Shown: positions 1 to 64,000 of the stretch, piece by piece | Position numbering within the stretch: the first letter of the stretch is position 1 | How the letters are laid out: the number at the start of each line of letters is the position of its first letter | Assembly (NCBI GenBank): GCA_944392255.1 | Contig: CALXVY010000002.1 | Span: 11,106-75,105 of the forward strand | DNA from: an uncultured Alphaproteobacteria bacterium | Lineage (GTDB): Bacteria; Pseudomonadota; Alphaproteobacteria; RF32; CAG-239 | Length of the DNA stretch: 64,000 nt | Direction: 5' to 3' | Made by a program: the position numbers and the translations under genes | The notes under the pieces: generated by a model | Database searches by the model: none | The model's input: only the letters and a program-made list of their open reading frames with translations | Told to the model about the DNA's origin: nothing

Positions 1-273
1 TCGGAAAACCATCTAAAATGAAGCCGTTTTTGCAATCATCTTCATCAATGCGGGCAGAAAGCATTTTGATAATCATTTCATCGGGAACCAAATTTCCGCC
101 ATCAATTAAGGCTTTAATTTCTAGACCTAGAGGCGTTCCTTTAGCTGCTTCGGCACGCAACATTTCTCCGGTTGAAAGGTGTGGAATAGCAACTCTTTCT
201 TTCAGCAATCTGGCTTGTGTGCCTTTACCGCAGCCAGGAGCTCCGGTAAAGACCACATGTAAACCTAATCCGT
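1..273 (-). CDS. adk: adenylate kinase (3' end truncated by window edge)
   Basis: minus-strand translation from ATG 271-273 gives MNKDGLGLHVVFTGAPGCGKGTQARLLKERV... with P-loop GAPGCGKGT; lies directly downstream of secY as in the spc operon. Confidence 0.85.
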
Positions 274-282
274 CCTTATTCA

Positions 283-1635
283 TTATCTTCTCTTTCCTTT
301 TCCGGCCAGAGATGCTTTACGAATTAAGGATTCGTATTGATAAGCTATCAAGTGAGATTGCAATTGACCGATAAAGTCCATGGTTACTTGAACCACGATA
401 AGCAAAGTTGTACCACCCAAAACAAACGGAACGGAAAGCTTGGTAATCAAAATCTCAGGCAAGATGCAGAGAGCTACCAAATAAACAGCCCCTAATACAG
501 TTAAGCGCGTAACAACATAATCCAAATATTCGGCAGTATTTTTGCCCGGACGAATACCGGCAATAAAGCCACCATGTTTTTTCAAATTATCGGCAGTTTC
601 TTCCGGATTAAATACCACTGCGGTATAGAAGAAAGCAAAGAACAAAATCAAAGCGGCATACAAAGTCAAATACAAAGGTTGTCCATGAGCAAGCATCTGG
701 CTCAAAGATTGAACCCAAGCCGGACCATTTTCAGAACTGAGTTGAGCAATAGTAATCGGCAACAACAACAAAGAGCTTGCAAAAATCGGCGGAATAACAC
801 CGGTCGGGTTAATTTTCAAAGGCAAGTGAGAACTCTCTGCAGCCCCCATTCTGCCCATAATCTGACGTTTTGGATATTGAATAATGATTTTACGTTGAGC
901 TCTTTCAACCAAAACGATGATATAAATCAAAGCCAAAACCATAACAAGCAGCATAGCCATTACCGGCAAAGACATCGAACCGACACGTCCCAATTCAAAG
1001 GTTTGAGCCAAAGCAGAAGGAATATTGGCGATAATACCAACGGTAATGATAAGAGAAGAACCATTGCCTACGCCACGTGCGGTAATTTGTTCACCGAGCC
1101 ATACGATAAACATGGTACCGCCGACCAAAGAAACAATGGTTGTAAAGCGGAAAACAAAACCGGGGTTAATAACGGCAGAAACACCTGCAGAACCATGCAT
1201 TCCCTCCAAACCGATAGCAATACCATAACCTTGAATAATGGTAATGAACACAGTCAAAATTCTTGTATATTGCGTAATTTTACGATGACCGGCCTCACCA
1301 TCTTTTTTCAAAGAAGCCAAAGAAGGAATAACCGTCTGACCAAGTTGAACAATGATGGATGCCGAGATGTAAGGCATAATGTTAAGAGCAAAAATGGTCA
1401 TACGTTCCAACGCACCACCGGCAAACATATTAAACATACCGAGAATACCGCCGGAATTTTTGGCAAAAATATCAGCCAAAACATGCGGGTCAATCCCCGG
1501 AAGCGGAATAAAAGTTCCCAAACGGAAAACAATCAAAGCCAAGACGGTGAACCACAATCTTTTTTTGAGTTCGTCAGCTTTACTAAAGGCAGACATATCC
1601 ATATTTGCTGCCATTTTTTCTGCTAATGATACCAT
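283..1635 (-). CDS. secY: preprotein translocase subunit SecY
   Basis: 450-aa polytopic membrane protein; N-term ...KADELKKRLWFTVLALIVFRLGTFIPLPGID matches the SecY signature; spc-operon context. Confidence 0.95.
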   Translation of the reverse strand: MVSLAEKMAANMDMSAFSKADELKKRLWFTVLALIVFRLGTFIPLPGIDPHVLADIFAKNSGGILGMFNMFAGGALERMTIFALNIMPYISASIIVQLGQTVIPSLASLKKDGEAGHRKITQYTRILTVFITIIQGYGIAIGLEGMHGSAGVSAVINPGFVFRFTTIVSLVGGTMFIVWLGEQITARGVGNGSSLIITVGIIANIPSALAQTFELGRVGSMSLPVMAMLLVMVLALIYIIVLVERAQRKIIIQYPKRQIMGRMGAAESSHLPLKINPTGVIPPIFASSLLLLPITIAQLSSENGPAWVQSLSQMLAHGQPLYLTLYAALILFFAFFYTAVVFNPEETADNLKKHGGFIAGIRPGKNTAEYLDYVVTRLTVLGAVYLVALCILPEILITKLSVPFVLGGTTLLIVVQVTMDFIGQLQSHLIAYQYESLIRKASLAGKGKRR

Positions 1636-1904
1636 TTTTTAACTATCCTTACTCATTTTAAAACATCAATACGGGGCACAAAAACCCCTTTTAGCTAAGA
1701 TATTAATACACGATATTTTTTTTAATTCAACAAAATTATCCACTTACACCACAGATTTGCAGCGATTCTTTAATCCTTGAGCAAAAACCTTGCCAAAGGT
1801 ATAACCCCCTTCAAGAAACCTAACTACACCTTAGCTTTTTAGCCTCTGCATGCACAGCAACTAATTAATGTGATCCAGCGGCCTCAACATAAAAAAAGAA
1901 AAAT

Positions 1905-1945
1905 CCCCTCTTTGGTCAAACCAACAAAGAGAGGATTTTTTTAAT
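1905..1945. terminator. intrinsic terminator hairpin (bidirectional) between lipoprotein gene and secY
   Basis: inverted repeat AATCCCCTCTTTGG...CCAACAAAGAGAGGATT flanked by an A-run and a T-run. Confidence 0.5.
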
Positions 1946-1952
1946 GTAAGAC

Positions 1953-2282
1953 TTAGTCCTTGAACTTAACCTCTAAAACTTTTTCTCCGCTATAGACGAT
2001 TGTATCTCCAGGCTGAGCGAAGAAAAAATCTTTAATCTGCTTGTTTTCATAGTTATCCTTATCGCAACAAAACCCCGACAAAATATTTCCATCCGTAAGG
2101 CGAACAGAAAAAACAGTCCAGATTCTATGGTCTCTCTGAAATACGCGGTGCACGACACCTTGTTTTATTTCTTGTGTCTCCATCGATACCTGTTCAGGTT
2201 TTTGAAGCTTATCCTCAACAGAAGAACAAGAAGTTAAACTCAAAGAAAAAATCACCCCCAAAACAAATAAAAATTTTTTCAT
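1953..2282 (-). CDS. hypothetical lipoprotein (109 aa)
   Basis: N-term MKKFLFVLGVIFSLSLTSC has a lipobox (L-T-S-C); no recognisable domain. Confidence 0.55.
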   Translation of the reverse strand: MKKFLFVLGVIFSLSLTSCSSVEDKLQKPEQVSMETQEIKQGVVHRVFQRDHRIWTVFSVRLTDGNILSGFCCDKDNYENKQIKDFFFAQPGDTIVYSGEKVLEVKFKD

Positions 2283-2288
2283 ACACTC

Positions 2289-2480
2289 TTATTGTTTGAA
2301 ATGAACACTTTTCCAAATCATATCAATAATCATTAAGAGCATTGCCAAAGCAGCAGTAATACATCCGGCAAGCAAAATATTCAATACCTTTTGGTTAGGT
2401 CCGGTTATAGATGCAACCAAAATAAAAAGAACAACCTCTATAAAGGCTAAAATAAAGCCTCCGATAACTACATATTTCAT
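2289..2480 (-). CDS. hypothetical small membrane protein (63 aa, 2 predicted TM helices)
   Basis: two hydrophobic segments; sits 6 nt upstream of the lipoprotein gene on the same strand. Confidence 0.35.
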   Translation of the reverse strand: MKYVVIGGFILAFIEVVLFILVASITGPNQKVLNILLAGCITAALAMLLMIIDMIWKSVHFKQ

Positions 2481-2499
2481 ATGCCTTATTTTTTAGAGA

Positions 2500-2859
2500 T
2501 TAAACATATTTAACTACCCCTCTCAAAGAGGGATTAAACATTCCGTTTAAAACGGAAACAACCATTTTCTCAACAAAAAGTACAGAATCCATAATTTGGG
2601 TTGTCGGATTTTCTTCTCGCCATGCCTCGATGGCTAATTTAACCATCAATACAAAAGCTTGTAAATGCGGTTCCGAAAAAAGGATTTTTTTAAGCTTTTG
2701 CTCATCGGCGTAGGGATGAGCTTGGCTCATTAAACTGCGCAATTCTCGAGATTTTGTTTTTTTCTCTTCTTCAGAAAGAGCGTTTAAAACTCTAAGCTGT
2801 TCAAAATTTTCAATTTGTTTGGTCAAATACGCAACGACATTTTTTTTAATTTCTTCCAT
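2500..2859 (-). CDS. hypothetical protein (119 aa)
   Basis: ORF with coding-like composition in same-strand tandem with the two genes above; no recognised motif. Confidence 0.4.
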   Translation of the reverse strand: MEEIKKNVVAYLTKQIENFEQLRVLNALSEEEKKTKSRELRSLMSQAHPYADEQKLKKILFSEPHLQAFVLMVKLAIEAWREENPTTQIMDSVLFVEKMVVSVLNGMFNPSLRGVVKYV

Positions 2860-2939
2860 AATTATATGTTTTAAAGTTAATAATTTTTATATAGCGCTTA
2901 ACGTAGCATATTTTTTTGTCTCAGGCAAGCACAAAAAAA

Positions 2940-2972
2940 AGGGGCAAGGAAAAATTCCCTTACCCCTTTTTC
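2940..2972 (-). terminator. intrinsic terminator after rplO
   Basis: hairpin GGGGCAAGG...CCTTACCCC preceded by an A-run on plus strand (a T-run on the minus transcript). Confidence 0.5.
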
Positions 2973-2991
2973 AAATTTTTTCTCAGCTGAA

Positions 2992-3447
2992 TTAAGCAAT
3001 AACGTTAACTTTACCGCCTGCTTTTTCAACAGCTGCAATAGCAGCCTTAGAAGCTGAATTTACGCTAATGGTAACATTGCTGGTGATAGCACCGCGAGCC
3101 AACAAACGAACACCGTCGAGCTCTTTGGAGATAACACCGGCTTCCATCAAAGCTTTAACATCAATAGAAGCAGCATTCAATTTACCGGCATCAACAGCTT
3201 TTTGGATAGTATCCAAATTAACAACTGCAAATGTTTTAGCAAAAGGATTTTTGAAACCGCGTTTCGGAAGTCTACGGTAGATAGGCATTTGACCGCCTTC
3301 AAAACCGTTAACAGCAACACCGGAACGAGATTTTTGACCTTTTTGACCGCGACCACCGGTCTTACCGGAACCACTACCGATACCGCGAGCAACACGCTTG
3401 CGAGATTTTCTGGCTCCTTCGTTGTCTCTAATTTCGTTTAATTTCAT
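2992..3447 (-). CDS. rplO: 50S ribosomal protein L15
   Basis: [43 protein letters not shown]... gly-rich L15 signature. Confidence 0.95.
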
Positions 3448-3517
3448 TTTTCTTCACCTTAAACTTTTCAAAATCTTCTGGGAAGCGAGGCTCATCACCT
3501 CGCCCCATAACAGATTT

Positions 3518-3703
3518 TTATTCTTCGACTTTAACGAGGTGAGCCACTTTGCGGATCATACCTCTGATTGACGGAGTATCTTCCAATTCTCTAGTCTTGT
3601 TCATTTTGTTCAAACCCAAACCAATCAAGGTTTTTCTTTGAATTTCGGGACGACCGATAGGACTAGCGATTTGAGTAACTTTAATAGTCTTTTTATTAGC
3701 CAT
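3518..3703 (-). CDS. rpmD: 50S ribosomal protein L30
   Basis: 61 aa, [31 protein letters not shown]... Confidence 0.9.
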
Positions 3704-3705
3704 TA

Positions 3706-4266
3706 TTAAGCCTCCTCAACCATTTTAGCGTTAGAAGAATTTTCGCGGCGGCTAACGATATCGCCAACCTTTTTACCTCTTTTAGCAGCAACCATTCTCG
3801 GAGAGTTGATTGATTCCAAAGCGTTGAAAGTAGCTTTAATCATATTGTAAGGGTTGTTAGAGCCCAATGATTTAGCAACAACGTCTTGAACACCCAAAAC
3901 TTCGAAGATAGCACGCAACGGACCACCGGCAATAACACCGGTACCGGCAGGAGCAGTTCTCAAATAAACTTTACCTGCGCCGAAACGACCGGCAACGTCA
4001 TGGTGGAGAGTTCTGCCCTCGCGGAGAGGAATGCGAACCATATTCTTTTTAGCTTCGTTAGTAGCTTTAGAAATAGCATCTGGAACTTCAGTTGCTTTAC
4101 CTGTGCCGTATCCAACGCGACCTTTTTGGTCACCGACAACGACAACAGCAGCAAAAGACATGTTGCGTCCGCCTTTAACAGTTTTAGCTACGCGGTTAAT
4201 GTGAACCAGTTTTTCAACCAATTCTTCTTTCTTTTCAGCCTTACGACGATCTACAGCTTGTGCCAT
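3706..4266 (-). CDS. rpsE: 30S ribosomal protein S5
   Basis: 186 aa; ...[18 protein letters not shown]... S5 dsRBD/C-terminal domains. Confidence 0.95.
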
Positions 4267-4275
4267 TTAATCCTC

Positions 4276-4647
4276 CTAAAATTTCAGACCAGCTTCACGA
4301 GCTGCGTCAGCTAAAGCTTTTACACGACCGTGATAGATGTAGCCGCCTCTATCGAAGACAACTTCACTAACACCATTCTTAACCGCTCTCTCAGCAACAG
4401 TCTTACCGATGAAGCTAGCAGCTTCGATGGTAGATGTTTTCTTGATGCTGTCGCGAATTTCTTTATCCAAAGTGGAAGCAGAAGCAACAGTAACACCTTT
4501 GGTGTCATCAATGATCTGAGCGTAGATGTGCTTACCGCTGCGAAATACAGACAATCTCATCTTTCCATTCGCAGCTTTTTTCAAAGCAGCACGAACGCGG
4601 TTTTTTCTTTTTTGATTTTTTTCAAACAATTTACTTGGCGTACTCAT
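4276..4647 (-). CDS. rplR: 50S ribosomal protein L18
   Basis: 123 aa; ...[18 protein letters not shown]... Confidence 0.95.
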
Positions 4648-4658
4648 TTGATTAATCC

Positions 4659-5198
4659 TTATTTCTTCTTGCCTTCTTTACGACGGACATATTCGCCAAC
4701 ATATCTAACACCTTTACCTTTGTACGGTTCCGGAGATCTGTAATCGCGAATTTCCGAAGCAACTTGACCAACCAATTGCTTATCTGCACCAAATACGGAG
4801 ATTTGGGTCGGAGATGCACAAGTAATTTTGATGCCTTCAGGAATTGCAAAGTCAATATCGTGAGAAAAACCTAAAGACAAAACCAATTTTTTAGTGCCTT
4901 CAACACGAGCTTTGTAACCAACGCCGATAAGTTCCATTTCTTTAGTAAAGCCTTCGCTAACACCTTTAACCATGGTGTTGATGCGAGCACGAGTAGTGCC
5001 CCAAAGAGTGCGAGCTTGTTTAGAAGTTGACAACGGAGTTACAACAACAGTGTTGTTTTCCAATTTAGCGACTACGTGGCTGTCATCATAAGCAAAGCTT
5101 AATTCGCCCAATTTACCACTTGCTTTAACAACGTTACCGTTGATAGCAACATTAACGCCATTAGGGATAATAACAGGATATTTTCCAACTCTAGACAT
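4659..5198 (-). CDS. rplF: 50S ribosomal protein L6
   Basis: 179 aa; [21 protein letters not shown]... Confidence 0.95.
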
Positions 5199-5210
5199 AT
5201 CAGTTTCTCC

Positions 5211-5609
5211 CTAAAATACTTGACAAAGAACTTCACCGCCAACGTTAGCTTTACGAGCTTCGTGATCACTCATAACACCAGAAGGTGTAGAGATGATAGA
5301 AATTCCTAAGCCGTTGTAAACTCTCGGCAAGTCTTTAACGCTAGAATATACGCGACGACCCGGAGTAGAAACGCGGTAAATTTCGGTTATAACAGATGTA
5401 CCTTCATGGTACTTTAATTTAATGTGAAGTTCATCAACACCGGCTCTAACATTAACCTTTTCATATCCGGCAATGTAGCCTTCTCTTTTGAGAACTTCCA
5501 ACACATTTTCACGCAAGCGAGAAGCCGGAGATACGACCTCAGATTTTTTCGCTCTTTGTGCGTTTCTAATGCGTGTGAGCATATCGCCCAAAGGATCACT
5601 CATAGACAT
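5211..5609 (-). CDS. rpsH: 30S ribosomal protein S8
   Basis: 132 aa; [22 protein letters not shown]... Confidence 0.95.
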
Positions 5610-5620
5610 TCTCGATTCTC

Positions 5621-5926
5621 CTACCAGCTTGATTTAACTAAACCTGGGATTTCACCTCTGCCGGCTTTCTCGCGCAATTCAACACGAGCAATACCGAACT
5701 TGCGGTAATATCCGCGAGAACGACCGGTCAATTTGCAGCGGTTTCTAAAACGAATTGCTGCAGAGTTACGCGGCAGTTCTGCCAATTTCAAAGTCGCTTG
5801 GAATCTCTCCTCAGGAGAAACAGTTTTATCCATAACGATCTCTTTGAGTTTCAAACGGCGTGAAGCGAACTTCTTAGCCATTTTAGCTCTTTTCAAGTTT
5901 CTGTAGATTTCACTTGTTTTTGCCAT
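5621..5926 (-). CDS. rpsN: 30S ribosomal protein S14
   Basis: 101 aa; [31 protein letters not shown]... C-term ...[18 protein letters not shown]. Confidence 0.9.
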
Positions 5927-5940
5927 AGTTCAGTCTCCAC

Positions 5941-6480
5941 TTATTTCTTGCACGGCAAGTTAAATGAGGTCAGAAGAGCTTTAGCTTCTTCATCGGTCTT
6001 TGCGGTAGTGCAGATGCAAACATCCAAACCGTGAATATTTTCAACTTTATCATAGTTGATTTCCGGGAAGATGATTTGTTCTTTAATACCGAAAGCAAAA
6101 TTTCCGCGACCGTCAAAGTTTTTACCGGTAATACCGTGGAAGTCACGAACACGCGGCAAAGCCATATTGATCAATCTTTCCAAGAACTCATACATTCTGT
6201 CAGAACGAAGAGTTACTTTGCAGCCGATAGGCATACCTTCTCTGAGCTTAAAAGTAGCAATTGATTTACGAGCATGAGTCATAACAGGTTTTTGACCAGC
6301 AATCAATGCCAATTCTTCAGCAGCGGTGTTGAGTTTTTTCTTATCGGTAACAGCGTCGCCGACACCAACGTTCAACACAATCTTTGTCAACTTCGGAATC
6401 TCATGTGGGTTTTTGTAACCGAATTTTTCCACAAGAGATTTCTTAATGACCTCGTTATAAAGTTTTTCAAAATTAGTCAT
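5941..6480 (-). CDS. rplE: 50S ribosomal protein L5
   Basis: 179 aa; ...[16 protein letters not shown]...[10 protein letters not shown]... Confidence 0.95.
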
Positions 6481-6491
6481 TAGATTTTCCC

Positions 6492-6809
6492 CTATTTATC
6501 GATTACTTCACCGGATTTACGAGCGACGCGTACTTTTTTGCCATCAACTTCTTTGTAACCAACTTTAGTTGCTTTTCCAGATTTCGGATCAACAATGGCT
6601 ACGTTAGAAACGTTGATAGGAGCTTCTTTCGTAACAATGCCGCCAGGAGTAGTTTGGCTGGGTTTGGTATGTCTTTTAACCAAGTTGATACCTTGAACAA
6701 CCACTTTACTCTCTTTAGGCAAAGCTTTTACGACTTCACCGGTTTTGCCTTTGTCTTCACCAGACAAAACAATAACCTGATCGCCTTTTTTAATTTTCAT
6801 CTTAGGCAT
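6492..6809 (-). CDS. rplX: 50S ribosomal protein L24
   Basis: 105 aa; [26 protein letters not shown]... KOW motif. Confidence 0.9.
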
Positions 6810-6810
6810 A

Positions 6811-7179
6811 TTATAAAACCTCCGGTGCTAACGAAATTATTTTCATAAATTTCTTTGCACGCAATTCTCTGGTAACGGGGCCAAAGATACGAGTACCGAT
6901 AGGCTCGCCGTCCTTATTAATCAGAACTGCAGCGTTTTTGTCAAAACGGATAACACTACCGTCTTTACGTCTGATGTCAGAAGCTGTTCTAACAATCACA
7001 GCTTTTTGCACATCACCTTTCTTTACGCGTCCTTTTGGGATAGCGTTTGTAACAGAAACTACAATCACATCGCCGACCGAAGCATGCATTCTCTTGGAAC
7101 CGCCAAGAACTTTAATGCACTGCACCTGACGAGCACCTGAGTTATCAGCTACATCAAGGTTGGTTTGCATCTGTATCAT
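6811..7179 (-). CDS. rplN: 50S ribosomal protein L14
   Basis: 122 aa; [28 protein letters not shown]... Confidence 0.95.
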
Positions 7180-7198
7180 TTTTTAATTCCTTCTTTTT

Positions 7199-7435
7199 CT
7201 AGGCGTTATTAACGATTACAGTCCAAGTTTTTGTCTTAGAATATGGTCTTGATTCCTCAATAGAAACCACATCACCGACTTTGAACTGATTGTTTTCATC
7301 GTGTGCAGCATACTTTTTGCTTTTACGAATGAATTTTTTGTAAACAGGGTGCATAACTTGGCGTTCAACTTTAACGACAACTGTTTTGTCCTGTTTATCG
7401 CTTACAACAACACCTTGAAGAATTCTTTTAGGCAT
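7199..7435 (-). CDS. rpsQ: 30S ribosomal protein S17
   Basis: 78 aa; [25 protein letters not shown]... Confidence 0.9.
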
Positions 7436-7445
7436 ATCGTTTCTC

Positions 7446-7643
7446 CTAACTATTCTTCTTGCGCTCAGCGATGAGCGTGTTGATTTTTGCTATTTCTCTA
7501 CGGACATTTCTTATTACAGCAGAATTTTGTAATTGTCCAGTAGATTGTTGTACTCTTAAGTTAAATTGTTCTTTTTTCTTTTCGAGCAATTTAGCATTAA
7601 GTTCATCAATAGTCATAGCACGAAGATCTTTAACTTTAAGCAT
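7446..7643 (-). CDS. rpmC: 50S ribosomal protein L29
   Basis: 65 aa; [32 protein letters not shown]... Confidence 0.85.
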
Positions 7644-8073
7644 TAGCTTCTACTCCTTGCTCTGATTTCAATTTTTTAACAAATTTGGTTTTGATTGGGA
7701 GTTTAGCAGCGCCCAAAGCAAAAGCTGTGCGAGCTGTTTCTTCATCAATACCATCTGCTTCGAACATAATGCGACCCGGTTTAACGCGTGCGCACCAGTA
7801 TTCGACAGATCCTTTACCTTTACCCATACGAACTTCAGCAGGTTTGTCTGAAACAGGAACGTCTGGGAAAATTCTAATCCATACTCTTCCGGCTCTTTTC
7901 ATTTCACGAGTGATAGCACGACGAGCAGCCTCAATTTGGCGAGCTGTAATACGATCAGGTGTAAGAGCTTTCAATCCATATGAACCGAAGCTTAATTCTG
8001 TACCGCCCTTAGCGTTGCCGTGAATACGGCCTTTGTGCTGTTTGCGGAACTTTAATCTTTTTGGACTTAACAT
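7636..8073 (-). CDS. rplP: 50S ribosomal protein L16
   Basis: 145 aa; [24 protein letters not shown]...; 8-nt overlap with rpmC. Confidence 0.95.
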
Positions 8074-8092
8074 CTTATTTTAACCTCAAAAA

Positions 8093-8761
8093 TTATTTCT
8101 GTTCAGCCAACTTTTTGTCCTGAGCCATCGGATCGTGAGCCATAATATCGCCTTTGTAGATCCAAACTTTTACGCCGCAGGCACCGTAAGTTGTGTGAGC
8201 CGTAGAGGTTGCATAATCAATGTCAGCGCGCAATGTGTGCAAGGGAACACGACCTTCACGATAGTATTCTGTTCTTGCGATTTCAGCACCGCCTAAACGG
8301 CCTGAGCAGCTAACTTTGATACCTTCTGCACCCAAACGAAGAGCAGATTGCATAACTCTTTTCATAGCACGACGGAAAGCAACACGGCGTTCCAATTGTT
8401 GAGCTACGGAGTCAGCAACCAACTGAGCATCCAACTCAGGTTTTCTAACTTCCAAAATGTTCAATTGGACTTCAGAGTCAGTCATTTTTTGAATTTGGCT
8501 TCTCAAATTCTCAATGTCTTGACCTTTTTTACCAATTACAACACCCGGTCTTGCAGAATGAATAGTAACTCTAGCCTTTTTAGCAGGACGTTCGATAACA
8601 ATCTTGCTTACGCCGGCTTGAGCCAATTTCTCTTTCAAGAAATCTTTAATTTTCAAATCTTCGTGTAGGTAATCAGCATATTTTTCGTCTGCATACCAAC
8701 GAGAGTCCCAAGTGCGGTTAACTCCAAGACGAAGACCTGTAGGATTTACTTTTTGTCCCAT
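8093..8761 (-). CDS. rpsC: 30S ribosomal protein S3
   Basis: start placed at internal ATG (8759-8761) giving [13 protein letters not shown]...; KH domain; the longer upstream ORF would overlap rplV. Confidence 0.9.
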
Positions 8762-8765
8762 TAAC

Positions 8766-9140
8766 TTACTCCCCACGCTCAGATACAACGATTGTTAAGT
8801 TAGAGAAAGGTTTCAGAACTCTTGCTCCTCTACCGCGGCCTCTAGCGTGCATACGTTTCATTACCAAACCTTTGCCGACATAAGCTTCTTTAACATAAAG
8901 CTTATCGATATTTAACTGATGGTTGTTTTCAGCATTTGCAATAGCAGATTGTAAAACAGCCAAGGCAGCTTTTGCAATTCTCTTCTTAGAAAAAGTAAGT
9001 TCTGCAATAGCTTTTTCAGCATTCATACCACGGATAGTTTGAGCAACTAAGTTCAGTTTACGCGGACTTGTACGAATAGCGTTACAAATAGCAATAGCTG
9101 ATTTTGCGTCTACTCTTCTTTCATTTTTAGTCTGAGCCAT
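8766..9140 (-). CDS. rplV: 50S ribosomal protein L22
   Basis: 124 aa; [38 protein letters not shown]... Confidence 0.9.
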
Positions 9141-9142
9141 AA

Positions 9143-9421
9143 TTAACCTCTCTTAGCTTTTTTATCAGCGGCGTGACCATAGAAGGTACGTGTCGGAGCA
9201 AATTCACCAAACTTGTGACCAACCATGTCCTCGGTAACCAAAACTGGAATAAATTTGTGACCGTTGTGAACACCAAATGTCAAACCAACAAATTGCGGCA
9301 ACATGGTAGAACGACGAGACCAAATTTTGATTACTTCGTTTTTGCTAGAATTTCTAGCATTTGCAGCTTTTTTCAGAAGATAGCCATCAACGAAAGGGCC
9401 TTTCCATACGGAACGTGTCAT
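9143..9421 (-). CDS. rpsS: 30S ribosomal protein S19
   Basis: 92 aa; [18 protein letters not shown]... Confidence 0.95.
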
Positions 9422-9436
9422 TAGCTTTTCTCCCTA

Positions 9437-10270
9437 TTATTTCTTATTCTCATGACGGCTTCTCATAATGAACTTATCCGTCTTCTTGTTAGTACGAGTC
9501 TTATAACCCTTAGTCGGTTTACCCCAAGGAGTTGTCGGATGACGACCACCGGAGGTTCTACCTTCACCACCACCCATCGGGTGATCAACAGGGTTCATAG
9601 CAACACCACGGGAAACAGGTCTCATACCCAACCAACGAGCACGACCGGCTTTACCCAATGATCTGTTTTGGTTATCCGGGTTAGAAACAGCACCGACAGT
9701 AGCCAAGCACTCTTCACGAACAACACGGAGTTCACCAGAGCTCAATTTCAACTGAGCATAACCGGCGTCTTTACCAACGAGTTGAGCATAGCAACCAGCA
9801 GAACGAACCAATTGGCCGCCTTTACCAGCTTTGAGTTCGACGTTGTGAATAATAGTACCAACCGGCATATTTTTCAAAGGCATTGCGTTACCCGGTTTAA
9901 TATCTGCTTTGTCGGCAGAAATGATTTTATCACCGGATTTAATTCTTTGAGGAGCCAAGATATAAGCCTTTTCGCCATCTTCATAGCTAATCAAAGCGAT
10001 GAAAGCTGAACGGTTAGGATCATATTCGATTCTCTCAACAGTAGCCTCTACATTCATTTTGTTACGTTTAAAGTCAATAACGCGCAATTTGCGTTTATGA
10101 CCGCCACCAATTCTACGACTAGTAACGTGACCAAAATTATCACGTCCGCCAGTTTTTGTCAAACCAATAGTCAAAGATTTCTCAGGGGCTCCTTTATAAA
10201 GCTCGGATCTATCAACGATTACAAGCTGACGAAGTCCAGGAGAAGTGGGCTTATAATTTTTCAATGCCAT
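9437..10270 (-). CDS. rplB: 50S ribosomal protein L2
   Basis: 277 aa; ...[19 protein letters not shown]... and C-terminal ...[19 protein letters not shown]... Confidence 0.95.
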
Positions 10271-10273
10271 GTC

Positions 10274-10591
10274 TTATATTCCTGTAGTAACATCAATATT
10301 TTGACCTTCAGCCAAAGTAACAACAGCTTTTTTGTAGTCAGAACGTTGACCAACAAAACCTCTAAAGCGTTTTACTTTGCCGAATTGACGAATTGTATTA
10401 ACTTTGTTTACTGTAACGTTAAAGATGTTTTCAACCGCAGCTTTAACATCATCTTTAGTAGCAGACAAAGGAACCAAGAAGGTTACTTTACCAGCTTCTG
10501 AAGAAATCATAGATTTTTCAGTAATAACCGGACGTACGATTGTGTCATACATCTTAGCGGTTACATTGTTTGATTTTTTAGAGTTACTCAT
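10274..10591 (-). CDS. rplW: 50S ribosomal protein L23
   Basis: start taken at ATG 10589-10591 (MSNSKK...[14 protein letters not shown]...), overlapping the rplD stop in an ATGA arrangement. Confidence 0.85.
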
Positions 10592-11208
10592 TTCAATCTT
10601 TCTCCCAAGCAAACAACCGCATCTTTAGTCAATACCAATTTGTCTTTTCTCAAGATGTCGTATACATTGGCACCAATTGTCGGCAATACATCAACGCCGA
10701 TAATGTTTCTAGAAGCCAATGCAAAGTTTTCATCAACTTCTTTACCATCGATGAACAAGCAATTTGTCAAACCGCAAGCTGCCAATTTGTTTTGCAAATC
10801 TTTAGTTTTCGGAGCAGACAATTTAGCTTCGTCAATGATAACGAGATTACCCTCTTTAGCTTTAGCAGAGAGAGCAGTTTTCAAACCGAGTTTTCTAAAC
10901 TTCTTGGTCAGTTCGTGTGAGTGGTCGCGAACAACCGGACCAAATACAACACCACCTTTTCTAAACTGAGTACCTTTGCGAGAACCTTGACGAGCATTAC
11001 CAGAACCTTTTTGTTTGAAAGGTTTAGCAGGTGTCAAAGCAACTTCGCTACGGCCTTTGGTTTTGTGGTTACCAGATTGCAATCTGGCCAACTGCCAATT
11101 TACAACGCGGTGTAAAATGTCAGCGCGAACTTCCAAGCCGAAAATAGACTCGTCGAGTTCGATTGAACCAACATTTTTATTATCTAAATTTAAGATGTCC
11201 TGTTTCAT
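10588..11208 (-). CDS. rplD: 50S ribosomal protein L4
   Basis: 206 aa; [24 protein letters not shown]... Confidence 0.9.
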
Positions 11209-11228
11209 AATTTACTTTCCTTTTTCCA

Positions 11229-11954
11229 TTATGCATTCTCAGCTGAAGTAGTTTCAGCTTTAGCTGCAACAGGTTCATCAACTTTCTTCAAACCGGCAGG
11301 CATCGGCAAGTTAGAAGCAGCAGCTTTCTTTACGGCATCGGTAACATATACCCAAGCGTTTTCACCACCCGGAACAGCACCTTTAACCATAATAAGACCT
11401 CTGTTGGCATCAATAGCGGCAACTTTCAAGTTTTGAACGGTAACACGTTCATCACCCATGTGACCAGCCATTTTCTTACCTTTGAATACCTTACCTGGAT
11501 CTTGTCTTTGTCCTGTAGAACCATGAGAACGGTGAGAAATTGATACACCGTGAGATGCTTCCAAACCGGCAAAGTTATGACGTTTCATAACACCGGCAAA
11601 ACCTTTACCTTTTGAAGTTGAGCAAACATCAACATATTGACCAACAACAAAGTGTTCTACAGATAATTCGCTGCCGACAGGGAGCAAGCAATCTTCAGAA
11701 ACTCTGAATTCAGCGAGCTTTTTCTTCGGCTCAACATTAGCTTTGGCAAAATGTCCTTTAAGAGGTTTGGATACGTTTTTAGCTTTTACAGCACCTGTTC
11801 CGAGTTGAACAGCTGTATATCCGTCTCTTTCTTGAGTTTTAACATCAACAACTTGCAAGTTGTCAACTGCCAAAACTGTAACTGGGGTATGAGTACCATC
11901 AGCACCAAAAATGCGAGACATTCCAAGCTTTTTTGCGATCAGACCCGTACGCAT
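11229..11954 (-). CDS. rplC: 50S ribosomal protein L3 (alphaproteobacterial long C-terminal tail)
   Basis: 241 aa; [20 protein letters not shown]... C-terminal extension typical of alphaproteobacteria. Confidence 0.95.
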
Positions 11955-12019
11955 TATTATTTTTTCCTTTTCTAATTGGTTGACAGCCTATCTTAAGTAA
12001 ACCGCCAACATTAAATTAA

Positions 12020-12331
12020 TTACAATTTGATTTCTACATTAACACCAGCAGCCAAATCAAGCTTCATCAAAGCATCAACTGTTTGCGGTGTCGGATCTAC
12101 GATATCAAGAAGTCTTTTGTGAGTTCTGATCTCGAATTGTTCACGAGATTTTTTATCTACGTGCGGAGACATATTTACAGTAAACTTCTCAATTTGAGTA
12201 GGCAGAGGAATAGGTCCTCTTACATTTGCCCCGGTTCTTTTGGCAGTGTGCACGATTTCTTTGGTAGAAAGGTCGAGCAAACGATGGTCAAAAGCCTTGA
12301 GGCGAATTCTGATATTTTGTGTTTCCATCAT
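12020..12331 (-). CDS. rpsJ: 30S ribosomal protein S10
   Basis: 103 aa; ...[14 protein letters not shown]... Confidence 0.95.
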
Positions 12332-12711
12332 TTTAAATTTTATTCCTATAACTAGACAGTAAAATTTTATTCATAAAAATTTAGATGAGTAAAATCTTAC
12401 CATCTAAAATGTTAAACTCAACAAATCATTGAAAATCAATAACTTGTGTTATGGTTTATATCGCAATCTTGGGAGTGATTCGCTCACCTATCCTTGATTG
12501 CAGTGGCTTTGTAACATAATTGAGTCTAATTTGCAAGCAAAAAATTGCATAATTTTGCATTTTTTTAAAGGCTTAAAAGCTTATCCAGACTCTTTTTGAG
12601 TCCGGTTGACAAAATTTTTAAATTCGAGTCTATTTTTTGTAGAAAAATCAAAAATTTATGGAATCGATTCAATGGGTTAACCAATTTTTAAGAATCTCAT
12701 TGGCACAAAAA
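12332..12711 (-). promoter_or_regulatory. S10-operon upstream/leader region with repeated GAGTC-containing motifs
   Basis: 380-bp non-coding stretch upstream of rpsJ containing TTGAGTCTAATTT (12521), GACTC (12587), GAGTCC (12598), TTCGAGTCTATTTTT (12623). Confidence 0.35.
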
Positions 12712-12743
12712 AAGCATCTCACTTAGCTAAAAGTGAAATGCTT
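12712..12743. terminator. repeated terminator-like hairpin, copy 1 (AAGCATCTCAC-loop-GTGAAATGCTT)
   Basis: 11-bp stem (one mismatch) with loop TTAGCTAAAA, A-run upstream and T-run downstream; immediately 3' of ACP-like gene 1. Confidence 0.55.
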
Positions 12744-12753
12744 TTTTATAATC

Positions 12754-13134
12754 TCATTTCTTGAACCAATAACGCTCAAAAATGTCATAAAAGTCCGCAA
12801 CGGTTTTAATATTCTCGTAATCTTCATCTGAAACAGTTTTACCATATTTTTTTTCACAAGACATAATAAAATCTGTCATTAGCAAAGAATCCGCTCCTAA
12901 ATCATCTGTAAAAGAAGTTTCTTTTGGAATAACAGGTTTCTGGTAATCGAATTTCTTAACCACTAAGACCCCACCTGTTGGATAATAGCCTGATTCTACT
13001 CTAATTTTACAATACTTTTCAACACGTTCTCTGTCATAGCGACTGAAATAATCATAAATGAGTTCTTTAGCCTCTTTAATCATTTTAGGATTATAAGCTC
13101 TTTCCGGCTGCGACTTTTTCTCTAAATTTTCCAT
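12754..13134 (-). CDS. acyl-carrier-protein-like domain protein with N-terminal extension (about 127 aa from MENLEKK)
   Basis: C-terminal ...FTDDLGADSLLMTDFIMSCEKKYG... matches the ACP phosphopantetheine site (DLGADSL); about 60 aa of unknown N-terminal sequence; the longer ORF upstream is probably not translated. Confidence 0.5.
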   Translation of the reverse strand: MENLEKKSQPERAYNPKMIKEAKELIYDYFSRYDRERVEKYCKIRVESGYYPTGGVLVVKKFDYQKPVIPKETSFTDDLGADSLLMTDFIMSCEKKYGKTVSDEDYENIKTVADFYDIFERYWFKK

Positions 13135-13215
13135 AAAATAATATTTTTTAGAATTAATAATCAATTGAATTACCGCCAATTTAACCACAAATCATTCAAG
13201 AGTCAAACAAAAAAA

Positions 13216-13247
13216 AAGCATCTCACTTAGCTAAAAGTGAAATGCTT
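13216..13247. terminator. repeated terminator-like hairpin, copy 2
   Basis: identical 32-nt element AAGCATCTCACTTAGCTAAAAGTGAAATGCTT, preceded by AGAGTCAAACAAAAAAAA. Confidence 0.55.
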
Positions 13248-13256
13248 TTGTTATGA

Positions 13257-13694
13257 TTACAATCCCAATTTTTGCAAAACCAGAATCTGAACATCTTCGA
13301 CGGTTTCAACTTCTTCAAATTCTTCGTCATCAATCTGGATACCAAATTCTTTCTCCAAATGAATCATCAATTCAACTTTTTCTAGACTTTCATAGCCCAA
13401 ATCATCTTGCAAATTTTCTTCAAGTTTTAAATTCCAAGCATCTATCCCTACAAGATCACCGATATGTTTGTTTATTTTATCGACAACATCTTGGTGTAAC
13501 AAAGTCTTTTGAGGAGTTTTTTCCGCTTCAAGGCTTGAATTTGTTTTAAACAAAATTTCTGCCTCATCACATAAATTATCAGAAAATTGAGTTTTCAAAC
13601 TTTCAGGAAAATTAACTTCCAACTCTTGCTCCAACGCAGAAAACATATCTGCAACTTTTTGTTGGATTTTACGTTCTAATTGAGACTTTTTCAT
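13257..13694 (-). CDS. acyl-carrier-protein-like protein with N-terminal extension (about 145 aa from MKKSQLERK)
   Basis: C-terminal 75 aa align along their length to ACP (...IGDLVGIDAWNLKLEENLQDDLGYESLEKVELMIHLEKEFGIQIDDEE...); Ser retained at the attachment position. Confidence 0.55.
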   Translation of the reverse strand: MKKSQLERKIQQKVADMFSALEQELEVNFPESLKTQFSDNLCDEAEILFKTNSSLEAEKTPQKTLLHQDVVDKINKHIGDLVGIDAWNLKLEENLQDDLGYESLEKVELMIHLEKEFGIQIDDEEFEEVETVEDVQILVLQKLGL

Positions 13695-13770
13695 AAAATA
13701 ATGTTTTAAATTAATAATCATTTGAATTATTGGTACTTTAAGCTGGCGCTGATAAAGAGTCAACAACAAA

Positions 13771-13802
13771 AAGCATCTCACTTAGCCAAAAGTGAAATGC
13801 TT
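13771..13802. terminator. repeated terminator-like hairpin, copy 3 (one substitution in loop)
   Basis: AAGCATCTCACTTAGCCAAAAGTGAAATGCTT preceded by AAGAGTCAACAACAAAA. Confidence 0.5.
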
Positions 13803-13810
13803 TTTCATCA

Positions 13811-14116
13811 TCAATCAGCAGAACTCTTACGCTCATGAAGCGCAGTCAAAATTTTTCCAACTCTGGTATCAAGATATTCTGCTGTCCACCCGCATGATAC
13901 TCTTTCATAAACACAAACAGCATTCTCTTCAAAAAAATCAATTGCCTCATCAATCTTATTGGGAGGCATTGAAGCTGCAATTTTCTGAAGAGGTTTATTT
14001 CCATGTTGTTTCAGCCAACGAGAGACAATGACGTCTTTTCCCAAAAGCAAGGCAATTTTTTGAAAAAAATTTCTATCTTGCAAATGCATCACAAAAATGA
14101 ATTTTCCAATTTCCAT
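13811..14116 (-). CDS. hypothetical protein (101 aa), paralog A
   Basis: paralogous to the adjacent ORF (…NFFQKIALLLGKDVIVSRWLKQHGNKPLQKI vs …NWFEKIALFFGRDLIVSHWLKQYQGKTIEEI); no recognised domain. Confidence 0.5.
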   Translation of the reverse strand: MEIGKFIFVMHLQDRNFFQKIALLLGKDVIVSRWLKQHGNKPLQKIAASMPPNKIDEAIDFFEENAVCVYERVSCGWTAEYLDTRVGKILTALHERKSSAD

Positions 14117-14128
14117 AAATGCAAAATT

Positions 14129-14434
14129 TTATATTGTTTTAATGTCTTTTTCTAACTGCTTTCGACGTTGACGAATACAAACAAAACAAGTTCTGACTCT
14201 CACATCAATAAAAGCATTATCATTAACATAAGAAGCAACATAAGCTGCATTTCGGCCTAAAAACCCCACAGCTTGATTAAGTTGATTTTCATTCATGTTT
14301 GCAAAAATTTCTTCAATTGTTTTACCTTGATATTGTTTCAACCAATGAGAAACAATTAAATCTCTACCAAAAAACAATGCAATTTTTTCAAACCAATTTC
14401 TGTTTTCAATGTTTTGAATAGCAAATTTTTTCAT
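14129..14434 (-). CDS. hypothetical protein (101 aa), paralog B
   Basis: same length and about 40 percent identical to paralog A; 12-bp gap to paralog A suggests co-transcription. Confidence 0.5.
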   Translation of the reverse strand: MKKFAIQNIENRNWFEKIALFFGRDLIVSHWLKQYQGKTIEEIFANMNENQLNQAVGFLGRNAAYVASYVNDNAFIDVRVRTCFVCIRQRRKQLEKDIKTI

Positions 14435-14509
14435 AGCAAAATAATTAAGAATAAATAACTAATTTTCATAAAAAAAATAAAAAAGATTTCTTAAAGAGTC
14501 AAACAAAAA

Positions 14510-14535
14510 AAGCCGCCTCGATAATAAAGCGGCTT
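14510..14535 (-). terminator. terminator hairpin after nadE
   Basis: AAGCCGCCTCGATAATAAAGCGGCTT preceded by AAAGAGTCAAACAAAAAAA. Confidence 0.45.
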
Positions 14536-14553
14536 AAAATTGAGAGAACAAAA

Positions 14554-15333
14554 TCAGATTTTCAAAATCTCGGGCATTTGTTTGCGCTTAAACGCCATTT
14601 TATGATATTGCTTAATCACCCAAGCAACGATTTTGGCATCATGTCCCAGCGCCACAATCTCATCTTCTGTTTTCTGTTCATCGAGATACTGATGCAAAAT
14701 AGCATCCAAAACAGAATACGGCGGCAAAGAATCCTCATCTTTCTGCCCGTCACTGAGTTCAGCTGAAGGTGCGCGATTAATCACTTCTTCGGGGATAACA
14801 TAACCTTGCTGATTGCGCCAGCGCGCCAAATCAAAAATCAAAGTTTTATATAAATCACCAATCGGCAACAATCCGCCGCAGACATCACCATAAAGCGTGC
14901 AATATCCCATCGCCGCTTCCGACTTATTACCGCAAGCCAAAACCAAAGCGCCGTTCTGGTTGGAATAGGCCATCAAAATTTTACCGCGCTCTCGCGCTTG
15001 CAAGTTTTCCATAACCAAATTTTTCGGCTCTTGACCAAAGGCTTGAGTGAGAAATTGCTTTTGCGCAACAATAACCGGTTCAATATCCAAAATCTGATAA
15101 GCAAAGCCGTTCAAATCGGCAAGTTTTTGCGCAATCTGCAAGCTTAAATCCGAAGTATGTTTAGTTTTCATCATCAGACAAGATACATTTTCTTTGCCCA
15201 AAGCATCACAAGCCAGCACTGAAACCAAAGCAGAATCCATACCACCCGACAACCCCAAAATCACTTTTTTAAAACCATAACGCTGACAATAGTCTTGCAA
15301 ACCCTTTTTCAATTTGTTCCAAATCTTTTCCAT
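14554..15333 (-). CDS. nadE: NH3-dependent NAD+ synthetase
   Basis: 259 aa; PP-loop ...VILGLSGGMDSALV...; no glutaminase domain. Confidence 0.85.
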   Translation of the reverse strand: MEKIWNKLKKGLQDYCQRYGFKKVILGLSGGMDSALVSVLACDALGKENVSCLMMKTKHTSDLSLQIAQKLADLNGFAYQILDIEPVIVAQKQFLTQAFGQEPKNLVMENLQARERGKILMAYSNQNGALVLACGNKSEAAMGYCTLYGDVCGGLLPIGDLYKTLIFDLARWRNQQGYVIPEEVINRAPSAELSDGQKDEDSLPPYSVLDAILHQYLDEQKTEDEIVALGHDAKIVAWVIKQYHKMAFKRKQMPEILKI

Positions 15334-15337
15334 AGTC

Positions 15338-16816
15338 TTATCTCCCGAATTGATTTTGATAATGTTGAATCAAAGCTTGTTGTTTTTGATAAAGCGGCGC
15401 GTTCATACCCACACCGTAACGATGCGGATTGTGCAGACGTTTATATTCTTCCGGCAAAGCTTGCAAATTACGCATTGTGGCTTGCTGAATTTCGCTAAGC
15501 GGACGATTTTTGTGCTTTTCATCTACCTTACCGTTTTGTACCACATCTTGCAACAACAATTGCGCCTGCGTTCCAGCTTCAAAGTGCCTCGGCGCTAGGG
15601 TTTTATCTTGCAAATGATAAGATAGCAAAGGTTTAACTAAAACCCCATTTTGCAAATAATCCTCATCTTGAGAAACAACCACGTCACCATTATATTTCCC
15701 GTCTTGAAGCAAGCGGATGATATTAGTCTTTCCCGGGATGGAGGTTTTATCTCCCGCTACTTTGATTTTATCTGTACCTTCATAATTTTTGGTTTTATAA
15801 ACACAACCCAGCGCCGGCATATCATCGGCACGCACTAACTTGGTACCAAGCGCAAAACTGTCAATCGGTGCTTTTTGTACTTTGATTAAGTCTTCGATAA
15901 TGTATTCATCCAAATCATTTGAAATAATGATTTTGGTTTGCTTCATTCCGGCATCATCCAAAAGTTTGCGTGCTTGCTTACTCCAATAAGCCAAATCACC
16001 GGAATCAAGACGAATACCCTTGAGCGGAATTTTGGTTTCTTTGCTTGCTTTAATCGCGTTCAAAATACCTTGTCTGGTTTCATAAGTATCGGGAAGCAAA
16101 ATGCCGTCATAAGGATAGGTTTGCAAATAGGCTTTGAAAGCATCAACCTCATTTTCAAAAGACATAATCCAAGAATGCGCCATTGTCCCGACCGGCGGAA
16201 TATGATAAGTCTGTGCAGCTGCCACATTAGATGTTGCCACACATCCACCGACAAATGCCGCACGTGTTGGTGAAAAACCGCCCTGCTCCATCGCCCGACG
16301 TAAACCAAACTCCATCACCGGTCTTTTGATGCCGTCAGATTGCGCTGCATAAACCGCGCGTGCTGCTTTGGTAGCTACTGTATTTTGCGAGTTGAGAATA
16401 TTTAACAACGCCGCTTCCACCAATTCCACCTGCCAGTTTGGTCCACTGATACTATAAAGCGGCTCTCCAGCAAAAACGAGTTCTCCTTCCGGCACGGCTT
16501 TCACATCAACTTGCAATTTTTGACTCCTAAGTGCGGTTAAAAAATCTTTAGAAAAAAGCGGTTCGCCATTGCTGTTTTTTTGTGCTGCTAAATAGGAGAT
16601 ATCTTTATCGGTCACTTGCCAATTTTCCACCCACTCGAGAAATTCACCCAATCCGGCAGAAACGATATAACCGCAATCTTTGGGCATTTTTCTAAAAAAA
16701 GCCTCTGAGGTTTTATGCTCATTTTGCTTGCCGGCAGCAAACCATCCGCCGCTCATGGTCAAATGATAAAAATCGCACCACAACAAACTGCCTTCATTAA
16801 TCAAATTTTGTCTCAT
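15338..16816 (-). CDS. pncB: nicotinate phosphoribosyltransferase (long-form, eukaryote-type)
   Basis: 492 aa; blocks LLWCDFYHLTMSGGW, VKAVPEGELVFAGEPL, MEFGLRRA, GTMAHSWIMSF, IRLDSGDLAYW, LGCVYK align to the long-form NAPRT family, not to NAMPT. Confidence 0.8.
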   Translation of the reverse strand: MRQNLINEGSLLWCDFYHLTMSGGWFAAGKQNEHKTSEAFFRKMPKDCGYIVSAGLGEFLEWVENWQVTDKDISYLAAQKNSNGEPLFSKDFLTALRSQKLQVDVKAVPEGELVFAGEPLYSISGPNWQVELVEAALLNILNSQNTVATKAARAVYAAQSDGIKRPVMEFGLRRAMEQGGFSPTRAAFVGGCVATSNVAAAQTYHIPPVGTMAHSWIMSFENEVDAFKAYLQTYPYDGILLPDTYETRQGILNAIKASKETKIPLKGIRLDSGDLAYWSKQARKLLDDAGMKQTKIIISNDLDEYIIEDLIKVQKAPIDSFALGTKLVRADDMPALGCVYKTKNYEGTDKIKVAGDKTSIPGKTNIIRLLQDGKYNGDVVVSQDEDYLQNGVLVKPLLSYHLQDKTLAPRHFEAGTQAQLLLQDVVQNGKVDEKHKNRPLSEIQQATMRNLQALPEEYKRLHNPHRYGVGMNAPLYQKQQALIQHYQNQFGR

Positions 16817-16817
16817 C

Positions 16818-17441
16818 TTAAATCTCCTTTACCCCTTTAACCAAATTGAACTGACATTTTTTCTCATTCAATGCCATGCGAAAAAACTGCTTTGAAGTCA
16901 TCATCTTGAGATACCCCTTTTCAACTGCTTTTTGATAAGCCGGCTGTTGGATGATTTCGGGCATTTGTTGGTTTGCTCCCATGCACAAATCTTCCAGAAC
17001 CGTGACCTTAGCACCACGGCTCAAAAATCCGTTCATTGCTTGCTTCACACAAATATCGGAAAGCACGCCGCAAAGATAAACTTCTTTGCCTTTCCAATCT
17101 TGTTGCAATAAGGCATAAGTCTTTTCTTCGTTCCACAAATTGGTGGTCGATTTATAGAGATTTATAACAGGGATATTGTCCTTAAATTCGGCAGCCTTTT
17201 GCCAACCCCAAGTGCCGTAAATGGTATGAGGCGGAAAAGATTGTGCTTCTTTGGTTTCGGGATAAGTTTCAGCAAAATGTGTGTCCGCTGCATCAATAAT
17301 TTGCGAGAACATTCCTTTTTGCAAAGACTGGTTAAATTGTTGATGTCTTGCAATCAACTCGGGATTATTAATGGTGAGGTTACCGTTTTCGGCAACAAAA
17401 TCGTTCTGAAAATCTATGCGAACTAAAGTGCGTTCGTTCAT
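16818..17441 (-). CDS. pncA: nicotinamidase / isochorismatase-family cysteine hydrolase
   Basis: 207 aa; N-term LVRIDFQNDF and catalytic-Cys region LCGVLSDICV typical of PncA-like hydrolases; sits between the NMNAT and NAPRT genes. Confidence 0.65.
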   Translation of the reverse strand: MNERTLVRIDFQNDFVAENGNLTINNPELIARHQQFNQSLQKGMFSQIIDAADTHFAETYPETKEAQSFPPHTIYGTWGWQKAAEFKDNIPVINLYKSTTNLWNEEKTYALLQQDWKGKEVYLCGVLSDICVKQAMNGFLSRGAKVTVLEDLCMGANQQMPEIIQQPAYQKAVEKGYLKMMTSKQFFRMALNEKKCQFNLVKGVKEI

Positions 17442-17475
17442 TGTTTATACTCCTTAGGCTTATCAGGTTAATCAA

Positions 17476-17514
17476 GCGACCTCTCTCCCATAAGCCCTGC
17501 GGAAGACCAAGGTC
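17476..17514 (-). promoter_or_regulatory. GC-rich conserved motif, copy 1 (CCATAAGCCCTGCGGAAGACC core) in the nadM-pncA spacer
   Basis: second copy at 18198-18228 shares the core YCCATAAGCCCTKCGGAMGACC; stands out in an AT-rich region. Confidence 0.3.
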
Positions 17515-17527
17515 GATAAATAAAAAT

Positions 17528-18070
17528 TTAGATAATTGCTTTTCTTTTGTAAAAATGATCTTCAATCAACTGGTAATTTTCCGGATGAATAAAGTTTTTC
17601 CAGCGTTTATCGCCAAACTTAATCATATCGCGCACCATGGTACCGGTAACAAAGGGAAAATCCTCAGACGTGCGGTCAACATATTCAATATTTTGAAAAG
17701 CCTCTTTGAACCAATGCGCATCATAAGAACTACCGGCATAATAAACATCGGGACGTCCAAGTTGCGGCAAACTTTCGTTCATAAAGTCTAAAACATATTC
17801 TGCCCATTCAGCCGGATTGTTAATATCAAACAAACCAATGATTTTTAAGCGCGGATAATCAGGAGAATTACGATAGACATTTTGAATCATCTTTTTGCGC
17901 GTGGTGTAGTTGAGAGGGTTGCGCTCTGTTCCTTGTTCTTGAATAGAACCCAAGATGATGGTTACTTGTGCACATTCTTTAAGCATACGGTCAATCAAAC
18001 GGGCATGCCCAATGTGGAAAGGCTGCGCGCGCATAATACTTAAACCATGTTGATATTTATATTCAGACAT
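17528..18070 (-). CDS. nadM: nicotinamide/nicotinate mononucleotide adenylyltransferase, archaeal/NadM type
   Basis: 180 aa; nucleotidyltransferase motif IMRAQPFHIGHARLI (HxGH) and overall resemblance to archaeal NMNAT. Confidence 0.7.
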   Translation of the reverse strand: MSEYKYQHGLSIMRAQPFHIGHARLIDRMLKECAQVTIILGSIQEQGTERNPLNYTTRKKMIQNVYRNSPDYPRLKIIGLFDINNPAEWAEYVLDFMNESLPQLGRPDVYYAGSSYDAHWFKEAFQNIEYVDRTSEDFPFVTGTMVRDMIKFGDKRWKNFIHPENYQLIEDHFYKRKAII

Positions 18071-18197
18071 AAAAAAAACTCCTTATTTAAGGAGCCGACA
18101 TCAGAAAGATTTATATTTCATTTTAGAAACTGATAAATTTAGATAGCTTGTGCAAATAAATTTATCCATCTTTGAACTCGGCTCTGTTCTAACTCTG

Positions 18198-18228
18198 TCC
18201 CTCGTCCATAAGCCCTTCGGACGACCGG
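18198..18228 (-). promoter_or_regulatory. GC-rich conserved motif, copy 2, upstream of nadM
   Basis: TCCCTCGTCCATAAGCCCTTCGGACGACCGG; forms stem CGTCC/GGACG with loop ATAAGCCCTTC. Confidence 0.3.
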
Positions 18229-18359
18229 AACAATTTTTATAATAAAGATAAAAAATAAAATTGCAACAAAAAAGTCTTTTCAAAATACGCACTCGAAACT
18301 CTCCGCAAGGCACTTATAGAAACTCGATAATTGAGATGAGTAGAAGCAAAAATAGAAAA

Positions 18360-18401
18360 GCCGAAAATCCTAGTGTACATAAGCGTACATGAATTTTCGG
18401 C
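18360..18401. repeat. nested palindromic repeat, copy A
   Basis: GCCGAAAATCC-TAGTGTACATAAGCGTACATGA-ATTTTCGGC: conserved core TAGTGTACA..GTACATGAATT inside complementary outer arms. Confidence 0.6.
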
Positions 18402-18497
18402 TCTTTCTAATTTTTGCGATTAATCGCTAGAACAAAAGCGCCACAAGGCACTTTTCTAAAAGTTCAAGATTTGGAGATTATAACGCAAAAAACAAAG

Positions 18498-18540
18498 CGG
18501 TCGAAATTCTAGTGTACAAGAAGTACATGAATTTCGACCG
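18498..18540. repeat. nested palindromic repeat, copy B
   Basis: CGGTCGAAATTCTAGTGTACAAGAAGTACATGAATTTCGACCG, perfect outer 11-bp stem. Confidence 0.6.
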
Positions 18541-18585
18541 TTCTGTAGTTTTTTGCGCTAGAAGCCCAAATACTGAGCTTTTAGA

Positions 18586-19776
18586 CTATTTCAAGATTTT
18601 AGAAACCACACCAGCACCTACAGTGTGACCACCTTCACGAATAGCAAAACGAAGACCTTCGTTCATTGCAATCGGGTGAATCAATTTTGCTGTCATGCGA
18701 ATGTTATCGCCAGGCATTACCATTTCTGTACCTTCAGGCAATTCAATTGCACCGGTTACATCGGTGGTACGGAAATAGAATTGAGGACGATAGTTTGAGA
18801 AGAACGGAGTATGACGACCGCCTTCTTCTTTGGTCAAAATGTAGCATTCGCATGTGAAGTCTGTGTGCGGAGTAATGGTGCCAGGAGCTGCCAATACTTG
18901 TCCACGTTCAACTTCTTCTCTCTTGGTACCGCGGAGCAATACACCGATGTTATCGCCGGCTTCACCTTCATCCAACAATTTACGGAACATTTCAATACCG
19001 GTACATGTGGTTTTTTGTGTCGGTTTAATACCTACGATTTCGATATCATCACCTACGTGCAATACACCTCTTTCTACACGACCGGTTACAACTGTACCAC
19101 GACCAGAGATTGAGAATACGTCTTCAATCGGCATCAAGAACGGTTGATCTTTCGGACGTTCCGGTTGCGGAATGTAGCTGTCTACAGCTTTCATCAATTC
19201 TACGATTGAATCGTGACCAATTTTCGGATCGCCGTTTTCCAATACTGCCAATGCAGAACCTTTGATGATTGGGATTTCATCGCCTGGGAAGTCATATGAG
19301 CTCAACAAATCTCTGATTTCCATTTCAACCAAATCCAACAATTCTGGATCGTCTACTTGGTCTACTTTGTTCATGTATACTACCAATGCCGGCACACCTA
19401 CTTGACGAGCGAGCAAGATGTGTTCACGTGTTTGCGGCATCGGACCATCTGCTGCTGATACAACCAAGATTGCACCATCCATTTGAGCTGCACCGGTAAT
19501 CATGTTTTTAACATAGTCAGCGTGGCCCGGGCAGTCTACGTGTGCATAGTGACGATTCGGGGTTTCATATTCTACGTGTGAGGTGGAAATGGTAATACCG
19601 CGTGCTTTTTCTTCAGGAGCTTTATCAATTTGATCATATGCTGTGAAGCTTGCACCACCCTCTTCTGCCAATACTTTGGTAATTGCAGCTGTCAAGGTTG
19701 TTTTACCGTGGTCTACGTGACCAATCGTTCCAATGTTGCAGTGAGGCTTATTGCGCTCAAATTTCTCTTTTGCCAT
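18586..19776 (-). CDS. tuf: elongation factor Tu (complete copy)
   Basis: 396 aa; [15 protein letters not shown]..., DCPGHADY..., NKVD...; stop CTA at 18586-18588. Confidence 0.97.
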
Positions 19777-19877
19777 TTAGATTTCTCCAAATAAAAAAAT
19801 TAAAATAAAAAAAATAAAATTAATCAAAATTTTGTTTTTGGCGCGGAAGATAGAGTGATTATCAAAGTGAGAAAAAT

Positions 19878-19903
19878 TTAGTGTACAATTTCTCAAAACT
19901 AAC
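19878..19903. repeat. nested palindromic repeat, degenerate half-copy C
   Basis: GAGAAAAATTTAGTGTACAATTTCTC in the fusA-tuf spacer; part of an about 85-bp tandemly duplicated unit (19841-19925 vs 19927-20012). Confidence 0.45.
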
Positions 19904-19963
19904 TCCATATTTCCAACAAACCAAAATTTGTTTTTAGAGGAGCAGGTAGAGTGATTTTGGAAG

Positions 19964-20007
19964 CGAAAAAAATTTTAGTGTACATCGAAGTACATGAATT
20001 TTTTGAG
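19964..20007. repeat. nested palindromic repeat, copy D
   Basis: CGAAAAAAATTTTAGTGTACATCGAAGTACATGAATTTTTTGAG. Confidence 0.5.
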
Positions 20008-20051
20008 ACTGAACAAAACCACTCTAGTTGCCCTATAAAAACGAATTTTTA

Positions 20052-22127
20052 TTATGCGTTTTTGGCCTTTACTTTATCAGCAATATCCTTCGGCACTTCA
20101 GCATAGTGATCAAACACCATGGTGAATTGTGCACGACCTTGAGACAAAGAACGCAATGTGTTAACGTAACCGAACATGTTAGCCAATGGAACTTGAGCAT
20201 CGATAACGCGAGCATTAGCACGTTGATCCATACCATTAACCATACCGCGGCGAGAGTTCAAGTCACCGATGATATCACCCATATATTCTTCCGGAGTAAC
20301 AACTTCAACTTTCATTACCGGTTCAAGAAGTTTCGGGTTAGCTTGACGCATACCTTCACGGAAGGCAGCACGAGCAGCAATTTCAAAACACATAACGTTA
20401 GAGTCAACTTCGTGATATGCACCATCATACAAGGTACATTTTACGCCGCTAACCGGATATCCGGCAATAACACCGGCATCCATAGCCGAACGCAAACCTT
20501 TTTCAACACCCGGGATGTATTCTTTTGGTACGTTACCGCCAACAACAGTATTTTCAAATTCAAAACCATTGTAACCTTCAATCGGTTCAAATTTGATTTT
20601 AACTTTAGCGAACTGACCAGCACCACCAGATTGTTTTTTGTGGGTGTATTCGATATCGCAAGGTTTGGTAAATGTTTCACGATAAGCAACTTGCGGCTCA
20701 CCGACATTGCATTCAACTTTGAATTCACGTTTCAAACGATCAACGATAATTTCGAGGTGCAATTCACCCATACCTTTGATGATGGTTTGACCAGAATCCG
20801 GATCAGAAGAAACTTTGAAAGACGGGTCTTCCATAGCCAAACGAGACAAAGCCAAGCCCATTTTTTCAACGTCAGCCTTAGTCTTCGGCTCAACAGCCAA
20901 TTCGATAACCGGATCAGGGAATTCCATGTTTTCCAAAACAATAGGTTTGCTTTGGTCGCACAAGGTATCACCTGTTGTGGTATCTTTCAACCCAGCCAAA
21001 GCGATAATATCGCCGGCATGAGCTTCTTTCAAATCTTCACGTTTGTTGGCATGCATCAACAACATACGACCAACGCGTTCTTTTTTATCTTTAACAGAGT
21101 TATAGATATAAGAACCGGCAGTCATTGTACCAGAATAAATACGGGTAAATGTCAAAGAACCAACGAACGGGTCGTTCATGATTTTGAATGCCAAAGCTGC
21201 AAGAGGTTGATCATCAGCAGGATGTCTTTCTTCTTCAATATCTGTACCAGGTTTAACACCTTTAATTGACGGAATATCGAGAGGAGAAGGCAAGTAGTCG
21301 ATAACAGCATCCAATAAAGGTTGAACACCTTTGTTTTTGAATGCAGTACCGCAAAGAACCGGAACGAAATCTTGAGCCAATGTACCTTTACGGATGCATT
21401 TTTTCAAAGTTTCAACGGAAATTTCTTTACCTTCGAGATAATCTTCCATTGCTTGTTCATCTTGTTCAACAGCAGTTTCAATCAAAGCGTGGTGATATTC
21501 TTCAGCTTTATCTTTCAAGTCAGCCGGAATATCTCTTTCTTCAATCGGAGAATCTGCAGTATCACCTGTGTAAACAATAGCTTTCATACGCAACAAATCG
21601 ACAACGCCTATGAAATCAGCTTCAGCACCGATTGGCAATTGTAAAGCCAACGGGCGAGCACCCAAGCGGTCGACAATCATATCCAAGCAACGATAGAAGT
21701 TGGCACCGATACGGTCCATTTTGTTGCAGAAACAAATACGAGGTACACCATATTTATCAGCTTGACGCCATACGGTTTCGGATTGAGGTTCAACACCGGC
21801 AACGGAGTCGAACACGGTGATAGCACCGTCCAAAACGCGCAAAGAACGTTCAACTTCAACGGTGAAGTCCACGTGGCCCGGAGTATCAATAATGTTTACT
21901 CTATGACCTTTCCAGAAGCAAGTAGTAGCAGCGGAGGTAATAGTAATACCACGCTCTTGTTCTTGTTCCATCCAGTCCATGGTAGCGGCACCTTCGTGGG
22001 TTTCACCGATTTTATGGTTCACACCTGTATAATATAGGATACGCTCAGTAGTCGTTGTTTTACCGGCATCAATGTGAGCCATGATACCGATGTTTCTGTA
22101 CATTTCAAGTTTATGTGTACGAGCCAT
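20052..22127 (-). CDS. fusA: elongation factor G
   Basis: 691 aa; [31 protein letters not shown]... Confidence 0.97.
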
Positions 22128-22154
22128 GTTTTTTTCCCTATATTAAAGTTAGAA

Positions 22155-22628
<474 letters not shown>

Positions 22629-22637
22629 CTATTTCTC

Positions 22638-23009
22638 CTATTTAGGTCTCTTTGCGCCGTACAAAGAACGACGTTGACGACGTTTAGCAATACCTTGAGT
22701 ATCCAAAGTACCGCGGATGATATGATAACGAACACCAGGCAAGTCTTTAACGCGTCCGCCTTTAATCAGCACCACTGAGTGTTCTTGCAAGTTATGACCT
22801 TCACCAGGGATATAGCTGATTACTTCAAAGCCGTTTGTTAAACGTACGCGAGCCACTTTACGCAAAGCGGAGTTCGGTTTTTTCGGGGTAGTCGTGTAAA
22901 CCCTTGTACAAACACCGCGTTTTTGTGGGCAAGCTTTCAAAGCCGGAACTTTGTTTCTCTTGACTTTTGGTGTTCGTGATTTACGAATTAACTGATTAAT
23001 TGTAGGCAT
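22638..23009 (-). CDS. rpsL: 30S ribosomal protein S12
   Basis: start at internal ATG giving [12 protein letters not shown]... (123 aa); the ORF-track N-terminal extension is probably not translated. Confidence 0.95.
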
Positions 23010-23078
23010 CACAATTTCCTTAAGTGTTATTAAAATTAAAACTAAACGCTCAATTTTCAAACAAGTAAAAGGACACAC

Positions 23079-23381
23079 CTGTGCCCTCTCTCTAAATTGA
23101 GTCTCGGCATAGTAGATTCAGATATCAAAATAGTCAACCCCTAAAATGCATTTTTTTATCATTTTGAGTCTATTTTTATAAGCAAGAGTCTAATTTATAT
23201 ATTAGCAATCGAGTTGCAAATTCCCTTCCTGACTCATTTTGAAACTTTTATTTACGATTTTTTAAGCATTTTCATTGAGTCTATTTTGAGTCTAAAATTT
23301 TATTAAAACGATAAAAAAAACTTGCCTTTAATAAAATTAGATAATACTCTCTGCCTAAATACAATATTATGGGGAAATAAA
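23079..23381. promoter_or_regulatory. divergent rpsL / kdsD promoter region with five GAGTC-containing TTGAGTCTAwwTT-like motifs
   Basis: AT-rich 300 bp; motif copies at 23087, 23164, 23186, 23274, 23287. Confidence 0.4.
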
Positions 23382-24350
23382 ATGAATATAGAAAATCCGG
23401 ATATTATTTCAGCCAAAAGAACCATCGACAAAGAAATTGAAGCTTTGCGCATGATGGAAGATGAATTAAGCGCCAATTTAACACAAGCTCTTGATTTGAT
23501 GCAAAATACCAAAGGCCGTGTTATTATTACCGGCATGGGAAAATCCGGACATGTCGGAAGCAAAATTGCCGCCACTCTCGCTTCAACCGGAACGCCATCA
23601 TTTTTTGTTCACCCCGGAGAAGCTAGCCATGGAGATTTAGGAATGCTCACCAATGACGATTGCGTTGTTGCCATTTCTAACAGCGGCGAGACCAAAGAAT
23701 TAAGCGATATTATTCTTTACTGCAAAAGATATGGCATTCCGCTTATCTCCATTACCAAAAACGCCAATAGTACTTTAGGTCAAGCCGGAGATATTTTGTT
23801 AAAACTTCCCGATGATGGCGAAGCTTGCCCATTAGGTTTGGCCCCAACCTCATCAACCACAGCCACCATTGTTTTGGGCGATATATTAGCTGTTCGTTTG
23901 CTGGAAAGAAAAGGTTTCACCAAAACCGATTTTAAACAACGCCATCCGGGTGGAAAACTTGGTTCATTCTTGAAAAAAGTTTCCGATTTGATGCACAAAG
24001 GTGAAGAAATGCCTATTGTCAATGAAGATACTCCTATGCAAGATGCTCTCCTCGTTATGACATCGAAAATGCTGGGTTGCGTAGGTGTTATAGATAAGAA
24101 TGGAAAACTCGTTGGAATTTTTACCGATGGCGATTTACGCCGTTGTTTAGGTCCTGATATTTTAACCAAAACTGCTAAAGATGTCATGACAACAAACCCC
24201 AAAACAATTTCGGCAGATGTTTTAGCTGTAGAAGCCTTGAACACCATGAACAACACCGGTAAAGGCATTACTCAACTATTTGTCATTCAAGATGAAAAAC
24301 CAATCGGTATTATCCATATGCATGATTGTTTAAGAGCCGGAGTAATGTAA
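23382..24350 (+). CDS. kdsD: arabinose-5-phosphate isomerase (KpsF/GutQ family, SIS + 2 CBS)
   Basis: ...GRVIITGMGKSGHVGSKIAATLASTGTPSFFVHPGEASHGDLG...; precedes lptC-lptA-lptB as in Rhizobiales. Confidence 0.85.
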   Translation: MNIENPDIISAKRTIDKEIEALRMMEDELSANLTQALDLMQNTKGRVIITGMGKSGHVGSKIAATLASTGTPSFFVHPGEASHGDLGMLTNDDCVVAISNSGETKELSDIILYCKRYGIPLISITKNANSTLGQAGDILLKLPDDGEACPLGLAPTSSTTATIVLGDILAVRLLERKGFTKTDFKQRHPGGKLGSFLKKVSDLMHKGEEMPIVNEDTPMQDALLVMTSKMLGCVGVIDKNGKLVGIFTDGDLRRCLGPDILTKTAKDVMTTNPKTISADVLAVEALNTMNNTGKGITQLFVIQDEKPIGIIHMHDCLRAGVM

Positions 24351-24351
24351 T

Positions 24352-25029
24352 TTGGTTGATATCAAAGAAATAGATTCTTTATTTGATGAAGAATCTCGAA
24401 AAAGAACAGAACAAAAGCAAATCTCAACTATAAGCAAGCATACAAGGCGTGTGCAATTGGCAAAATTAATTTTGCCGAGTTTTGCTGCTGTTCTTATCGC
24501 TTTGCTACTGATATTACCTTCTTTACAAAACAGCGGCAAAGAATTTTTGCTGGATGTTACTTTACCCAAAAAAGGAGAGTTAGAAAAACTCCATGTAGAA
24601 AAAACCGTGCTCAATATTACCGATAAAAAAAATCGCGTAAACAATTTTACCGCCGATAATATTGATGAAACAGAACCTGGTTCAAAACTTATCAAATTAA
24701 AAAATCCTGATGGTGTTATGCCGACAACAGATATTGAGTGGATTAATGTAAAATCTCCAACAGGTTTCTATAACCAAAATAAAAATACTTTAATCCTCAC
24801 GGATAATGTAGAAATTTACTATTCACTTGGTATGAGTGTTAATGTTTACGATATTTTATACGATTTCAAAACCAATATCGCCAAAAGCGACAATCCAGTT
24901 AAAGCACAAGGAGAAATCGGCGATTTAACTTCAGAAGCTTTTGAAATGAATACAGATACCGGAGTCATAACATTCAAAGGAAAAACCTTTATCAAATTAA
25001 GAGAAGAATCATTAAAAGGAATGGAATAA
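24352..25029 (+). CDS. lptC: LPS export system protein LptC (TTG start)
   Basis: 225 aa with an N-terminal membrane anchor (LILPSFAAVLIALLLILPSL); position between kdsD and lptA. Confidence 0.65.
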   Translation: MVDIKEIDSLFDEESRKRTEQKQISTISKHTRRVQLAKLILPSFAAVLIALLLILPSLQNSGKEFLLDVTLPKKGELEKLHVEKTVLNITDKKNRVNNFTADNIDETEPGSKLIKLKNPDGVMPTTDIEWINVKSPTGFYNQNKNTLILTDNVEIYYSLGMSVNVYDILYDFKTNIAKSDNPVKAQGEIGDLTSEAFEMNTDTGVITFKGKTFIKLREESLKGME

Positions 25030-25030
25030 A

Positions 25031-25801
25031 ATGCGCATATTAGCATATCTGTTTATTGCTTTACTAAGCGGAATAACCACATCACGAGCACAATATATCA
25101 CACTTGATGCTGATAAAGAAGTTGTTTGGGATTCAAAAGCGCAAAAAATGTCCGCAGTCGGCAATGCTGTTGCAACCAAAGGCGACATGACCGTCAAAGC
25201 CGCAAAAATGGAAGCTTATTATGCCAAAAATAATACCACCGGAAAAAATACCATTACTGAAGTGCATGCCTACAATAATGTCATCATGACCTCACCAAAA
25301 GCCAATGCTTATGGTGATACTTTAGATTATGATGTGGTAAAAGATGAGCTTGTTCTCAAAGGACAACCAGCCAAACTTAAAACCGAGAAAGAAGAAATTA
25401 CGGCCAAAGAAAATATTACTTATTACCCTTCTGTTCAAAAAGCAGTTGCCCTAGGCGATGTTGAAGCCACGGACAAAGACAATAACAAAATTTTTTCTCA
25501 AAAAATGATTGCTTTTTTCAAAAAAGATGAAAAAGGTGAAACCGTTATGGACAAAGTTGAGATTTATGATAACGTAAAAATAGTCACCAAAGATGCCACG
25601 GTAACTGCCGACAAAGGTTTATATCTGCCTAAAATTGCCGTCATTAAATTGTTTGATAACGTTTTAATCGACCAACAAGGCAATAAGCTAAAAGGAGACT
25701 TTGCCGAAACCAACTTAAACACCGGCAAAAGCAGAATTATCGCCGGCCAGACATCAAAAGGTCGAGTATCCGGTATTTTTAAAGAAAAGAAAAAAGATTA
25801 A
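25031..25801 (+). CDS. lptA: LPS transport periplasmic protein LptA (OstA-like)
   Basis: signal peptide MRILAYLFIALLSGITTSRAQ; repeated beta-jellyroll-like segments; position before lptB. Confidence 0.7.
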   Translation: MRILAYLFIALLSGITTSRAQYITLDADKEVVWDSKAQKMSAVGNAVATKGDMTVKAAKMEAYYAKNNTTGKNTITEVHAYNNVIMTSPKANAYGDTLDYDVVKDELVLKGQPAKLKTEKEEITAKENITYYPSVQKAVALGDVEATDKDNNKIFSQKMIAFFKKDEKGETVMDKVEIYDNVKIVTKDATVTADKGLYLPKIAVIKLFDNVLIDQQGNKLKGDFAETNLNTGKSRIIAGQTSKGRVSGIFKEKKKD

Positions 25802-25816
25802 TAAAAGGAAATATAA

Positions 25817-26563
25817 ATGAACACACCATCATCAGTTCCCGTTTCCAAATTAGAAGTATTTAATATTGGTAAAAAATATAAAAATCGACCGGTTTTGCGC
25901 AATGTATCCTTAAACATCAAAAGAGGAGAAGCTGTTGGCTTATTAGGTCCGAATGGTGCCGGAAAAACCACTTGCTTTTACTGTGTTACCGGCCTTATTA
26001 CACCTGATTACGGTGACGTTCACATTGATGGGCAGGATATAACTAATTTACCGATGTATCGTAGAGCGCGCATGGGTATCGGCTATTTGCCTCAAGAAGC
26101 ATCCATTTTTCGCTCTCTGAGTGTTGAAGATAATATAAAATCCATATTAGAAATTGTAATTGATGATGAGAGCCAACGAGAAAATATGTTGGAAGAATTG
26201 TTATCAGAATTTTCAATTGCGCATCTTAGAAAATCTCCGGCCATTGCCTTATCCGGTGGAGAAAGACGCCGTTTGGAAATAGCTCGTGCTTTAGCCAGCC
26301 AACCCCACTTTATCTTACTCGACGAGCCTCTTGCCGGTATTGACCCGATTGCCGTGGGAGAAATCCGCAATTTGGTTTCTCAATTAAAGCACCGCGGTCT
26401 AGGGGTTTTAATTACCGACCATAACGTTAGAGAAACGTTAGATATTACCGATCGAGCCTATATCTTACATGGCGGCACGGTATTAATGGAAGGCACCCCT
26501 GATGAAATTGTCAACAACGCGGAAGTAAGAAAAGTTTACCTCGGCGATAACTTCTCGATGTAA
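25817..26563 (+). CDS. lptB: LPS export ABC transporter ATP-binding protein
   Basis: Walker A GLLGPNGAGKTT, signature LSGGERRRLEIARAL, Walker B ILLDEP. Confidence 0.9.
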   Translation: MNTPSSVPVSKLEVFNIGKKYKNRPVLRNVSLNIKRGEAVGLLGPNGAGKTTCFYCVTGLITPDYGDVHIDGQDITNLPMYRRARMGIGYLPQEASIFRSLSVEDNIKSILEIVIDDESQRENMLEELLSEFSIAHLRKSPAIALSGGERRRLEIARALASQPHFILLDEPLAGIDPIAVGEIRNLVSQLKHRGLGVLITDHNVRETLDITDRAYILHGGTVLMEGTPDEIVNNAEVRKVYLGDNFSM

Positions 26564-26582
26564 TAAAATGGAGGGTTAATCA

Positions 26583-28064
26583 GTGGCGATTACACCCAAA
26601 CTGGAACTCAAACAATCGCAATCATTATTAATGACGCCGCAACTGCGCCAAGCCATTAATCTTTTGCAATTGTCCAATTTGGAACTGGGAGCCCTTGTTG
26701 AAGAAGAACTCATTGCCAACCCTCTTTTACAAAAAGAAGATTCAAACGCCGGTAATGATGCGGAAATACCGCAAACCATAGATGATTATGACACAAAAGA
26801 AACATCAAAAATTTCTGAAGAAGAATTTTGTAGCGACTTTGATTTATCTGACCGTTTTGATGATTTTGGTTCCGACAATGAAGGGTACAACAGCCTTGAA
26901 AATGATTATGATTGGAACATAAATAATCAAAGAAAATTACATCTTGATGATGACGATTTTGATTTTTTTGAAAAGAGATTAGCCCACAAACCCTCTTTAT
27001 ACGATTTTCTTGAAAAACAAATCGGCCTATCTTTCAAAAACAGAGCCCAACAACTAATTGCTCTGCGTTTATGCGAATATTTAGATGACGCCGGATATTT
27101 TAGAGGAGATATAAAACAAATTTCTCTCCAACTCAAAATTTCCGAAGTAAAAATAAACGAAATTCTAAAAGAATTAAAAAAATTGGAACCAAGCGGTATT
27201 TTTGCTCAAAATCTGGCTGAATGTCTACTTTTGCAAATTGAAGACCGCGGACTTCAAAACTCTGGTTTATTAACTCTGCTGCAACATTTACCTTTATTAG
27301 CGGAACGTCGCTTCAAAGAACTAAAAAAAATCTGCAATTGCAATGAAGAAGAATTGCAAGAATATATAAAAACAATAAAAAGTCTGAACCCTAAACCAAC
27401 AGCTGATTATAACTGCGAAACAACGAGTAATATCATTCCTGATGTCTTTGTCAAAAAAGATAAATACGGCATCTATCATGTTGAACTGAATAATGCATCA
27501 TTACCCAGACTTCTCATTAATCAACACTATTACAGCGAAATCAGTAAAAGCGACAAAGCCACAAAAAAATACCTAAAAGAAAATTTAAGCTCCGCTAACT
27601 TTTTAATCAAATCATTACACCAAAGAGCCGTTAGCATATTAAAAGTCAGCGAAGAAATCGTCAAATACCAATATGATTTTTTTGAAAAGGGAATAGAATA
27701 TATAAAACCCATGGCACTCCGAGATGTTGCCGAAAAAATTGAAATGCATGAAAGCACCGTCAGTCGTATCAGCAATGGAAAATATATGCACACACCTCTT
27801 GGCATATTTGAGCTCAAATACTTTTTCTCACAAGCTGCCGGTAGTTATATCGGAGATGAACAAACCTCAGTTTTGAGCATCAAACATAAACTCAAAAAAT
27901 GGATTGAAGAAGAAACTCCCGACCATATACTCTCTGACGAAGAATTATCAGAATTGTTTGCCAAAGAAGGAAAAAAGGTTGCACGCAGAACCATTGCCAA
28001 ATACAGAGAAGCATTAGGTATTGGTTCATCAGCACAAAGAAAGAGAGCAAAACGCAACCGCTGA
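26583..28064 (+). CDS. rpoN: RNA polymerase sigma-54 factor (GTG start)
   Basis: N-term ...LKQSQSLLMTPQLRQAINLLQLSNLEL... and C-terminal RpoN box ARRTIAKYREALGIG. Confidence 0.95.
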   Translation: MAITPKLELKQSQSLLMTPQLRQAINLLQLSNLELGALVEEELIANPLLQKEDSNAGNDAEIPQTIDDYDTKETSKISEEEFCSDFDLSDRFDDFGSDNEGYNSLENDYDWNINNQRKLHLDDDDFDFFEKRLAHKPSLYDFLEKQIGLSFKNRAQQLIALRLCEYLDDAGYFRGDIKQISLQLKISEVKINEILKELKKLEPSGIFAQNLAECLLLQIEDRGLQNSGLLTLLQHLPLLAERRFKELKKICNCNEEELQEYIKTIKSLNPKPTADYNCETTSNIIPDVFVKKDKYGIYHVELNNASLPRLLINQHYYSEISKSDKATKKYLKENLSSANFLIKSLHQRAVSILKVSEEIVKYQYDFFEKGIEYIKPMALRDVAEKIEMHESTVSRISNGKYMHTPLGIFELKYFFSQAAGSYIGDEQTSVLSIKHKLKKWIEEETPDHILSDEELSELFAKEGKKVARRTIAKYREALGIGSSAQRKRAKRNR

Positions 28065-28194
28065 TGAAATAAGTTTTTATTGACTTTTATCAAGATTGGG
28101 GTTAAGTACAAACTTACATTTGCTATTCTGCCAAAAAATAACTATATTAGATAGGTAGAGTATTTTTTTAATATATTTTGTAAGGATACAGATT

Positions 28195-28764
28195 ATGAAA
28201 ATTGAAATAACAGGAAAACAAGTTGACATTGGCGACAAACTTCACAAACATGTTGAAGATGGCGTAATGAATTCTGTCAACAAATATTTCAACGCACCTA
28301 TCAGTGCTACGGTAGCTTTTTCCAAAGAAGGAGAAGAATTCAAAGCCGAAGTAACAGTTCATCCTGCTAAAAACATCGTATTAAAAGGTACAAGTGAAAG
28401 CTGCGCTGATCCTTACTCTGCATTTGATTCTGCTAATCAGCACATTGCCACACGTTTACGTCGTCACAAAAACAAATTAAACGACCACAAAGGTAAAGCC
28501 GGTTTAGATGAAGCTGAAATTGCTAATCAAGCCATTTTCCCTTTGATTGAAACTGAAGAAGAAATGGACATCAATGAAGATGCTCCGATTACCATTGCAG
28601 AAACTGAAGCAAACATCCCTGTCTGCACAGTTAGCGAAGCAGTTATGCGCATGGATTTGGCAGATGAATGCGCCATCATGTTCAAAAATAGCGCTAACGG
28701 TCATATCAGCATGGTATATCGTCGCAAAGATGGTAATATTGGCTGGGTAGAACCCAAAGCTTAA
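28195..28764 (+). CDS. hpf: ribosome hibernation promoting factor (long form)
   Basis: MKIEITGKQVDIGDKLHKHVEDGV...; follows rpoN. Confidence 0.9.
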   Translation: MKIEITGKQVDIGDKLHKHVEDGVMNSVNKYFNAPISATVAFSKEGEEFKAEVTVHPAKNIVLKGTSESCADPYSAFDSANQHIATRLRRHKNKLNDHKGKAGLDEAEIANQAIFPLIETEEEMDINEDAPITIAETEANIPVCTVSEAVMRMDLADECAIMFKNSANGHISMVYRRKDGNIGWVEPKA

Positions 28765-28788
28765 TCTGGTATTAATAAAAAGGCTTAA

Positions 28789-29241
28789 ATGATGAAACTT
28801 TCAGAAATAATGTCTGAGAAAAGTATTGTATTGGGATTAAAATCCAACAGCAAAAGACAACTTTTACAAGACTTAGCCGCTAAGGCTGCAGAAATAACCG
28901 GTTTAAACGAACGCACAATTTTTGATGCCATTATGGAAAGAGAAAATTTGGGCTCAACTGGTTTTGGAGAAGGAACGGCATTACCACATGGTCGTTTTGA
29001 AGGATTGGAAAAAGTATATGGCTTTTTTGCAAAACTAAACTCACCTGTTGATTTTGAAGCAATAGACGGGAAACCTGTGGATTTAATTTTTATGCTGCTT
29101 TCTCCGGAAGGAAACGGAGCCGACCATTTGACAGCATTGGCTCAAGCTTCCAGATTCCTAAAAGATGAATCAACACGTCAAAAGCTTCGTCAAATTTCCT
29201 CAATTCAGGAAATTTATGCCCTTTTGAATAATAATGATTAA
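28789..29241 (+). CDS. ptsN: PTS IIA-Ntr nitrogen regulatory protein
   Basis: ...GSTGFGEGTALPHGRFEGL... with active-site His; rpoN-hpf-ptsN context. Confidence 0.9.
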   Translation: MMKLSEIMSEKSIVLGLKSNSKRQLLQDLAAKAAEITGLNERTIFDAIMERENLGSTGFGEGTALPHGRFEGLEKVYGFFAKLNSPVDFEAIDGKPVDLIFMLLSPEGNGADHLTALAQASRFLKDESTRQKLRQISSIQEIYALLNNND

Positions 29242-29259
29242 TCACAACCCAATAGATAT

Positions 29260-29375
29260 CCCCCAGTAAACTGGGGGTTCTATAACAGCTACAAACCTTA
29301 CGGTTTGACCACGCTCGTTGGCGTGGAGCGGTGTTGTTCCAACACCTCGGCATTCAGCCCCGAGTAAACTCGGGG
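29260..29375 (+). ncRNA. candidate structured RNA / 3'-UTR element: five consecutive GC-rich hairpins
   Basis: CCCCCAGTAAACTGGGGG (29260-77), CAAACCTTACGGTTTG (29292-307), CCACGCTCGTTGGCGTGG (29309-26), GGTGTTGTTCCAACACC (29330-46), CCCCGAGTAAACTCGGGG (29358-75); first and last share the loop AGTAAACT. Confidence 0.3.
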
Positions 29376-29400
29376 TTTTCTGTAAGGCAACTAATAAAAA

Positions 29401-29432
29401 AAGCACTTTCTTTCAGGAAGTGCTTTTTTTAT
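29401..29432. terminator. bidirectional intrinsic terminator
   Basis: AAGCACTTTCTTTCAGGAAGTGCTT with an A-run upstream and TTTTTTT downstream; between ptsN and the convergent small gene. Confidence 0.6.
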
Positions 29433-29460
29433 ATGATTTACGAGATTATATAATCCAGAT

Positions 29461-29685
29461 TTATTGAATAAGCTGCGGCTTTAAATCATTTTGCTTAGCG
29501 ACAATAAAAGCAAATTCTCTATCATCTGTAACGGCAATTTTCTCTCCGTCAGCAGCATAAATAGACCACATTTCTTTTCCATTTTCCATAGCAGGCTTAA
29601 TAAAAGCCACATTTTCGTCATTCCAAAAGCTTAATTCGCTTAAGATTGCTTCATCAACATTCTCAACCAACTTTTTCATATCCAC
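29461..29685 (-). CDS. small conserved hypothetical protein (74 aa; DUF1150-like, tentative)
   Basis: ...WSIYAADGEKIAVTDDREFAFIVAKQNDL... resembles a small alphaproteobacterial family; assignment is from memory and not verified. Confidence 0.35.
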   Translation of the reverse strand: MDMKKLVENVDEAILSELSFWNDENVAFIKPAMENGKEMWSIYAADGEKIAVTDDREFAFIVAKQNDLKPQLIQ

Positions 29686-29774
29686 CTCTATTCCAAAACA
29701 TTACCATCATACAGATACTTTATTAAATTTTAACTAAAATTTGTTTTATAATAAAAGAAAAAGGAATATTGAAA

Positions 29775-31412
29775 ATGTTTGTCAGCCTCAATAAAAAATT
29801 TATTTATACAATTGTAATCTTCTTTGCAATTACCGCCATGATATTCTTGTATTCATTTTATCTAACATACGGAATAAGATTTCAAAACGAATTAAAAGCC
29901 AACATCAGCCGTAATCAGCAATATATCAATTTGTTATATGAAAATAACTTAATGAGAAAAAAGCTCATTCAAATCGCCAAACAACATCCACAAATCAATC
30001 TTCCTAAAGAAATTGTTGCTCAAGATATTTTCAACTTAGAAAACACAATATCCAAAGAAAAAGAGCGTATACAGCAATTACAAGCAAGCTATGATGCTAG
30101 GTATGCTTCAATTTATGAGGGTATCAAAATTATTGCCGCCAGCGCTGTACTAATCATTTTATCATTGCTCCTACTTTGGTTTTTATTAAAGAGATGGGTG
30201 TTAACCCCCTTAAATATTTTAGCAGATGTAAGCAAAAACGTAACCAATGGTAATTTATCTCAGCGTGCCATACCCTATCGCACTCGTTATTTCTTAGATG
30301 AGACAGATTTTTTAATTGATACTTTTAATAACATGTTGGATAAATTAGAGCAAAGCATTTCGGAAATTCAAGAAGCCGAAAATTTTTTACAAAAGATTAT
30401 TGACGGTATTCCAGATGGTTTACGTGTAATAGACCAAAATTATAATATTATCATAGCCAACAAAGCCTATTATCAACAAGTCGGTTCTAAAGACAAAAGT
30501 TTAAGATGTTATGAAGCATCTCAACAAAGAAGTACCCCCTGCAATACCAACATTACCAGCTGTCCGTTAAAAGAAATCTGCCACAAAAAGAAAAAACATA
30601 TTCATGTTATTCAGCAATTTGCCCACAATCCCAACAAACATTTATACATCAACGCTGCGCCATTAAAAATTGAAAATAGACTATTGATAATTGAAATAAT
30701 CCGTGATTTAAGCGAAGATATTAAATTTTCACACCAACAAAAACTCTCTTCTTTAGGTTTTATGACAACTTCCGTTGCGCATGAAATGAAAAACCATTTA
30801 GGCGCCATAAGAATTATTATTGAGCGTTTACTTGAAAACCCAAATACATCGGCATCGGAGCAAACAAAACTCCTCAAACTTATCTTGCAACAAATTATAG
30901 AAAGCATTAATGTTCCCGAAAGACTATTAAAATTATCTCATTTATCGACAGACGAACATCAAAAAATAAATTGCTACGAAAATATTAAAGATGTTGTTGC
31001 CTTAATGGACTATGAGGCAAAAACCCACGGCATAAACATAACAATCGAAGGGGAAAAAGACGTAACGATTATCGGTAATGAAAATGACTTCAAAATGGTC
31101 ATCATAAATTTAATTCTTAATGCCATCAAAGCCGGCAAACCTGACGGAAACATTTTAATAAAAATAAGCGCAGATAAGCACCAAAATTTAATACAAGTAA
31201 TAGATGATGGCTGCGGTATTGCAGAAAATGTGCTGCCACACATATTTGATCCTTTCTATTCTGATGGCAAAGAAGGTTCTATAGGCGGAACCGGTTTAGG
31301 TTTGGCAATTGTAAAATCTATCATGGAAAAACATAAGGGTCATATTTCCGTTGAAAGCAAAATAGGAGTTGGAACTTCTTTTAACTTACAATTTCCAATA
31401 AACAAAAAATAA
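29775..31412 (+). CDS. sensor histidine kinase (TM + HAMP/PAS + HisKA + HATPase); no adjacent response regulator
   Basis: H-box TSVAHEMKNHLGAI; ATP-lid ...IQVIDDGCGIAENVLPHIFDPFYS...GGTGLGLAIVKSI...; N-terminal TM helices. Confidence 0.85.
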   Translation: MFVSLNKKFIYTIVIFFAITAMIFLYSFYLTYGIRFQNELKANISRNQQYINLLYENNLMRKKLIQIAKQHPQINLPKEIVAQDIFNLENTISKEKERIQQLQASYDARYASIYEGIKIIAASAVLIILSLLLLWFLLKRWVLTPLNILADVSKNVTNGNLSQRAIPYRTRYFLDETDFLIDTFNNMLDKLEQSISEIQEAENFLQKIIDGIPDGLRVIDQNYNIIIANKAYYQQVGSKDKSLRCYEASQQRSTPCNTNITSCPLKEICHKKKKHIHVIQQFAHNPNKHLYINAAPLKIENRLLIIEIIRDLSEDIKFSHQQKLSSLGFMTTSVAHEMKNHLGAIRIIIERLLENPNTSASEQTKLLKLILQQIIESINVPERLLKLSHLSTDEHQKINCYENIKDVVALMDYEAKTHGINITIEGEKDVTIIGNENDFKMVIINLILNAIKAGKPDGNILIKISADKHQNLIQVIDDGCGIAENVLPHIFDPFYSDGKEGSIGGTGLGLAIVKSIMEKHKGHISVESKIGVGTSFNLQFPINKK

Positions 31413-31483
31413 CATTGCAAAAATAAAAATATAGGGATATATATGAAGCAATAAATAAAAAAAGACAAATAAAGGATTGATTT

Positions 31484-31705
31484 ATGAGTAAAGAAGAACT
31501 TCTGGAATTAACCGGAGAAGTAATAGAAAAACTCCCTAATGCCATGTTTCGCGTCAAATTGGAAAATGGTGTAGAGATTTTGGCGCATACTGCCGGAAAA
31601 ATGCGTAAATTCCGCATTCGCGTCATGGTTGGAGATAAGGTAGATATTGAAATGACACCTTATGATTTAACCAAAGGCCGCATTACTTTTCGCCACAAAG
31701 ATTAA
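31484..31705 (+). CDS. infA: translation initiation factor IF-1
   Basis: 73 aa; ...[51 protein letters not shown]... Confidence 0.9.
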
Positions 31706-31712
31706 AAATAAA

Positions 31713-31745
31713 ATCCCCGAAAATTCATTTCGGGGATTTTTTTTA
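31713..31745. terminator. bidirectional intrinsic terminator after infA
   Basis: ATCCCCGAAAATTCATTTCGGGGAT followed by TTTTTTTT. Confidence 0.6.
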
Positions 31746-31754
31746 GAGGTTAAC

Positions 31755-32372
31755 TTAAATATATTTAATCAAAGCAAAACTTCCGATTAACAAAACAAAA
31801 AACAAAATAGCGAGCATACCTAAATTTTTTTCAATAAATACTTTCATCGGCTCGCCATATTTTTTCAAAAGCCAAGCCACTAAAAAGAAACGTCCGCCAC
31901 GTGCCAATACAGAAGCAATGGTAAAGACAAACAAATCTAAGTGAACAACACCACTGGCAATTGTAATAACTTTATATGGGAAAGGTGTAATACCAGCCCC
32001 AAAAACAATCCAAGCCCCCCATTCATGATAGTAACCGCTAAAGACATCAAATTCATGCCCATAGCCATAAAAGTTCAAAAGAGGCATAGCCACTGCATCA
32101 AATAAAAACACCCCAATGGCATAACCAAAATATCCGCCTAAAACGCTAGCAACAGTAGTCACACCGGCAATTTTCCATGCTTTTTGCGGAGTTGCCAAGA
32201 CCATAGGAATAAGCATAACATCAGGCGGAATGGGAAAGAAAGAACTTTCGATAAAAGAAACCGCAAACAAAAAATACAAAGCTGTAGGGCGAGCCGCTAA
32301 ATTAAGCATATAATCATAACATTTTTGCACACACCCACGACTAAATCCTAAAATACGAGAAACAAGAACCAT
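31755..32372 (-). CDS. DedA/YqaA-family membrane protein
   Basis: 205 aa polytopic; ...YFLFAVSFIESSFFPIPPDVMLIPM... (SNARE-associated/DedA signature). Confidence 0.65.
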   Translation of the reverse strand: MVLVSRILGFSRGCVQKCYDYMLNLAARPTALYFLFAVSFIESSFFPIPPDVMLIPMVLATPQKAWKIAGVTTVASVLGGYFGYAIGVFLFDAVAMPLLNFYGYGHEFDVFSGYYHEWGAWIVFGAGITPFPYKVITIASGVVHLDLFVFTIASVLARGGRFFLVAWLLKKYGEPMKVFIEKNLGMLAILFFVLLIGSFALIKYI

Positions 32373-32387
32373 AATTTTTCCTTTATA

Positions 32388-33242
32388 TTAAATTTCCAAA
32401 TCATTTTGTTGAGCAAAAGCAGCAACAGTATTTTCCAAAAGCATAGCAATTGTCATCGGCCCAACCCCACCTGGAACAGGAGTAATATAAGCCGCTTTTT
32501 TAGAAACATCATCAAAATCAACATCGCCGCAAATTTTTCCATCAATACGATTAATTCCGACATCCACAACAAAAGCACCTTCTTTTATCCAAGAAGCTTT
32601 AATCATTTTAGGTTTACCACATGCGGCAATAACAATATCTGCTTGTTTAACAACATCTTCAATATTTTGGGTTTTGGAATGCACCACGGTAACCGTACAG
32701 TTATGATTAAGGAGCAATGCCGTCATAGGCTTTCCAACAATATTAGAGCGCCCTATTATCACCGCTGATTTACCGGTCAAATCAGAATAGACGCTATGCA
32801 GCATATATAAAATTCCTTTTGGAGTAGCCGGAACAATCGCTTGAGAAGAATTAGCCTGCAACAAACCAATATTATAAGGATTAAAACCATCAACATCTTT
32901 TTCTGGGCTAATATGCATTAAAATGCGCAAAGAATTAATTTGCTTTGGCAAGGGTAACTGCACTAAAATACCATGCACATGATGATCGTTATTAAGCTGA
33001 GAAATGAGTTCAATCAATTCGCGTTCGCTAACATTTTCATCTAAATGGTAAATATGACAATCCATTCCCACACTTTGGGCTGCCTTTTGTTTACTGCGAT
33101 CATAAATCAAACTGGCTTCATCATTACCCACAAGAATAACCGCCAAATTTGGTTTAAGAGGACAAGTTGCAATTTTCCGCGCAATATTTTCCTTAATTTT
33201 TGCGGCTAAAGCCTTACCATCAATTATATGAGCATCCACCAT
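32388..33242 (-). CDS. folD: bifunctional methylenetetrahydrofolate dehydrogenase/cyclohydrolase
   Basis: 284 aa; MVDAHIIDGKALAAKIKENI...LAVILVGNDEASLIY... Confidence 0.9.
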   Translation of the reverse strand: MVDAHIIDGKALAAKIKENIARKIATCPLKPNLAVILVGNDEASLIYDRSKQKAAQSVGMDCHIYHLDENVSERELIELISQLNNDHHVHGILVQLPLPKQINSLRILMHISPEKDVDGFNPYNIGLLQANSSQAIVPATPKGILYMLHSVYSDLTGKSAVIIGRSNIVGKPMTALLLNHNCTVTVVHSKTQNIEDVVKQADIVIAACGKPKMIKASWIKEGAFVVDVGINRIDGKICGDVDFDDVSKKAAYITPVPGGVGPMTIAMLLENTVAAFAQQNDLEI

Positions 33243-33243
33243 A

Positions 33244-33603
33244 TTAACCTCTCTGCGCCCATGCTAAAAGTTTTGAGATAATTTCGGAAGATTTATTATG
33301 CAGCAAAATTTTTTTATATTTATCCGTTTGTCCGGCAACAATTTCTATTTGATTTTTAGGAAGCTTTAATTCTTTGGCCAAAAAGCTTTGTAATTCAGAA
33401 TTTGCTTTACCCTTTTCTGGCACACTTACCACATTTATCTTCAGAAAATCATCTCCCTGAGCATCGGTAAAAATACCCTTTATCACACAAGAAGAAGAGT
33501 TAGGATTTAACCTAATTCTTAAAATTATGCCTTGCGCAACTTCATTATAAAACACAATTCTTGTATCCTTAAAATTAAGAAAGTAAGAATTGAGAAAGTA
33601 CAA
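33244..33603 (-). CDS. DUF167 (YggU) family protein; the true start is probably downstream of the ORF-track start
   Basis: ...VPEKGKANSELQSFLAKELKLPKNQIEIVAGQTDKYKKIL...; ORF-track start overlaps yggT by 29 nt. Confidence 0.55.
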   Translation of the reverse strand: MYFLNSYFLNFKDTRIVFYNEVAQGIILRIRLNPNSSSCVIKGIFTDAQGDDFLKINVVSVPEKGKANSELQSFLAKELKLPKNQIEIVAGQTDKYKKILLHNKSSEIISKLLAWAQRG

Positions 33604-33883
33604 AAATCAAACGGCTGATAAACAACAAAACCAGCAACAAGACAAACGGAGAAAAGTCAAAATTGCTGAAGACCACAGCCGGAAATTTCTCTTTAATTTT
33701 CTCATACACCGGATGTGTTGCCTTTTCTAAAAGTTCCATTGTTTTCTGAGAATATTTATTAGATGTCTCCAAAATTTTGAAATGAATTAACCAATGTAAA
33801 ATAATCTCAATAATCACAATTTTGAAATACAAACTAACAATCAAACCAATAATATATAAGAAAGGTTCAAATAAAGCACCCAT
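33575..33883 (-). CDS. yggT: YggT-family membrane protein
   Basis: 102 aa, 2 TM; paired with the DUF167 gene as in many bacteria. Confidence 0.6.
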   Translation of the reverse strand: MGALFEPFLYIIGLIVSLYFKIVIIEIILHWLIHFKILETSNKYSQKTMELLEKATHPVYEKIKEKFPAVVFSNFDFSPFVLLLVLLFISRLIFVLSQFLLS

Positions 33884-33895
33884 AATTAAAACTCC

Positions 33896-35128
33896 TTAAG
33901 CCATCTGTTGAGCATTCAATCGTTTTTTAAGAGCAATATATCGGTTCATATCAAACGATTGTATTCTTTCTTTGTTAACTGATTGTGGCGCAATTGAGCT
34001 TGTTTGTCTACCTCTAAGTTCATTTATCCTCTTAATAACATCAGATTTAGACTGAGATTGTATATTTTTCTGTAAAATTTCTTCGCTCATACTATAATCA
34101 GGAACAAAAGATTTGACCCCGAGCTTATACAAAATCTTATCGGGAACATCTTTGTCACGACGTCTATACTCGAGCACAGCCCCACAAACATTACGTCGGA
34201 TTTGTTCTTCTTCGGTGAAATACCCATGATTTTGAGAAGTATTAGCCACCTTAACCAAGTTCATCATTTCCATATGCTTAGCATAGGCCTCTGACAAGGC
34301 ATTATCAGGATGAATTCTATTAAGGAAGCGCAAATCATTAGCCCGACGCAACATATATTCTTGATAACGTTGCTTACGAAGCTGGTTAGCTTTATCCATC
34401 TCATCTACAGCAGCCATAGCAATCAAGGTTTGAGCCATCATCAAACTTGCTTTATATTCCATATCAGAATAAAGAGTTTTATTATCCTCTTGCTCAATCA
34501 TACGCTGATATTCTAAAGCCAAACGTTTTTCCTCTTCTTTGGCCTGACGTTCAGCCTCAGCTTCTTCGCGGCTTTTAGTTGAAGCAATAACCGCGCTGCG
34601 AAGTTGCTGAAGTTTAGCAAGTTTTAACTGCAAAAAATCAAGACGTTCTTTAGCTTTTGAAGAATTAGATGCGGCATACAAAGCCATATAGACACGCATT
34701 TCAGTTTCACGCTCATCCAAAGTCGACAAGAAATTTTCACGAAAATCTATATCGGCATCCGTTATATTGCCATCAGTCATATCATGAATGACTTTTCCTG
34801 CATCTTCAATCCAATAAAAATATTCATTCTGGGGAGCAACTTCATTTTCAATTGATTGGATGGAATTAGCCACAATAAAAGCAAAATCTTCCAAATTTTT
34901 ATCAAGAGGAAGGTTTTCTCCATCAACGACACGTTTTAATACTTCTTTAGCTTTTTCTTTTTCCGGACCTTTCAAATCGGGACGAGCACGCTCAACTCCT
35001 TTTTCAATAATGTCCATTTTTTTCTTTTCTTTTTCAGGATTTTTTCGAGTAAGCTCTGCTTTTGAGAGCTCTTTTTTATCTTTATCCTCGGAAGAAGAAA
35101 TGCCTCTAAGTTCCTTAATATCAACCAT
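33896..35128 (-). CDS. hypothetical highly charged coiled-coil protein (410 aa)
   Basis: K/E-rich N-terminus (KEKKKM, KEKAKE), central ...REEAEAERQAKEEEKRLALEYQRMIEQ...; no TM, signal peptide or known catalytic motif recognised. Confidence 0.5.
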   Translation of the reverse strand: MVDIKELRGISSSEDKDKKELSKAELTRKNPEKEKKKMDIIEKGVERARPDLKGPEKEKAKEVLKRVVDGENLPLDKNLEDFAFIVANSIQSIENEVAPQNEYFYWIEDAGKVIHDMTDGNITDADIDFRENFLSTLDERETEMRVYMALYAASNSSKAKERLDFLQLKLAKLQQLRSAVIASTKSREEAEAERQAKEEEKRLALEYQRMIEQEDNKTLYSDMEYKASLMMAQTLIAMAAVDEMDKANQLRKQRYQEYMLRRANDLRFLNRIHPDNALSEAYAKHMEMMNLVKVANTSQNHGYFTEEEQIRRNVCGAVLEYRRRDKDVPDKILYKLGVKSFVPDYSMSEEILQKNIQSQSKSDVIKRINELRGRQTSSIAPQSVNKERIQSFDMNRYIALKKRLNAQQMA

Positions 35129-35142
35129 AAATTTTCCTCAAA

Positions 35143-35589
35143 TTATGCTTCTTCGAAAATAAGTTTAGCTTCCTCGAGCCAAATAACACGATCAATTACC
35201 CATTGGCTGATTTGTTCGATTTTTTCCAATTCGACACCCATAGCTTGCCCGACACGACCGATAAGCAAAACTTCTGCATCACTCAACTCATTATCAGCAT
35301 GAGCTAAAATGCACATTTCTTTGATAAGTTCCAAAGCGGCACGACGATTATCAATAATTTTAACGGCATTAACCACATCATCAATATTATTGATTTGCAA
35401 AATTTCTTGTACTCTGGTTTGAGGCACGCCATAAATGACGGCAACATCCTGAATAAACTCAATCTCCTCTTTATCAAGCTTTCCATCGGCATTGGCCAAA
35501 GAAGCCAGAGCTTTCATAAAAGCGATTCTTTGATTGTCATTCAGTTTTGACAAGATGTTCATATTCATCTCCATTCCTAAATTACTCAT
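35143..35589 (-). CDS. TerB-like (tellurite-resistance TerB / DjlA N-terminal-like) small protein
   Basis: 148 aa with two TerB-type repeats (...ALASLANADGKLDKEEIEFIQ... and ...CILAHADNELSDAEVLLI...); 14 nt upstream of the 410-aa gene. Confidence 0.45.
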   Translation of the reverse strand: MSNLGMEMNMNILSKLNDNQRIAFMKALASLANADGKLDKEEIEFIQDVAVIYGVPQTRVQEILQINNIDDVVNAVKIIDNRRAALELIKEMCILAHADNELSDAEVLLIGRVGQAMGVELEKIEQISQWVIDRVIWLEEAKLIFEEA

Positions 35590-35772
35590 TTGTTATTCTC
35601 CTAAATATAATTCATGATAGCGTAAAAAAAATTAAAATTTCAATAAAAAAGAATACTTAAAAAGAGATTTACAAAAAAAAGCAGCTTTGCTCTGAGAAAA
35701 CATTTGAAATTATCAAGAGAATACCCTAAAATATAGATTTAAAGAGCTATTGAAGATTATTAGGAATCAAAC

Positions 35773-37110
35773 GTGAATAAAAAACACTATTATATCAAAA
35801 CTTTTGGCTGCCAAATGAATGTCTACGATTCTCTGCGCATTGCCAATATCTTAGAAACTTTAGGCTATGCATCAACCAACACGCCTAAATCTGCAGATTT
35901 GATAATTTTTAACACCTGCCACATCAGAGAAAAAGCCGCAGAAAAAGTTTTTTCTGATTTAGGTCGTGCTTATGCAATAAAGCAAGAAAGGGCCGCTGAA
36001 GGAAAAGACACCATTATCGGTGTCATGGGTTGCGTTGTTCAAGCAGAAGATGAACAAATTGCCAAACGAGCTCCCTTTGTTGATTTTGCCACAGGACCGC
36101 TGACCTACCACCGTTTGCCGGAAATCTTAGCTAAAATCGGACGTAAAAAAGGTACTACAATAATAGATACTGAATTTCCGGTAGAATCAAAATTTGACTT
36201 TTTACCTGAAAATCATTCAGCCGGAGGTTGTTCTTATATTGCCATTCAAGAAGGATGCAACAATTTCTGCACCTATTGTGTTGTCCCTTATACTCGTGGT
36301 GTGGAATGCTCCCGTCCGGTGGAAGATGTTTTGCAAGAAGCCAAACGCTTGGTTTCCGAAGGAACTCTAGAAATCAATTTGTTGGGACAAAATGTTAATT
36401 CTTATCATGGTGAAGATAAAAACGGAAAAGAACGCAACCTAGCCTATTTGCTGAGAGAAATAGCTAACATAGATGGACTAAAGCGCATTCGTTACACCAC
36501 CTCATATCCGGCAGATGTTGATGACGATTTAGTCGCTTGCCACCATGACTTAAAACAATTGATGCCTTATCTTCATTTGCCAATCCAATCCGGTTCAGAC
36601 AAAATCTTAAAAGCCATGAATAGAAGACACAATTCCGCTGATTATTTGCGCGTTGTAGAAAAACTGCAAAAAGCTAATCCTGATTTGCGCATGTCATCAG
36701 ATTTCATCGTCGGCTTCCCCGGAGAAGATGATGCCGATTTTCAAGCAACATTAGACATTGTAAATCAAGTCAAATTTATTCAGGCATTTTCTTTCAAATA
36801 TAGCAGACGAGCAGGAACTCCCGCTGCTATTATGAAAAATCAAGTTGAAGAAAAAGTCAAAAAAGAACGTTTAGATATTTTGCAAGATTTACTCTTTTCT
36901 TACCAGCGCAAATTCAATGAAGAAAGCGTGGGAAAAGTTATGCCGGTTTTGTTTGATATGAAAGGCCGACACGCCGGACAACTCATCGGTCGCACACCAT
37001 ATATGCAAAATTTGCATGCTAATTTAGGAAAAGAATTCTTAAACAAAATTGTTAATGTAAAAGTAACGGAAGCCACCACCAATTCATTAAGTGGCATAAA
37101 GGAGGGTTAA
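35773..37110 (+). CDS. miaB: tRNA-i6A37 methylthiotransferase (GTG start)
   Basis: MNKKHYYIKTFGCQMNVYDS...; radical-SAM CxxxCxxC (CNNFCTYC). Confidence 0.9.
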   Translation: MNKKHYYIKTFGCQMNVYDSLRIANILETLGYASTNTPKSADLIIFNTCHIREKAAEKVFSDLGRAYAIKQERAAEGKDTIIGVMGCVVQAEDEQIAKRAPFVDFATGPLTYHRLPEILAKIGRKKGTTIIDTEFPVESKFDFLPENHSAGGCSYIAIQEGCNNFCTYCVVPYTRGVECSRPVEDVLQEAKRLVSEGTLEINLLGQNVNSYHGEDKNGKERNLAYLLREIANIDGLKRIRYTTSYPADVDDDLVACHHDLKQLMPYLHLPIQSGSDKILKAMNRRHNSADYLRVVEKLQKANPDLRMSSDFIVGFPGEDDADFQATLDIVNQVKFIQAFSFKYSRRAGTPAAIMKNQVEEKVKKERLDILQDLLFSYQRKFNEESVGKVMPVLFDMKGRHAGQLIGRTPYMQNLHANLGKEFLNKIVNVKVTEATTNSLSGIKEG

Positions 37111-37113
37111 ACC

Positions 37114-38082
37114 ATGGCAGAAATCAGCTTTGAACTTTTTAACAATGTTCTGGTACAACAACTTGTCGGACCGCAAGATGACAATCTGCGTTTGATAGAA
37201 AAAATGACCGGAACAGAAATTTCTTCTTTTGGCAATCAGATAAACATTAAAGGAAACCAAGATGCCATAACTTTAGCCAAGAATGCCATAGACACCCTAT
37301 ATAACAAAGTCAGCCGCGGCATTGAAATTGGTGAAGAAGAAGTAAAAGCCGCAGTTAGAATGAGCGGAGGCAACGTCGGAGATAATAGCACGGAACAAAA
37401 TTTAAGTGATATTGTCCTCAAGACCAAAAAACGCCATATTTACCCAAGAACCGCCACCCAAGCTCAATACATTCAAGAGATGATGAAAAATGAACTTGTT
37501 TTTGGCTTAGGACCTGCCGGTACAGGTAAAACCTACTTAGCCGTAGCTTTGGCCGTATCTATGATGTTGGAAGGAAAAATTGACAAGATTATTTTGTCTC
37601 GTCCGGCAGTCGAAGCTGGTGAAAACTTAGGTTTTCTCCCCGGAGATTTAAAAGAAAAAGTAGACCCGTATTTACGTCCCTTGTATGATGCTTTATACGA
37701 GATGTTACCGGCAGAACAAGTAGATAAAAAAATAGCTATCGGTGAAATTGAAGTTGCACCTTTGGCTTTCATGCGTGGTCGTACTTTGACCAATGCCTTT
37801 GTTATTTTGGACGAGGCTCAAAATACCACCCCAATGCAAATGAAAATGTTTTTAACCCGTATGGGTGAAAATTCCCGCATGGTTGTTAATGGCGACTTAA
37901 GTCAGGTAGACTTACCCAAAGGCACTATCTCCGGTTTGCGCGATGCCTTGGATATTTTGAAAAATACTCAAGGCATAAGTTCCGTACGCTTCACGGCAAC
38001 CGATGTGGTTAGACATGGCCTTGTTGCCAAAATTGTCAAAGCCTATGAAGAAAGGAGCCAAAAGACCTATGGCGAAGAATAA
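37114..38082 (+). CDS. ybeZ: PhoH-like ATPase
   Basis: Walker A GPAGTGKTYLAVALAV; miaB-phoH-ybeY order. Confidence 0.9.
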   Translation: MAEISFELFNNVLVQQLVGPQDDNLRLIEKMTGTEISSFGNQINIKGNQDAITLAKNAIDTLYNKVSRGIEIGEEEVKAAVRMSGGNVGDNSTEQNLSDIVLKTKKRHIYPRTATQAQYIQEMMKNELVFGLGPAGTGKTYLAVALAVSMMLEGKIDKIILSRPAVEAGENLGFLPGDLKEKVDPYLRPLYDALYEMLPAEQVDKKIAIGEIEVAPLAFMRGRTLTNAFVILDEAQNTTPMQMKMFLTRMGENSRMVVNGDLSQVDLPKGTISGLRDALDILKNTQGISSVRFTATDVVRHGLVAKIVKAYEERSQKTYGEE

Positions 38083-38596
38083 TTTTGAGCTCAATATTGA
38101 TATTGAAGAAGAGGGCTGGATAAAAGCCCTCCCTTCTTTACAAGACTTATCAGAACAAATCTTTGATGCCGTTTTAACTTATGTAAAGGCTCATGAAGAT
38201 ATAGATTTTTTGCAAATGGATAAACCCATTTGTGTGAACTTAGCTTTAAGTAATGACGAGAATATTCATCGGCTGAATGCTGAGTTTCGACATATGGACA
38301 AACCCACTAATGTTCTCTCTTTTGCCAATATAGATGATGAAAGTTTTGCGGATGAAATCAAAATTGCCCCACAAATTGAACTTGGTGACATCATGATTGC
38401 ACTAGAAACCATGCAACGCGAAGCTCAAGAAAAAGGCATCAGTTTACATGACCATTATTGCCATTTATTCATTCATGGTCTTTTACATCTTTTAGGTTTT
38501 GACCATATTGAAGATGATGAAGCTGAATATATGGAAAGTTTTGAAATTGCCATTTTGGCACAAATGAATATGGAAAATCCATATAAGGAAGATTAG
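38069..38596 (+). CDS. ybeY: endoribonuclease YbeY
   Basis: HLFIHGLLHLLGFDH zinc motif; start at MAKNNFELNIDIEEEG (14-nt overlap with phoH end). Confidence 0.85.
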   Translation: MAKNNFELNIDIEEEGWIKALPSLQDLSEQIFDAVLTYVKAHEDIDFLQMDKPICVNLALSNDENIHRLNAEFRHMDKPTNVLSFANIDDESFADEIKIAPQIELGDIMIALETMQREAQEKGISLHDHYCHLFIHGLLHLLGFDHIEDDEAEYMESFEIAILAQMNMENPYKED

Positions 38597-38597
38597 T

Positions 38598-40133
38598 TTG
38601 CGTTTATTTTCAGCAACATTAGATTGGCTTTTGTCTCAAAAAAAGACCTTATGTTTAGCACTTGGCATTATGTCTGCGAGTGCTCTTCCGCCTTTTTATG
38701 CTTTTCCGATTTTATTTTTAACCTTCTCATCACTGCTGTTAATTTTAAATACAGCAAAAGATAAGAAGCAAAGTTTTGCTTATGGTTATTGGTTTGGCTT
38801 TGGCTACTTTGCCTGCAATTTATCATGGATTGGCAATGCTGTCCTAATAGATGCCGCTAAACTTGGATGGTTATTTCCGATAATTATTCTTGCCGCCGGC
38901 GGTTTTTTTGGACTTTTCACCGCCCTACCGGCATTATTAAGTAATTTATTTAAATCTTTCTATTCACGTTGGTTGGCATTTGCCGCTTGGTGGAGCCTTT
39001 TTGAATGGATAAGAAGCTTTATATTCACCGGTTTTCCATGGAACTTACTCGGTTCTGTTTTATCTTTCAACCTGACATTATTACAGGCTGCCTCTATAAT
39101 CGGAACATATGGCCTTTCTTTGGCTGTACTTCTTATATGCTCCGCCCCTGCCCTGATATTTTATTATCGAAATAAAAAAAGTATCATAATCTCTCTGGGA
39201 AGTATATTACTTATATTTGGAATACTTATAGGTTATGGAACATATCATTTATCAAGCATGAAAGATACCCCTTCGGATACAAAAATTCGCTTAGTACAAC
39301 CGGCAATTCCTCAAAAAATGAAATGGAATCGTCAAAAATTAGAACAAAATTTTGAACAATATATCAATATGTCAAAACAAGACGGACTAGAAGATATAGA
39401 CTTCGTTATCTGGGGAGAAACAGCAACACCTTTTGCTCTCGATTTTGAACCCCAATATTTAAATAAAATAACTCAGGCTATTCCAAGCAACGGTTACTTG
39501 ATAACCGGTCTGGTTCGATATGAATTTCAGGAAGGAGATTTTCATCCGCTTAATTCCTCTTTTATAATTGATAAAAGCGGAAAAATAAGAAACTATTATG
39601 ATAAAATTCATCTTGTTCCATTTGGAGAATATATTCCGTTTCGGCGTTATTTTCCGGAATGGATTACACCAATAACCAATACTATAACAGATTTCCTCGC
39701 CGGAGACGGACACAAATCCATAAAAATGGATAAACAACCAAGCTTTGGAATATCCATTTGTTATGAAATTATTTTTCCACATCAAATTATCAATCCCAAG
39801 GACAAACCGGACTGGCTCATCAATCTGACCAATGATGGTTGGTATGGCATTTCTCAAGGTCCATATCAACATTTAGTCACAACGCAATTACGTGCCATAG
39901 AAGAAGGAAGAAGCATTGTCCGCGCCGCTAATACCGGAATCAGTGCCGTGATAAATCCATATGGAAAAATCTTAGCTAAAATAGATTTAAATAAAACAGA
40001 TATTAGAGATATAAATTTGCCTCAACAAATATCAATTGATACAATTTATGGAAAAATTGGCAATTATATACCTCTTATATTATGTTTATTGAATATACTA
40101 ATTGCATTTGCAATTAAAAATAAACATAGCTAA
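38598..40133 (+). CDS. lnt: apolipoprotein N-acyltransferase
   Basis: 511 aa; multi-TM N-terminal half plus C-terminal CN-hydrolase domain (...WGETATPF...ICYEIIFPH...). Confidence 0.85.
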   Translation: MRLFSATLDWLLSQKKTLCLALGIMSASALPPFYAFPILFLTFSSLLLILNTAKDKKQSFAYGYWFGFGYFACNLSWIGNAVLIDAAKLGWLFPIIILAAGGFFGLFTALPALLSNLFKSFYSRWLAFAAWWSLFEWIRSFIFTGFPWNLLGSVLSFNLTLLQAASIIGTYGLSLAVLLICSAPALIFYYRNKKSIIISLGSILLIFGILIGYGTYHLSSMKDTPSDTKIRLVQPAIPQKMKWNRQKLEQNFEQYINMSKQDGLEDIDFVIWGETATPFALDFEPQYLNKITQAIPSNGYLITGLVRYEFQEGDFHPLNSSFIIDKSGKIRNYYDKIHLVPFGEYIPFRRYFPEWITPITNTITDFLAGDGHKSIKMDKQPSFGISICYEIIFPHQIINPKDKPDWLINLTNDGWYGISQGPYQHLVTTQLRAIEEGRSIVRAANTGISAVINPYGKILAKIDLNKTDIRDINLPQQISIDTIYGKIGNYIPLILCLLNILIAFAIKNKHS

Positions 40134-40273
40134 ACATTTGAAATTTATAATACAAATAATCATATTAGAATATAGATAAATTAACAATATAATATATTAT
40201 ATAAAATATCTGTTGACGTAATAGCCTAAAAATCATATTTATATAATATGCAATAATAAAAGGATATGAAAAC

Positions 40274-40774
40274 ATGACTGCAGAATTAATAAAAAGATCA
40301 AGTCGGGGACGCACCCCGCAAGGAGAACCGAATCCGATTGACGTCCATGTAGGCAATCGCATTCGTTTAAGACGTACCCTTTTAGGCTTAAGTCAAGAAA
40401 AGCTAGCATCTATGCTGGGCTTGACTTTTCAACAGGTACAAAAATATGAAAGAGGCATGAACCGTGTTGGTGCCAGCCGCTTATGGGATATTGGAAAAGT
40501 TTTGGAAGTACCTATCGGTTTCTTTTATGAAGACATGGATAAAGAAGTTGCCAACCAAAGTCCTCGCATGTTTAGCATTCCAGATAGTCACCCAATGGAA
40601 TTAGCTGAAGAAGAAGAGCATGCAGATTTAGACCCAATGAATCGTCAAGAAACAATTGAACTGGTAAAAGCATATTATAAAATACCTAACCGCAAAGCGG
40701 CTAAACATATGTTTGATTTAATCATTGCCATGTCCAAAACAACTTATAATAATGATGACGATGATGAGAAATAG
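40274..40774 (+). CDS. XRE-family helix-turn-helix transcriptional regulator with acidic C-terminus
   Basis: ...RIRLRRTLLGLSQEKLASMLGLTFQQVQKYERGMNRV...; C-terminal ...TTYNNDDDDEK. Confidence 0.7.
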   Translation: MTAELIKRSSRGRTPQGEPNPIDVHVGNRIRLRRTLLGLSQEKLASMLGLTFQQVQKYERGMNRVGASRLWDIGKVLEVPIGFFYEDMDKEVANQSPRMFSIPDSHPMELAEEEEHADLDPMNRQETIELVKAYYKIPNRKAAKHMFDLIIAMSKTTYNNDDDDEK

Positions 40775-40791
40775 TCTTTAGAAAAACAAAT

Positions 40792-40825
40792 AAAAAAAAG
40801 CTGGTTTTTACCAGCTTTTTTTATT
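40792..40825 (+). terminator. intrinsic terminator
   Basis: AAGCTGGTTTTTACCAGCTT followed by TTTTTTT. Confidence 0.6.
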
Positions 40826-41671
40826 ATGATAACAAAGATTGTTTTAACTATAGAGAATATTAATATGCTAATAACAGAAAAAACCAATCTCAAACAAGGC
40901 AATATAAATATACAAATTGAACCCAAAGCCACAGTATATACACCGGACAATGGTCATAATAAGCCCAAATTTTATGGCAGACGCAAAGGCAGAACCATAA
41001 GAAAAGCAAAATCTACATTATTAGAAGCTTTCTTACCGGAAATCAAAATCACCGAACAAAGTATATTTGATAAAGAAAAACTATTTGGCAAACCTGTTGA
41101 AAAGATAGCCTTAGAAATAGGATTTGGTGATGGACAACATTTAGCCGGACAAGCAAAAAATCATCCTGACACAGGTTTTATTGGTGCAGAAGTTTTTCAA
41201 AATGGCGTGGCTAATTTACTCACGCTGATTACAGGCATCAAAGAAGGTAGTCATTTACCCGAAAAAATCAATTTAGAAGAGGGTCGTGTTGACAATATCA
41301 GAGTCTTTGATGATGATATCCGACTTTTATTTAAACAGATTCCAGATTCTTTTTTAGATAAAGTCTTCATTCTCTTTCCTGATCCTTGGCCAAAAAAAAG
41401 ACATGCACACCGCCGTTTTGTTAACCCCGATAATTTAACAGAAATAGCTCGTATTATGAAAAAAGGCGGAATTTTACGCATTGCAACCGACCATAAAATT
41501 TACAAAGGTTGGGCTTTAAGACAAGTCAAAGAAAACGGCAATTTTATCTGGACGGCAAAATGCGGAAATGATTGGAAAAAAGAACCCGCAGATTGGGTGC
41601 AAACCAAATATCAACTCAAAGCTCTGCGAGAAGGACGACGCCCCGTATTTCTCGATTTTGAAAAAATTTAA
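40826..41671 (+). CDS. trmB: tRNA (guanine46-N7)-methyltransferase
   Basis: ...LFPDPWPKKRHAHRRF...; SAM-binding ...LEIGFGDGQHL...; true start may be the internal Met at 40865. Confidence 0.85.
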   Translation: MITKIVLTIENINMLITEKTNLKQGNINIQIEPKATVYTPDNGHNKPKFYGRRKGRTIRKAKSTLLEAFLPEIKITEQSIFDKEKLFGKPVEKIALEIGFGDGQHLAGQAKNHPDTGFIGAEVFQNGVANLLTLITGIKEGSHLPEKINLEEGRVDNIRVFDDDIRLLFKQIPDSFLDKVFILFPDPWPKKRHAHRRFVNPDNLTEIARIMKKGGILRIATDHKIYKGWALRQVKENGNFIWTAKCGNDWKKEPADWVQTKYQLKALREGRRPVFLDFEKI

Positions 41672-41678
41672 AAATGCA

Positions 41679-41709
41679 AAGGACACTTTATACAAGTGTC
41701 CTTTTTTTA
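41679..41709. terminator. bidirectional terminator between trmB and the convergent membrane-protein gene
   Basis: AAGGACACTTTATACAAGTGTCCTT followed by TTTTTTT. Confidence 0.55.
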
Positions 41710-41720
41710 ATTATCATACC

Positions 41721-42068
41721 TCAGAAATTTCTGTTGACCCATTCCCGTAAAACATTCCAACGTTTTTCATTCAAAGAAGAACTTTGGGCTTCTTGCTTGT
41801 TGGAAGCAAACCAACTTTTTTCAGAAGCATTCTGGCATTCCAAATCGATATCTTCTCGAATTGTTGGCGGGAAAGAGCTTTTATACTTGTTTATCAATAA
41901 CTTTAAAGCCTCAACTTGTAAGTCCAGCGCATCGGTATCTTTCCTAAGAGAAGCAAATCTTTGTTTTATTTTCTTTAAATTAAGCCACAGAAGATATGCA
42001 TAAATAGCAACAATTAGTAACAAAATCACAAGAAAAAAAATGATAACAGAGTAATCAAAAGTATCCAT
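41721..42068 (-). CDS. hypothetical membrane-anchored protein (about 115 aa from MDTFDYS...)
   Basis: one N-terminal TM helix (VIIFFLVILLLIVAIYAYLLWL) then a charged coiled-coil-like segment; the ORF-track upstream extension is probably not coding. Confidence 0.4.
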   Translation of the reverse strand: MDTFDYSVIIFFLVILLLIVAIYAYLLWLNLKKIKQRFASLRKDTDALDLQVEALKLLINKYKSSFPPTIREDIDLECQNASEKSWFASNKQEAQSSSLNEKRWNVLREWVNRNF

Positions 42069-42225
42069 ACTTAAAAATATTAAATTAAACAATAATAAAT
42101 AAACTTTTTTTACTATATAAACAATGATTTTCTTGTCAACACCAAAATTTAGACAAAAAATATTTACGAACAACAAAAAATGGTGTATGATACATTCATA
42201 TATAAACAACAAGAAGGACAATGAC

Positions 42226-44265
42226 ATGGCAAAAAAAAAGCAAAAACGCAAAGTTGCTAAAGAGTTTGAAGTACATTCTTCTGAATTTCCTCAAAAACAA
42301 GTAAAGAAACAAAAAACCCCTACTTTAACCTTGGAAGATCGCGTCAATAATGAATTTGATGAAATGGCTGTTTCTGTAGCCTATGGCAAAAACGAAGGAG
42401 AAAAACTCAAAGCCATCCGCTCTTTCAATACCTTTATCGACAACAATGTTCCTGCCGAAGAGAAAGACAAAATCAAAGCTCTGGTTGAAGAAAGATTAAA
42501 AGATAACGACTTTATCTATGGTAGTGAATTTATCGATTTAACTCCTCTCAAAGAATATACTGATCGTTTGTTTGAAGAACGCAAAGTTGCTAAAGAGTTT
42601 GAACCTCATTCTTCTAAAAAGGTTAAAGAAACAAAAAAATCAAAGAAAAAAGAAACATCGGAAAATCTTGCTGATGTCGTTAAATCAGTTAAAGATAATG
42701 CCAATAATACGCTTGGCGGAATTTTGGGCGGATTAGCAGAAAATGCGGCTAAAAGAGAAGAACATAAAATGCCTCGTCCAAATCCAAATAAAGAAGCAGA
42801 AAAAGCTCTTCACCAAGCCTTACTCGATGGCATTGCTAATGAAGAAATCAAAAACATCAAAGGTTACAGCAATGATGATTTGAAAAAAATCTTAGAATAT
42901 CATGACAAACTTCTTTATGCCGATGATGGTAACGGTACGGCTTTAGAAAGTTTATATGATAACAGCATTGCCGATTTGAAAAAATTTGCCGAAGGTAAAG
43001 TATCTATTGATAATGATAGCTACGAAACAATGATGCAATTCATCAAAACTTTTGGTACTAACTCTAAAGGGCAATTACTTCCGGAAGGCAAAGCTGCTTA
43101 TGATAAATTGATGAATTTAATGGCAGAACAACAAAAACAAAAAATTCTTGCCAACAAAGAAAAATATCAAGCTCATGCTGAAATCGTCAAGAATGTTCAA
43201 AATCATGCCAATAATACATTAGCTGGAATTTTGGGCGGACTAGCTGCCAATGCGGCTAAAAGAGAAAAGGCTGCTACAAACAGCGCCACCTCAACAACTA
43301 CGCCGAAAACAACTAAAGAAGAAGCTCCGACAGAATTTGCTATCGGCGACGAAGAAGCTAAAGACACAACAAAAGTAATCTTGAAGGAAAAACAACATCA
43401 GGAACCCCAAAAAAACGAAAACAAAACATATATTCCGGTAACTCCAACTTCAGCGACAACCAATAAAAATTCATTTACACCAGAAAACACAACCAATGAA
43501 ACCCCCAAACCGCAACCGGAGGAAAAGAAAAAAGGTTTCTGGGGCAAGACAAAAGATTGGCTTAAGGATAAATGGAAAAAAATTGCCGCTATTACTGCAT
43601 TAGCTGCTGCCGCTTTGCTTTTACCTAAAAGTTGCGCCGGCAATGGTAATAATGAAAATAAAAACCAAGACAGAGATATACCGGAAAAAACCACAGTCAT
43701 TCCGTCAGATTCTATTGCTAAGCCAACTCCTGCAGATACTTTACAGTTGACCCCGCAAGACTTAAGCAATGGTTTCTATCTGGAACGTTCTGCCGGCTTC
43801 AAGGGTGAACAAGAAGGTATCAGTTTCAAAGATGCTGAAAAAGCCAATAAACAAGACCTCTTGACCATCAAACGTCTAATGGCTCAAAAGAAACTGGATA
43901 TAAACAAATTCAAACGTCATACAACCTCACAAAATAAAGAACCGATTACGATAACGGAAATTGCATATAAAATGCGTGTTGTAATGCAAAACTTCCCCGG
44001 TTCTAAAATTGCAAAAAGTATGGAAAATATCTTTTCCGGCAAAGTTAGCGAACGTGATCAAAACAACCTCTATGGAGCTTTTACGCATATCAATGATTAT
44101 GGTCAATTAATTGACCGTAATGGCAAACCAATAAACACCATAGATATGGAAAAAGAAATCAGTGCTGAACGTTTTGGAAAAGGTAGTGAAGAATATGGCA
44201 CGGAAGGCACCGATAATAACTTTATTCAAGTTTTGAAAAAGCATAAAGATATCTTAAGTAAATAA
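42226..44265 (+). CDS. hypothetical bitopic membrane protein (679 aa) with internal sequence repeats
   Basis: duplicated blocks RKVAKEFE(V/P)HSS and ANNTL(G/A)GILGGLA(E/A)NAAKRE(E/K); single TM helix IAAITALAAAALLLP at about residue 470; K/T/P-rich linker; no known domain recognised. Confidence 0.55.
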   Translation: MAKKKQKRKVAKEFEVHSSEFPQKQVKKQKTPTLTLEDRVNNEFDEMAVSVAYGKNEGEKLKAIRSFNTFIDNNVPAEEKDKIKALVEERLKDNDFIYGSEFIDLTPLKEYTDRLFEERKVAKEFEPHSSKKVKETKKSKKKETSENLADVVKSVKDNANNTLGGILGGLAENAAKREEHKMPRPNPNKEAEKALHQALLDGIANEEIKNIKGYSNDDLKKILEYHDKLLYADDGNGTALESLYDNSIADLKKFAEGKVSIDNDSYETMMQFIKTFGTNSKGQLLPEGKAAYDKLMNLMAEQQKQKILANKEKYQAHAEIVKNVQNHANNTLAGILGGLAANAAKREKAATNSATSTTTPKTTKEEAPTEFAIGDEEAKDTTKVILKEKQHQEPQKNENKTYIPVTPTSATTNKNSFTPENTTNETPKPQPEEKKKGFWGKTKDWLKDKWKKIAAITALAAAALLLPKSCAGNGNNENKNQDRDIPEKTTVIPSDSIAKPTPADTLQLTPQDLSNGFYLERSAGFKGEQEGISFKDAEKANKQDLLTIKRLMAQKKLDINKFKRHTTSQNKEPITITEIAYKMRVVMQNFPGSKIAKSMENIFSGKVSERDQNNLYGAFTHINDYGQLIDRNGKPINTIDMEKEISAERFGKGSEEYGTEGTDNNFIQVLKKHKDILSK

Positions 44266-44274
44266 TCTTAAGAT

Positions 44275-44309
44275 AAAAAAATATCACCGATTTTCGGTGA
44301 TATTTTTTT
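44275..44309. terminator. bidirectional intrinsic terminator
   Basis: ATATCACCGATTTTCGGTGATAT flanked by an A-run and a T-run. Confidence 0.6.
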
Positions 44310-44323
44310 ATCTTATTTTACAT

Positions 44324-44848
44324 TTATTGCGAAACGATAGTCGGTTGAATATTCGGTTCTGTTACTGTTGAAACATCATTTATCGGATAAGCCTGAACAT
44401 CAATGATATCATTTCCCGATTGATAAAGTTCATTTTCAATACGTGTACTCGGTTGAGGTAAAGCCAATTCTCCAGGTTGCAAAATACCTTGCTGACTTTC
44501 TTGTTGAATAGGTTTAATTTGCGGCGTTGCCGGCATAGGATTATTAGAGCTCTCAGAGGGCTTTTCTTGAGAAGGAAGATTGTTTTCCGGAGCCAAATTT
44601 TGAGAGGATTGAGAAACATCTTCTTGCGTATCTAAAGGACTTCCCAACGGATTAGGGGCATCTGCACTTTGTTCTACAAAGTCCGAATTTACACCACCGC
44701 TCGCATTAGCTGCCGCACCAAAAACTTCTGTCGGTGTAGAATTAATCTGCATATCTTCTTGCATCGTTACAGTATCTGTTATGTTTTGAGCCAAAGCACT
44801 TGTACTCAGCAAAACCAAAGCAGATGTACATAATAAAATTTTTTTCAT
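44324..44848 (-). CDS. hypothetical secreted low-complexity (S/Q/P/N-rich) protein
   Basis: signal peptide MKKILLCTSALVLLSTSALAQ; remainder compositionally biased. Confidence 0.5.
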   Translation of the reverse strand: MKKILLCTSALVLLSTSALAQNITDTVTMQEDMQINSTPTEVFGAAANASGGVNSDFVEQSADAPNPLGSPLDTQEDVSQSSQNLAPENNLPSQEKPSESSNNPMPATPQIKPIQQESQQGILQPGELALPQPSTRIENELYQSGNDIIDVQAYPINDVSTVTEPNIQPTIVSQ

Positions 44849-44974
44849 TTTCCCTCCTAAATCAAATTGTTCTTATATAAGATAATCCTGATTTAAGTTG
44901 TTTCAAGCAAAAAACAAATTATACAAAAAAGATTCCCAATGACTTTGAGAATCTTTTATAAAATTAAACATAGA

Positions 44975-45433
44975 TTAAAAACTTGCTTTGCAAAGTAAAA
45001 ATGAACACATTTCGCGACGCTTTTGCGCCAACAATAGCAAGCGCCACAATATAGCATAAAACATCTGCATATTAAGCTCATTCATACTACAATTTTCAAA
45101 CTTTTTAAGCTTATAGCAATCATACTTTTGTTTTGCAAAATCAATCAAACTGGAAACATCATAAAAAGACAATAAATCTACGATATCACTGTCTCTGGAA
45201 GAACCCCCAACTTTCAATTGTTCAATAATGTTTTTAACGATACATGATGGAAAAATATAAATATTCCATGATGCATCAAATTTTTCCAACTGATTAATTC
45301 GCCTCTGTCTCTGTAAATTTTCACACAATCGCCAAAATAATTTCTTTTTCATAAAAATAACATTTATAATTAAAACCTTTTCAAAAGTATAAAGAAAAAT
45401 AAAATCAAAACAAGAAAAAAAATTAAACAACAA
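44975..45433 (-). CDS. hypothetical protein (126-152 aa)
   Basis: ORF immediately downstream of rpoC on the same strand; likely start MKKKLFWRL...; no motif recognised. Confidence 0.35.
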   Translation of the reverse strand: MLFNFFSCFDFIFLYTFEKVLIINVIFMKKKLFWRLCENLQRQRRINQLEKFDASWNIYIFPSCIVKNIIEQLKVGGSSRDSDIVDLLSFYDVSSLIDFAKQKYDCYKLKKFENCSMNELNMQMFYAILWRLLLLAQKRREMCSFLLCKASF

Positions 45434-45461
45434 AATATCCCTTATTATATTTTCTCAAGAC

Positions 45462-45489
45462 AAAAAAAGCCTCCTGAAAACAGGAGGCT
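45462..45489 (-). terminator. intrinsic terminator after rpoC
   Basis: AGCCTCCTGAAAACAGGAGGCT preceded by an A-run on plus strand (a T-run on the minus transcript). Confidence 0.6.
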
Positions 45490-45511
45490 TTTTCTTTCAG
45501 CTTAGAAAAAC

Positions 45512-49681
<4,170 letters not shown>

Positions 49682-49701
49682 TTATATCTAACTCCTTTAC
49701 C

Positions 49702-52700
49702 TTAAACTTCTTCGTTCAACAATTCGACGTTCAAGCACAAAGATTTGATTTCTTTAACCAAAACGTTAAAGGATTCCGGAACACCGGCTTCAAATCCGTC
49801 ATCACCGCGAACGATAGCTTCGTAAACTTTAGTACGGCCGTTAACATCATCGGACTTAACGGTGAGCATTTCTTGCAAGGTGTAAGCAGCACCATAAGCT
49901 TGAAGAGCCCAAACTTCCATTTCACCGAAACGTTGACCACCAAACTGAGCCTTACCTCCCAAAGGTTGTTGAGTAACCAAAGAGTACGGACCAACAGAAC
50001 GAGCGTGCATTTTCTCGTCAACAATGTGGTGAAGTTTAAGCATGTAGATAATACCAACGGTAACCTTACGGTCAAATTTTTCACCGGTACGACCATCATA
50101 CAAGTCAATTTGACCAGAAGTCGGCAAACCAGCTAAAGACAACATAGAGTTAATATCATCATTGGAAGCACCATCAAATACCGGAGTAGCCATTGGCACA
50201 CCTTTCTTGAGGTTACGAACCATTTCTTCTAACTCTTGTTCGTTCAAAGACTTAATGTCCTCTTTATATTGTTTTTCACCATAAACGGCTTTGAGTTCAT
50301 CATTAAGTTCTTGAATGGTCTTTTCACCTTTCTTGTATTGGTCCATCATATCGTTGAGTTGTTTACCAAGTTCCTTAGCGGCCCAACCCAAGTGAGTTTC
50401 CAAAATTTGACCAACGTTCATACGTGAAGGCACACCCAACGGGTTCAACACGATATCAACCGGAGTACCATCTTCCATGTAAGGCATATCTTGCAAAGGC
50501 AATACACGAGAAATTGTACCTTTGTTACCATGACGTCCGGCAATTTTATCACCGGTTTGAATTTTACGTTTGGTAGCAATGAAGACTTTAACCATCTTCA
50601 ATACACCAGGTAACAAATCATCACCGCGTTGTACCTTTTCTACCTTATTTTCGAAGTGTTTTTGAACTTTCTCAACACGAGCATCAAAAGCAGCGATTAA
50701 TTCTTCTACCTTAGACATAATATCTTCGTCTTTAACAACGATTTTACGCCATTGAGAAGAAGGAATGCTGTTCAAAGCTTCTTCAGTCAATTTGGTTTTC
50801 TTTGCAATACCTTTCGGAGCATCAACAACTTCATGACCGATAAACATAGCTTTCAAACGATGTTCAAAGCTTGCTTTAATGATGTTGATTTCATCATCAC
50901 GGTCTTTGGCCAAAGCAGAAATTTCTTCTTGTTCAATAGACAAAGCACGTTCGTCTTTCTCAACACCACGACGAGAGAAGACGTGAACATCAACAACAAT
51001 ACCTTCAATACCTGGTTGGACACGCAAAGAAGTATCGCGAACATCACTGGCTTTTTCACCAAAGATAGCGCGCAAGAGTTTTTCTTCCGGAGTAACCGGA
51101 GATTCGCCCTTCGGAGTAACCTTACCAACCAAGATATCACCGGCTTTAACTTCAGCACCGATATAAACGATACCAGCTTCATCAAGGTTACGCAAAGCTT
51201 CTTCACCAACGTTCGGAATATCACGTGTGATTTCTTCTTGTCCGAGTTTAGTATCACGAGCCATAACTTCAAATTCTTCAATATGAAGAGAAGTGAAGAC
51301 ATCGTCACGAGAAATACGCTCAGAAAGCAAAATAGCATCCTCGTAGTTCAAACCGTTCCAAGGCATGAAGGCAACGAGTACGTTTTTACCCAAAGCGAGT
51401 TCACCCATTTCGGTACAAGGACCATCAGCCATGATATCTCCGGCTTTAACCTTATCACCAACCTTAACCAAAGGAACTTGGTTAATGCAGGTATTTTGGT
51501 TAGAACGACGGAATTTTTGCAATTTGTAGATATCAACACCGGCATCGGTTACGTTTTCACCTTCGGAAGTAACCACGATACGAGTAGCATCAACCTGAGA
51601 AACAACACCGTCACGTTTAGCAACAACTGTAGCACCTGAATCTTTAGCAACAGTGCCTTCAACACCGGTACCAACCAACGGAGCTTCGGAACGGAGCAAT
51701 GGAACAGCTTGACGTTGCATGTTTGCACCCATCAAAGCACGGTTCGCATCGTCATTTTCCAAGAACGGAATCAAAGCCGTAGCAACTGATACCAATTGTT
51801 TTGGAGAAACGTCAATGAAGTCGATTTCTTCAGGTTTAGCAAATTCAAATTCACCGGCTTTACGGCAAGCAATCAAATCATTTTCGAAATGACCATCTTC
51901 TTTAACTTTTGCGTTAGCTTCAGCGATTTTGAACTTACCTTCTTCATTAGCAGAAAGGTAAACCACATCTTTGGTAACCACGCCGTTAACAACTTTACGA
52001 TACGGACATTCAATGAAGCCATATTTGTTGATACGAGCATAAGTAGACAAAGAGTTAATCAAACCAATGTTCGGACCTTCAGGAGTTTCAATCGGGCAGA
52101 TACGACCATAGTGTGTCGGGTGCACGTCGCGGACTTCAAAGCCAGCGCGGTCACGGCTCAAACCACCGGGTCCTAATGCAGACAAACGACGTTTGTGTGT
52201 AATTTCAGACAACGGGTTGTTCTGATCCATAAATTGAGACAATTGAGAAGAACCGAAGAACTCTCTGATAACAGAAGCAATCGGTTTAGCGTTAACCAAA
52301 TCTTGTGGTTTTACATTGTTCAAAACTTCGGAAGACATTCTTTCGCGAATAGCTCTTTCCATACGGAGCAAGCCCATGCGATATTGGTTTTCCATCAATT
52401 CGCCAACGGAACGAACACGACGGTTGCCCAAGTGGTCAATATCGTCAACTTCGCCTTTACCATCGCGGAGTTCAACCAAGTGTTTAACAATGCGCAAAAT
52501 ATCATCTTTACGCAAAACGCGGCAAGTATCCGGAGCTTCATCAAACGGAATATCCAAAGCGGCGTTCATTTTAACACGACCAACGGAAGACAAGTCATAA
52601 CGTTCGTTATCAAAGAACAATCCGTTAAAGAGTTGATCAGCCGTATCATATGTAGGTGGTTCACCCGGACGCATAACACGATAAATATCGAGCAAAGCTT

Positions 52701-53874
52701 CTTCACGGCATGTATTTTTATCTGTTGCCAAAGTATTGCGGATATAAGGTCCAACATTAACCCCATCAATAAATAAGGTTTTAAATTCTTTAACTTTGGC
52801 AGCGCTCAATTTATCCAAAACTTCTTGAGTAATTTCATCACCGGCTTCGGCAATAATTTCACCTGTTTTGCTATCAACAACGTTGTTAGCCAAGAATTTT
52901 CCGATAATTTGTTCGTTAGAAACTTTATAAAATTCCAAACCGTTATCTACGAGTTTTTGAGCCATACGCGGAGCAAGTTTTTTACCTTTTTCCAATACAA
53001 CTTCACCGGATTTGGCATCAATCAAATCATAATCAAATTTAACGCCCTTCATACGTTCGGCATCAAATTTAACTTTCCAGCCTTTTTTATCGGCAACATG
53101 CAAAATGGCATCATAGAAGTAATTTAAGATTTCTTCTTTATCCATACCTTTAATTTCGGTACGCTCAATCTCTTTGCCTTCTTTAGCAAGTTTGGCAATT
53201 TTTTCTTCTGTTTCTTTAGAATATAAAGAATAAAGAATTGAAGAAATCGGCAATTTACGGCGACGGTCAATACGTGCATACATCAAATCTTTGGCATCAA
53301 ATTCAAAATCGAGCCAAGAACCGCGATAAGGAATAACGCGTGCGGCAAACAAATATTTACCGGAAGAAACGGTTTTACCTTTATCATGGTCAAAGAACAC
53401 ACCAGGAGAACGGTGCATTTGAGAAACAACGACACGTTCAGTACCGTTGCAGATAAATGTACCTTTATCTGTCATCAACGGAATATCGCCCATATAAACA
53501 TCTTGTTCTTTAATGTCATGAATAGATTTTGCACCGGTAGCTTCATCGGTATCCCAAACAACCAAACGCAAAGTTGCTTTAACGGGAGCAGCATAAGTCA
53601 TATCACGTTTGATACATTCATCAACGTCATATTTAGGCTCTTCGAGTTCATACTTAACAAACTCCAACTCGCCGTTACCGGAAAAATCTTTAATTGGGAA
53701 AATTGACTTGAAAACTTCTTCCAGACCAAATTCGCAGGGTTCTGCCCCTGGAGCCTGGATAAAGCTGTCATAAGAACCTTTTTGAACTTCGATTAAGCTC
53801 GGCATATCAGCAACAGCATCAATTCTGCCGAAACTTCTTCTTACACGTTTTTTGCTCGTATAAGATTTCAACAT
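49702..53874 (-). CDS. rpoB: DNA-directed RNA polymerase subunit beta
   Basis: 1390 aa; conserved beta-subunit blocks throughout. Confidence 0.97.
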
Positions 53875-54232
53875 TGTGCTTTAATCCTTAGGTTATGATT
53901 CTGCGACAATACTGGCGGAAAACCGCACCCCGACCGCAGAAAGTTATGTAACAAAAATCGATTTTTAAGAGTGAATCGCCCCAAACCATTGATTTAAAAA
54001 TCCCCTTGAACGCGATTCGCAAAATAATAAATTTTTAAAATTCGTCTATTTATAATCCTTGAGTCTAAAATTGCAAGAGTTTTTATCAAAAAAGAGTCAA
54101 GTTTTTTAATTTTTTTGCACAACAATATTTCTTAAAAGAGTCAGTAAGATTCACTTTCTGCTTGTCAGCGATTCGCTTATTGATTTTTCATCATTTTTTA
54201 AAAAAATTATTTTTTTGTCAAAAGAGGCGCAC
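53875..54232 (-). promoter_or_regulatory. rpoB upstream/leader region with GANTC-type motifs
   Basis: TTGAGTCTAAAATT (54059), AGAGTCAAG (54095), AGAGTCAGT (54140), GAATCGC/GATTCGC repeats (53978, 54013, 54166). Confidence 0.35.
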
Positions 54233-54272
54233 AAAAAAAAGCGTATGAACCTGCTTTTTAGATTCATACGCT
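54233..54272 (-). terminator. intrinsic terminator after the ankyrin gene
   Basis: A-run then AGCGTATGAACCTGCTTTTTAGATTCATACGCT. Confidence 0.55.
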
Positions 54273-54293
54273 TTCATCAAACTTCAATTACAT

Positions 54294-54779
54294 TCAAATA
54301 GTCGCGTGTTCTTTTTTTTCAGCATACCATCGAGCATCATGACCGTAATTATCTTTGGTATCAGCCTTCAGCCCGCTTTTCTTTAAGAGCGCATCTACGA
54401 TATTTTTAAATCCGAACCAAACTGCATGTATAAAAGCTGTTCTTCCGGAATCATCTTGTGCATTGATATTAATATTTGGCTTTTGCAACAAGGCGTTTAC
54501 AACTGCTATATCGCCTTTAACGCAAGCCCAAATAAGAGCTGTGTTCATCTGCAAATCAGCAAAATTATAATCAATACTTGGATGATTTAATAAGTAAAGA
54601 GCAATTTGAGTATACCCTTTATGAATAGCCCAAATAAGAGCCGTTTTTCCATTATGACCAACATAATTAATGTCGAGTTCTGGCACTGTCTCTACAAAAT
54701 ACTTAACCAGTTCGAACTCTCCTTTTTTCACAGCATCAATAAAGTGCTTGTGAATTTGATTTAATAATACTTTATCCAT
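54294..54779 (-). CDS. ankyrin-repeat protein (161 aa, about 4 ANK repeats)
   Basis: GKTALIWAIHKGYTQIALYLLNHP... / NTALIWACVKGDIAVVNALLQ... / GRTAFIHAVWFGFKNIVDALLK... ANK consensus (TALhxAxxxGhxxhVxxLL). Confidence 0.85.
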   Translation of the reverse strand: MDKVLLNQIHKHFIDAVKKGEFELVKYFVETVPELDINYVGHNGKTALIWAIHKGYTQIALYLLNHPSIDYNFADLQMNTALIWACVKGDIAVVNALLQKPNININAQDDSGRTAFIHAVWFGFKNIVDALLKKSGLKADTKDNYGHDARWYAEKKEHATI

Positions 54780-54858
54780 AGCTACATAAAAATTAAAATA
54801 TAGGGTGAAAATATATTTTTTTCTTAAAAAGTCAAGTTTTATTTAAAACAGAATAAGG

Positions 54859-56169
54859 TTATAAACTATAAGAATCTTTTTTGTTTAAAATCATCTTTTC
54901 GGTGGGTGTCAACTCTTTCACGTCAGACTTAACAACAAATTTTTTGGCAACTTTTTTAGGCACTGAACGTCCAGATAAAATCCTTAACAAATTCACAGCA
55001 TCTTTGCTCTGATTCCCTGGCATTTTTTCACTTATATCTTTGGCGCTATCAGGTGTCATACCAGTATAATACAAAGTCAAATCATCTGCCTTCTTTTGAA
55101 CTTCCGGAGATAATGGGACAATATTTTCAGAAAGATATTTTGAAAAATTTTCAACACTTATACCTTTTTGTTTCAAAATCTCATTATCTTTAAGACCATC
55201 AAAAATTAAATCAATTCTTTTAGCAAATTCTTTGTCGTTACCAATAGCCAAACTTGCAGCATCATATTTATCACACTTTGTTTCCATAGAGCCCACTATC
55301 TGATTAGAATATATAGACTGATAATTATTTTGCCACATCTGGCAAACTCCTTGTACCATTTGCTTATTAAAATCATTTTTATTCATCTTTTCTTTTTGAA
55401 AAAGCAAATCTTTATAAAAAGCAAAATTTTTAAACTCATTTTTTTCAAAAAGCTGTAATGCTTCTTGTTGTGGCACGCCTTGCTTAATCTTATCTTGATA
55501 AGCCTTGTCTAGCAACAAAAGCTCAGCCATCTTAGAAGATATTTCATCATATTGATTGAGCATTCCATATTGAGCAACAGACAATCCCGGAGCATAAATA
55601 TTATTTTTATCATTTGTCATATGCTGTACTTCATGGGCTAAAAGAACATTATTCTCAAGTGTATTGACATCATTATAGTTACTCAAAACCTCTTTCACAT
55701 GCTGTACTTTCTTATTCTGTTCATCTAAAGACAAATGTGCATAATTTTGTTCAACATAAGCTTTAATATCTTCATCATTCTCGGTTTGCACATAATTCAT
55801 AGTTACAGTTTTTTCAGAAAAATCATAACTTCCAACGAGTTTATTATCAGCAAATTCATTAAAAGGAATAGTATCCATTTTCACAGAAAAATCCGTTGCA
55901 AAAGCCTCTTTCTGCTCATCATAATAAGACTTCAAATCTTCTTTAACATCACTATAAATATTTCCATGGACAGGCTGCCCATTTATTGAAGTATAGATAT
56001 TATCTCCTTCTAAAACCTCTTGAATAACAGCCTGTTCTATCTTATCTTGCTTTTGTTCTTCTATTTTGGGCTCTGTTTGAGCATAAGCCACTTGCGAAGA
56101 CAAAGCCATACCCACAACAGTTGCCCCGTTTTGTTTCTTAAAAAAATCCTTCAGCTTATCCCAAACCAT
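54859..56169 (-). CDS. hypothetical protein with HExxH motif and possible N-terminal signal peptide (436 aa)
   Basis: ...NNVLLAHEVQHMTND... zincin-like HExxH; N-term MVWDKLKDFFKKQNGATVVGMALSSQVAYAQ hydrophobic stretch ending in AYA. Confidence 0.5.
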   Translation of the reverse strand: MVWDKLKDFFKKQNGATVVGMALSSQVAYAQTEPKIEEQKQDKIEQAVIQEVLEGDNIYTSINGQPVHGNIYSDVKEDLKSYYDEQKEAFATDFSVKMDTIPFNEFADNKLVGSYDFSEKTVTMNYVQTENDEDIKAYVEQNYAHLSLDEQNKKVQHVKEVLSNYNDVNTLENNVLLAHEVQHMTNDKNNIYAPGLSVAQYGMLNQYDEISSKMAELLLLDKAYQDKIKQGVPQQEALQLFEKNEFKNFAFYKDLLFQKEKMNKNDFNKQMVQGVCQMWQNNYQSIYSNQIVGSMETKCDKYDAASLAIGNDKEFAKRIDLIFDGLKDNEILKQKGISVENFSKYLSENIVPLSPEVQKKADDLTLYYTGMTPDSAKDISEKMPGNQSKDAVNLLRILSGRSVPKKVAKKFVVKSDVKELTPTEKMILNKKDSYSL

Positions 56170-56226
56170 TTTATTTTCCTTTTTGCAATTAAAAATATCT
56201 TAGCATAAAAGTCTCAAATGAACAAA

Positions 56227-56252
56227 TAAAAAAGCCTGTCAAAATGACAGGC
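56227..56252 (-). terminator. intrinsic terminator after rplL
   Basis: A-run then AGCCTGTCAAAATGACAGGCT. Confidence 0.6.
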
Positions 56253-56278
56253 TTTTTTCAAAATTTTGAAAGAAGAAA

Positions 56279-56653
56279 TTACTTCAATTCAACTTTAGCA
56301 CCAGCGGCTTCAAGTTTCTTCTTAATTTCTTCAGCTTCAGCTTTAGGAGCACCTTCTTTAACAGTTTTTGGAGCACCATCTACCAAGTCTTTAGCTTCTT
56401 TCAAGCCCAATTGAGTGATAGCACGGATTTCTTTAATAACGTTAATTTTGTTAGCACCAGCGTCAGCCAAGATGATATCGAATTCATCTTTTTCTTCAGC
56501 GGCAGCAGCACCACCAGCAGCACCACCGGCAGCAACAGCAACAGCAGCAGCGGCAGAAACGCCCCATTTTTCTTCTAACATTTTAGACAAGTCAGCAGCT
56601 TCCATAACAGTCAAAGCTGACAATTCATCAACTAATTTGGCTAAATCGGCCAT
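56279..56653 (-). CDS. rplL: 50S ribosomal protein L7/L12
   Basis: 124 aa; Ala-rich hinge [22 protein letters not shown]; C-terminal ...[13 protein letters not shown]. Confidence 0.95.
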
Positions 56654-56769
56654 ATTTTTTCTCCAATAAAATAAATTAAATCAAATTAAAAAATCTTTTT
56701 ACTCATACTCTATTTTTTATTTTTAGAACCGTTAATACGTAGTAATAACGACATAAAAATGAAAAATAA

Positions 56770-57252
56770 TTAAGCAGCTTCTTTTTCGCTGTAAGCTTTT
56801 GTAACTCTTGCCAATTGAGCAGCAGGAGCTTGCAACAAACCAATGATTTTGGCTCTGAGTTCGTCCATAGAAGGAATAGAAGCCAATTTCTTGATTTCAT
56901 CAATAGAGATAACGCCAGTACCCATAGCGCCACCAACGATGAGCAATTTTTCATTAGTTTTAGCAAATTCAACACAAGCTTTGCAGGCAGAGATTGGATC
57001 AGAAGCGAAAGCAATAGCTGTCGGACCTTTGAACAAATCAATCAAACCTTCAAATTTTGTGCCTTTAAGAGCCAGACGAGTAATGCGATTTTTTGTAACT
57101 TTAAAGCCAGCGCCTGCTTTTCTAACATTGTTACGCAATTCAGAAACTTCGGCAACAGTCAAGCCTTTGTAGTGAGAAACAACTACAACTTCTGAATTAT
57201 TGAACAATTCATTCAGTTCGCTGAGCAATTGTGCTTTTTCTTCGCGATTCAC
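56770..57252 (-). CDS. rplJ: 50S ribosomal protein L10
   Basis: 160 aa; MNREEKAQLLSELNELFNNSEVVVVSHYKGLTVAEV... Confidence 0.9.
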   Translation of the reverse strand: MNREEKAQLLSELNELFNNSEVVVVSHYKGLTVAEVSELRNNVRKAGAGFKVTKNRITRLALKGTKFEGLIDLFKGPTAIAFASDPISACKACVEFAKTNEKLLIVGGAMGTGVISIDEIKKLASIPSMDELRAKIIGLLQAPAAQLARVTKAYSEKEAA

Positions 57253-57689
57253 TTATTGTCTCCAAAAAAACATCTTTTATTTAATAAAGATGCATTCAAC
57301 ACATTTCCACAATCGACACCGTTTCAAGAAAAGCCAAAGCTCTTCGTCCACCTTGCCTACTGTGGGACCTAATCTGTCCAGGAGAAAAAAGATATTAAAA
57401 TTTTTCTTACTCCCGTCTGCGTAGGATATTTAAGATTTCTGTTTATAAGTTGAAGAACATTCCTTAACAAAAAATCTCAGAACTTTCCTTCCCCTTTTAT
57501 CACAGCGACCACCTACGGTCTTGGACAGTTTCCAAGGGAAATCGAACTCCGATTTCAGCATCTACGACTAACACCCTCGATGCTTATTTTTCTTCGTCGC
57601 CCCTTGGAGAGCGGGTGATGATAAGTTCACCACCCAAAACTTTTCAACAACTCCAAGCACCAAACTTATCGGCGCCCGAGCCCCAAGCA
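57253..57689 (-). promoter_or_regulatory. rplJ (L10) leader, probable L10(L12)4-autoregulated structured 5' UTR
   Basis: about 435-nt untranslated gap between rplA and rplJ, markedly GC-richer than surroundings with multiple stems (e.g. CGTCGCCCCTTGGAGAGCGGGTGATG); known L10-leader position. Confidence 0.5.
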
Positions 57690-58370
57690 TTACAAAGCTG
57701 TTGTATCAACTTTAACGCCAACGCCCATAGTGCTGCTCAAAGAAATTTTCTTCAAGTAAGTACCTTTGGCACCAGCCGGTTTAGCTTTGATAATAGCATC
57801 AATAAAGGTTTTAGCGTTATCATAGATTTGATCTTCGCTGAAAGAAGCTTTAGCGATACCAGCATGAACGATACCGTTCTTTTCAACACGATATTGAACT
57901 TCACCAGCTTTAGCTTTTTTAACAGCGTTGGTAACATCCATGGTAACAGTACCGAGTTTCGGGTTCGGCATCAAGCCTTTAGGACCCAAAACGCGAGCAA
58001 CTTTACCGGCAAGACCCATCATATCAGGAGTAGCGATGCAGCGGTCGAAATCAACTTTACCAGACAAGATAGAGTCGATTAAGCTTTCAGCACCGACGAT
58101 ATCAGCACCGGCAGCTTTAGCTTCATCAGCTTTTTCGCCTTGAGCCAAAACGGCAACGCGAACAGTTTTACCATTGCCGTGCGGCAAAGAGCAAACACCG
58201 CGAACCATTTGGTCAGCGTATTTCGGGTCAACACCGAGGTTAATTGCAACATCAATGGTTTCATCAAATTTAGCAGTAGCGTTTTCTTTAACGATTTTAA
58301 CAGCATCTTTCAAGCCATAAGCTTGATCTTTATTAACTGTTTTATAAGCGTTTACGATTCTTTTTCCCAT
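57690..58370 (-). CDS. rplA: 50S ribosomal protein L1
   Basis: start at [12 protein letters not shown]...; ...[19 protein letters not shown]... Confidence 0.95.
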
Positions 58371-58374
58371 CACA

Positions 58375-58812
58375 CTACTCCACAACCTTAATGCCCATAG
58401 AATAAGCTTGACCTTTAACCATGTTCATAGCTGCTTCAACGGTTGAGCAGTTAAGATCAGGCATTTTAGCTTCAGCAATTTCTTTAACTTGAGCCATTGT
58501 AATTTGACCGGCAACGGTTTTAGTCGGTTCTTTAGAACCACTTTTAACGTTAGCAGCTTTTTTAATGTAGTAGCTAACCGGCGGCAATTTTGTAACGAAT
58601 GTGAAAGATTTGTCTTCGTAAGCGGTAATAACAACCGGAACAGGGATACCCGGTTCCATTTTTTGAGTTGCAGCGTTAAATTGCTTACAGAAATCCATGA
58701 TGTTCAAGCCTTTTTGGCCGAGAGCCGGACCAACCGGAGGAGAAGGGTTAGCTTTTCCAGCCGGAATTTGAAGCTTGATTAAACCTAAAATTTTCTTCTT
58801 AGACTTAGCCAT
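58375..58812 (-). CDS. rplK: 50S ribosomal protein L11
   Basis: start at [43 protein letters not shown]... Confidence 0.95.
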
Positions 58813-59123
58813 TATATACCTCAATTTTCGGGTTCGTGGTCGGACCATGGCTGGTCTCCCACGAAATTATGTTAAAACGATTCGCTCATAAAAAGACATA
58901 AGAATCCCTTTAAGAGTCGCTTTTGTATACCACACTCTTTTCAGATTGCAAGCATTTTTTGTAAAAATTTTCACATTTAAGACTTTGATTCGATTCACAC
59001 TTCCGAATCTAAAATATTTTTTTGTATTTTTGTCCACATTATACTTGCATAGCATAAATAAGTATGTTAACAAAAAAATTAAATAATCAATTATTTTAGA
59101 TAACCCGTTAACTTATTATAATT

Positions 59124-59609
59124 ATGAAGACTAAATCTTCTTACGGTATTGGAAAAATTTTCACTGCCGTAGTCAAGAAAATCAAAAAAGACAAAATCTT
59201 TTTTGACATTAAGCAATTACTTTTTAACGAAGACGGACAAGAAGAAATTACCAGAAAAGCAGCTTTTTCCATAAAGCAAAAGCATTTCAATCCGCACCTG
59301 TTCTTCAAAAAAGAAAAAATTGTTGATGTTCGCGTTGTCAGGTTATTAAATCCGAGAAAAAACGCCTGCTTCTTGGATTATGAAGTTGTTCCTTGTACTC
59401 TTCCCGTAGATGAATACATCAAAGCTCATCCTATCGGCACCATGGTTCAGGGAACGATTGAAACAATTACCGGTGCAACTATGACTATTTGTCTGGCACC
59501 AAACGTTTATGCCGTGACAAAACGTTGCAACCACGCTCACACCGGACAAATCATTGATTGTAAAATTGACAGATTTCACAATCAAAAAATTTCCTTAAGA
59601 GTTTTCTAA
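59124..59609 (+). CDS. hypothetical protein (161 aa) with possible S1/OB-fold-like segments
   Basis: ...HPIGTMVQGTIETITGATMTICLAPNVYAVTK... resembles an S1 RNA-binding motif; weak. Confidence 0.35.
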   Translation: MKTKSSYGIGKIFTAVVKKIKKDKIFFDIKQLLFNEDGQEEITRKAAFSIKQKHFNPHLFFKKEKIVDVRVVRLLNPRKNACFLDYEVVPCTLPVDEYIKAHPIGTMVQGTIETITGATMTICLAPNVYAVTKRCNHAHTGQIIDCKIDRFHNQKISLRVF

Positions 59610-59719
59610 AAAAAATTATTAACCCTAGCCCCCTGATTTATTTCACGGGGCTTAAATTTTGTGGACGAATAGATTTTCTTTTGCTATGCTTTCCAAAATG
59701 ACCCTTTAGAGAGGCTAAA

Positions 59720-61048
59720 ATGAGCAAAAAAATTTATCGCTGTATCGGTATCATGACCGGAAATTCCCTAGATGCCGTTGATGTTGTTTTAACCGAATTT
59801 AATGATAGCCACATCAAAGATATTTGCGGTCTTTCTTTGAGTATTCCCACCTCATTAAGCAACCGTTTCCGCCAACTCAAATTTTTACTCAGCCAAAATA
59901 ATTGTGATATTAATGGCTATTATACCAAAGAAAAAGACAACTTTATATCTCTGCACAATGATTACATCAATCTTGTCGCCCAAACTGTAAATCTCATGCT
60001 CAAAGAAAACAATATCTCTAAAGACAGTATTGATGCCATCGGCTTTCACGGACAAACTTGTGGCCACTGCCCTCCTTCCATTGTCCAAAGCAAAGACCCC
60101 AGCCAAATTTATACCCTTCAAATCGGCTCTGGACAAATGCTTGCAGATTTAACCGGTATTCCTGTTATATATGACTTTCGTTCTGATGATATAATGAATC
60201 TGGGCGAAGGAGCACCTTTAGCACCAATACACAATCAACATATTGCTCAAGACTTAATCAGCAAAAAAATCTTTCCGGTTGCTTTTTGTAATGGCGGTAA
60301 CACCGGAAACATTGCTGTAATTTCACGCAACAAAATCACCGGAAAAGATATTGTAATGGGCTGGGATGTTGGTCCTTTTAATCATTTTATTGATATGCTG
60401 ATGCGCAACGAATTACACCTTCCCTGTGATTTGAATGGTGAAACAGGAAAGAAAGGCAAAATCAACTTCCGCTTATTACGCAAATTATTTGAGAATGCTG
60501 TTCTAACTAATATCCGAGAAAACTTTATTACTATGCCACCTCCAAAATCTTCTGACCCGGCATGGTATATTTTTATTCCCGAATTAATGGATAAGAGTAT
60601 TGCATTTGAAGACAGACTAAGAACTGTTGAATTTTTTAGTGCTTATATCATGGTCTATAATTTAAGCTTTATTCCTGAAGACATAGAATCTCCCAAATAC
60701 TTTTTATTCTTTGGTGGCGGCTGGAAAAACCCGATTGTTCTAAATGATTTTAAAAATTTACTCAATGGCGATGCCGAAGTATTACCCGAGCATCAAGAAA
60801 TTTTTGACAAACTCTTCACCCCAGAAGCAATAGTCCGCTGGTCCGATGACTATGGTTATAACGGCAAATATATGGAAGCCCGTATTTTTGCCGATATGGC
60901 GAAATGCTTCTTAACCAAAGAACCTTTTTCTTTTCCGGAAACCACCGGCTGCACCAAGCCCACCATTGGCGGAATTATGACCAAACCCAATGGTAAGGAT
61001 ACAAGGCTCTGGTCGCGCGCCGCACCGGGATGGGCTGAAAAAAAATAA
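59720..61048 (+). CDS. anmK: anhydro-N-acetylmuramic acid kinase-like (AnmK family, extended 442 aa)
   Basis: N-term IGIMTGNSLDAVDVVL, ...GFHGQT..., ...LQIGSG..., ...DFRSDDIMNLGEGAPLAPIHNQ... match AnmK hallmark blocks. Confidence 0.65.
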   Translation: MSKKIYRCIGIMTGNSLDAVDVVLTEFNDSHIKDICGLSLSIPTSLSNRFRQLKFLLSQNNCDINGYYTKEKDNFISLHNDYINLVAQTVNLMLKENNISKDSIDAIGFHGQTCGHCPPSIVQSKDPSQIYTLQIGSGQMLADLTGIPVIYDFRSDDIMNLGEGAPLAPIHNQHIAQDLISKKIFPVAFCNGGNTGNIAVISRNKITGKDIVMGWDVGPFNHFIDMLMRNELHLPCDLNGETGKKGKINFRLLRKLFENAVLTNIRENFITMPPPKSSDPAWYIFIPELMDKSIAFEDRLRTVEFFSAYIMVYNLSFIPEDIESPKYFLFFGGGWKNPIVLNDFKNLLNGDAEVLPEHQEIFDKLFTPEAIVRWSDDYGYNGKYMEARIFADMAKCFLTKEPFSFPETTGCTKPTIGGIMTKPNGKDTRLWSRAAPGWAEKK

Positions 61049-61052
61049 GTAA

Positions 61053-61087
61053 CAAAAAAGCTCCGAAAACATCGGAGCTTTTTTTTC
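61053..61087. terminator. bidirectional terminator between anmK and nusG
   Basis: AGCTCCGAAAACATCGGAGCT flanked by an A-run and a T-run. Confidence 0.6.
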
Positions 61088-61102
61088 AAATTTATAATAT
61101 TT

Positions 61103-61636
61103 CTATTTTACTTTCTCAACTTGAGAAAATTCCAATTCTACCGGCGTAGAACGACCAAAAATAGAAACAGAAACTTTCAAACGAGATTTTTCGGTATCCA
61201 CTTCTTCAACCAAACCAATGAAAGAAGCGAACGGACCATCATTAACACGTACTTGTTCACCAACTTCATAATTAACAATAGTCTGCGGACGTTCAATACC
61301 TTCTTGCATTTGCGTCATGATTCTTTGAGCTTCTGCTTCGGTAATCGGATATGGTTTATTGCGGCTACCCAAGAAGTTTGTAACTTTAGGATTATTTTTA
61401 ATCAAATGCCAAGCATCATCAGTCATAATCATTTTAACCAAGATATAACCTGGGAAAAATTTGCGTTCAGAATTAACTTTTGCACCTTTTCTGATTTCAA
61501 CAACTTCTTCAATTGGAACCATTACATCTAAAATTTTATCGTCCATTTTTTTGAGAACAGCTTGTTCTTTAATAGATTCGGCAACCTTTTTCTCCGAACC
61601 GGAATGAACATTTACAACATACCAACGAGCGTCCAT
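61103..61636 (-). CDS. nusG: transcription termination/antitermination factor NusG
   Basis: start at [18 protein letters not shown]...; C-terminal KOW ...[22 protein letters not shown]... Confidence 0.9.
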
Positions 61637-61640
61637 AAAA

Positions 61641-61838
61641 TTAATCTCCAAGACCTAAAACTAACTGTACTGCCCAACCCAAAATTTGGTCAACAAAGAA
61701 AAAGAATGTTGCGGCAATAGCCACCAAAACAATCACCACCAAAGAAGTTTTAACAACTTCATTTTTGGTTGGCCAAGTAACTTTTTTAACTTCTTGTTTA
61801 ACTTGTCTAAAAAACTGAATCGGACTGATTTTTGCCAT
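61641..61838 (-). CDS. secE: preprotein translocase subunit SecE
   Basis: 65 aa; ...[39 protein letters not shown]... Confidence 0.85.
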
Positions 61839-62069
61839 GGACTATATCCACCTTAACTAAAAAAATTAAACACTTCAGAGCCATCTATCCACGACAAACC
61901 ATTCGGATAACAAAGCTCCGACTAATGTGGCAAACATATTAAATAATTTCAGAGATGTCAACAACTATATTACCGCTACAAGCAAATAAATCATTGCTTA
62001 AACTATCATGTAATATATAATGCAAAACAATAATTAAATTATCATGTTAAACTATTAAAATTAAAAATT

Positions 62070-62516
62070 ATGGAAAATATCATCAAATTAATTAAAGCTC
62101 ACGCTTATGAAAAAGCCAAAGAAGCTGCCAAACAAGGCGTTAAGCCAAGCATAAAAGCTCAGCTTAAACTGTTTCACATGTTAAATACATCTCTACTTAC
62201 CAAAGAAGCCCTGATAATCCGAATAATATATTATCACGAGGGTTTCATGTATGACATTAAGCACCTTGTAGATGGAATAGAAAGAGCTACAATTGAAAGC
62301 AAAAATTGGGCCAAAATAACTTCTCTGATAGAAGATGCTCCGTTGCAGACGAACAATCTTATTTTACTCATAGCAACAATACACAAACATAAGGAAGAAG
62401 AAAAAGTACGCAAAATACTTTTCAAATATGACCAACTTTACAAATTGAGTAGCATTTCATGGCCGGAAAGTATTAAAACAACTTGCCAAAACATGATTGC
62501 TGAAATTGAACCCTAA
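62070..62516 (+). CDS. hypothetical protein (148 aa)
   Basis: ORF between secE and tRNA-Trp on the opposite strand, followed by a terminator; no motif recognised. Confidence 0.4.
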   Translation: MENIIKLIKAHAYEKAKEAAKQGVKPSIKAQLKLFHMLNTSLLTKEALIIRIIYYHEGFMYDIKHLVDGIERATIESKNWAKITSLIEDAPLQTNNLILLIATIHKHKEEEKVRKILFKYDQLYKLSSISWPESIKTTCQNMIAEIEP

Positions 62517-62548
62517 AAAAAGCCACCTTAACGGTGGCCTTTTTTTAT
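62515..62548 (+). terminator. intrinsic terminator
   Basis: GCCACCTTAACGGTGGC followed by CTTTTTTTATT. Confidence 0.55.
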
Positions 62549-62556
62549 TGGCATGG

Positions 62557-62700
62557 CAGTAAGATTGTCCGCGACATTGCGTTCCGCAATGCTTGTTCCT
62601 TCGCGCTCATTCGTTTCACTCACCGGCGTGCATCCGCCCGCCTTTCGCTTGGCGTCGAACTCACTTCCTCGTGAGTTCTCATCAACTTCCCCTAAATGCC
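62557..62700 (-). pseudogene. degenerate tRNA-Trp-derived fragment / GC-rich structured element
   Basis: TGGCATGGCAGTAAGATTG (compare tRNA-Trp 3' end TGGCAGGGGCAGTAAGATTCG), GACATTGCG (compare GACATTCGG) and GTCGAACTCAC (T-loop) pieces separated by about 70 nt of GC-rich insert; same TTTTTATTGGCA lead-in as the intact tRNA. Confidence 0.35.
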
Positions 62701-62702
62701 AA

Positions 62703-62735
62703 TAAAAAAACCGCCCTTTCGGACGGTTCTTTTTA
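62703..62735. terminator. possible bidirectional terminator 3' of tRNA-Trp
   Basis: A-run, AACCGCCCTTTCGGACGGTT, T-run. Confidence 0.3.
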
Positions 62736-62811
62736 TTGGCAGGGGCAGTAAGATTCGAACTCACGACATTCGGTTTTGGAGACCGACGCTCTACCAACTG
62801 AGCTATACCCC
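62736..62811 (-). tRNA. trpT: tRNA-Trp (anticodon CCA), 3' CCA encoded
   Basis: minus-strand AGGGGTATAGCTCAGTTGGTAGAGCGTCGGTCTCCAAAACCGAATGTCGTGAGTTCGAATCTCACTGCCCCTGCCA; 7-bp acceptor stem, GTTCGAATC T-loop, anticodon loop CTCCAAA; classic tuf-tRNATrp-secE-nusG context. Confidence 0.9.
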
Positions 62812-62914
62812 TATCAAATCTTGCGTATTATTAGATACACAACTATTCACTATAAATCAAGTCTTTTTTACACAACAAAACAAAAAATTTTCATTTTTTA
62901 GCCCAAGAGAAAGA

Positions 62915-62944
62915 TTGACAATTCTTAAATTTACTTTTTATAAT
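62915..62944 (+). promoter_or_regulatory. near-consensus sigma-70 promoter (TTGACA - 17/18 nt - TATAAT)
   Basis: TTGACA at 62915-62920, TATAAT at 62939-62944. Confidence 0.5.
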
Positions 62945-62950
62945 TTATCT

Positions 62951-63113
62951 GCCGATTAGAGGTAGTCGGCGGTGCCTAAACAACACCCTCATGTAAATAA
63001 AATCCTCCGTTCAATTTGAGCGGAGTGCCGGTAATATATGGAATAACGGCGACTGACATGACAGTTGTTTAGCTCCGCTCGCCTTAGTTTGAAACTTTGG
63101 CGAGCTTTGTTTT
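62951..63113 (+). ncRNA. candidate small RNA or terminator-containing leader upstream of the XRE gene
   Basis: about 160 nt downstream of the consensus promoter with stems (CCGATTAGAGGTAGTCGG; GAGCGGAG...CTCCGCTC) ending in hairpin GCTCGCCTTAGTTTGAAACTTTGGCGAGC + TTTGTTTT (63077-63113). Confidence 0.3.
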
Positions 63114-63138
63114 AACTATAAAAAACAGGAGCTAAAAA

Positions 63139-63384
63139 ATGAATACCAGTGAAATCAGCAAAGGAATATCATCTCAAGTTTTTGAAGTGCGCAAAGAAAT
63201 CGGCGCAAAATTATTACAATTTCGTCTGGAAGACGGTTTGAGCCAATCCGAGGCTGCCGTTCTTTGCGGCATTTCCAAACACCGCATCCAGCTCTTTGAA
63301 AACGGCTATTCTCTTTCTTATCGGCACTTAGCCCTCCTCGCCCGCCTGTATGGTTTTCGCTATGAGATTATCTTGCGAAGATAA
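63139..63384 (+). CDS. small XRE/Cro-like HTH protein (81 aa)
   Basis: ...FRLEDGLSQSEAAVLCGISKHRIQLFENG... HTH; GGAG RBS 8 nt upstream. Confidence 0.55.
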   Translation: MNTSEISKGISSQVFEVRKEIGAKLLQFRLEDGLSQSEAAVLCGISKHRIQLFENGYSLSYRHLALLARLYGFRYEIILRR

Positions 63385-63629
63385 AAAACAAGATTGAAGA
63401 ACAAACTTGTTATTAAACCGTTGCGGTCAAGCTGGCTCAGCTTGGCCGGCGGCAGCCAATATTTCAAACGTCATTCTGAATTTATTTCAGCATCCCATAG
63501 ATGCTGCTCACCTCTCCACAGAGCACTCATAAAAACTCGATAATTGAGCGATTAATCGCTAGAACAAAAGCGCCACAAGGCACTTTTCTAAAAGCTCAAG
63601 ATTTGAGGATTATAGTGTGAAAAACAAAG

Positions 63630-63672
63630 CGGCCGAAATTCTAGTGTACAAGAAGTACATGAATTTCGACCG
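63630..63672. repeat. nested palindromic repeat, copy E
   Basis: CGGCCGAAATTCTAGTGTACAAGAAGTACATGAATTTCGACCG; lies within the about 150-bp block (63540-63700) nearly identical to 18415-18560. Confidence 0.6.
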
Positions 63673-63771
63673 TTCTGTAGTTTTTTGCGCTCGACATCAC
63701 CTCTTCATACTCAACACAAGGCACTTTTTTAGAACGCAGAGAATAGTTTAGATAGAGTGAAAATAAGAAAG

Positions 63772-63813
63772 GGAAAAATTCTAGTGTAGTTAAGCCTACA
63801 TGAATTTTTCCCT
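63772..63813. repeat. nested palindromic repeat, copy F (compensatory inner-stem change GTAC to GTAG/CTAC)
   Basis: GGGAAAAATTCTAGTGTAGTTAAGCCTACATGAATTTTTCCC. Confidence 0.55.
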
Positions 63814-63859
63814 TTTCGAAATTTTCGCTCTAGATGAGCTGTTATATGTGTTCTAAAAC

Positions 63860-64000
63860 TTATTTCAAGATTTTAGAAACTACACCAGCACCTACAGTGT
63901 GACCACCTTCACGAATAGCAAAACGAAGACCTTCGTTCATTGCAATCGGGTGAATCAATTTTGCTGTCATGCGAATGTTATCGCCAGGCATTACCATTTC
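63860..64000 (-). CDS. tuf: elongation factor Tu, second copy (only C-terminal 46 codons in window)
   Basis: nucleotide-identical to the 3' end of the tuf at 18586-18730 (...[14 protein letters not shown] stop); classic tufB-tRNATrp-secE-nusG arrangement. Confidence 0.9.

Follow-up and report, generated by a model that had tools for sequence, protein, structure and literature searches.

Boundaries between transcription units as probable sites of gene exchange in the ribosomal and RNA polymerase gene cluster of a gut alphaproteobacterial lineage

Why does a ribosomal and RNA polymerase gene cluster that has kept its canonical order carry additional genes at nearly every junction, and did these genes arrive by one route? 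In the window (the whole 64,000-nucleotide stretch analysed here), the ORF and gene map shows the core genes in canonical order, every one of them on the minus strand:

283-1635, minus strand: secY (Pfam SecY, E=1.6e-107)
2992-12331, minus strand: S10-spc ribosomal protein genes rpsJ to rplO, uninterrupted (ORF map, Pfam annotation of syntenic loci)
18586-23009, minus strand: str operon rpsL, rpsG, fusA, tuf1 (Pfam, synteny)
45512-53874, minus strand: rpoC and rpoB (ORFs of 1389 and 1390 aa; Pfam annotation in relative L011)
56279-58812, minus strand: rplL, rplJ, rplA, rplK (Pfam annotation of the identical locus L011)
61103-61838, minus strand: nusG and secE (Pfam annotation in L011)
62737-62812, minus strand: tRNA-Trp (ARAGORN and Rfam)
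63548-64000, minus strand: second tuf copy, tuf2 (3' end, 63861-64000), with its downstream hairpin module (94-99% identical to 18416-18726)

A preliminary description had placed inserted genes at rplO/secY, tuf/rpsJ, rplL/rpoB, rplK/nusG and secE/tRNA-Trp, and the gene map bears this out, coordinates included, at all five junctions, with one adjustment at rplK/nusG described below. Two further breaks are present: rpoC and rpsL are separated by 22.4 kb, and tuf2 and tRNA-Trp are parted at the right end of the window, a filled junction slightly beyond the range covered by the preliminary description. With the additional genes in parentheses, the minus strand reads tuf2 3' end (HTH gene), tRNA-Trp (att remnant; o148), secE, nusG (anmK; o161), rplK, rplA, rplJ, rplL (o436; ank), rpoB, rpoC (orphans, then 18 kb of housekeeping genes), rpsL, rpsG, fusA, tuf (NMNAT, pncA, pncB, nadE; two 101-aa paralogues; two ACP-like genes), rpsJ to rplO (119-, 63- and 109-aa genes), secY. 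Two ORFs of 68 and 70 aa were rejected as not credible genes.

The window was compared with about 215 related loci (L numbers), all of them metagenome contigs or MAGs; the MAGs come from animal and human gut and include Candidatus Scatocola. Contigs from other samples reproduce the arrangement (L011, 100% over 17.7 kb; L104, 98.7% over 15.4 kb), and further independent contigs match the window at 100% (L113) and 99.6% identity (L012). The additional genes lie exclusively at boundaries between transcription units. Terminator-like hairpins follow rplO, tuf, nadE, each ACP-like gene, rplL and ank, and also occupy the nusG-anmK and o713-o174 gaps, as expected from the earlier statement that inserts are often bracketed by terminators. 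A promoter scan found a promoter-like site (61961-61933) beside nusG/secE. The junctions are empty in outgroups and variously filled across the gut lineage, and the inserts are missing from outgroups and several sister lineages, in agreement with their proposed lineage specificity; alignment to relatives revealed no set of identical, conserved inserts common to all. Annotation and sequence inspection also agree with the described cargo of small membrane or secreted proteins, an ankyrin protein, a metabolic operon and orphans. Orphan proteins restricted to the lineage make up much of this cargo, and several of them have a membrane segment, a lipobox or a signal peptide.

The inserts at two junctions have diverged in step with the genome:

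53875-54275, minus strand: rpoB leader region with a conserved promoter-like region
54275-54237, minus strand: terminator after ank
54294-54779, minus strand: ank, 161-aa ankyrin-repeat protein (Ank_2, E=1e-31)
54859-56169, minus strand: o436, 436-aa secreted protein with an HExxH motif
56228-56258, minus strand: terminator after rplL (14-bp stem and T-run)
58813-58990, minus strand: conserved rplK promoter and hairpin leader (alignment of 11 family members)
59124-59609, plus strand: o161, weakly S1-like
59720-61048, plus strand: anmK (AnmK, E=2e-49)
61054-61084: bidirectional terminator between nusG and anmK

At rplL/rpoB the gap is 2407 bp, versus about 160-690 bp in outgroups (1664 bp in one). 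The terminator after rplL is kept in relatives, as are about 200 bp upstream of rpoB, whether the site is filled or empty. The window shares o436 and ank only with L020 and L011-L017; the remaining relatives have no insert or another one here, and the junction holds at least seven unrelated insert types across the gut lineage. The o436 family has 11 clusters only, in which H179, E180 and H183 are invariant. At nusG/rplK the insert (59124-61084) runs antisense to the ribosomal genes. The gap is 2257 bp, versus an outgroup median of about 150 bp (above 600 bp in 6 of 45 outgroup loci), and within the family it ranges from 246 to 4254 bp with changing gene families. The preliminary description had extended this insert over 58813-61102; o161 and anmK stand, and 58813 to about 58990 was rejected as inserted gene sequence, being the rplK promoter/leader, for which no Rfam match was found.

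When the window is compared with the BRZ_FT relative, dS is 1.3-2.5 for housekeeping genes and equally 1.3-2.5 for anmK, o161, o436 and ank, with dN/dS of 0.05-0.23 (anmK and o161: dS 1.3-1.6, dN/dS 0.05-0.21; o436 and ank: dS 1.6-2.5, dN/dS 0.08-0.23). These four genes have co-diverged with the genome under purifying selection, and the shared inserts are conserved. Ribosomal genes show dS of 0.05-0.25 in the same comparison, which can be explained by codon selection alone and is not proof of recombination.

The separation of rpoC from rpsL comprises two blocks:

23322-41671: ordinary housekeeping genes, 18 kb (Pfam): kpsF, lptCAB, rpoN, hpf, ptsN, sensor kinase, folD, yggU, yggT, terB, miaB, phoH, ybeY, lnt, HTH gene, trmB
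41721-45433: orphan block adjoining rpoC, comprising o176 (TM and coiled coil), o713 (plus strand, repeat protein), o174 (secreted, P/Q/S-rich) and o152 (doubtful gene)
44270-44314: bidirectional terminator between o713 and o174

Family members retain the stretch from kpsF to ptsN upstream of rpsL, and in L127, L183 and L185 the stretch from trmB to miaB is conserved downstream of rpoC. The separation is ancestral to the whole family. The orphan block previously noted downstream of rpoC is indeed present, as one end of this 22.4-kb separation. It is identical in L210 and L211; L127 has o713 and o174 homologues (48% aa) at the equivalent position, and L183 and L185 have an o174-like protein (39-42%).

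This separation, with its family-wide conserved housekeeping blocks, raises the possibility that the inserts in general are ancestral neighbours lost elsewhere, or products of segmental duplication and asymmetric loss (the SNAP model), as proposed for the ribosomal/RNAP operon cluster in other phyla (PMC8046335). The ordinary cellular functions and native composition of anmK and the NAD genes, and the genome-background dS of the old inserts, fit such an origin. We nevertheless consider it unlikely, given the empty sites in outgroups and several in-family lineages, the unrelated genes held by the same site in sister lineages, and the tiny orphan families (11-13 clusters among 5.8 billion proteins), the distant o436 homologues lying in non-ribosomal, mobile-looking contexts. 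Differential loss also leaves inexplicable the allelic replacement between identical flanks found at rplO/secY, described below.

The tuf/rpsJ junction combines several kinds of insert:

12709-13812, minus strand: tandem array of two ACP-like (PP-binding) genes, 12754-13188 and 13257-13781 (repeat families D5, D6, D16)
13811-14434, minus strand: two paralogous 101-aa orphan genes (family F2)
14510-18070, minus strand: NAD salvage (Preiss-Handler) operon (Pfam and NCBIfam matches)
14535-14510, minus strand: the operon's own terminator, after nadE
14554-15333, minus strand: nadE
15338-16816, minus strand: pncB
16818-17441, minus strand: pncA-like isochorismatase
17528-18070, minus strand: NadM-like NMNAT
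18349-18585, minus strand: tuf-downstream module with two terminator hairpins (repeats D1, D2, D8, D9)

The NAD salvage operon is clade-wide: each of the 12 loci with an RpsJ identical, or 99% identical, to that of the window carries it (one of them without pncA and pncB), and it is absent from the sister lineages L116, L118, L117 and L120. Its dN/dS is 0.01-0.08, its dS (0.37-0.58) is 3-4 times below background, and its two halves show discordant identities. The ACP-like units (about 505-557 bp) each close with the same 45-nt terminator hairpin (12709-12753, 13213-13257, 13768-13812), which was found at this junction only. Their PP-binding and ACP matches fall below NCBIfam cutoffs, and in relatives copy number varies from 0 to 4 and length from 126 to 322 aa. 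The 101-aa paralogues occur in L102 and L104 and are missing from most other relatives; Pfam/NCBIfam, PHROGs and PADLOC searches gave no family match for them. The tuf-downstream module forms the upstream border of the insert and is duplicated after tuf2 (63548-63860); its motif TTCATGTA..ACACTAG has 4 occurrences versus 0 expected.

The cassettes at rplO/secY vary between strains:

1636-1796, minus strand: secY upstream promoter/leader, about 160 bp
1797-2929, minus strand: strain-variable cassette island, delimited by homology breaks against relatives, with its own terminator at about 1890-1940
1953-2282, minus strand: lipoprotein, 109 aa
2289-2480, minus strand: two-TM protein, 63 aa
2500-2859, minus strand: R1 protein, 119 aa
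2935-2972, minus strand: strong intrinsic terminator directly 3' of rplO (17-bp stem and T-run)

The terminator splits secY from the spc operon. Its position is kept in all relatives with a variable stem sequence, and upstream alignment shows the secY promoter/leader to be conserved and common to all relatives. Homology ends sharply at 1796/1788 and 2930/2935; rpsJ-rplO next to the island is 96-99.9% identical to relatives at the DNA level. Behind an RplO identical or nearly identical to that of the window, at least eight configurations occur, assembled from about 9 shared gene families, and the same configurations recur across independent studies and samples. Over more than 15 kb, L104 and L109 match the window at 98.7-99.7% identity; RplO is identical and secY has a dS of 0.02, yet their cassette set differs; the L109 R1 allele has a dS of 1.05 versus 0.02 for secY. 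Cassettes swap between identical flanks, and no att sites were found at this junction. Mosaic identity within the cluster is also seen in the NAD operon, with its discordant halves and low dS, and in L103, whose S10 part resembles L098 and L100 (99.2-99.3%) and whose spc part resembles L099 (99.3%); such long-range mosaics are possibly assembly chimeras of co-existing strains, and only the local cassette-and-flank polymorphism is robust. The inserts represent more than one class of event. Old ones have been passed on vertically; others, namely the rplO/secY cassettes and the ACP-like array, turn over between strains.

Traces of site-specific integration are confined to the tRNA-Trp end:

62070-62516, plus strand: o148, antisense orphan adjoining secE
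62541-62812, minus strand: region with an att-like direct repeat of the tRNA-Trp 3' end (62730-62755 and 62541-62567), bracketing a remnant of about 190 bp
63139-63384, plus strand: HTH regulator, 81 aa, between tuf2 and tRNA-Trp (PHROGs and PADLOC HTH matches)

A tyrosine integrase lies directly 3' of tRNA-Trp in L001 and L032; the two are 98.6% identical (aa), and the NusG of L032 is just 79% identical to that of the window. In L032, two 17-bp att repeats are separated by 6 kb, and tRNA 3'-end repeats are present in the window, L006, L018 and L030. The tRNA-Trp/secE interval spans 46-7552 bp across relatives, its genes being almost all singletons; o148 is shared by the window with L018 only (68% aa; dN/dS 0.18). 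The HTH gene has a perfect sigma-70 consensus promoter (62915-62944), and relatives have homologues, matching HTH_3 and HTH_31, some of them 3' of tuf2 and some 3' of tuf1. In L001 the order is tRNA-Tyr, tRNA-Gly, tuf2, tRNA-Trp.

One dedicated mobile system, for instance one targeting intrinsic terminators or ribosomal operon ends, might have supplied all junctions, in line with the shared integration mechanism suggested earlier. Inserts do start directly after terminator hairpins, and in relatives certain cargo families recur at different junctions: p214/F3 at tuf1/NMNAT, tuf2/tRNA-Trp and, as weak partial matches, rplO/secY (a 168-aa protein at rplL/rpoB of L127 resembles it by eye only), Peptidase S51 at both rplO/secY and tRNA-Trp/secE, and the HTH gene after both tuf copies. 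However, a position behind terminators would be just as likely if insertion were tolerated only between units. Repeat and border comparisons found nothing common to different junctions, whether direct or inverted repeats, att-like cores or border motifs; no integrase, transposase, IS element or target duplication is visible in the window; and integrase and att hallmarks are restricted to tRNA-Trp/secE, the integrase itself to relatives. The orphans gave no PHROGs or PADLOC matches, no group II intron or other Rfam element was found, and insert ages are very different. A single system of this kind is very improbable.

A second suggestion was that the inserts exploit the expression level of this highly transcribed locus. 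On this reading, transcripts running on from ribosomal promoters would give the cargo strong, growth-coupled expression. The NAD operon, ACP-like genes, o436 and ank, and the rplO/secY cassette are co-oriented with the ribosomal genes, intrinsic terminators are frequently leaky, and the low synonymous divergence of the NAD block could reflect selection on expression. Judged from the sequence, this reading is unlikely. Insert codon usage (GC3 0.32, CAI 0.50) matches the housekeeping genes of the window (0.31, 0.48), not the ribosomal flanks (CAI 0.66). Five inserted genes run antisense (anmK, o161, o148, o713 and the HTH gene), each insert in the sense orientation sits behind a terminator with a 14-17-bp stem, several have their own promoter-like sites, and free cassette turnover is unexpected for expression-tuned genes.

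We therefore favor, as the probable explanation, that operon concatenation has been lost in this lineage and that the opened boundaries have turned into permissive hotspots, driven by recombination, between highly conserved genes. Each unit closes with a strong terminator and the next starts from its own conserved promoter and leader; because of this, contiguity would no longer be under selection, and genes could be gained, lost or swapped at the boundaries without operon breakage. Four processes seem to be at work. Old insertions (anmK, o161, ank with the HExxH protein, o174, o713 and the NAD salvage operon) are today vertically inherited genes under purifying selection. Cassettes are replaced between strains, as seen in the polymorphism, sharp borders and divergent alleles between identical flanks, presumably via double homologous recombination in flanking ribosomal genes; the conservation of these flanks far exceeds that of the other genes in the comparison, so recombination would be possible even between diverged relatives. 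Tyrosine-integrase elements integrate site-specifically at the tRNA-Trp 3' end in relatives; in the window, an att-like remnant is all that is present. Finally, ACP-like units duplicate and contract in tandem between the repeated hairpins.

At a later stage, seen in more distant family members, full cluster dispersal has its breakpoints at these same boundaries. nusG lacks a following rplK in about 17 loci (sequence reach up to 10 kb), in L117 and L120 an autotransporter and ruvC come next after tuf, and L036 reads secE-nusG, ruvCAB, secY. In published work, small insertions enter inter-operon regions before full separation occurs, at elevated rates in some orders (PMC8046335, Brandis 2021), and hotspots of HGT with core genes on either side are often free of mobile elements and show recombination in the flanks (PMC5635113, Oliveira 2017). 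The pattern in the window agrees with both. The locus is a crowded but recognisable case of known cluster break-up combined with gene-exchange hotspots, rather than of a new integration mechanism.

Open reading frames were listed across the window and scanned against Pfam and NCBIfam, and the resulting map shows the canonical ribosomal/RNAP supercluster on the minus strand. Junctions are written here by their two flanking genes; L with a number is the handle of one of the related loci compared (metagenome contigs or MAGs, about 215 in all), and oN is an orphan of N amino acids. Read from the right end of the window, the order is as follows.

63861-64000, minus strand: tuf2, the second tuf copy, 3' end only
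63139-63384, plus strand: HTH gene, insert between tuf2 and tRNA-Trp
62737-62812, minus strand: tRNA-Trp, the single tRNA/Rfam feature of the window
plus strand: o148, insert between tRNA-Trp and secE; then secE and nusG (minus strand)
plus strand: anmK and o161, insert between nusG and rplK; then rplK, rplA, rplJ and rplL (minus strand)
o436 and an ankyrin protein (ank), insert between rplL and rpoB; then rpoB and rpoC (minus strand)
rpoC/rpsL: four orphans, then 18 kb of housekeeping genes; then rpsL, rpsG, fusA and tuf (minus strand)
tuf/rpsJ insert: NMNAT, pncA, pncB and nadE (the NAD block, 14554-18070), two 101-aa paralogues and two ACP-like genes; then rpsJ to rplO
rplO/secY insert: 119-, 63- and 109-aa genes; then secY
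2935-2972, 54237-54275 and 56228-56258, also the region 18349-18545: terminators

Between one and nine genes occupy each junction, and outgroups show the ancestral empty state. The secE-nusG, rplKA, rplJL, rpoBC, rpsL-to-tuf and rpsJ-to-rplO blocks are unbroken; only secY has been separated from its operon, spc. The preliminary description had placed inserts, often bracketed by terminators, at five junctions (rplO/secY, tuf/rpsJ, rplL/rpoB, rplK/nusG and secE/tRNA-Trp). It located all five correctly, each does contain extra genes, and terminator-like hairpins do bracket the inserts. Two details change. The rplK/nusG junction is filled, but 58813 to about 58990 contains no inserted ORF; this stretch is a promoter with a hairpin leader, conserved throughout the family. 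The orphan block downstream of rpoC is present, not as a self-contained block but as one end of a 22.4-kb rpoC/rpsL gap. Beyond the five, tuf2/tRNA-Trp is a further filled junction. The arrangement is no mis-assembly, because independent contigs reproduce it (L011 at 100% over 17.7 kb, L104 at 98.7% over 15.4 kb, and L113 at 100%).

The final 450 bp of the window are a second copy, 94-99% identical, of the tuf1 3' end together with the hairpins downstream of it. Terminator-like hairpins with the inner motif TTCATGTA..ACACTAG (four exact matches, none expected) form a family that is placed after tuf1, tuf2 and fusA, at 18370-18393, 18509-18531, 63641-63663 and 63781-63804, with a variant at 19969-20002, and is kept in relatives. 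A 5.2-kb contig, L005, matches window positions 18303-23023 and 63084-64000, so that rpsL-to-tuf is joined to the sequence following tuf2 in the window. Either this join is a true alternative or the assembly crossed from one tuf copy to the other, and L005 is a caution for binning and assembly in this lineage.

By exact-protein look-ups and a NusG scan of species-representative genomes, the window groups with uncultured gut Alphaproteobacteria MAGs from animals and humans, including BRZ_ bins, Hadza and rumen MAGs, UMGS1578 and Candidatus Scatocola, which NCBI places in Rhodospirillaceae incertae sedis. NusG identity among the related MAGs runs from 99% down to 73%, and the next genomes are Rhodospirillales isolates at 68%. 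We take the lineage of the window to be the GTDB order RF32 (RF32/CAG-239). For the comparison, each junction was anchored by tblastn, the gap was extracted and the ORFs inside the gaps were clustered.

The nusG/rplK gap has a median of about 150 bp in the outgroup, where it exceeds 600 bp in 6 of 45 loci. Within the family it is 246 bp, and empty, in L023 and 763-4254 bp in other members, holding anmK and/or o161 in the closest relatives of the window and different families in more distant ones; in about 17 distant members rplK was not found after nusG in sequence of up to 10 kb. Outgroup rplL/rpoB gaps measure about 160-690 bp, with a single case of 1664 bp, and most human-gut relatives (RpoB 88-91%) have 350-500 bp. 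The o436 and ankyrin genes are confined to the window's clade (L011-L017 and L020), and sister lineages carry at least six other, unrelated fillings, which makes at least seven in total. The tRNA-Trp/secE gap spans 46-7552 bp across relatives, and its contents are nearly all singleton genes.

At tuf/rpsJ, 12 loci have an RpsJ identical or 99% identical to that of the window, and all of them carry the NAD block (one without pncA and pncB). L116 and L118, where tuf/rpsJ is 0.9-1.2 kb with small ORFs, lack the block, as do L117 and L120, in which an autotransporter gene and ruvC come after tuf; the hypervariable sub-segments of this junction are nadE/rpsJ and tuf/NMNAT. At rplO/secY, at least eight configurations occur beside an RplO identical or nearly identical to that of the window. 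They are drawn from about nine gene families: the 119-aa protein R1, small membrane proteins, a lipoprotein, a NUDIX protein, a peptidase S51 and a 242/248-aa pair. The variable segment is exactly 1797-2929, bordered by the rplO terminator and a conserved 160-bp secY leader. The pattern at tRNA-Trp/secE, rplO/secY and rplL/rpoB is one of high turnover, not of nested presence and absence. With empty outgroup sites and contents that differ across relatives, the view of the inserts as accessory genes, specific to the lineage and placed at operon boundaries, is borne out.

Several further observations concern the same boundaries in relatives. The p214/F3 orphan family is cargo at two or three junctions (tuf2/tRNA-Trp, tuf1/NMNAT and rplO/secY) in L001, L019, L098, L100, L101 and L108, the rplO/secY members (L108 and L112) being weak partial matches; the window has no member. 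L127 carries at rplL/rpoB a 168-aa protein that resembles p214/F3 as judged by eye. Pfam gave nothing for the relatives' cargo, p214 included, and a DUF1566-like label for p214 was dropped. The HTH81, F37 and F38 families are present downstream of both tuf copies. Just past the left end of the window, in the alpha operon, rpoA/rplQ is also opened in close relatives, with a gap of about 600 bp and a conserved 76-aa ORF (L108 17367-17597, L109 17261-17491, L110 7816-8046).

Among the 80 matches listed, none of about 60 relatives with a locus longer than 9 kb has rpsL downstream of rpoC. The kpsF-lptCAB-rpoN-hpf-ptsN block is kept divergently upstream of rpsL across the family, and the block running from trmB, HTH and lnt to miaB is kept downstream of rpoC in L127, L183 and L185, with o174 and o713 homologues in between. 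Because none of these relatives has the two genes joined and the flanking blocks are conserved, the separation of rpoC from rpsL is ancestral to the family. The orphan o713 (42124-44265, plus strand) contains internal repeats (42242/42575 and 42646/43153) as well as a membrane segment at its centre, and the relative order of o713 and o174 is swapped in L127. More distant relatives complete a series from insertion to dispersal: in L036, kpsF is followed by secE-nusG, then mscL-yebC-ruvCAB-ybgC, then secY-adk-rpsM. The blocks are re-joined at 8610-17444 of this rumen relative, beginning with kpsF (minus strand), and secE and secY lie only 4 kb apart.

How the boundaries were filled was considered against several known routes. 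A single shared integration mechanism, one of the two causes offered in the preliminary description, is not supported. Window-wide direct repeats, together with BLAST of every border and terminator against about 125 loci, gave no repeat, border or hairpin common to different junctions, and in the same BLAST each terminator hairpin was restricted to its own junction. No transposons were seen at the opened boundaries, Pfam/NCBIfam scans found no integrase in the window, and the aligned rplO/secY borders of the window and its relatives have no att-like repeats or target duplications. At the gathering threshold, Rfam matches only tRNA-Trp in the entire window; scans by E-value near rplK/rplJ and the ACP array yielded just chance or terminator-driven sub-threshold matches, and the Rfam scans of the window revealed neither ribosomal leaders nor group II introns nor any other element.

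One junction does have an identifiable route. The 3' end of tRNA-Trp (62730-62755) is repeated at 62541-62567 as a 26-nt direct repeat, and such copies number three in L018 and two each in L006 and L030. In L001, whose EF-Tu is identical to that of the window, a gene for a 587-aa tyrosine integrase directly follows tRNA-Trp. The integrase module after tRNA-Trp in L032 matches that of L001 at 98.6% amino acid and 95.8% nucleotide identity over 2.05 kb despite a NusG only 79% identical to that of the window, and it lies inside a 6-kb element with exact 17-bp repeats at its ends, the tRNA-Trp repeat being TCTTACTGCCCCTGCCA. The tRNA-Trp and integrase module occupies 13005-15055 in L001 and 2114-4163 in L032, and the cargo behind it is unrelated between the two hosts. 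These features indicate a modular integrative element moving between gut alphaproteobacteria. As in tRNA-targeting integrative elements, relatives have the integrase gene directly 3' of the tRNA, the element is bordered by direct repeats of the 3' end of the tRNA, the cargo is variable and one integrase occurs in diverged hosts. Unlike them, the window has no integrase and just a remnant of about 190 bp between att-like repeats, and this route accounts for one of seven junctions. The tRNA-Trp/secE junction is a classical tRNA integration site, where the window keeps only a remnant.

Exploitation of the high expression of the locus, the other cause that had been offered, is likewise unsupported as far as sequence can tell. 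Five inserted genes are antisense to the ribosomal genes, and co-oriented inserts are preceded by terminators with 14-17-bp stems. The inserts have a GC of 0.357, a GC3 of 0.323 and a CAI of 0.496, and the ordinary housekeeping genes of the window have 0.367, 0.308 and 0.475. The CAI of the ribosomal set is 0.655, but since this set is itself the reference, only the comparison of inserts with housekeeping genes is meaningful. The suggested check of GC3 and codon adaptation places the inserts with the ordinary housekeeping genes and not with the ribosomal genes in CAI (0.50 against 0.66). The inserts bear no compositional sign of foreign origin, save that GC3 is mildly elevated in the NAD block and in the HTH gene. 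For their part, rpoB, secY, rplK and secE are each preceded by a conserved, promoter-like region of their own, at filled and empty sites. Upstream of rplK (58813-58990, minus strand), the promoter TTGCAA..TATACA and the hairpin leader (CGTGGGAGACCAGCCATGG...ACCACG) are strongly conserved in 11 family members. The leader matches no Rfam family and could possibly bind L1 and be autoregulatory, as an undescribed type of alphaproteobacterial leader.

The ages of the inserts were estimated by the Nei-Gojobori method from the window and the BRZ_FT relative (L020 and L119).

Synonymous divergence and dN/dS between the window and the BRZ_FT relative
Housekeeping genes (kpsF, lptB, rpoN, folD): dS 1.3-2.5; dN/dS 0.01-0.14
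anmK, o161, o436, ank: dS 1.3-2.5; dN/dS 0.05-0.23
Ribosomal genes: dS 0.05-0.25; dN/dS mostly 0.02-0.07
NAD block: dS 0.37-0.58; dN/dS 0.01-0.08

The shared inserts (anmK, o161, o436 and ank) predate the split of the two lineages and are functional genes. The low dS of the ribosomal genes is as expected of highly expressed genes. In the NAD operon (window 14554-18070 against L119), dS is 3-4 times below that of the other non-ribosomal genes of the same pair, and codon adaptation is ordinary. This intermediate value suggests, but does not prove, that the block coalesced more recently, having been co-transferred with the flanks.

Exchange between matching flanks is seen most directly at rplO/secY. 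In L109, secY differs from that of the window by a dS of 0.02 and RplO is identical, yet the R1 allele has a dS of 1.05 and 70.6% amino acid identity, which is an allelic replacement between near-identical flanks. A similar reading of o436 in L016 was rejected: the dS of 0.10 in the flank fits a BRZ_FT-like lineage, and the difference is ordinary divergence. Longer mosaics also occur. The S10 part of L103 goes with L098 and L100 (99.2-99.3%), but its spc part goes with L099 (99.3%), and the halves of the NAD operon give discordant identities among L098, L099, L100, L106, L107 and L119. As evidence of recombination these mosaics are only suggestive, because metagenome assemblers can switch strains within conserved genes. 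The local cassette polymorphism is robust, with differing cassettes joined to identical 150-bp flanks, recurrently in independent studies. Mosaic identities and a divergent allele between identical flanks, in metagenome fragments where chimerism is possible, point towards an excess of homologous recombination in the flanking core genes. As filling mechanisms, flank-mediated exchange and a tRNA integrase are indicated.

A bolder proposal, which we consider rather improbable, is that ribosomal genes serve as cross-species homology arms, the opened boundaries being linked docking sites for niche genes that move by plain homologous recombination without mobile elements. The boundaries would form linked docking sites because the ribosomal genes are about 92-99% identical in DNA, against 70-85% for the other genes compared. 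If this were true, genes for niche functions (encoding NAD salvage enzymes and secreted, lipoprotein, ankyrin and ACP-like proteins) would be exchangeable across species boundaries, and the 3-4-fold lower synonymous divergence of the NAD block and the mosaics would be footprints of cross-species co-transfer.

The ACP-like genes followed another course. They form two tandem units of 505-557 bp, both ending in the same 45-nt terminator hairpin; relatives have zero to four copies of three subtypes, encoding proteins of 126-322 aa. The hairpin occurs only at this junction, where one copy stays even without an ACP gene. Short single-gene units, each terminated by a conserved hairpin, and a variable copy number recall integron cassette arrays. 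Unlike these, the array has no IntI integrase, nor is there an integrase in the window, and the hairpin is a perfect-stem, T-tailed intrinsic terminator without GTTRRRY (attC) cores, so the integron reading is rejected. The units are paralogous and have their own promoter-like sequences, which indicates that the array arose by tandem duplication and contraction.

The description of the cargo as accessory and partly secreted or membrane proteins is fair. By Pfam/NCBIfam, the NAD block encodes a PncA-like isochorismatase, PncB, NadE and a NadM-type NMNAT (its score below curated cutoffs), and is predicted to provide the Preiss-Handler salvage route. AnmK is a peptidoglycan-recycling kinase by Pfam match. 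The o436 protein has a signal peptide and an invariant H179-E180-x-x-H183 motif, and its family numbers 11 clusters among 5.8 billion proteins. Its distant homologues (36-45% identity) lie in non-ribosomal contexts, one adjoining SNF2, DUF3440 and ParB_N genes. The AlphaFold2 model is confident (pLDDT 80), and Foldseek against the PDB returned no match with E <0.1. The ACP-like and R1 families have 13 clusters each, and R1 is found at rplO/secY only. PADLOC and PHROGs found no defence-system or phage families in ten orphans, generic HTH matches aside. A host-interaction role for the ankyrin and HExxH proteins is plausible. The orphan o161 (59124-59609, plus strand), kept at nusG/rplK in several relatives (28-61% amino acid identity), gives weak matches to the S1 RNA-binding repeats found in ribosomal protein S1, at an E-value near 1e-4 that falls well short of the cutoff.

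In Gammaproteobacteria and Bacilli, alterations of the same cluster are mostly insertions of a few genes between operons, which break the concatenation and leave the operons intact; complete separation of operons is a later step, and some lineages, such as Pasteurellales and Streptococcaceae, have strongly raised alteration rates (Brandis, 2021; PMC8046335). For gammaproteobacterial orders, that study gives 0.24-3.2 events per 1000 substitutions. The present lineage resembles this pattern in the cluster concerned, in the intact operons with few genes invading the regions between them, in relatives fully separated at the same boundaries, and in the elevation of alteration rates in particular lineages. 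It differs in being an alphaproteobacterial gut lineage with essentially every boundary opened at once, where the published counts were of single events fixed on deep branches. The spc operon itself is broken, at rplO/secY, several sites are still turning over between strains, and no transposons were seen, whereas the published work favoured duplication or transposon-directed mechanisms. Overlap of terminator and promoter (concatenation) was shown to be what selects for contiguity (Brandis et al., 2019; PMC6735719); at the opened boundaries of the window, separate terminators and promoters are visible in the sequence. Half of the hotspots flanked by core genes lack mobile elements, and diversification by double homologous recombination in the flanks has been proposed (Oliveira, Touchon and Rocha, 2017; PMC5635113). 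Here too, the accessory genes found at one position between orthologous core genes differ from genome to genome, turnover is high with many singletons, most sites have no integrases, and the flanking core genes give possible signs of recombination, in metagenome fragments. Unlike those hotspots, the present ones are clustered, seven within 64 kb, in a cluster known for conserved gene order and with ribosomal flanks. The finding is an unusually crowded case of known kinds of genome dynamics; what is unusual is the density (every boundary, seven in 64 kb), the break inside the spc operon, the ongoing turnover and the alphaproteobacterial gut taxon.

The ribosomal/RNAP supercluster is the classic example of conserved gene order and a source of marker genes for phylogeny and metagenome binning. 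Conserved synteny cannot be taken for granted, since a whole gut alphaproteobacterial lineage has opened every boundary, several as strain-variable islands. In assemblies, contigs break or change strain exactly at the opened boundaries, and the duplicated tuf adds chimeras. The lineage offers a natural series for the two-step model of insertion and then dispersal put forward in other phyla, and a candidate system in which to ask whether highly conserved flanks promote the exchange of accessory genes between species. Reasonable candidates for gut-niche functions come from its lineage-restricted cargo, which includes the secreted HExxH protein and the ankyrin protein as well as the variable ACP-like family and the NAD salvage operon.

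Follow-up and report, generated by a model that had tools for sequence, protein, structure and literature searches.

Between nadE and rpsJ, the window (the whole 64-kb stretch of DNA analysed here) carries an array of self-contained gene cassettes that varies from strain to strain, and two of these cassettes encode divergent proteins with an acyl-carrier-protein (ACP) fold, which we call ACP-A and ACP-B. Neither is the housekeeping AcpP. The reading we favour, to which we assign a probability of about 0.5, is that both are dispensable, lineage-specific ACP-fold proteins which probably act as docking or adaptor modules and which possibly are still modified.

The array is transcribed from the minus strand just upstream of the main ribosomal-protein (S10) operon. 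Its conserved downstream boundary is rpsJ (ribosomal protein S10; 12020..12331, minus strand), the first gene of that operon, and its conserved upstream boundary is nadE (NAD synthase; 14554..15333, minus strand). By Pfam, nadE is the last gene of an NAD salvage operon that also comprises an NMNAT-like gene (17528-18070), pncA (16818-17441) and pncB (15338-16816). The first cassette in this strain holds two tandem orphan genes of 101 aa each (13811..14434, minus strand; ORFs at 14129-14434 and 13811-14116). They lie 12 nt apart, are paralogous (33% identical by pairwise comparison), fall in only 5 clusters among 5.8 billion proteins and have no significant match in Pfam, NCBIfam, PADLOC or PHROG. 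The ACP-B gene (13257..13694, minus strand; 145 aa) and the ACP-A gene (12754..13134, minus strand; 126 aa from a conserved ATG) follow, each recognised as an ORF with a match to PF00550. The GC content of the region is low (0.325). Because other orphan ORFs, not nadE, precede the array within the 1.6 kb assembled upstream in one related locus (L002), and because a 538-aa member of the family is encoded at a different locus in another (L016), the adjacency to nadE is positional and not functional.

Every cassette is made up of a sigma-70-type promoter (TTGACT-N17-TAAATT) with a conserved leader that is A/T-rich and lacks a Shine-Dalgarno sequence, a single small gene or pair of genes specific to the lineage, and, to close it, a strong intrinsic terminator; all cassettes have the same terminator stem. 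An earlier note on this DNA had proposed a cassette-like structure of promoter, gene and hairpin, and this is borne out by the repeated promoter/leader and the near-identical hairpin that flank each ACP gene. The note had also held that the regions upstream of the two genes are similar at the DNA level, and the blocks at about 13127-13249 and 13687-13804 are indeed 77% identical over 123 nt. The likeness is limited to these flanks; the two coding sequences have no DNA similarity. A promoter scan located the elements of both modules. The ACP-A module (13135..13212, minus strand) has a -35 TTGACT at 13206-13201, a -10 TAAATT at 13183-13178 and the leader TAATTCAATTGATTATTAAT at 13172-13153, and is A/T-rich up to the ATG with no Shine-Dalgarno sequence. 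The ACP-B module (13695..13767, minus strand) has TTGACT at 13763-13758, TAAAGT at 13740-13735 with the same N17 spacing, and the leader TAATTCAAATGATTATTAAT at 13729-13710. The module of the 101-aa cassette (14435..14553, minus strand) contains the nadE terminator, a hairpin at 14535-14510 whose stem differs from those of the three cassette hairpins, and after it the same GTTTGACTCTTT -35 element in the promoter TTGACT-N17-TATTTT at 14502-14474. The leader block TAATTCAATTRATTATTAAT occurs twice, against 0.14 occurrences expected. That this block might be translated as an N-terminal peptide ('IQLIIN...') was considered and rejected, as an in-frame TAA precedes the ATG in the ACP-B cassettes of two related loci (L010 and L011); conservation at the protein level begins at the annotated Met, which also speaks against a translated leader.

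The hairpin is a 38-nt element, AAAAAGCATCTCACTTAGCTAAAAGTGAAATGCTTTTT, present in three copies with at most one mismatch (starting at 12709, 13213 and 13768) and nowhere else in the 64 kb, where shuffled sequences lead one to expect none. The copy at 12709..12746 (minus strand), found as a repeat and inverted repeat followed by a U-run, ends the ACP-A cassette and is followed by the 420-nt leader/promoter region of the S10 operon. The copy at 13213..13249 (minus strand), which the terminator scan described as 15 pairs and then T9, ends the ACP-B cassette, and the third, at 13768..13805 (minus strand), ends the upstream cassette of the 101-aa gene pair and not an ACP gene. Folded as sense RNA the three reach -20.3 kcal/mol (z = -5.6), -18.8 kcal/mol (z = -6.0) and -21.9 kcal/mol (z = -5.9), compared with -16.6 and -14.9 for the antisense strands of the first two. 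The sense hairpins are 4-6 kcal/mol more stable and have G.U pairs at places where the antisense has A.C. Since a U-run follows the stem and the sense strand folds more strongly, these hairpins are terminators, acting as RNA on the sense strand, and the changes seen in their stems among relatives preserve pairing. In the relatives inspected for it (L001, L002, L010-L013 and L017), all cassette boundaries have the same stem, -35, -10 and leader block. Rfam contained no known RNA family for the hairpin or the leader, giving chance sub-threshold matches only, and the terminators that a search for the hairpin pattern in JGI metagenomes returned were all unrelated and had no ACP gene close by.

Both proteins score above the gathering score of PF00550 PP-binding (33.9 bits for ACP-A and 38.5 bits for ACP-B, against 20.8), both were modelled as four-helix bundles by AlphaFold2 with Foldseek matches in the PDB, and both window copies keep the attachment Ser, so the earlier description of two ACP-like proteins stands. 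In ACP-B, where this Ser lies in DLGYES103L (codon 13386-13388), a helical hairpin (helices 5-25 and 31-56) is joined by a disordered linker (56-66) to a very acidic four-helix ACP domain (67-143), with a model pLDDT of 82. In the PDB, Foldseek matched it over 70-80 residues, with TMt values of 0.82-0.90 in the top 20 and as high as 0.94. Matches in a PDB profile search were confined to residues 66-144 and included the Thermus thermophilus ACP at 50.3 bits and several mitochondrial complex I ACPs, the best of which (7arc_U) scored 44.6. The ACP domain has a charge of -16, like that of E. coli AcpP, and a canonical AcpP-like helix II. The N-terminal domain matched nothing in the PDB or Pfam and found only 10 matches among 1.84 billion representative proteins. 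BLAST hints linking the N-terminal and ACP domains were weak (E-values 0.18-1.9), and the idea that the former is a degenerate half-ACP left by an internal duplication was rejected when hhalign against the ACP-domain profile returned a probability of 1.3%. ACP-B is a novel helical-hairpin domain, a flexible linker and a canonical acidic ACP domain.

ACP-A is built differently. Its first 15 residues are disordered. AlphaFold2 and Foldseek put helix I at residues 16-33 and show loop I enlarged by an insertion of about 30 aa, predicted to be a beta-hairpin (42-67); the DLGADS83L site (codon 12886-12888) and helices II-IV lie beyond it. The model as a whole has a pLDDT of 78 and a pTM of 0.69, and the insertion is a low-confidence part of it (pLDDT 54-66). 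About 105 columns of ACP-A align to bacterial ACPs of about 76 aa, with TMt values of 0.72-0.82 for the ten best matches in the PDB. Its net charge is near neutral, with a pI of 5.65. The predicted structures therefore divide the earlier claim that both proteins carry N-terminal extensions of about 60-70 aa: ACP-B has a real one, of 65 aa, while the model of ACP-A shows an ACP fold with a loop-I insertion and no such extension.

The two genes had further been called paralogous, which holds only loosely, as the proteins are 37% identical over 43 aa and each is about equally close to E. coli AcpP. Both fall under the cut-offs of all the NCBIfam AcpP models (TIGR00517 / NF002147-51), scoring for example 41.7 and 50.7 bits with TIGR00517 (cut-off 70.45) and 58.2 and 60.7 bits with NF002148 (cut-off 71). 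Nor is the setting that of a housekeeping acpP: the neighbours are nadE and rpsJ and not a fab cluster (fabD-fabG-acpP-fabF), and the genes are not universal in relatives. ACP-A and ACP-B are divergent ACP-fold proteins.

Among close relatives the array varies while its boundaries do not. All related loci encode an identical S10 protein (100%), and their NadE proteins are 94-100% identical. The window has the order 101-101-B-A; other loci have A-B (L010), A'-B with an A' of 219 aa (L013), B-A' with an A' of 222 aa (L017), and B-A'-C with a Ser-less A' of 216 aa and a C of 243 aa (L011). The 101-aa pair is missing from the arrays of L010, L011 and L013. Four independent assemblies of one close lineage (L018-L021) carry only an ACP-A pseudogene, with a nonsense mutation and a frameshift, and lack ACP-B; elsewhere, many independent assemblies have intact frames. 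Nor is the attachment Ser constant. It is kept in 13 of 15 members of the ACP-B family and in 10 of 15 of the ACP-A family; one of the five losses in the latter is by frameshift, and the replacements seen across both families are R, P or D. In the ACP-B family 56 other columns are invariant, including most of those of the novel N-terminal domain. All C-type proteins with a complete C-terminal ACP domain (P0041, P0042, P0044 and P0046) keep the Ser. The larger relatives (243-538 aa) combine two N-terminal motifs, acidic repeat linkers and 1-3 ACP-like domains, the inner ones degenerate. The family as a whole is restricted to this lineage. Its relatives in GTDB come from one species genome, JGI metagenome contigs gave no relatives, and IMG/VR gave none of the ACP-B family. 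Being reordered, swapped for longer variants, Ser-less, pseudogenised or absent in close relatives, ACP-A and ACP-B are dispensable.

The dS of ACP-B (about 0.48) is like that of nadE (0.33-0.50), while its dN of 0.22 against 0.03 for nadE means that it changes about 7-fold faster at amino-acid-changing sites, for a dN/dS of 0.45 compared with 0.04-0.09. By region, dN/dS is 0.33-0.40 in the N-terminal domain, 0.35-0.37 in the ACP domain and 1.4-1.5 in the linker. Low values in both structured domains and a high value in the linker form the pattern of a folded, selected protein. ACP-A and ACP-B are real genes under moderate purifying selection.

The earlier note had suggested carriers serving an unrecognised acyl or peptidyl transfer, a proposal that keeps the Ser of the window copies in its favour and is weakened by the Ser losses in homologues and the pseudogene lineage, both of which the note itself had named as grounds against it, and by the changing order and content of the array, the merely positional link to nadE and the missing partner genes. 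The 64-kb window yielded no gene for a PPTase or an acyl-ACP synthetase and none of the fab, PKS or NRPS kinds, and tblastn found in it no canonical acpP, AcpS or Sfp; the arrays examined likewise have no fab, PKS, NRPS, PPTase or ligase gene nearby. The searches covered contigs, and the rest of the genome could encode a cognate PPTase, acyl-ACP synthetase or PKS/NRPS. We propose instead that the ACP fold would offer mainly a docking surface for ACP-binding partners, giving the proteins a role as adaptor, regulator or decoy, and that the N-terminal domain of ACP-B or the insertion of ACP-A may provide a second, lineage-specific interaction. Ser-bearing alleles, those of the window among them, are probably still phosphopantetheinylated, though carrying a pathway intermediate would not be the conserved function of the family. 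As to the array, promoter-spacer variants are common to different genes across strains, a sign of recombination within the modules, and the mosaic patterns in a handful of assemblies suggest that the array is reshuffled when its intergenic modules, each about 110 nt long, undergo ordinary homologous recombination, and not by a site-specific recombinase. One could go further and suppose an undescribed, lineage-restricted family that has made of the ACP fold a rapidly evolving module for interactions, in some members lacking the Ser, and has fused it to a novel helical-hairpin domain. A host-associated bacterium would then deploy these proteins as mimics or decoys against the ACP-binding network of a host or competitor, and a plug-in cassette array beside the S10 operon, shuffled by recombination, would supply and diversify them; we regard this extension as improbable.

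Several other explanations were weighed against the docking-module reading. That ACP-A and ACP-B are true 4'-phosphopantetheinylated carriers in an unrecognised accessory pathway, with enzymes encoded elsewhere, is possible but doubtful. Most members keep the C-terminal DSL, and ACP-B has the charge and helix II of AcpP, so that modification, and hence carrier activity, may matter; the above-threshold PF00550 matches, the Ser of both window copies and of the complete C-type proteins, and the existence of extra specialised ACPs in alphaproteobacteria (NodF, AcpXL, RkpF) all fit. Such carriers would hardly lose the Ser in 2/15 and 5/15 homologues, however, where many other columns are invariant, or be absent or pseudogenised in a close lineage. 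Each ACP gene is moreover a solitary transcription unit and not part of an operon with enzymes, no biosynthetic, PPTase or ligase gene accompanies any array examined, and a dN/dS of 0.45 is far above what is expected of a carrier that docks to several enzymes. At the opposite extreme, the genes might be decaying or functionless acpP duplicates, junk ORFs retained by chance between two operons. The pseudogenised copies of some lineages, the low GC and a constraint looser than that of the flanking genes would suit this, but the contrast in dN/dS between structured domains and linker, the 56 invariant columns, the frames intact in many independent assemblies, and the promoter, leader and sense-optimised terminator maintained at every cassette make it very unlikely.

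An arms race would account for the fast evolution and strain-variable content if the proteins were ACP mimics, either exported effectors or intracellular decoys that bind the partners of an ACP belonging to a competitor or a host (that of mitochondria, for example). The confinement of the family to this lineage and the build of the larger relatives, whose linkers are acidic low-complexity repeats and whose degenerate ACP domains stand in tandem, agree with this idea, as do an ankyrin-repeat protein and several orphan genes in the window, which may hint at a host-associated lifestyle. Phages too carry orphan stand-alone ACPs, which PHROGs places in the class 'moron, auxiliary metabolic gene and host takeover'. 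We nonetheless hold it unlikely: the N-terminal sequences, on reading, are polar and charged with no visible signal peptide, no secretion-system gene was found among the window proteins scanned against Pfam, the ACP domains are nearer to bacterial than to mitochondrial ACPs (50.3 against 44.6 bits), there were no PADLOC matches, and dN/dS overall is below 1. An array of small ORFs with imperfect palindromes repeated between them, fixed in its place on the chromosome and variable in content among strains, also brings to mind integron-like or otherwise site-specifically mobilised cassettes with the hairpins as recombination sites, or pairs of toxin and antitoxin or toxin and immunity genes. This is highly improbable, given that all the arrays lack an integrase or recombinase gene, both inside and alongside, that the hairpins are terminators and on inspection have no attC core (GTTRRRY), and that a promoter comes with every cassette, a feature which integron cassettes usually lack. 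Being monocistronic and found in either order, the ACP genes are unlike toxin-antitoxin operons. PADLOC gave no match at E <= 0.1 for six proteins of the island, a survey of polymorphic toxins (PMC3482391) makes no mention of ACP-like immunity proteins, and papers naming DUF1493 were uninformative.

If the docking-module reading is correct, these proteins are a clear case of a bacterial ACP fold that has departed in evolution from a strictly carrier function, and they provide two new architectures, one joining a helical-hairpin domain to an ACP domain and the other placing an insertion in loop I of an ACP. The extra domain of ACP-B is essentially unique to one uncultured lineage. The array, if it is shuffled as proposed, would be a simple, integrase-free variable gene array at a hotspot between two core operons, in which a standard promoter/leader and terminator travel with each gene and double as substrates for recombination. 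Neither point overturns current knowledge, and as the organism is uncultured the practical impact is modest for now.

The closest known relatives of both proteins are the AcpPs of type II fatty-acid synthases, which supply their best sequence and structure matches. Like AcpP they have a four-helix fold with the DSL motif where helix II begins, and ACP-B also has the acidic recognition helix; they differ in the extra domain of ACP-B and the loop-I insertion of ACP-A, in sub-cut-off scores, in the lack of a fab cluster, and in being monocistronic, strain-variable and dispensable, with a dN/dS of about 0.45 and the Ser lost in some homologues. NodF, AcpXL and RkpF are likewise specialised, stand-alone, non-housekeeping ACPs of alphaproteobacteria, and are plain proteins of about 90 aa encoded beside dedicated synthases or transferases. 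Compared with these, ACP-A and ACP-B have novel architectures, no neighbouring enzymes and a strain-variable presence. Orphan phage ACPs (PHROG 5934) also stand alone outside biosynthetic clusters, and some have extra sequence, but phage genes are not seen at the ACP locus, nor is the N-terminal domain of ACP-B in viral proteins, and IMG/VR gave no relative of the ACP-B family. A specific phage family was also considered and set aside, PHROGs having returned a generic 'acyl carrier protein' family and a few weaker families of unknown function. Integron arrays resemble the locus in occupying one chromosomal site with variable small ORFs and repeated imperfect palindromes between them, and differ in having an integrase and attC core sites; here the palindromes are terminators and a promoter is present in every cassette. 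The mitochondrial ACP (NDUFAB1/ACPM/SDAP), which serves as a structural or adaptor subunit, offers a precedent for an ACP fold used mainly as a docking module; no LYR-type partner was identified for ACP-A or ACP-B. Several of its chains are among the PDB matches of ACP-B, scoring below the bacterial ACPs, and it too is N-terminally extended, although its extension is a cleaved presequence whereas that of ACP-B is a folded, conserved domain.

Two acyl-carrier-protein-like genes lie on the minus strand between nadE and rpsJ: ACP-A (12754-13134; 126 aa counted from a conserved ATG, MENLEKK...) and ACP-B (13257-13694; 145 aa, MKKSQLER...). They match the Pfam PP-binding family (PF00550) at 33.9 and 38.5 bits, respectively, above the gathering score of 20.8, and their sequences hold the phosphopantetheine attachment Ser, in ACP-A as DLGADS83L (codon 12886-12888) and in ACP-B as DLGYES103L (codon 13386-13388). 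The observation in an earlier note of two ACP-like genes retaining this Ser was largely right. Both proteins matched many NCBIfam ACP models, always below the curated cut-off (TIGR00517: 41.7 bits for ACP-A and 50.7 bits for ACP-B vs 70.45); judged by these scores, they are members of the ACP superfamily and not housekeeping AcpP orthologues.

The N-terminal extension of 60-70 aa that had been attributed to both proteins is present in ACP-B and not in ACP-A. For ACP-B, a PDB profile search and Foldseek recognised a standard ACP in residues ~66-144 only (TMt 0.82-0.90 among the top 20, and up to 0.94). The AlphaFold2 model (pLDDT 82) opens with a hairpin of two long helices (5-25, 31-56), which a disordered linker connects to a four-helix ACP domain with a charge of -16, as in E. 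coli AcpP. ACP-A, near-neutral with a pI of 5.65, has instead ~15 disordered residues and an insertion in loop I. In its AlphaFold2 model (pLDDT 78, pTM 0.69), ACP helix I spans 16-33, the insertion occupies 42-67 as a predicted beta-hairpin (pLDDT 54-66), and helices II-IV come after it; Foldseek aligned ~105 columns to ACPs of ~76 residues, an alignment that must run across the insertion. Long ACP-A variants of 216-222 aa occur in related metagenome contigs (L011 5923-6573; L013 4054-4713; L017 1083-1751). Their ~95 extra N-terminal residues comprise a hydrophobic/amphipathic helix (LLKMLKLFVQDFAFFC) and a short strand, together with a linker that is acidic and disordered, and some of these variants are missing the attachment Ser.

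Each gene sits in a cassette of promoter, gene and hairpin, as the earlier note had described. A 38-nt hairpin is found in three copies with at most one mismatch (12709, 13213 and 13768); the 64 kb holds no others, and shuffles lead one to expect 0 copies. Folded as sense (minus-strand) RNA, it has a stem of 15-17 bp with a U-run behind it (-18.8 to -21.9 kcal/mol, z ~ -6). The antisense strand loses 4-6 kcal/mol because A.C takes the place of a G.U pair, and such an asymmetry is what one expects of a terminator serving these genes. Each hairpin, and likewise the nadE terminator, whose stem differs, is immediately followed by GTTTGACTCTT, which in a promoter scan supplies a TTGACT-N17-TAAATT, TAAAGT or TATTTT promoter. 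Downstream of the promoter both ACP genes have the leader block TAATTCAATTRATTATTAAT (2 found vs 0.14 expected), then an A/T-rich leader without a Shine-Dalgarno sequence, and the ATG. The proposed paralogy holds for the flanks, with a 123-nt module 77% identical and hairpins 92-94% identical between the two cassettes. DNA comparison detected no similarity between the coding sequences, and the proteins share 37% identity over just 43 residues, not above their similarity to E. coli AcpP; the likeness therefore resides in the flanks, not the genes.

In gene direction the locus reads tuf (18586-19776), an NMNAT-like cytidylyltransferase gene (17528-18070), pncA (16818-17441), pncB (15338-16816), nadE (14554-15333), two 101-aa genes, ACP-B, ACP-A, a 420-nt leader, and rpsJ with the S10 operon. 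The str and S10 operons adjoin at the tuf/rpsJ junction in many bacteria; here the four-gene NAD salvage set (14554-18070, minus strand) lies between tuf and rpsJ. The 101-aa orphan genes (14129-14434 and 13811-14116), paralogous, in tandem, 33% identical and 12 nt apart, constitute another minus-strand cassette of the array (13811-14434), with an upstream -35 element and a downstream terminator hairpin as in the ACP cassettes. Family searches with them gave no significant match. They fall into only 5 clusters among 5.8 billion proteins, all in this lineage, and the pair is missing from several relatives' arrays. The non-coding rpsJ leader (~380-420 nt; 12332-12708, minus strand) is well conserved in relatives such as L010 and L018, contains several hairpins and promoter-like hexamers, and matched no Rfam family; it may serve the S10 operon as promoter and regulatory leader.

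We read the array between nadE and rpsJ in metagenome and MAG contigs carrying identical or related proteins (L-numbers), across which S10 is 100% and NadE 94-100% identical. The order 101-101-B-A of the window recurs in L001 and, over the stretches that they cover, in the partial contigs L004-L006; in L002 the 1.6 kb assembled ahead of it holds other orphan ORFs in place of nadE. With A' denoting a long ACP-A variant and C a C-type larger family member, L010 has A-B, L013 and L014 have A' (219 aa)-B, L011 and L012 have B-A' (216 aa, Ser replaced)-C (243 aa), and L017 has a 72-aa ORF, then B (147 aa)-A' (222 aa). The genes are dispensable, and the absence or pseudogenisation in close relatives that the earlier note had named as counting against its reading was found: L018-L021 (GCA_949285685.1 among them) lack ACP-B and have a lone ACP-A pseudogene, whose two lesions, a TAG as codon 9 and a -1 frameshift, are the same in all four independent assemblies, and L022 has a 225-aa ORF, then an ACP-A frameshifted inside the DSL motif.

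In the relatives examined for flanks (L001, L002, L010-L013, L017), the stem GCATTTCAC...GTGAGATGC closes every cassette, with varying loops and with stem changes that keep pairing, and the same -35 element, -10 element and leader block start each next one. Loop variants mostly move with the gene upstream of them and promoter-spacer variants are sometimes common to different genes in different strains, a mosaic such as homologous recombination within modules would be expected to give. The ACP-B alleles of L010, L011 and L013 are nearly identical to one another (dS 0-0.024) beside nadE genes at dS 0.28-0.50, which suggests recent inter-lineage exchange of the cassette or of an S10-proximal segment.

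We computed dN and dS for the window against the same three contigs. Whole-gene dN/dS was about 0.45 for ACP-B (dN about 0.22, dS about 0.48) and 0.04-0.09 for nadE (dN about 0.03, dS 0.33-0.50), and non-synonymous change in ACP-B is ~7 times faster than in its neighbours. By region, dN/dS was 0.33-0.40 in the N-terminal domain, 0.35-0.37 in the ACP domain and 1.4-1.5 in the linker. These values mark ACP-B as a genuine protein of two domains that is moderately constrained. The ACP-B alignment has 56 invariant columns, most of the N-terminal domain included. The Ser is retained in 13 of 15 ACP-B and 10 of 15 ACP-A family sequences and replaced or lost in the remainder.

When 5.8 billion proteins were searched through a word index, ACP-A and ACP-B each retrieved only 14 relatives, every one an unnamed metagenome or MAG protein; searches of IMG/VR and JGI contigs gave no relative. 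A profile of the ACP-B N-terminal domain found 10 proteins in a full HMMER search of 1.84 billion representatives, with no Pfam family besides PP-binding among them, and a PDB search with the domain gave no match. Comparison by hhalign ruled out a degenerate ACP half. In more distant matches of 243-538 aa the N-terminal motif appears twice, along with acidic repeat linkers and between one and three ACP-like domains, of which the last retains DDLGADSL and the inner ones are degenerate. A more distant relative, contig L016 (7422-11689), has a 538-aa member at a different locus, with two N-terminal motifs, acidic repeats and three ACP-like domains; upstream of its gene are a 305-aa EF-Tu-like ORF and two orphan genes, efp and rpmE are close by, and the gene ends in a related terminator hairpin.

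Elsewhere in the window, genes for a 161-aa ankyrin-repeat protein (54294-54779) and a 436-aa orphan without Pfam match (54859-56169), both on the minus strand, sit between the ribosomal protein L10 gene (56770-57252) and a 1390-aa ORF taken as rpoB. With its low GC (0.31), the region resembles a second accessory island in a core gene cluster that is usually unbroken, and it hints at a life in association with a host. ORFs of 410, 713, 174 and 152 aa (33896-35128, 42124-44265, 44324-45433) had no Pfam match save a sub-threshold Hid1 for the 713-aa ORF, a further sign that this genome may be rich in lineage-specific genes.

The data establish the cassette anatomy, the ACP fold, the non-housekeeping status of the two proteins, and the variability and dispensability of their genes, from which a function can be inferred. 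We favour, at a probability of about 0.5, a reading in which the ACP fold would work as an adaptor or docking module and a second interaction surface would be lineage-specific, the Ser-bearing forms probably still being modified. The carrier in an unrecognised acyl or peptidyl transfer that the earlier note envisaged is only partly supported; a conserved carrier embedded in a pathway fits poorly with the lack of an enzyme partner nearby, the predicted transcription of each ACP gene alone from its own promoter to its own terminator, the fast evolution of the proteins, the occasional loss of the Ser and the decay of the genes in close relatives; a genuine accessory carrier role seems rather unlikely. 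The ankyrin-repeat gene and several orphan genes in the window hint at host association and so admit a reading as effectors or decoys, which we consider improbable.

The neighbourhood of NAD salvage genes that the earlier note had pointed out looks positional, the array occupying a hotspot between two conserved operons. The salvage operon is kept in relatives, at dS 0.3-0.5 vs at most 0.05 for rpsJ. Read as an integron, a toxin-antitoxin system or a defence system, the array failed the defining tests; what is new here is a pair of ACP-fold architectures within a lineage-restricted family, carried by an array of promoter-and-terminator cassettes, an unusual and cleanly delimited find.

Follow-up and report, generated by a model that had tools for sequence, protein, structure and literature searches.

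The tuf and fusA genes and their palindromic units

The window, which is the whole 64,000-nt stretch of DNA analysed, contains a fusA-tuf1 pair and, at its right edge, the 3′ end of a second EF-Tu gene (tuf2), each gene being capped by copies of one long palindromic element. It holds five full units, one half unit and two deletion stumps. Full-unit boundaries are those of covariance-model matches (76–117 bits), and a covariance-model search of the whole window with filters off returned no further copies.

18132..18167, minus strand: stump upstream of a nadD-like gene, GGATAAATTTAT|TTGCACAAGCTATCTAAATTTATC
18306..18315, plus strand: linker motif CAAGGCACTT, with identical copies at 18444–18453, 63576–63585 and 63717–63726
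18314..18454, minus strand: unit A, full; core 18371–18395; covariance model 90.7 bits
18455..18591, minus strand: unit B, full; core 18510–18533; covariance model 83.2 bits
18586..19776, minus strand: tuf1 (EF-Tu, 396 aa), from the ORF listing; capped by units B and A
19841..19887, minus strand: half unit C; nhmmer match to profile positions 18–66 only, E 1.4e-4
19920..20059, minus strand: unit D, full; core 19976–20000; covariance model 107.1 bits
20052..22127, minus strand: fusA (EF-G, 691 aa), from the ORF listing; capped by unit D
63533..63565, strand given as ".": A-type unit stump, aaactcgataattgag|cgattaatcgctagaac, junction 63548/63549
63586..63723, minus strand: unit E, full; core 63642–63665; covariance model 75.7 bits
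63726..63864, minus strand: unit F, full; core 63782–63806; covariance model 117.4 bits
63860..64000, minus strand: 3′ end of tuf2, cut off by the window edge; units F and E cap it

Unit B overlaps the tuf1 stop codon (18586–18588), with unit A as the second member of a head-to-tail tandem. Behind tuf2, whose 45-aa C-terminal ORF matches the tuf1 C-terminus encoded at 18586–18720, unit F overlaps the stop codon (63860–63862), and unit E, a paralogue of unit B, is second in the tandem. Unit D, located in the fusA-tuf1 spacer, overlaps the fusA stop codon (20052–20054), and units occupy the same position behind fusA at three further loci (L034, L056 and L077). Half unit C, 65–110 nt upstream of the tuf1 start codon, retains the arm that is 3′ in gene sense and lacks the partner arm; it aligns well to unit D over this half alone. 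Each copy of the linker CAAGGCACTT ends at the start of unit A, B, E or F (4 matches vs. 0.12 expected), and the motif is also present in close relatives (L014, L033, L037 and L151).

All core copies in the window are carried on the plus strand. The strict pattern TAGTGTAC-N3–8-GTACATGA matches four times against 0.00 expected, and neither half-motif occurs outside units in the window. The original prediction described six core copies with a constant 5-nt spacer; five of these lie in full units, the copy at 19878 belongs to the half unit, whose right arm is absent, and the window loops measure 5–6 nt. The 85-bp tandem duplication that it placed in the fusA-tuf spacer holds for ~45 nt (34/42 aligned bases identical) and is weak over the other ~40 nt (21/33 aligned bases in a heavily gapped alignment).

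Architecture and covariation of the unit

Each unit is a 125–140-nt imperfect palindrome composed of several helices with conserved internal loops between them, rather than the ~40-nt hairpin formerly taken as the whole element. The window units, unit E apart, fold as one long hairpin, their energies ranging from −36 to −64 kcal/mol and their z-scores from −5 to −12; unit A, for instance, folds at −45.8 kcal/mol (z −5.8) and the gene-sense RNA of unit B at −57.1 kcal/mol (z −9.7). Unit E reaches a z of only about −3 because its outer part is lost: the outer helices are gone, the inner hairpin alone folds, and GGCCG/CGACC contains one C·A mismatch. Only the apex and a few modules are common to the five window copies.

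The stems covary across 84 units from many species, and the structure comprises 30 pairs in five helices. Paired cells account for 90.7% of the total vs. 68.9% in shuffles, with none of 500 shuffles reaching the observed value, and sliding the partner columns reduces paired cells to 31–54%. Double-change cells number 564 in these units vs. 187 in shuffles. The predicted outer arms that differ between copies and stay complementary are present in the window sequences, as is the predicted compensatory inner change: the unit F core carries the closing pair GTGTAG/CTACAT, a G/C swap that recurs in about 14 units. Compensatory change had been read as selection on the hairpin. Both sides indeed change in 21/30 pairs, but this is no proof of structural selection by itself, since templated correction in quasi-palindromes also keeps arms complementary.

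In contrast to the covarying stems, approximately 25 bases at the apex are invariant. The conserved apical hairpin, ~36 nt with a fixed 2-nt bulge, reads AAAUUC-A-UGUAC-loop-GUACA-CUA-RAAUUU in gene sense. The TGTAC-GTACA spacing varies between 5 and 7 nt across the family, which rules out a duplex operator for a dimeric DNA-binding protein. The outermost helix (helix 1) is the most variable part of the unit and is flanked symmetrically by a 5′ A-run and a 3′ T-run (mean 3.3 and 3.2 of 6 bases).

Read in gene sense, units A, B and F present a GC-rich stem base followed by the U-rich tracts UUUUCUAUUUUU, CUUUGUUUUUU and UUUCUUAUUUU, respectively; the inner stem is GCCGAAAAU/AUUUUCGGC in unit A and the GC-rich CGGTCG/CGACCG in unit B. 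A terminator hairpin with a U-tract is thus found in A, B and F, and weakly in unit D and the class-1 units; over the whole family, U makes up 3.3 of the 6 flanking bases.

The strand opposite the capped gene folds better in 93/100 units (core ± 45 nt), by a mean of 8.4 kcal/mol. Unit D folds at −40.9 kcal/mol in gene sense vs. −50.2 kcal/mol on the opposite strand, and unit F at −42.3 vs. −63.7 kcal/mol; in units A and E, the gene-sense strand folds better. At the apex, an invariant G·U pair of the opposite strand becomes an A·C mismatch in the mRNA. Outside this pair, G·U exceeds A·C by 168 to 77. We do not take this wobble-pair strand test as decisive, since the excess comes from three semi-conserved positions and the freely varying inner stems give 21 vs. 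21.

Units abut stop codons in one orientation

An opposite-strand ORF of ≥80 aa ends ≤20 nt from one unit end in 46/87 units, compared with 3 mirror cases; for ORFs of ≥150 aa, 38 abut and none mirror (87 full-length units). In 49/50 abutting cases, the distance between stop codon and unit edge falls between −14 and +8 nt, and most are within 8 nt. The abutting genes encode five EF-Tu, 4–5 EF-G, 2–4 PPDK, 3 FtsH and 2 AckA proteins, together with DnaK, FabI, BamA, NusB and Era, and the predicted association with highly expressed genes is borne out by these kinds of gene. In a diverged Ca. Enterousia subfamily, the gene end lies by the same unit end in most of 7 copies when the tolerance is relaxed to 40 nt; some mirror hits occur as well. 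From tuf1 as far as the promoter-proximal region of the following gene, no other terminator-like site was found.

By GC skew, the TAGTGTAC strand is the C-rich strand in 108/109 units. The C-rich strand carries about 30% of ORFs; none of ≥150 aa is capped there, and capping is confined to the 3 smaller mirror-case ORFs. Polarity is equally tied to the GC-skew strand, so replication could set the orientation instead of transcription. At eight loci, the unit lies in the opposite sense, within the leader of a pilin gene, and six of the seven pilin loci tested obey the C-rich-strand rule despite the reversed gene orientation. Polarity, stop-codon position and the 125–140-nt size together point to a 3′-end or terminator-type element.

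No promoter or other conserved sequence occurs at a fixed distance on either flank of 98 aligned units, so the sole guaranteed transcript is the mRNA of the upstream gene. The sequences TCGACC-16-TATAAT in unit B and TGTACA-18-GATAAT (minus strand) in half unit C are promoter-like. An outward promoter in the gene-sense 3′ half was rejected, its consensus matches not being general across units.

A lineage-specific family

The core was found in at least 95 blocks from at least 72 species-level gut alphaproteobacterial assemblies, including Ca. Enterousia. The units are an undescribed, lineage-specific family in uncultured gut Alphaproteobacteria. These hosts, among them the order Rs-D84 with Ca. 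Enterousia, have not been cultured, and their genomes are often reduced to less than about 1 Mb (PMC12306168). The family extends beyond the tuf duplication, contrary to the refuting case set out in the original prediction, with units also behind fusA, ppdK, ftsH, ackA, dnaK and others. The element is described in none of the literature retrieved by topic or by sequence words. Rfam 15 contains no family for the units; in the window, tRNA-Trp alone passes its gathering threshold, and E-value scans of three regions gave microRNA-precursor hairpin echoes of 12–28 bits against thresholds of 43–428.

The half-motifs are confined to the units: of 96 TAGTGTAC words in 683 kb, 93 lie inside and 3 outside, and for GTACATGA the counts are 98 and 6. 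This confinement rules out an uptake sequence. Restriction-site avoidance does not account for it, as GTAC occurs about as often as a Markov model predicts (observed/expected 1.01). A phage origin was likewise rejected, all 32 pattern matches in viral contigs being chance matches without the hairpin or AAAWYY context. Further resemblances to other systems, namely GCTCTAGA as boxA with the purine loop as boxB, CAAGGCAC as a sigma-54 −24 box and AAGTGC as the Haemophilus uptake sequence, proved partial and in the wrong context.

Arrays, internal deletions and insertions

Arrays of units run head to tail with a 123–139-nt period, and the family includes half units, stumps and strain differences. 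The A-type stump (63533–63565) lacks the 81 hairpin nt found at 18336–18416 in unit A, and direct sequence comparison shows its flanks to be identical to those of unit A. At the site of the nadD-like-gene stump (18132–18167), three related assemblies (L151, L153 and L155) carry a full unit exactly in place (91 bits, nhmmer), and the internal deletion is common to the window and two others (L157 and L154). The two events have different boundaries, with ≤1–3 nt of microhomology, and are therefore internal deletions rather than excisions. Consequently, neither filled-vs-empty comparison provides the precise excision or empty site that would prove transposition, and neither revealed a target-site duplication.

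A ~115-nt non-coding insert, X, occupies the same apical position in three different units, and at another locus (L075) a chimeric unit joins an A-type left half to a B-type right half. Among the loci examined, no gene is flanked by unit halves, X being the only insert between halves. No transposase or RAYT gene was seen beside any unit in the surrounding 8-kb blocks, where a few of the recurring ORF clusters were run against Pfam; clusters recurring across loci comprise housekeeping genes, pilin-like proteins, ABC ATPases and uncharacterised families.

Comparison with known elements

The units resemble REP, BIME and REPIN elements in being many-copy extragenic imperfect palindromes, often a few bases from stop codons, and share with them their transcription as 3′ UTRs, their clustering and the targeting of the apex by insertions. 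REPs and BIMEs differ in being 20–40 nt, conserved over their full length within a genome, species-specific, RAYT-associated and often 5′ GTAG; they occur in both orientations, with alternation in BIMEs, whereas the units are near-absolute in orientation and form head-to-tail arrays. The units measure 125–140 nt, their apex alone is invariant across at least 72 species, and their stems covary; GTAG at the foot is not conserved in the window copies. MITEs possess conserved terminal inverted repeats and a target-site duplication, both of which the units lack. The earlier assignment to a REP/MITE-like element thus stands for REP/ERIC-like behaviour and fails for a generic REP or MITE, since the termini are the least conserved part, target duplication is absent and copies in one genome differ.

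ERIC/IRU elements are long imperfect palindromes of ~127 bp that lie in transcribed intergenic regions and include variants with internal deletions or insertions. The units match them in length and in palindromic form, but ERIC/IRU show no sequence similarity to the units, belong to another host clade, occur in both orientations and are conserved along their whole length. Rickettsia palindromic elements and Neisseria Correia elements are ~100–150 bp, sometimes lie in frame in genes and sometimes serve as terminators or promoters. The units resemble both in size and palindromic form, in their reduced or host-associated genomes and in the in-frame gene insertion (the pilin leader). They differ in that the Rickettsia and Correia elements have conserved terminal inverted repeats, a TA target duplication in the Correia case, and no strict polarity or stop-codon rule.

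Intrinsic terminators, like the units, place a hairpin directly after the stop codon with a 3′ U-tract and a 5′ A-tract. They share no sequence with one another, whereas the units have ~30 pairs in five helices and an invariant 25-nt apex and are homologous across dozens of unrelated genes. Terminator stems are typically 7–9 bp, and 14–15 bp is already extraordinary (PMC10325885). The uptake-sequence terminators of Neisseria and Pasteurellaceae likewise carry a conserved short sequence in lineage-specific terminator hairpins (PMC1852404), and their hosts, like those of the units, encode type IV pilins. Uptake sequences differ in being short words spread genome-wide at about one per kb, also in genes; the TAGTGTAC words keep to the units (93/96), and the two arms cannot be derived from one word by simple inversion.

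Integron attC sites are imperfect palindromes straight after an ORF, with a fixed orientation and a structure conserved above sequence, as in the units. Their base is conserved and their apex variable, the reverse of the units. We rejected an attC identity: in some units the left module is RYYYAAC-like (GCCTAAC, GTCTAAC), but its partner, ATTCTCC or ATTATCC, lacks GTT.

Discussion

The reading that we favour, with a probability of roughly 0.5, is that the units form a REP/ERIC-like family of long-stem, bidirectional-type terminators or 3′-end stabilisers of highly expressed leading-strand genes. Beyond the anatomy, covariation, polarity, position, kinds of capped gene and taxonomic spread that the units display, we infer an activity in termination or stabilisation and a factor that recognises the apex. 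A unit starts at, or a few bases from, the stop codon of a G-rich-strand (leading-strand) gene, its orientation always the same, and is thus transcribed as the 3′ end of the mRNA of that gene. Beginning at the apex, the nascent RNA would fold progressively outwards into a very long stem with a U-tract behind it; stem and tract together may stop RNA polymerase, and the 3′ hairpin left behind may resist exonucleases. Downstream and convergent genes would be insulated from the heavy transcription of tuf, fusA, ppdK, ftsH, ackA, dnaK and similar genes. With its flanking A and T runs, a unit could halt convergent transcription too, and two or three tandem units behind tuf may give a tighter stop. 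The family has multiplied, builds head-to-tail arrays and decays by internal deletion, as REP and ERIC elements do. REPs in the 3′ UTRs of E. coli serve at once as terminators and as stabilisers (bioRxiv 10.64898/2026.03.23.713779), and unusually long terminator stems give robust termination (PMC10325885).

Several observations weigh against a terminator. The more stable fold lies on the strand opposite the capped gene; this weighs less than it seems, since G·U and A·C are equal in the variable stems and, for units A and E, the gene-sense fold is the more stable one. Nothing in termination calls for an invariant 25-nt apex. The genes of the fusA-tuf pair, between which unit D lies, are usually co-transcribed; a GC-rich stem base is missing from D and the other class-1 units, which would accordingly be weak terminators. 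The eight pilin-leader loci, with the unit in the opposite sense, also count against this role.

The invariance of the apex implies that something reads its sequence: the fixed two-base bulge, the fixed G·U/A·C site and the 5–7-nt loop are unchanged across at least 72 species and among paralogous units with freely drifting stems. We tentatively suggest that the apex may be the docking site of a dedicated, clade-specific factor, and that the units may constitute a factor-dependent, strand-polar end-marking system of the most heavily transcribed leading-strand genes. This factor could be specialised for termination, RNA processing or replication-transcription conflicts, or it could be an HUH enzyme that binds hairpins and has been domesticated.

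A selfish or domesticated hairpin repeat of the REP, REPIN or IS200/IS605-end kind, copied via single-stranded DNA at the fork by an HUH Y1 transposase or RAYT, is an unlikely origin. On this account, the apex and bulge would be the recognition hairpin, the polarity would reflect the replication strand, and gene ends would simply tolerate insertions. The C-rich motif strand in 108/109 units, retained in six of the seven pilin loci tested, agrees with it, as do the REP-sized apical hairpin with its 2-nt bulge, the head-to-tail arrays with half units, stumps and strain differences, the ~115-nt insert at one apical position in three units and the unit in frame within a gene. Single-strand transposons are known to be replication-oriented (PMC5027513, PMC6006769), and REPINs are mobile hairpins (PMC3116915). 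Such a repeat would, however, leave the exact stop-codon overlap without explanation. No transposase gene was seen adjoining units in the 8-kb blocks around them, the termini are the least conserved part with target duplication absent, and both deletion events are internal. Copies within a genome differ strongly, whereas orthologues persist in different species, accompanied by compensatory changes, and the hairpin of the lagging-strand template (gene-sense) is the weaker of the two.

The original prediction also raised a small RNA, for which each unit would be the gene: a ~125-nt structured RNA read from the TAGTGTAC strand, converging on the neighbouring gene and stopping at a shared U-tract. 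The better fold of that strand in 93/100 units, the recovery by RNAalifold of the whole 32-pair hairpin there and of the apex alone on the other strand, the G·U excess and the purine-rich loops all agree with such a gene. We nonetheless judge it improbable: no promoter or other conserved sequence is found at a fixed upstream distance, which leaves the earlier proposal without support, and arrayed units abut, leaving promoters no space. The G·U excess reduces to the three semi-conserved positions noted above, half units and stumps persist, Rfam offers no counterpart, and a small RNA gives no cause for the fixed stop-codon position.

A role at the DNA level, in which a recombinase, a gyrase-like enzyme or a nucleoid protein would bind a cruciform or single-stranded hairpin, is in our view quite improbable. 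It draws on the strict polarity relative to GC skew and on the stabler hairpin lying on the C-rich strand, the leading-strand template, which parallels attC orientation in sedentary integrons (PMC5371416). The 5–7-nt loop variation that excludes an ordinary duplex operator does not exclude a hairpin-binding protein, and the apex is a hot spot of insertion and exchange (insert X and the A-left/B-right chimera). Yet attC core sites are absent (no GTTRRRY), as are intI and a cassette array, the capped genes are housekeeping genes, no candidate protein emerged, and the stop-codon position and A/T runs are better explained by RNA.

The pilin loci evoke a portable translation-start module, with a Shine-Dalgarno sequence in the apical loop, a start ATG in GTACATGAATT and a leader peptide MNF..RK.ALD.PLY from the 3′ half. 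At eight loci, a type IVb prepilin gene has the unit as its 5′ end (MNFLRQRKTALDAPLYAVSAG, then RSMIEML); the SAGRS codons differ synonymously between species, the loop GGAG lies 3–4 nt ahead of the ATG, and variant cores change ATG to GTG, retaining a start codon. As a general function, this is very improbable, since elsewhere the ORF from the core ATG spans 3–80 codons in shifting frames, has no conserved stop and often runs antisense into the neighbouring gene; lengths and frames this inconsistent exclude a conserved small ORF other than the pilin leader. The eight pilin cases are orthologous and thus represent a single event.

A merely duplicated tuf 3′ UTR without constraint of its own, suggested by the paralogy of B and E inside the duplicated region downstream of tuf, is refuted by the many unrelated genes followed by units in at least 72 assemblies, by the strong covariation and by units A, D and F not being mutual copies.

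To our knowledge, nothing is known of transcription control in these gut Alphaproteobacteria. A single conserved module of ~130 nt caps their most highly expressed genes with near-absolute polarity. The family offers a ready marker and a covariance model for gene-end annotation in these assemblies, and the unit is a candidate strong, portable terminator. It also provides a test case for REP-like placement, in which RNA function, replication-strand stability of palindromes and a mobilising enzyme can be set against one another. The invariant apex is a handle for finding a trans-acting partner; if such a factor does read it, the units would be more than passive terminators or junk repeats.

Hairpin units in the window

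Units A–F are palindromic long-hairpin repeats, with B and A behind tuf1, D behind fusA, F and E behind tuf2, and C a half unit. The strict pattern TAGTGTAC-N3-8-GTACATGA matches four times in the window, compared with 0.00 expected, and a fifth core copy carries a G/C swap (GTGTAG...CTACAT), bearing out the compensatory inner change of the original prediction; all core copies lie on the plus strand. A covariance model built from an alignment of 84 related units and searched, unfiltered, against the entire window recovered exactly five full units and, beyond these and their weaker reverse-strand echoes (the units being palindromic), no score above noise.

Full units (covariance model scores) and adjoining genes
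18314-18454, unit A, 91 bits
18455-18591, unit B, 83 bits
18586-19776, minus strand, tuf1
19920-20059, unit D, 107 bits
20052-22127, minus strand, fusA
63586-63723, unit E, 76 bits
63726-63864, unit F, 117 bits
from 63860, minus strand, tuf2

Five of the six predicted copies are thus full units, the sixth, at 19878, being a half unit (19841-19887) without the right arm; the predicted 85-bp tandem duplication extends over no more than ~45 nt. Window units fold into a single long hairpin each (z-scores -5 to -12), except unit E, which has lost its outer helices. The 10-mer CAAGGCACTT, shared with close relatives, occurs four times on the plus strand (18306-18315, 18444-18453, 63576-63585 and 63717-63726; 0.12 expected), each copy ending precisely at the start of unit A, B, E or F. 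Read in gene sense, the direction of the upstream gene, it appears as AAGTGCCTTG after the unit, and the copy between B and A forms its own small hairpin followed by a U-run.

Family size and hosts

Scanning species-representative genomes with the looser core pattern TAGTGTA-N5-10-TACATGAATT yielded at least 118 blocks, including 23 chance matches without hairpin in unrelated taxa; true family blocks number at least 95, from at least 72 assemblies. Hosts are labeled uncultured Alphaproteobacteria, 'Azospirillum sp.', Rhodospirillales and Ca. Enterousia, from the gut of human, ruminant, deer, rabbit and mouse, and unit-adjoining EF-G proteins share 92-94% identity among four hosts. Ca. Enterousia, a member of the reduced-genome order Rs-D84 (PMC12306168), carries a diverged subfamily with unchanged architecture. 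The few blocks with other taxon labels are probably mis-binned contigs. Alphaproteobacterial contigs with units occur in bins labeled Eubacteriales, Bacteroidaceae and [Ruminococcus] gnavus (L006, L008, L032, L109 and L110), probably mis-binned contigs of public assemblies. The same core pattern gave only chance matches in viral contigs, Rfam holds no family resembling the unit, and literature text searches returned no description of it. The family is real and far broader than is visible in the window sequence alone.

Units cap highly expressed genes

With TAGTGTAC on top, the right-hand gene lies on the opposite strand. In 49/50 abutting cases its stop codon sits between -14 and +8 nt relative to the edge of the unit, in most of them no more than 8 nt away. 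Such an ORF abuts 46/87 full units and the mirror arrangement occurs at 3/87; for ORFs of at least 150 aa, the counts are 38 and 0. Most of the remaining units occupy the second or third place in a head-to-tail array. Heavy-duty housekeeping genes predominate among those capped (EF-Tu, EF-G, PPDK, FtsH, AckA, DnaK, FabI, BamA, NusB and Era), in agreement with the association with highly expressed genes proposed as a test.

An A-run on one side and a T-run on the other frame the outer helix symmetrically, as in bidirectional terminators, and units A, B and F in gene sense combine a GC-rich stem base with a U-rich tract directly after it. We favor, at a probability of about 0.5, a clade-specific family of REP/ERIC-like long-hairpin units, held in one orientation at the stop codons of leading-strand genes with high expression and acting as long-stem bidirectional-type terminators and 3'-end stabilizers. 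Precedents are E. coli REPs (bioRxiv 10.64898/2026.03.23.713779) and long-stem terminators (PMC10325885).

An independent small RNA is less likely; neither unit flank holds conserved sequence and there is therefore no sign of a dedicated promoter. Two promoter-like consensus matches, both pointing downstream, sit in gene-sense 3' halves of units:

18477-18504, minus strand, unit B, TCGACC-16-TATAAT, before the NAD genes
19858-19887, minus strand, half unit C, TGTACA-18-GATAAT, ~80 nt before the tuf1 start codon

Judged by these consensus matches, a second role as promoters is conceivable for units or their remnants.

Strand polarity and folding

In 108/109 units, TAGTGTAC lies on the C-rich strand, and capped genes lie on the G-rich strand in 41/41 cases (mean skew +0.15). 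In the window, the skew sign stays constant even through plus-strand gene blocks, and skew therefore mainly reflects replication. The C-rich strand holds ~30% of ORFs in the loci, yet none of at least 150 aa is capped, the only cases being three smaller mirror ORFs. Consequently, the polarity is matched equally well by the replication strand and by the direction of a leading-strand gene with high expression.

The more stable strand is opposite to the capped gene in 93/100 units, strongly so for F and D, and RNAalifold recovered the whole hairpin solely on that strand. The invariant apical pair, together with three semi-conserved positions, accounts for the excess of G.U over A.C; the wobble argument is weak, because freely covarying inner stems have 21 of each and gene sense is the better-folding strand of units A and E. 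In one possible reading that would unite these observations, the leading-strand template would retain the better-folding strand, leaving long palindromes less exposed as single strands, the arrangement kept by attC sites of sedentary integrons (PMC5371416). Should an RNA function also need gene-sense orientation, both demands would be satisfied only behind leading-strand genes. In the main rival reading, which would tie polarity to the replication strand, a hairpin repeat is handled in single-stranded form at the replication fork (PMC5027513, PMC6006769, PMC3116915); this reading has a low probability but ranks above an independent small RNA, a DNA-level binding site and a translation-start module.

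The sole case in which gene sense and replication strand separate is a set of type IVb pilin genes (domains Bundlin, PilS_N and N_methyl), a single evolutionary event because they are orthologous. Here the unit lies in frame within the prepilin leader (MNFLRQRKTALDAPLYAVSAG|RSMIEML), opposite to the usual gene rule, and the skew rule is kept at 6/7 loci tested. The SAGRS codons differ synonymously among species, and a unit-free paralogue is present 400 nt away.

Pilin-like genes with a whole in-frame unit: L024, L038, L053, L064 (e.g., 2623-3453, minus strand), L087, L093, L098, L110

A translation-start module is less likely as a general reading. In the pilin leader, the start codon may be the unit's own ATG, and the loop carries GGAG in several loci. 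Pilin-like paralogues occur in 13 of ~90 unit-bearing blocks. A second repeat, ggattgcttcgcgttgctcgcaatgac, reading LLRVARND in the pilin frame, lies upstream of pilin-like genes (L064, ~3400-3430 and ~4370-4400; also L087, L093 and L098).

Gain, loss and inserts

Among assemblies with an identical NadD-like protein, units behind tuf differ, with order B-A in the window and L157 and B-F-class 1 (a D-like type) in L151, L153 and L155; a unit upstream of nadD is present or absent. A further difference among these assemblies, within L151-L160, is a gene of 214-225 aa with a weak Lcl_C-like match that is inserted on the upstream side of nadD. Two stumps remain in the window:

18132-18167, deletion remnant of a unit
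63533-63565, stump without the 81 nt found at 18336-18416

Their deletion boundaries differ, indicating internal palindrome deletions and ruling out excision. Arrays of three or four units have a period of 123-128 nt (L002, L099). Three different units have a conserved insert of ~115 nt in place of their apical GTAC-loop:

L014, 5570-5684
L066, 2137-2249
L075, ~7257-7375 in reverse-complement coordinates, minus strand, between an A-type left half and a B-type right half

Its junctions are invariably TAGT|...|(G/C)TACATGA; it starts with AACYGCTAAGKAAAAAT, followed by a hairpin and ATTTTTMTCTGCAARGTCTT, and has no Rfam counterpart. Such repeat-like dynamics are comparable to those of REP, BIME and ERIC families.

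Other window features

12754-13188 and 13257-13781, minus strand, two neighboring ORFs (144 and 174 aa) located between the NAD genes and the S10 operon, each with a C-terminal phosphopantetheine-attachment (acyl-carrier) domain
14554-18070, minus strand, NAD salvage cluster (nadE, pncB, isochorismatase/pncA-like and nadD-like genes) between tuf1 and the S10 operon
62915-62944, plus strand, perfect sigma-70 consensus promoter (TTGACA-18-TATAAT, 12/12)
62945-63138, leader of ~195 nt with hairpin potential between this promoter and the HTH_XRE gene, no Rfam match
63139-63384, plus strand, HTH_XRE gene (81 aa), convergent with tuf2, units E and F in between

Across the whole window, the palindromic 4-mers GATC, GGCC and CTAG are strongly avoided (observed/expected 0.28, 0.43 and 0.55) and GTAC is neutral (1.01), a composition suggestive of restriction-modification acting against GATC and GGCC.

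Hairpin architecture and the frozen apex

Consensus on the TAGTGTAC strand
5' part: AAAAnnnCG-GAGAATGG-nnn-AGATAGAG-nnATTT-...
Apical part: ...-GnGAnAAAAATTY-TA-GTGTAC-AnAGAA-GTACAT-GAATTTTT-...
3' part: ...-AAAATnGCTCTAGATG-nnCC-GTTATA-CGnnTTTT

The five helices comprise 30 pairs, which are 90.7% paired versus 68.9% when shuffled and 31-54% with partner columns slid; 21 pairs show changes on both sides, and the hairpin is therefore maintained. Compensatory change had been read as selection on the hairpin; its maintenance holds, but selection need not be the sole cause, since templated correction inside quasi-palindromes may play a part alongside it.

About 25 bases at the apex do not vary between units, partly because the search pattern demanded them. 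A relaxed profile search found the variant cores CTAGCGTAG..CTACGTGGG, GGAGCGTAC..GTACGTGAGC and GCAGTGTAC..GTACATGAGG, all retaining the G.U position, with the U-A pair replaced by C-G in the first two. A DNA-level binding site is less likely than the terminator and stabilizer reading. Across at least 72 species, ~25 apical bases with a fixed bulge are frozen as the other parts of the hairpin drift, a contrast that no model accounts for, and this frozen apex is the part of the finding most worth pursuing.

Follow-up and report, generated by a model that had tools for sequence, protein, structure and literature searches.

A TerB-fold protein and a lineage-specific helical partner head a predicted six-gene operon in uncultured Alphaproteobacteria and may dock through a shared I-x-x-L-R-G motif

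TerB domains are widespread: ter operons contain them, as do DjlA and a number of candidate defence systems. They are not known to have a binding target, and metal binding by the domain is said to be, in the 2012 account of Anantharaman, Iyer and Aravind, a prediction only. The stand-alone proteins of PF05099/COG3793 (typified by the structures 2h5n, i.e. PG1108, and 2ou3) resemble the TerB protein described here in their size, all-helical fold and duplicated D-G-x-x-x-x-x-E motif. They differ from it in that ours carries an additional, invariant 27-residue helix at its C-terminus (residues 121-147) and lies, in place of ter operon partners, within a housekeeping operon and next to a dedicated partner protein (X). 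A further point of comparison is DjlA, in which a TerB-like module is situated by the inner membrane with an undefined role (bioRxiv 10.1101/2024.08.29.610257). The likeness of our TerB to DjlA amounts to a weak local NCBIfam match (residues 23-66, 17.8 bits where the cut-off is 162), and neither TerB nor X possesses a transmembrane helix or a J-domain, which sets the pair outside the DjlA type. With respect to gene order, the nearest described arrangements are the yggS-yggT-yggU and proC-type operons of Proteobacteria, in which, as here, yggT is followed by yggU and where YggT is described as an osmotic-shock membrane protein (PMC6396713). In the present locus, however, yggT is preceded by the TerB and X genes (and not by yggS or proline genes), and yggU is followed by folD and a DedA gene. 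We found no paper in the literature that treats the TerB domain together with YggT.

The TerB gene (35143..35589, minus strand, 148 aa; ORF list, Pfam PF05099 and AF2) and the X gene (33896..35128, minus strand, 410 aa; ORF list and AF2) are separated by 14 nt, and reading of the sequence places a Shine-Dalgarno-like AGGAG (35602-35598, minus strand) ahead of the former and a GAGGA ribosome-binding site (35139-35135, minus strand) ahead of the latter; the overall span, lengths and spacing given for the two reading frames in the original prediction proved exact. The assignment of the smaller product to the TerB type, made there from the letters alone, is borne out by Pfam (PF05099, 53.6 bits against a gathering cut-off of 24.4, E 3.4e-14, with an alignment in two stretches), and the same domain was present in all of the TerB homologues among the matches listed (120/120). 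The AF2 model (pLDDT 86.5, pTM 0.82) has 2h5n as its best Foldseek match in the PDB (probability 1.00, TM 0.47-0.54, with an E-value of only 0.06), and phmmer retrieved both 2ou3 and 2h5n (E about 0.003), so that AF2, Foldseek and phmmer agree on a TerB-type helical bundle. The protein is acidic (pI 4.4, net charge -12) and carries the paired acidic motif, one copy per repeat, as D-G/N-x-L-x-x-x-E at residues 35-42 and again at 99-106, within the stretches NADGKLDKEE (33-42) and HADNELSDAE (97-106), N replacing G in the second. In an alignment of 52 sequences D35, G36, E42, H97 and D99 never vary, and D39 and E106 hardly do. The dN/dS between TerB and its close relatives is 0.02-0.05.

The original prediction treated the two genes as a self-contained unit, a view that has to be enlarged, since the pair opens a tightly spaced cluster of six co-directional genes, all on the minus strand. 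Past the X stop codon, 12 nt separate X from the start of yggT (33575..33883), which encodes an integral membrane protein (Pfam YGGT, E 1.2e-11) and has an AAGGAG upstream of its ATG. It is succeeded by yggU (33244..33603; Pfam DUF167, E 2.1e-20), whose TTG start as listed overlaps yggT by 29 nt; this start may be placed too far upstream, given that tblastn alignments at several loci begin at yggU residues 14-17. A 1-nt gap leads to folD (32388..33242; Pfam THF_DHG_CYH and THF_DHG_CYH_C), a gene with no obvious tie to membrane function. The last predicted gene, 15 nt further on, encodes a DedA/VTT-domain membrane protein (31755..32372), its VTT_dom match (E 8e-07, 30 bits) falling under the gathering score of 33.9 and its orthologues being called VTT_dom. 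Upstream of TerB lies a putative sigma-70-like promoter (TTGAAA, 18 nt, TATCAT; 35614..35643, minus strand) that scores 10/12, the highest of the promoter-like sites in the region, and of which both TTG and TAT.AT are kept in an alignment of 12 orthologous intergenic regions. At the other end, beyond dedA, a hairpin with a T-run after its 13-bp stem (AAAATCCCCGAAA...TTTCGGGGATTTT; 31710..31740, minus strand) resembles an intrinsic terminator, and is the sole site of this kind on the minus strand between it and the TerB promoter. On the basis of gene spacing and consensus scans we thus predict TerB-X-yggT-yggU-folD-dedA to be a six-gene operon headed by TerB and X. A search for regulatory RNAs between positions 31000 and 37500 gave no Rfam match at E up to 0.1.

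The pair had been placed between yggT/yggU-folD and miaB, with which Pfam agrees, yggT, yggU and folD lying downstream and a divergent miaB upstream of the TerB gene. Further neighbours, in the window (by which we mean the whole 64,000-nt stretch of DNA analysed) and at the 20 related loci described below, are phoH, ybeY, lnt and the DedA gene. The presence of rpoBC, tuf, fusA and rpoN in the same window places the pair on the core chromosome. The proposed check of the folD-miaB interval in relatives gave a uniform answer: the order miaB, divergent from TerB-X-yggT-yggU-folD, was recovered with tight spacing in 20/20 of the X/TerB1-family loci fetched. The position of yggT was likewise constant in all 20 (at locus L020 the ORF found there had no Pfam match). 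Gene order was identical in 12/12 species genomes and the synteny extends to the more distant loci L013-L020, the similarity over the whole set running from 83% down to what is detectable by profile only. At one of the distant loci (L018) two ORFs make up X, and the N-terminal piece separates TerB from the main X ORF. This shared order, in the 12 genomes and at L013-L020, indicates vertical inheritance, and tblastn against 72,556 plasmids and 50,697 phages found no homologue. TerB and X are real, vertically inherited genes on the core chromosome of an alphaproteobacterial lineage that is uncultured and at least in part associated with the gut.

Protein X is a fast-evolving, modular, all-helical member of an undescribed family. 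Its K/E-rich N-terminus (10 K/R and 8 D/E in residues 13-40), its want of a transmembrane segment (highest 19-residue Kyte-Doolittle mean 1.01) and its lack of a recognised catalytic domain (no match in Pfam, NCBIfam, PADLOC, PHROGs or PDB sequences) had all been correctly anticipated. The same does not hold for the long coiled coil, as the AF2 model (pLDDT 75.8, pTM 0.66) consists of 17 helices in a compact arrangement, the longest of 33 residues. No fold relative of this model was found in the PDB or BFVD, the family profile had no match among PDB sequences at E up to 10, and a Pfam scan of 10 distant members returned nothing. The suspicion that the larger partner is lineage-specific was upheld by its sparse distribution: a word-index search of 5.8 billion proteins gave 44 matches and a profile search of 1.84 billion protein representatives gave 123 (clusters at 50% identity), all titled records belonging to uncultured Alphaproteobacteria MAGs. 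Thus neither of the two outcomes that the original prediction had named as fatal to it came about: X is not a widespread housekeeping family, and the HMM search for TerB did not fail. X is under purifying selection (dN/dS 0.10-0.13 against close relatives) and is a genuine gene.

The only region of X common to the whole family is a core domain (residues 76-186; 34571..34903, minus strand) with an occupancy of about 1.0 across 147 sequences, which is also the best-matching stretch in most of the distant family matches. Residues E102, Y103, W106, R130, F133, R140, E141, E143, L150, Y151, K169, R177 and T184 are each found in at least 70% of these sequences. A second, degenerate copy (residues 221-302; 34223..34468, minus strand) was revealed by hhalign, which aligned residues 99-190 with 221-302 at a probability of 96.7% (E 3.7e-10); this copy is confined to a subfamily of roughly 400 aa and is missing in the 294-aa orthologues of L013 and L015. 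We define the family by its core of roughly 110 aa (E-Y-x-x-W...R-x-x-F...R-E-x-E...L-Y...K...R...T), by a C-terminal I-x-x-L-R-G and by a gene position directly downstream of TerB; X of the window carries every one of the defining residues. Two further readings of X were discarded. A cryptic TerB repeat in the core (M-T-D-G-N-I-T-D-A-D-I..R-E-N-F-L) reached an hhalign probability below 1% in comparisons of the X core, of the middle region and of the family as a whole with a TerB profile built from an alignment of low diversity, and a J-domain suggested by the tripeptide HPD (residues 274-276) found neither conservation in orthologues nor a DnaJ match in Pfam.

Outside the core, X carries an I-x-x-L-R-G motif at each of its ends. 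In the N-terminal copy (D-I-K-E-L-R-G-I-S-S, residues 3-12; 35093..35122, minus strand), L7 and G9 do not vary among 42 sequences and R8 hardly does; this copy occurs within the first 45 aa of 49/147 family members (3.1 expected from shuffles), a restriction that we count against the docking model set out below. The C-terminal copy (I-K-R-I-N-E-L-R-G-R-Q-T, residues 365-376; 34001..34036, minus strand) is found in the last 80 aa of 108/147 members (5.4 expected), with I368, N369, L371, G373, R374 and Q375 invariant in the 42 sequences and L371 and G373 kept across the 147. Invariance within segments of low model confidence (pLDDT <50 for the N-terminal motif, <50-65 for the motif segments overall) is what would be expected of binding motifs.

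The same motif recurs in a second, paralogous and apparently previously undescribed module. Its TerB2 (a family of 124 clusters) is 34% identical to TerB over the full length (C-terminal helix included), and in 5/5 loci examined it is followed by a protein of 98-125 aa whose start overlaps or adjoins it, the overlaps of 8-14 nt suggesting translational coupling. This small partner differs from X in its size and in being devoid of the X core domain, and has conserved N- and C-terminal helices, the latter bearing I-A-A-L-R-G; K-I-A-A-L-R-G-I-S is the only strongly conserved element of its C-terminus. I-x-x-L-R-G is common to the C-termini of TerB2 partners and to both ends of X, and the partners align to the X-family HMM exactly at the motif, at weak scores of 6-9 bits. 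The modules differ in their context: TerB2 comes directly after a PMT_2 GT-C membrane glycosyltransferase in 3/5 loci, whereas the X module is accompanied by yggT and dedA.

At the level of sequence, the shared motif suggests that TerB and X bind each other. The amphipathic, Gly-capped and basic I-x-x-L-R-G helices of X would dock on acidic TerB, each TerB pseudo-repeat, or alternatively each TerB molecule, accepting one helix, and we count the complementarity of charge (net -12 in TerB, basic motif flanks and a basic tail in X) in favour of such docking. TerB would then act as a small receptor or regulatory subunit for X, one that is possibly responsive to divalent cations. A weaker proposal is that the complex acts on the cytoplasmic side of the inner membrane, alongside the YggT and DedA encoded in the same predicted operon, and that it contributes there to ion, osmotic or envelope-lipid homeostasis. 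The membrane-proximal role that had been hinted at for TerB domains is still plausible on the circumstantial ground that both TerB pairs appear to be co-transcribed with integral membrane proteins. As a whole, a TerB-X complex formed through the I-x-x-L-R-G helices and working beside membrane proteins is our best explanation, to which we assign a probability of roughly 45%. The motif could, on the other hand, simply reflect shared ancestry of X and the TerB2 partners, or could have a third component (a membrane protein or a chaperone) as its target instead of TerB.

The strongest competitor, which we nevertheless hold to be unlikely, is that TerB and X are co-transcribed and functionally independent, the helices recruiting YggT, DedA, the GT-C enzyme, a chaperone or a protease while TerB acts as a separate sensor. 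The placement of the motif in segments of X modelled as flexible, which might bind any partner, and the proximity of both paralogous modules to membrane proteins would suit such an arrangement. The membrane neighbours, however, vary (YggT and DedA in one module, PMT_2 or none in the other), while a TerB-family protein is the one constant neighbour of the motif proteins in both, and the overlap of 8-14 nt between the TerB2 and partner genes also speaks against independence. Somewhat less probable still is that X serves this lineage as a scaffold of the cytoskeleton, of division or of polarity, analogous to DivIVA or SepF and regulated by TerB. In favour of this, X is a charged, helical and modular protein that evolves fast, its repeat copy number varies and its gene lies directly upstream of yggT; in Firmicutes, sepF, ylmG (i.e. 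yggT), ylmH and divIVA are clustered. Against this analogy, yggT of Proteobacteria normally resides outside division clusters, Pfam gave no DivIVA, SepF or other scaffold match for X, and the AF2 model, devoid of a fold match, is a compact bundle (pTM 0.66, longest helix 33 residues) with no extended coiled coil, so that X does not display the features of a DivIVA-like coiled-coil scaffold.

Stress and phage defence, both associated with TerB domains in the original prediction, fared worse. A classical Ter-type module for tellurite, metal or oxidative stress, to which membership in the TerB domain family and conservation of the acidic motifs might point, is improbable in a housekeeping gene neighbourhood where the co-location typical of terZABCDEF is missing: no homologue of TerA, TerC, TerD, TerE, TerZ or TerF was found in the operon and its flanks, in the window or at the 20 loci. 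The idea of an anti-phage defence or abortive-infection pair with TerB as sensor is largely refuted, and we regard it as very improbable. TerB domains do occur in PADLOC candidate systems, and local matches were obtained (PDC-S48, 24 bits; DpdH, 12.6 bits), but within the TerB domain these extend over no more than about 45-70 residues, and none was obtained for X; the full set of components and the variable or mobile island characteristic of PDC-S48 and Dpd systems were not found. Moreover, the core-genome position is strictly kept across deep divergence, the pair is under strong purifying selection, no PHROG match or adjoining defence gene was detected, and the plasmid and phage collections were, as reported above, empty of homologues. 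Judged by its sequence and gene context, TerB-X is unlikely to confer resistance to tellurite and is no mobile defence system.

A broader and more doubtful extension of the docking model makes the I-x-x-L-R-G helix a peptide ligand dedicated to the TerB fold, in which case at least two paralogous receptor-client modules would link their clients with machinery of the inner membrane (YggT and DedA for the X module, the GT-C glycosyltransferase for that of TerB2). Docking of this kind is directly testable, as a motif protein is the only constant neighbour of TerB across the two paralogous modules. If true, it would provide a first concrete molecular function for the TerB domain and might hold as well for DjlA and for defence systems that contain TerB; should the interaction fail, an ordinary conserved hypothetical gene pair would be left. 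X itself represents a new protein family, one that Pfam does not model and for which no relative could be detected by fold; it belongs to the conserved core of a poorly known group of uncultured gut Alphaproteobacteria.

The locus is a TerB-domain module whose dedicated partner represents a new family, and we consider the descriptive part of its account highly probable. Both minus-strand reading frames of the original prediction, of 148 aa (TerB; 35143-35589, AGGAG 8 nt before its ATG) and 410 aa (its partner, X; 33896-35128, GAGGA 6 nt before its ATG), are present as placed, 14 nt apart, and Pfam agrees with their position between yggT/yggU-folD and miaB: YggT, DUF167/YggU, FolD and a VTT/DedA-type protein lie downstream on the same strand, and MiaB, then PhoH, YbeY and Lnt lie divergently upstream. 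The remaining window is core chromosome (rpoB/rpoC, tuf, fusA, rpoN-hpf-ptsN), and no compositional break was seen at the pair in 500-nt G+C windows across 30000-40000 (~0.30-0.42). A 713-aa ORF (42124-44265, plus strand), flanked by a Methyltransf_4 gene and the rpoC region, had no Pfam match at E up to 1e-5.

The gene order lnt-ybeY-phoH-miaB <> TerB-X-yggT-yggU-folD-dedA (<>, divergent) was recovered in 12/12 species genomes found in a GTDB-based collection, and in the folD-miaB interval of more distant relatives the core order miaB <> TerB-X-yggT-yggU-folD is kept as well, both in L013-L016 (loci reached through TerB homologues) and in L017-L020 (reached through distant X members), including X members detectable by profile search only. 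The distant loci differ 3' of folD, with additional ORFs before dedA in L017-L019 and no VTT/DedA gene beyond folD in L020. Within the cluster the gaps are 14, 12, 1 and 15 nt, the region's best sigma-70-like promoter (TTGAAA, 18 nt, TATCAT; 35643-35614, minus) lies just upstream of TerB, with both hexamers conserved in the 12 aligned intergenic regions, and the sole terminator-like hairpin on the strand (31740-31710, minus) follows dedA. Homologues of X were absent from 72,556 plasmids and 50,697 phage records. Taken together, synteny, spacing, promoter and terminator sites and plasmid/phage absence indicate that the pair heads a vertically inherited, predicted housekeeping operon; the self-contained two-gene unit originally envisaged is thus neither free-standing nor mobile. 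The region had no Rfam match.

All 12 aligned loci likewise keep a promoter-like site for the divergent miaB (TTGAAA, 17 nt, TAAAAT, plus strand; 35690-35735, columns 60-95 of the intergenic alignment), so the 183-nt intergenic region apparently contains two conserved promoters, back to back. The TTG start listed for yggU overlaps the yggT end by 29 nt (33575-33603); in several loci the aligned orthologues start only at residues 14-17 of the listed ORF, so the true start probably lies further downstream. FolD (32388-33242) evolves unusually fast in this lineage (dN/dS 0.08-0.16 against the 12 orthologous loci), with 62-77% identity where PhoH and MiaB retain 84-98%.

The small protein is a TerB family member, with each defining feature tested present save linkage to ter genes. 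Its original assignment is borne out by Pfam (53.6 bits, gathering score 24.4), by sequence matches to the COG3793/TerB structures 2ou3 and 2h5n (E about 0.003) and by its AF2 model (pLDDT 86.5, pTM 0.82), for which 2h5n is the best PDB match (prob 1.00, TM 0.47-0.54). It is acidic (net charge -12, pI 4.4), retains both acidic motifs (D35-G36...E42 and H97-x-D99...E106) and carries an additional, nearly invariant C-terminal helix (residues 121-147; K123, I124, Q126, I127, S128, W130, R134, W137, F145 and E146). PADLOC yielded local TerB-domain matches only, and NCBIfam a sub-threshold local DjlA match only (17.8 bits vs 162); DjlA is ruled out because its TM helix and J-domain are both missing here.

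X is a real gene that no described family fits: single-sequence or profile searches found no family match in Pfam, NCBIfam, PADLOC, PHROGs or PDB sequences, and ten distant members carried no Pfam domain. A word-indexed search retrieved 44 relatives among 5.8 billion proteins, and an exhaustive profile search 123 (105 with E below 1e-10) among 1.84 billion representatives of 50%-identity clusters, mostly 230-440 aa long (range 48-495, some being fragments). The predicted lineage specificity holds, all titled records being MAGs labelled as uncultured Alphaproteobacteria or proteobacterium (with UMGS1426 and MGYG-HGUT-04400 of the human-gut catalogue among them), as do the K/E-rich N-terminal linker and the lack of a TM-like segment. 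Against close relatives, X shows dN/dS of 0.10-0.13, similar to folD of the same genomes and above TerB (0.02-0.05), YggT and DedA; at larger distance it diverges faster than every neighbour (41% identity vs 76% for TerB and 84% for MiaB). The only stretch shared by all of 147 family members is about residues 76-186 (conserved E102, Y103, W106, R130, F133, R140, E141, E143, L150, Y151, K169, R177 and T184). The 410-aa form repeats this core, in degenerate shape, at residues 221-302 (hhalign probability 96.7%, E 3.7e-10); the repeat is missing from 294-aa orthologues, and other members show duplications of other modules (read by eye from the sequences). In the most divergent lineage (L018:5689-7092, GCA_045643605.1), X is encoded by two ORFs, one of 96 aa for the N-terminal module and one of 363 aa for the core and C-terminal part, and the first acidic motif of TerB is degenerate (KIDRNFDEKE).

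Both ends of X bear the same short motif, I-x-x-L-R-G (residues 3-11, D-I-K-E-L-R-G-I-S; residues 367-375, R-I-N-E-L-R-G-R-Q), in low-confidence, flexible segments of the AF2 model. Among 42 sequences, L7 and G9 are invariant in the N-terminal copy, and I368, N369, L371, G373, R374 and Q375 in the C-terminal one. Counted as [IVLM]xx[LMI][RKSTQ]G, the pattern is present within the C-terminal 80 residues of 108/147 members (5.4 expected from shuffles) and within the N-terminal 45 residues of 49 members (3.1 expected).

Besides its syntenic pair, the distant genome L020 encodes a second TerB (TerB2; 34% identity to the window TerB over the full length, C-terminal helix included), belonging to a family of 124 clusters. 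In 5/5 loci examined the next gene encodes a 98-125-aa protein without Pfam match, its start overlapping TerB2 by 8-14 nt in 4/5 (in L020 the two frames share 11 nt). In these small partners a variable middle separates a conserved N-terminal helix (K-L-A-Y-L-Q/K-G/S) from a conserved C-terminus (K-I-A-A-L-R-G-I-S-x-P-G-D-Y-L), and it is exactly at the C-terminal motif that they align, weakly (6-9 bits), with the X-family HMM. A PMT_2 (GT-C) membrane glycosyltransferase gene directly precedes TerB2 in 3/5 loci (L021:5574-7802, L022:5459-7721, L024:2573-4799; gaps 2-12 nt), and in L021 and L024 a convergent murG is close by, which hints that the paralogous module is linked to the envelope or to glycosylation. 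In L020 (8783-12079, minus; GCA_017961285.1, JAGCXO010000037.1) the 143-aa TerB2 and 101-aa motif-bearing ORF are followed by an 827-aa ORF without significant Pfam match, which contains H-E-G-G-H (HExxH-like) and so may represent a metalloprotease-like client for this module.

A constrained acidic TerB and a faster-evolving modular X always occur as a gene pair heading an operon, two further genes of which encode integral membrane proteins. We propose that the I-x-x-L-R-G helices, predicted to be amphipathic and Gly-capped with basic flanks, would be the elements by which X docks onto TerB, and the small partners onto TerB2, mainly because a TerB paralogue is the sole constant neighbour of the motif-bearing proteins in two differing contexts; to such a complex we assign a probability of roughly 0.45. 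TerB would be the receptor or regulatory subunit, and the conserved X core the effector or ligand-binding part. A response of TerB domains to divalent cations via the acidic motifs is a prediction of the literature, and may apply here. Undecaprenyl-phosphate flippases are found among the DedA-family proteins, and the donors of GT-C enzymes are polyprenyl-phosphate-linked. More weakly, we infer that the complex would act at the inner membrane, given the neighbours of the two modules: YggT, for which a connection with osmotic shock has been described (PMC6396713), and DedA in one, and a GT-C enzyme in the other; a role in membrane homeostasis is rather doubtful.

It is unlikely that the motif instead binds a third component. 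Quite improbable, too, is that X serves as a scaffold peculiar to this lineage, comparable to DivIVA or SepF near ylmG/yggT, since it has a compact AF2 model and resembles no scaffold family. A classical Ter stress module is very improbable, every other ter gene being missing, and core-genome synteny, purifying selection on the pair and absence from mobile elements leave a defence system scarcely credible.

For the TerB-X pairing, the TerB2-small-partner pairing and the shared motif, no earlier description was found in the literature searched, nor is one known to us. These observations come from uncultured organisms and a housekeeping context, and the function is a proposed one; the motif nevertheless provides a concrete, directly testable hypothesis on what TerB domains bind.
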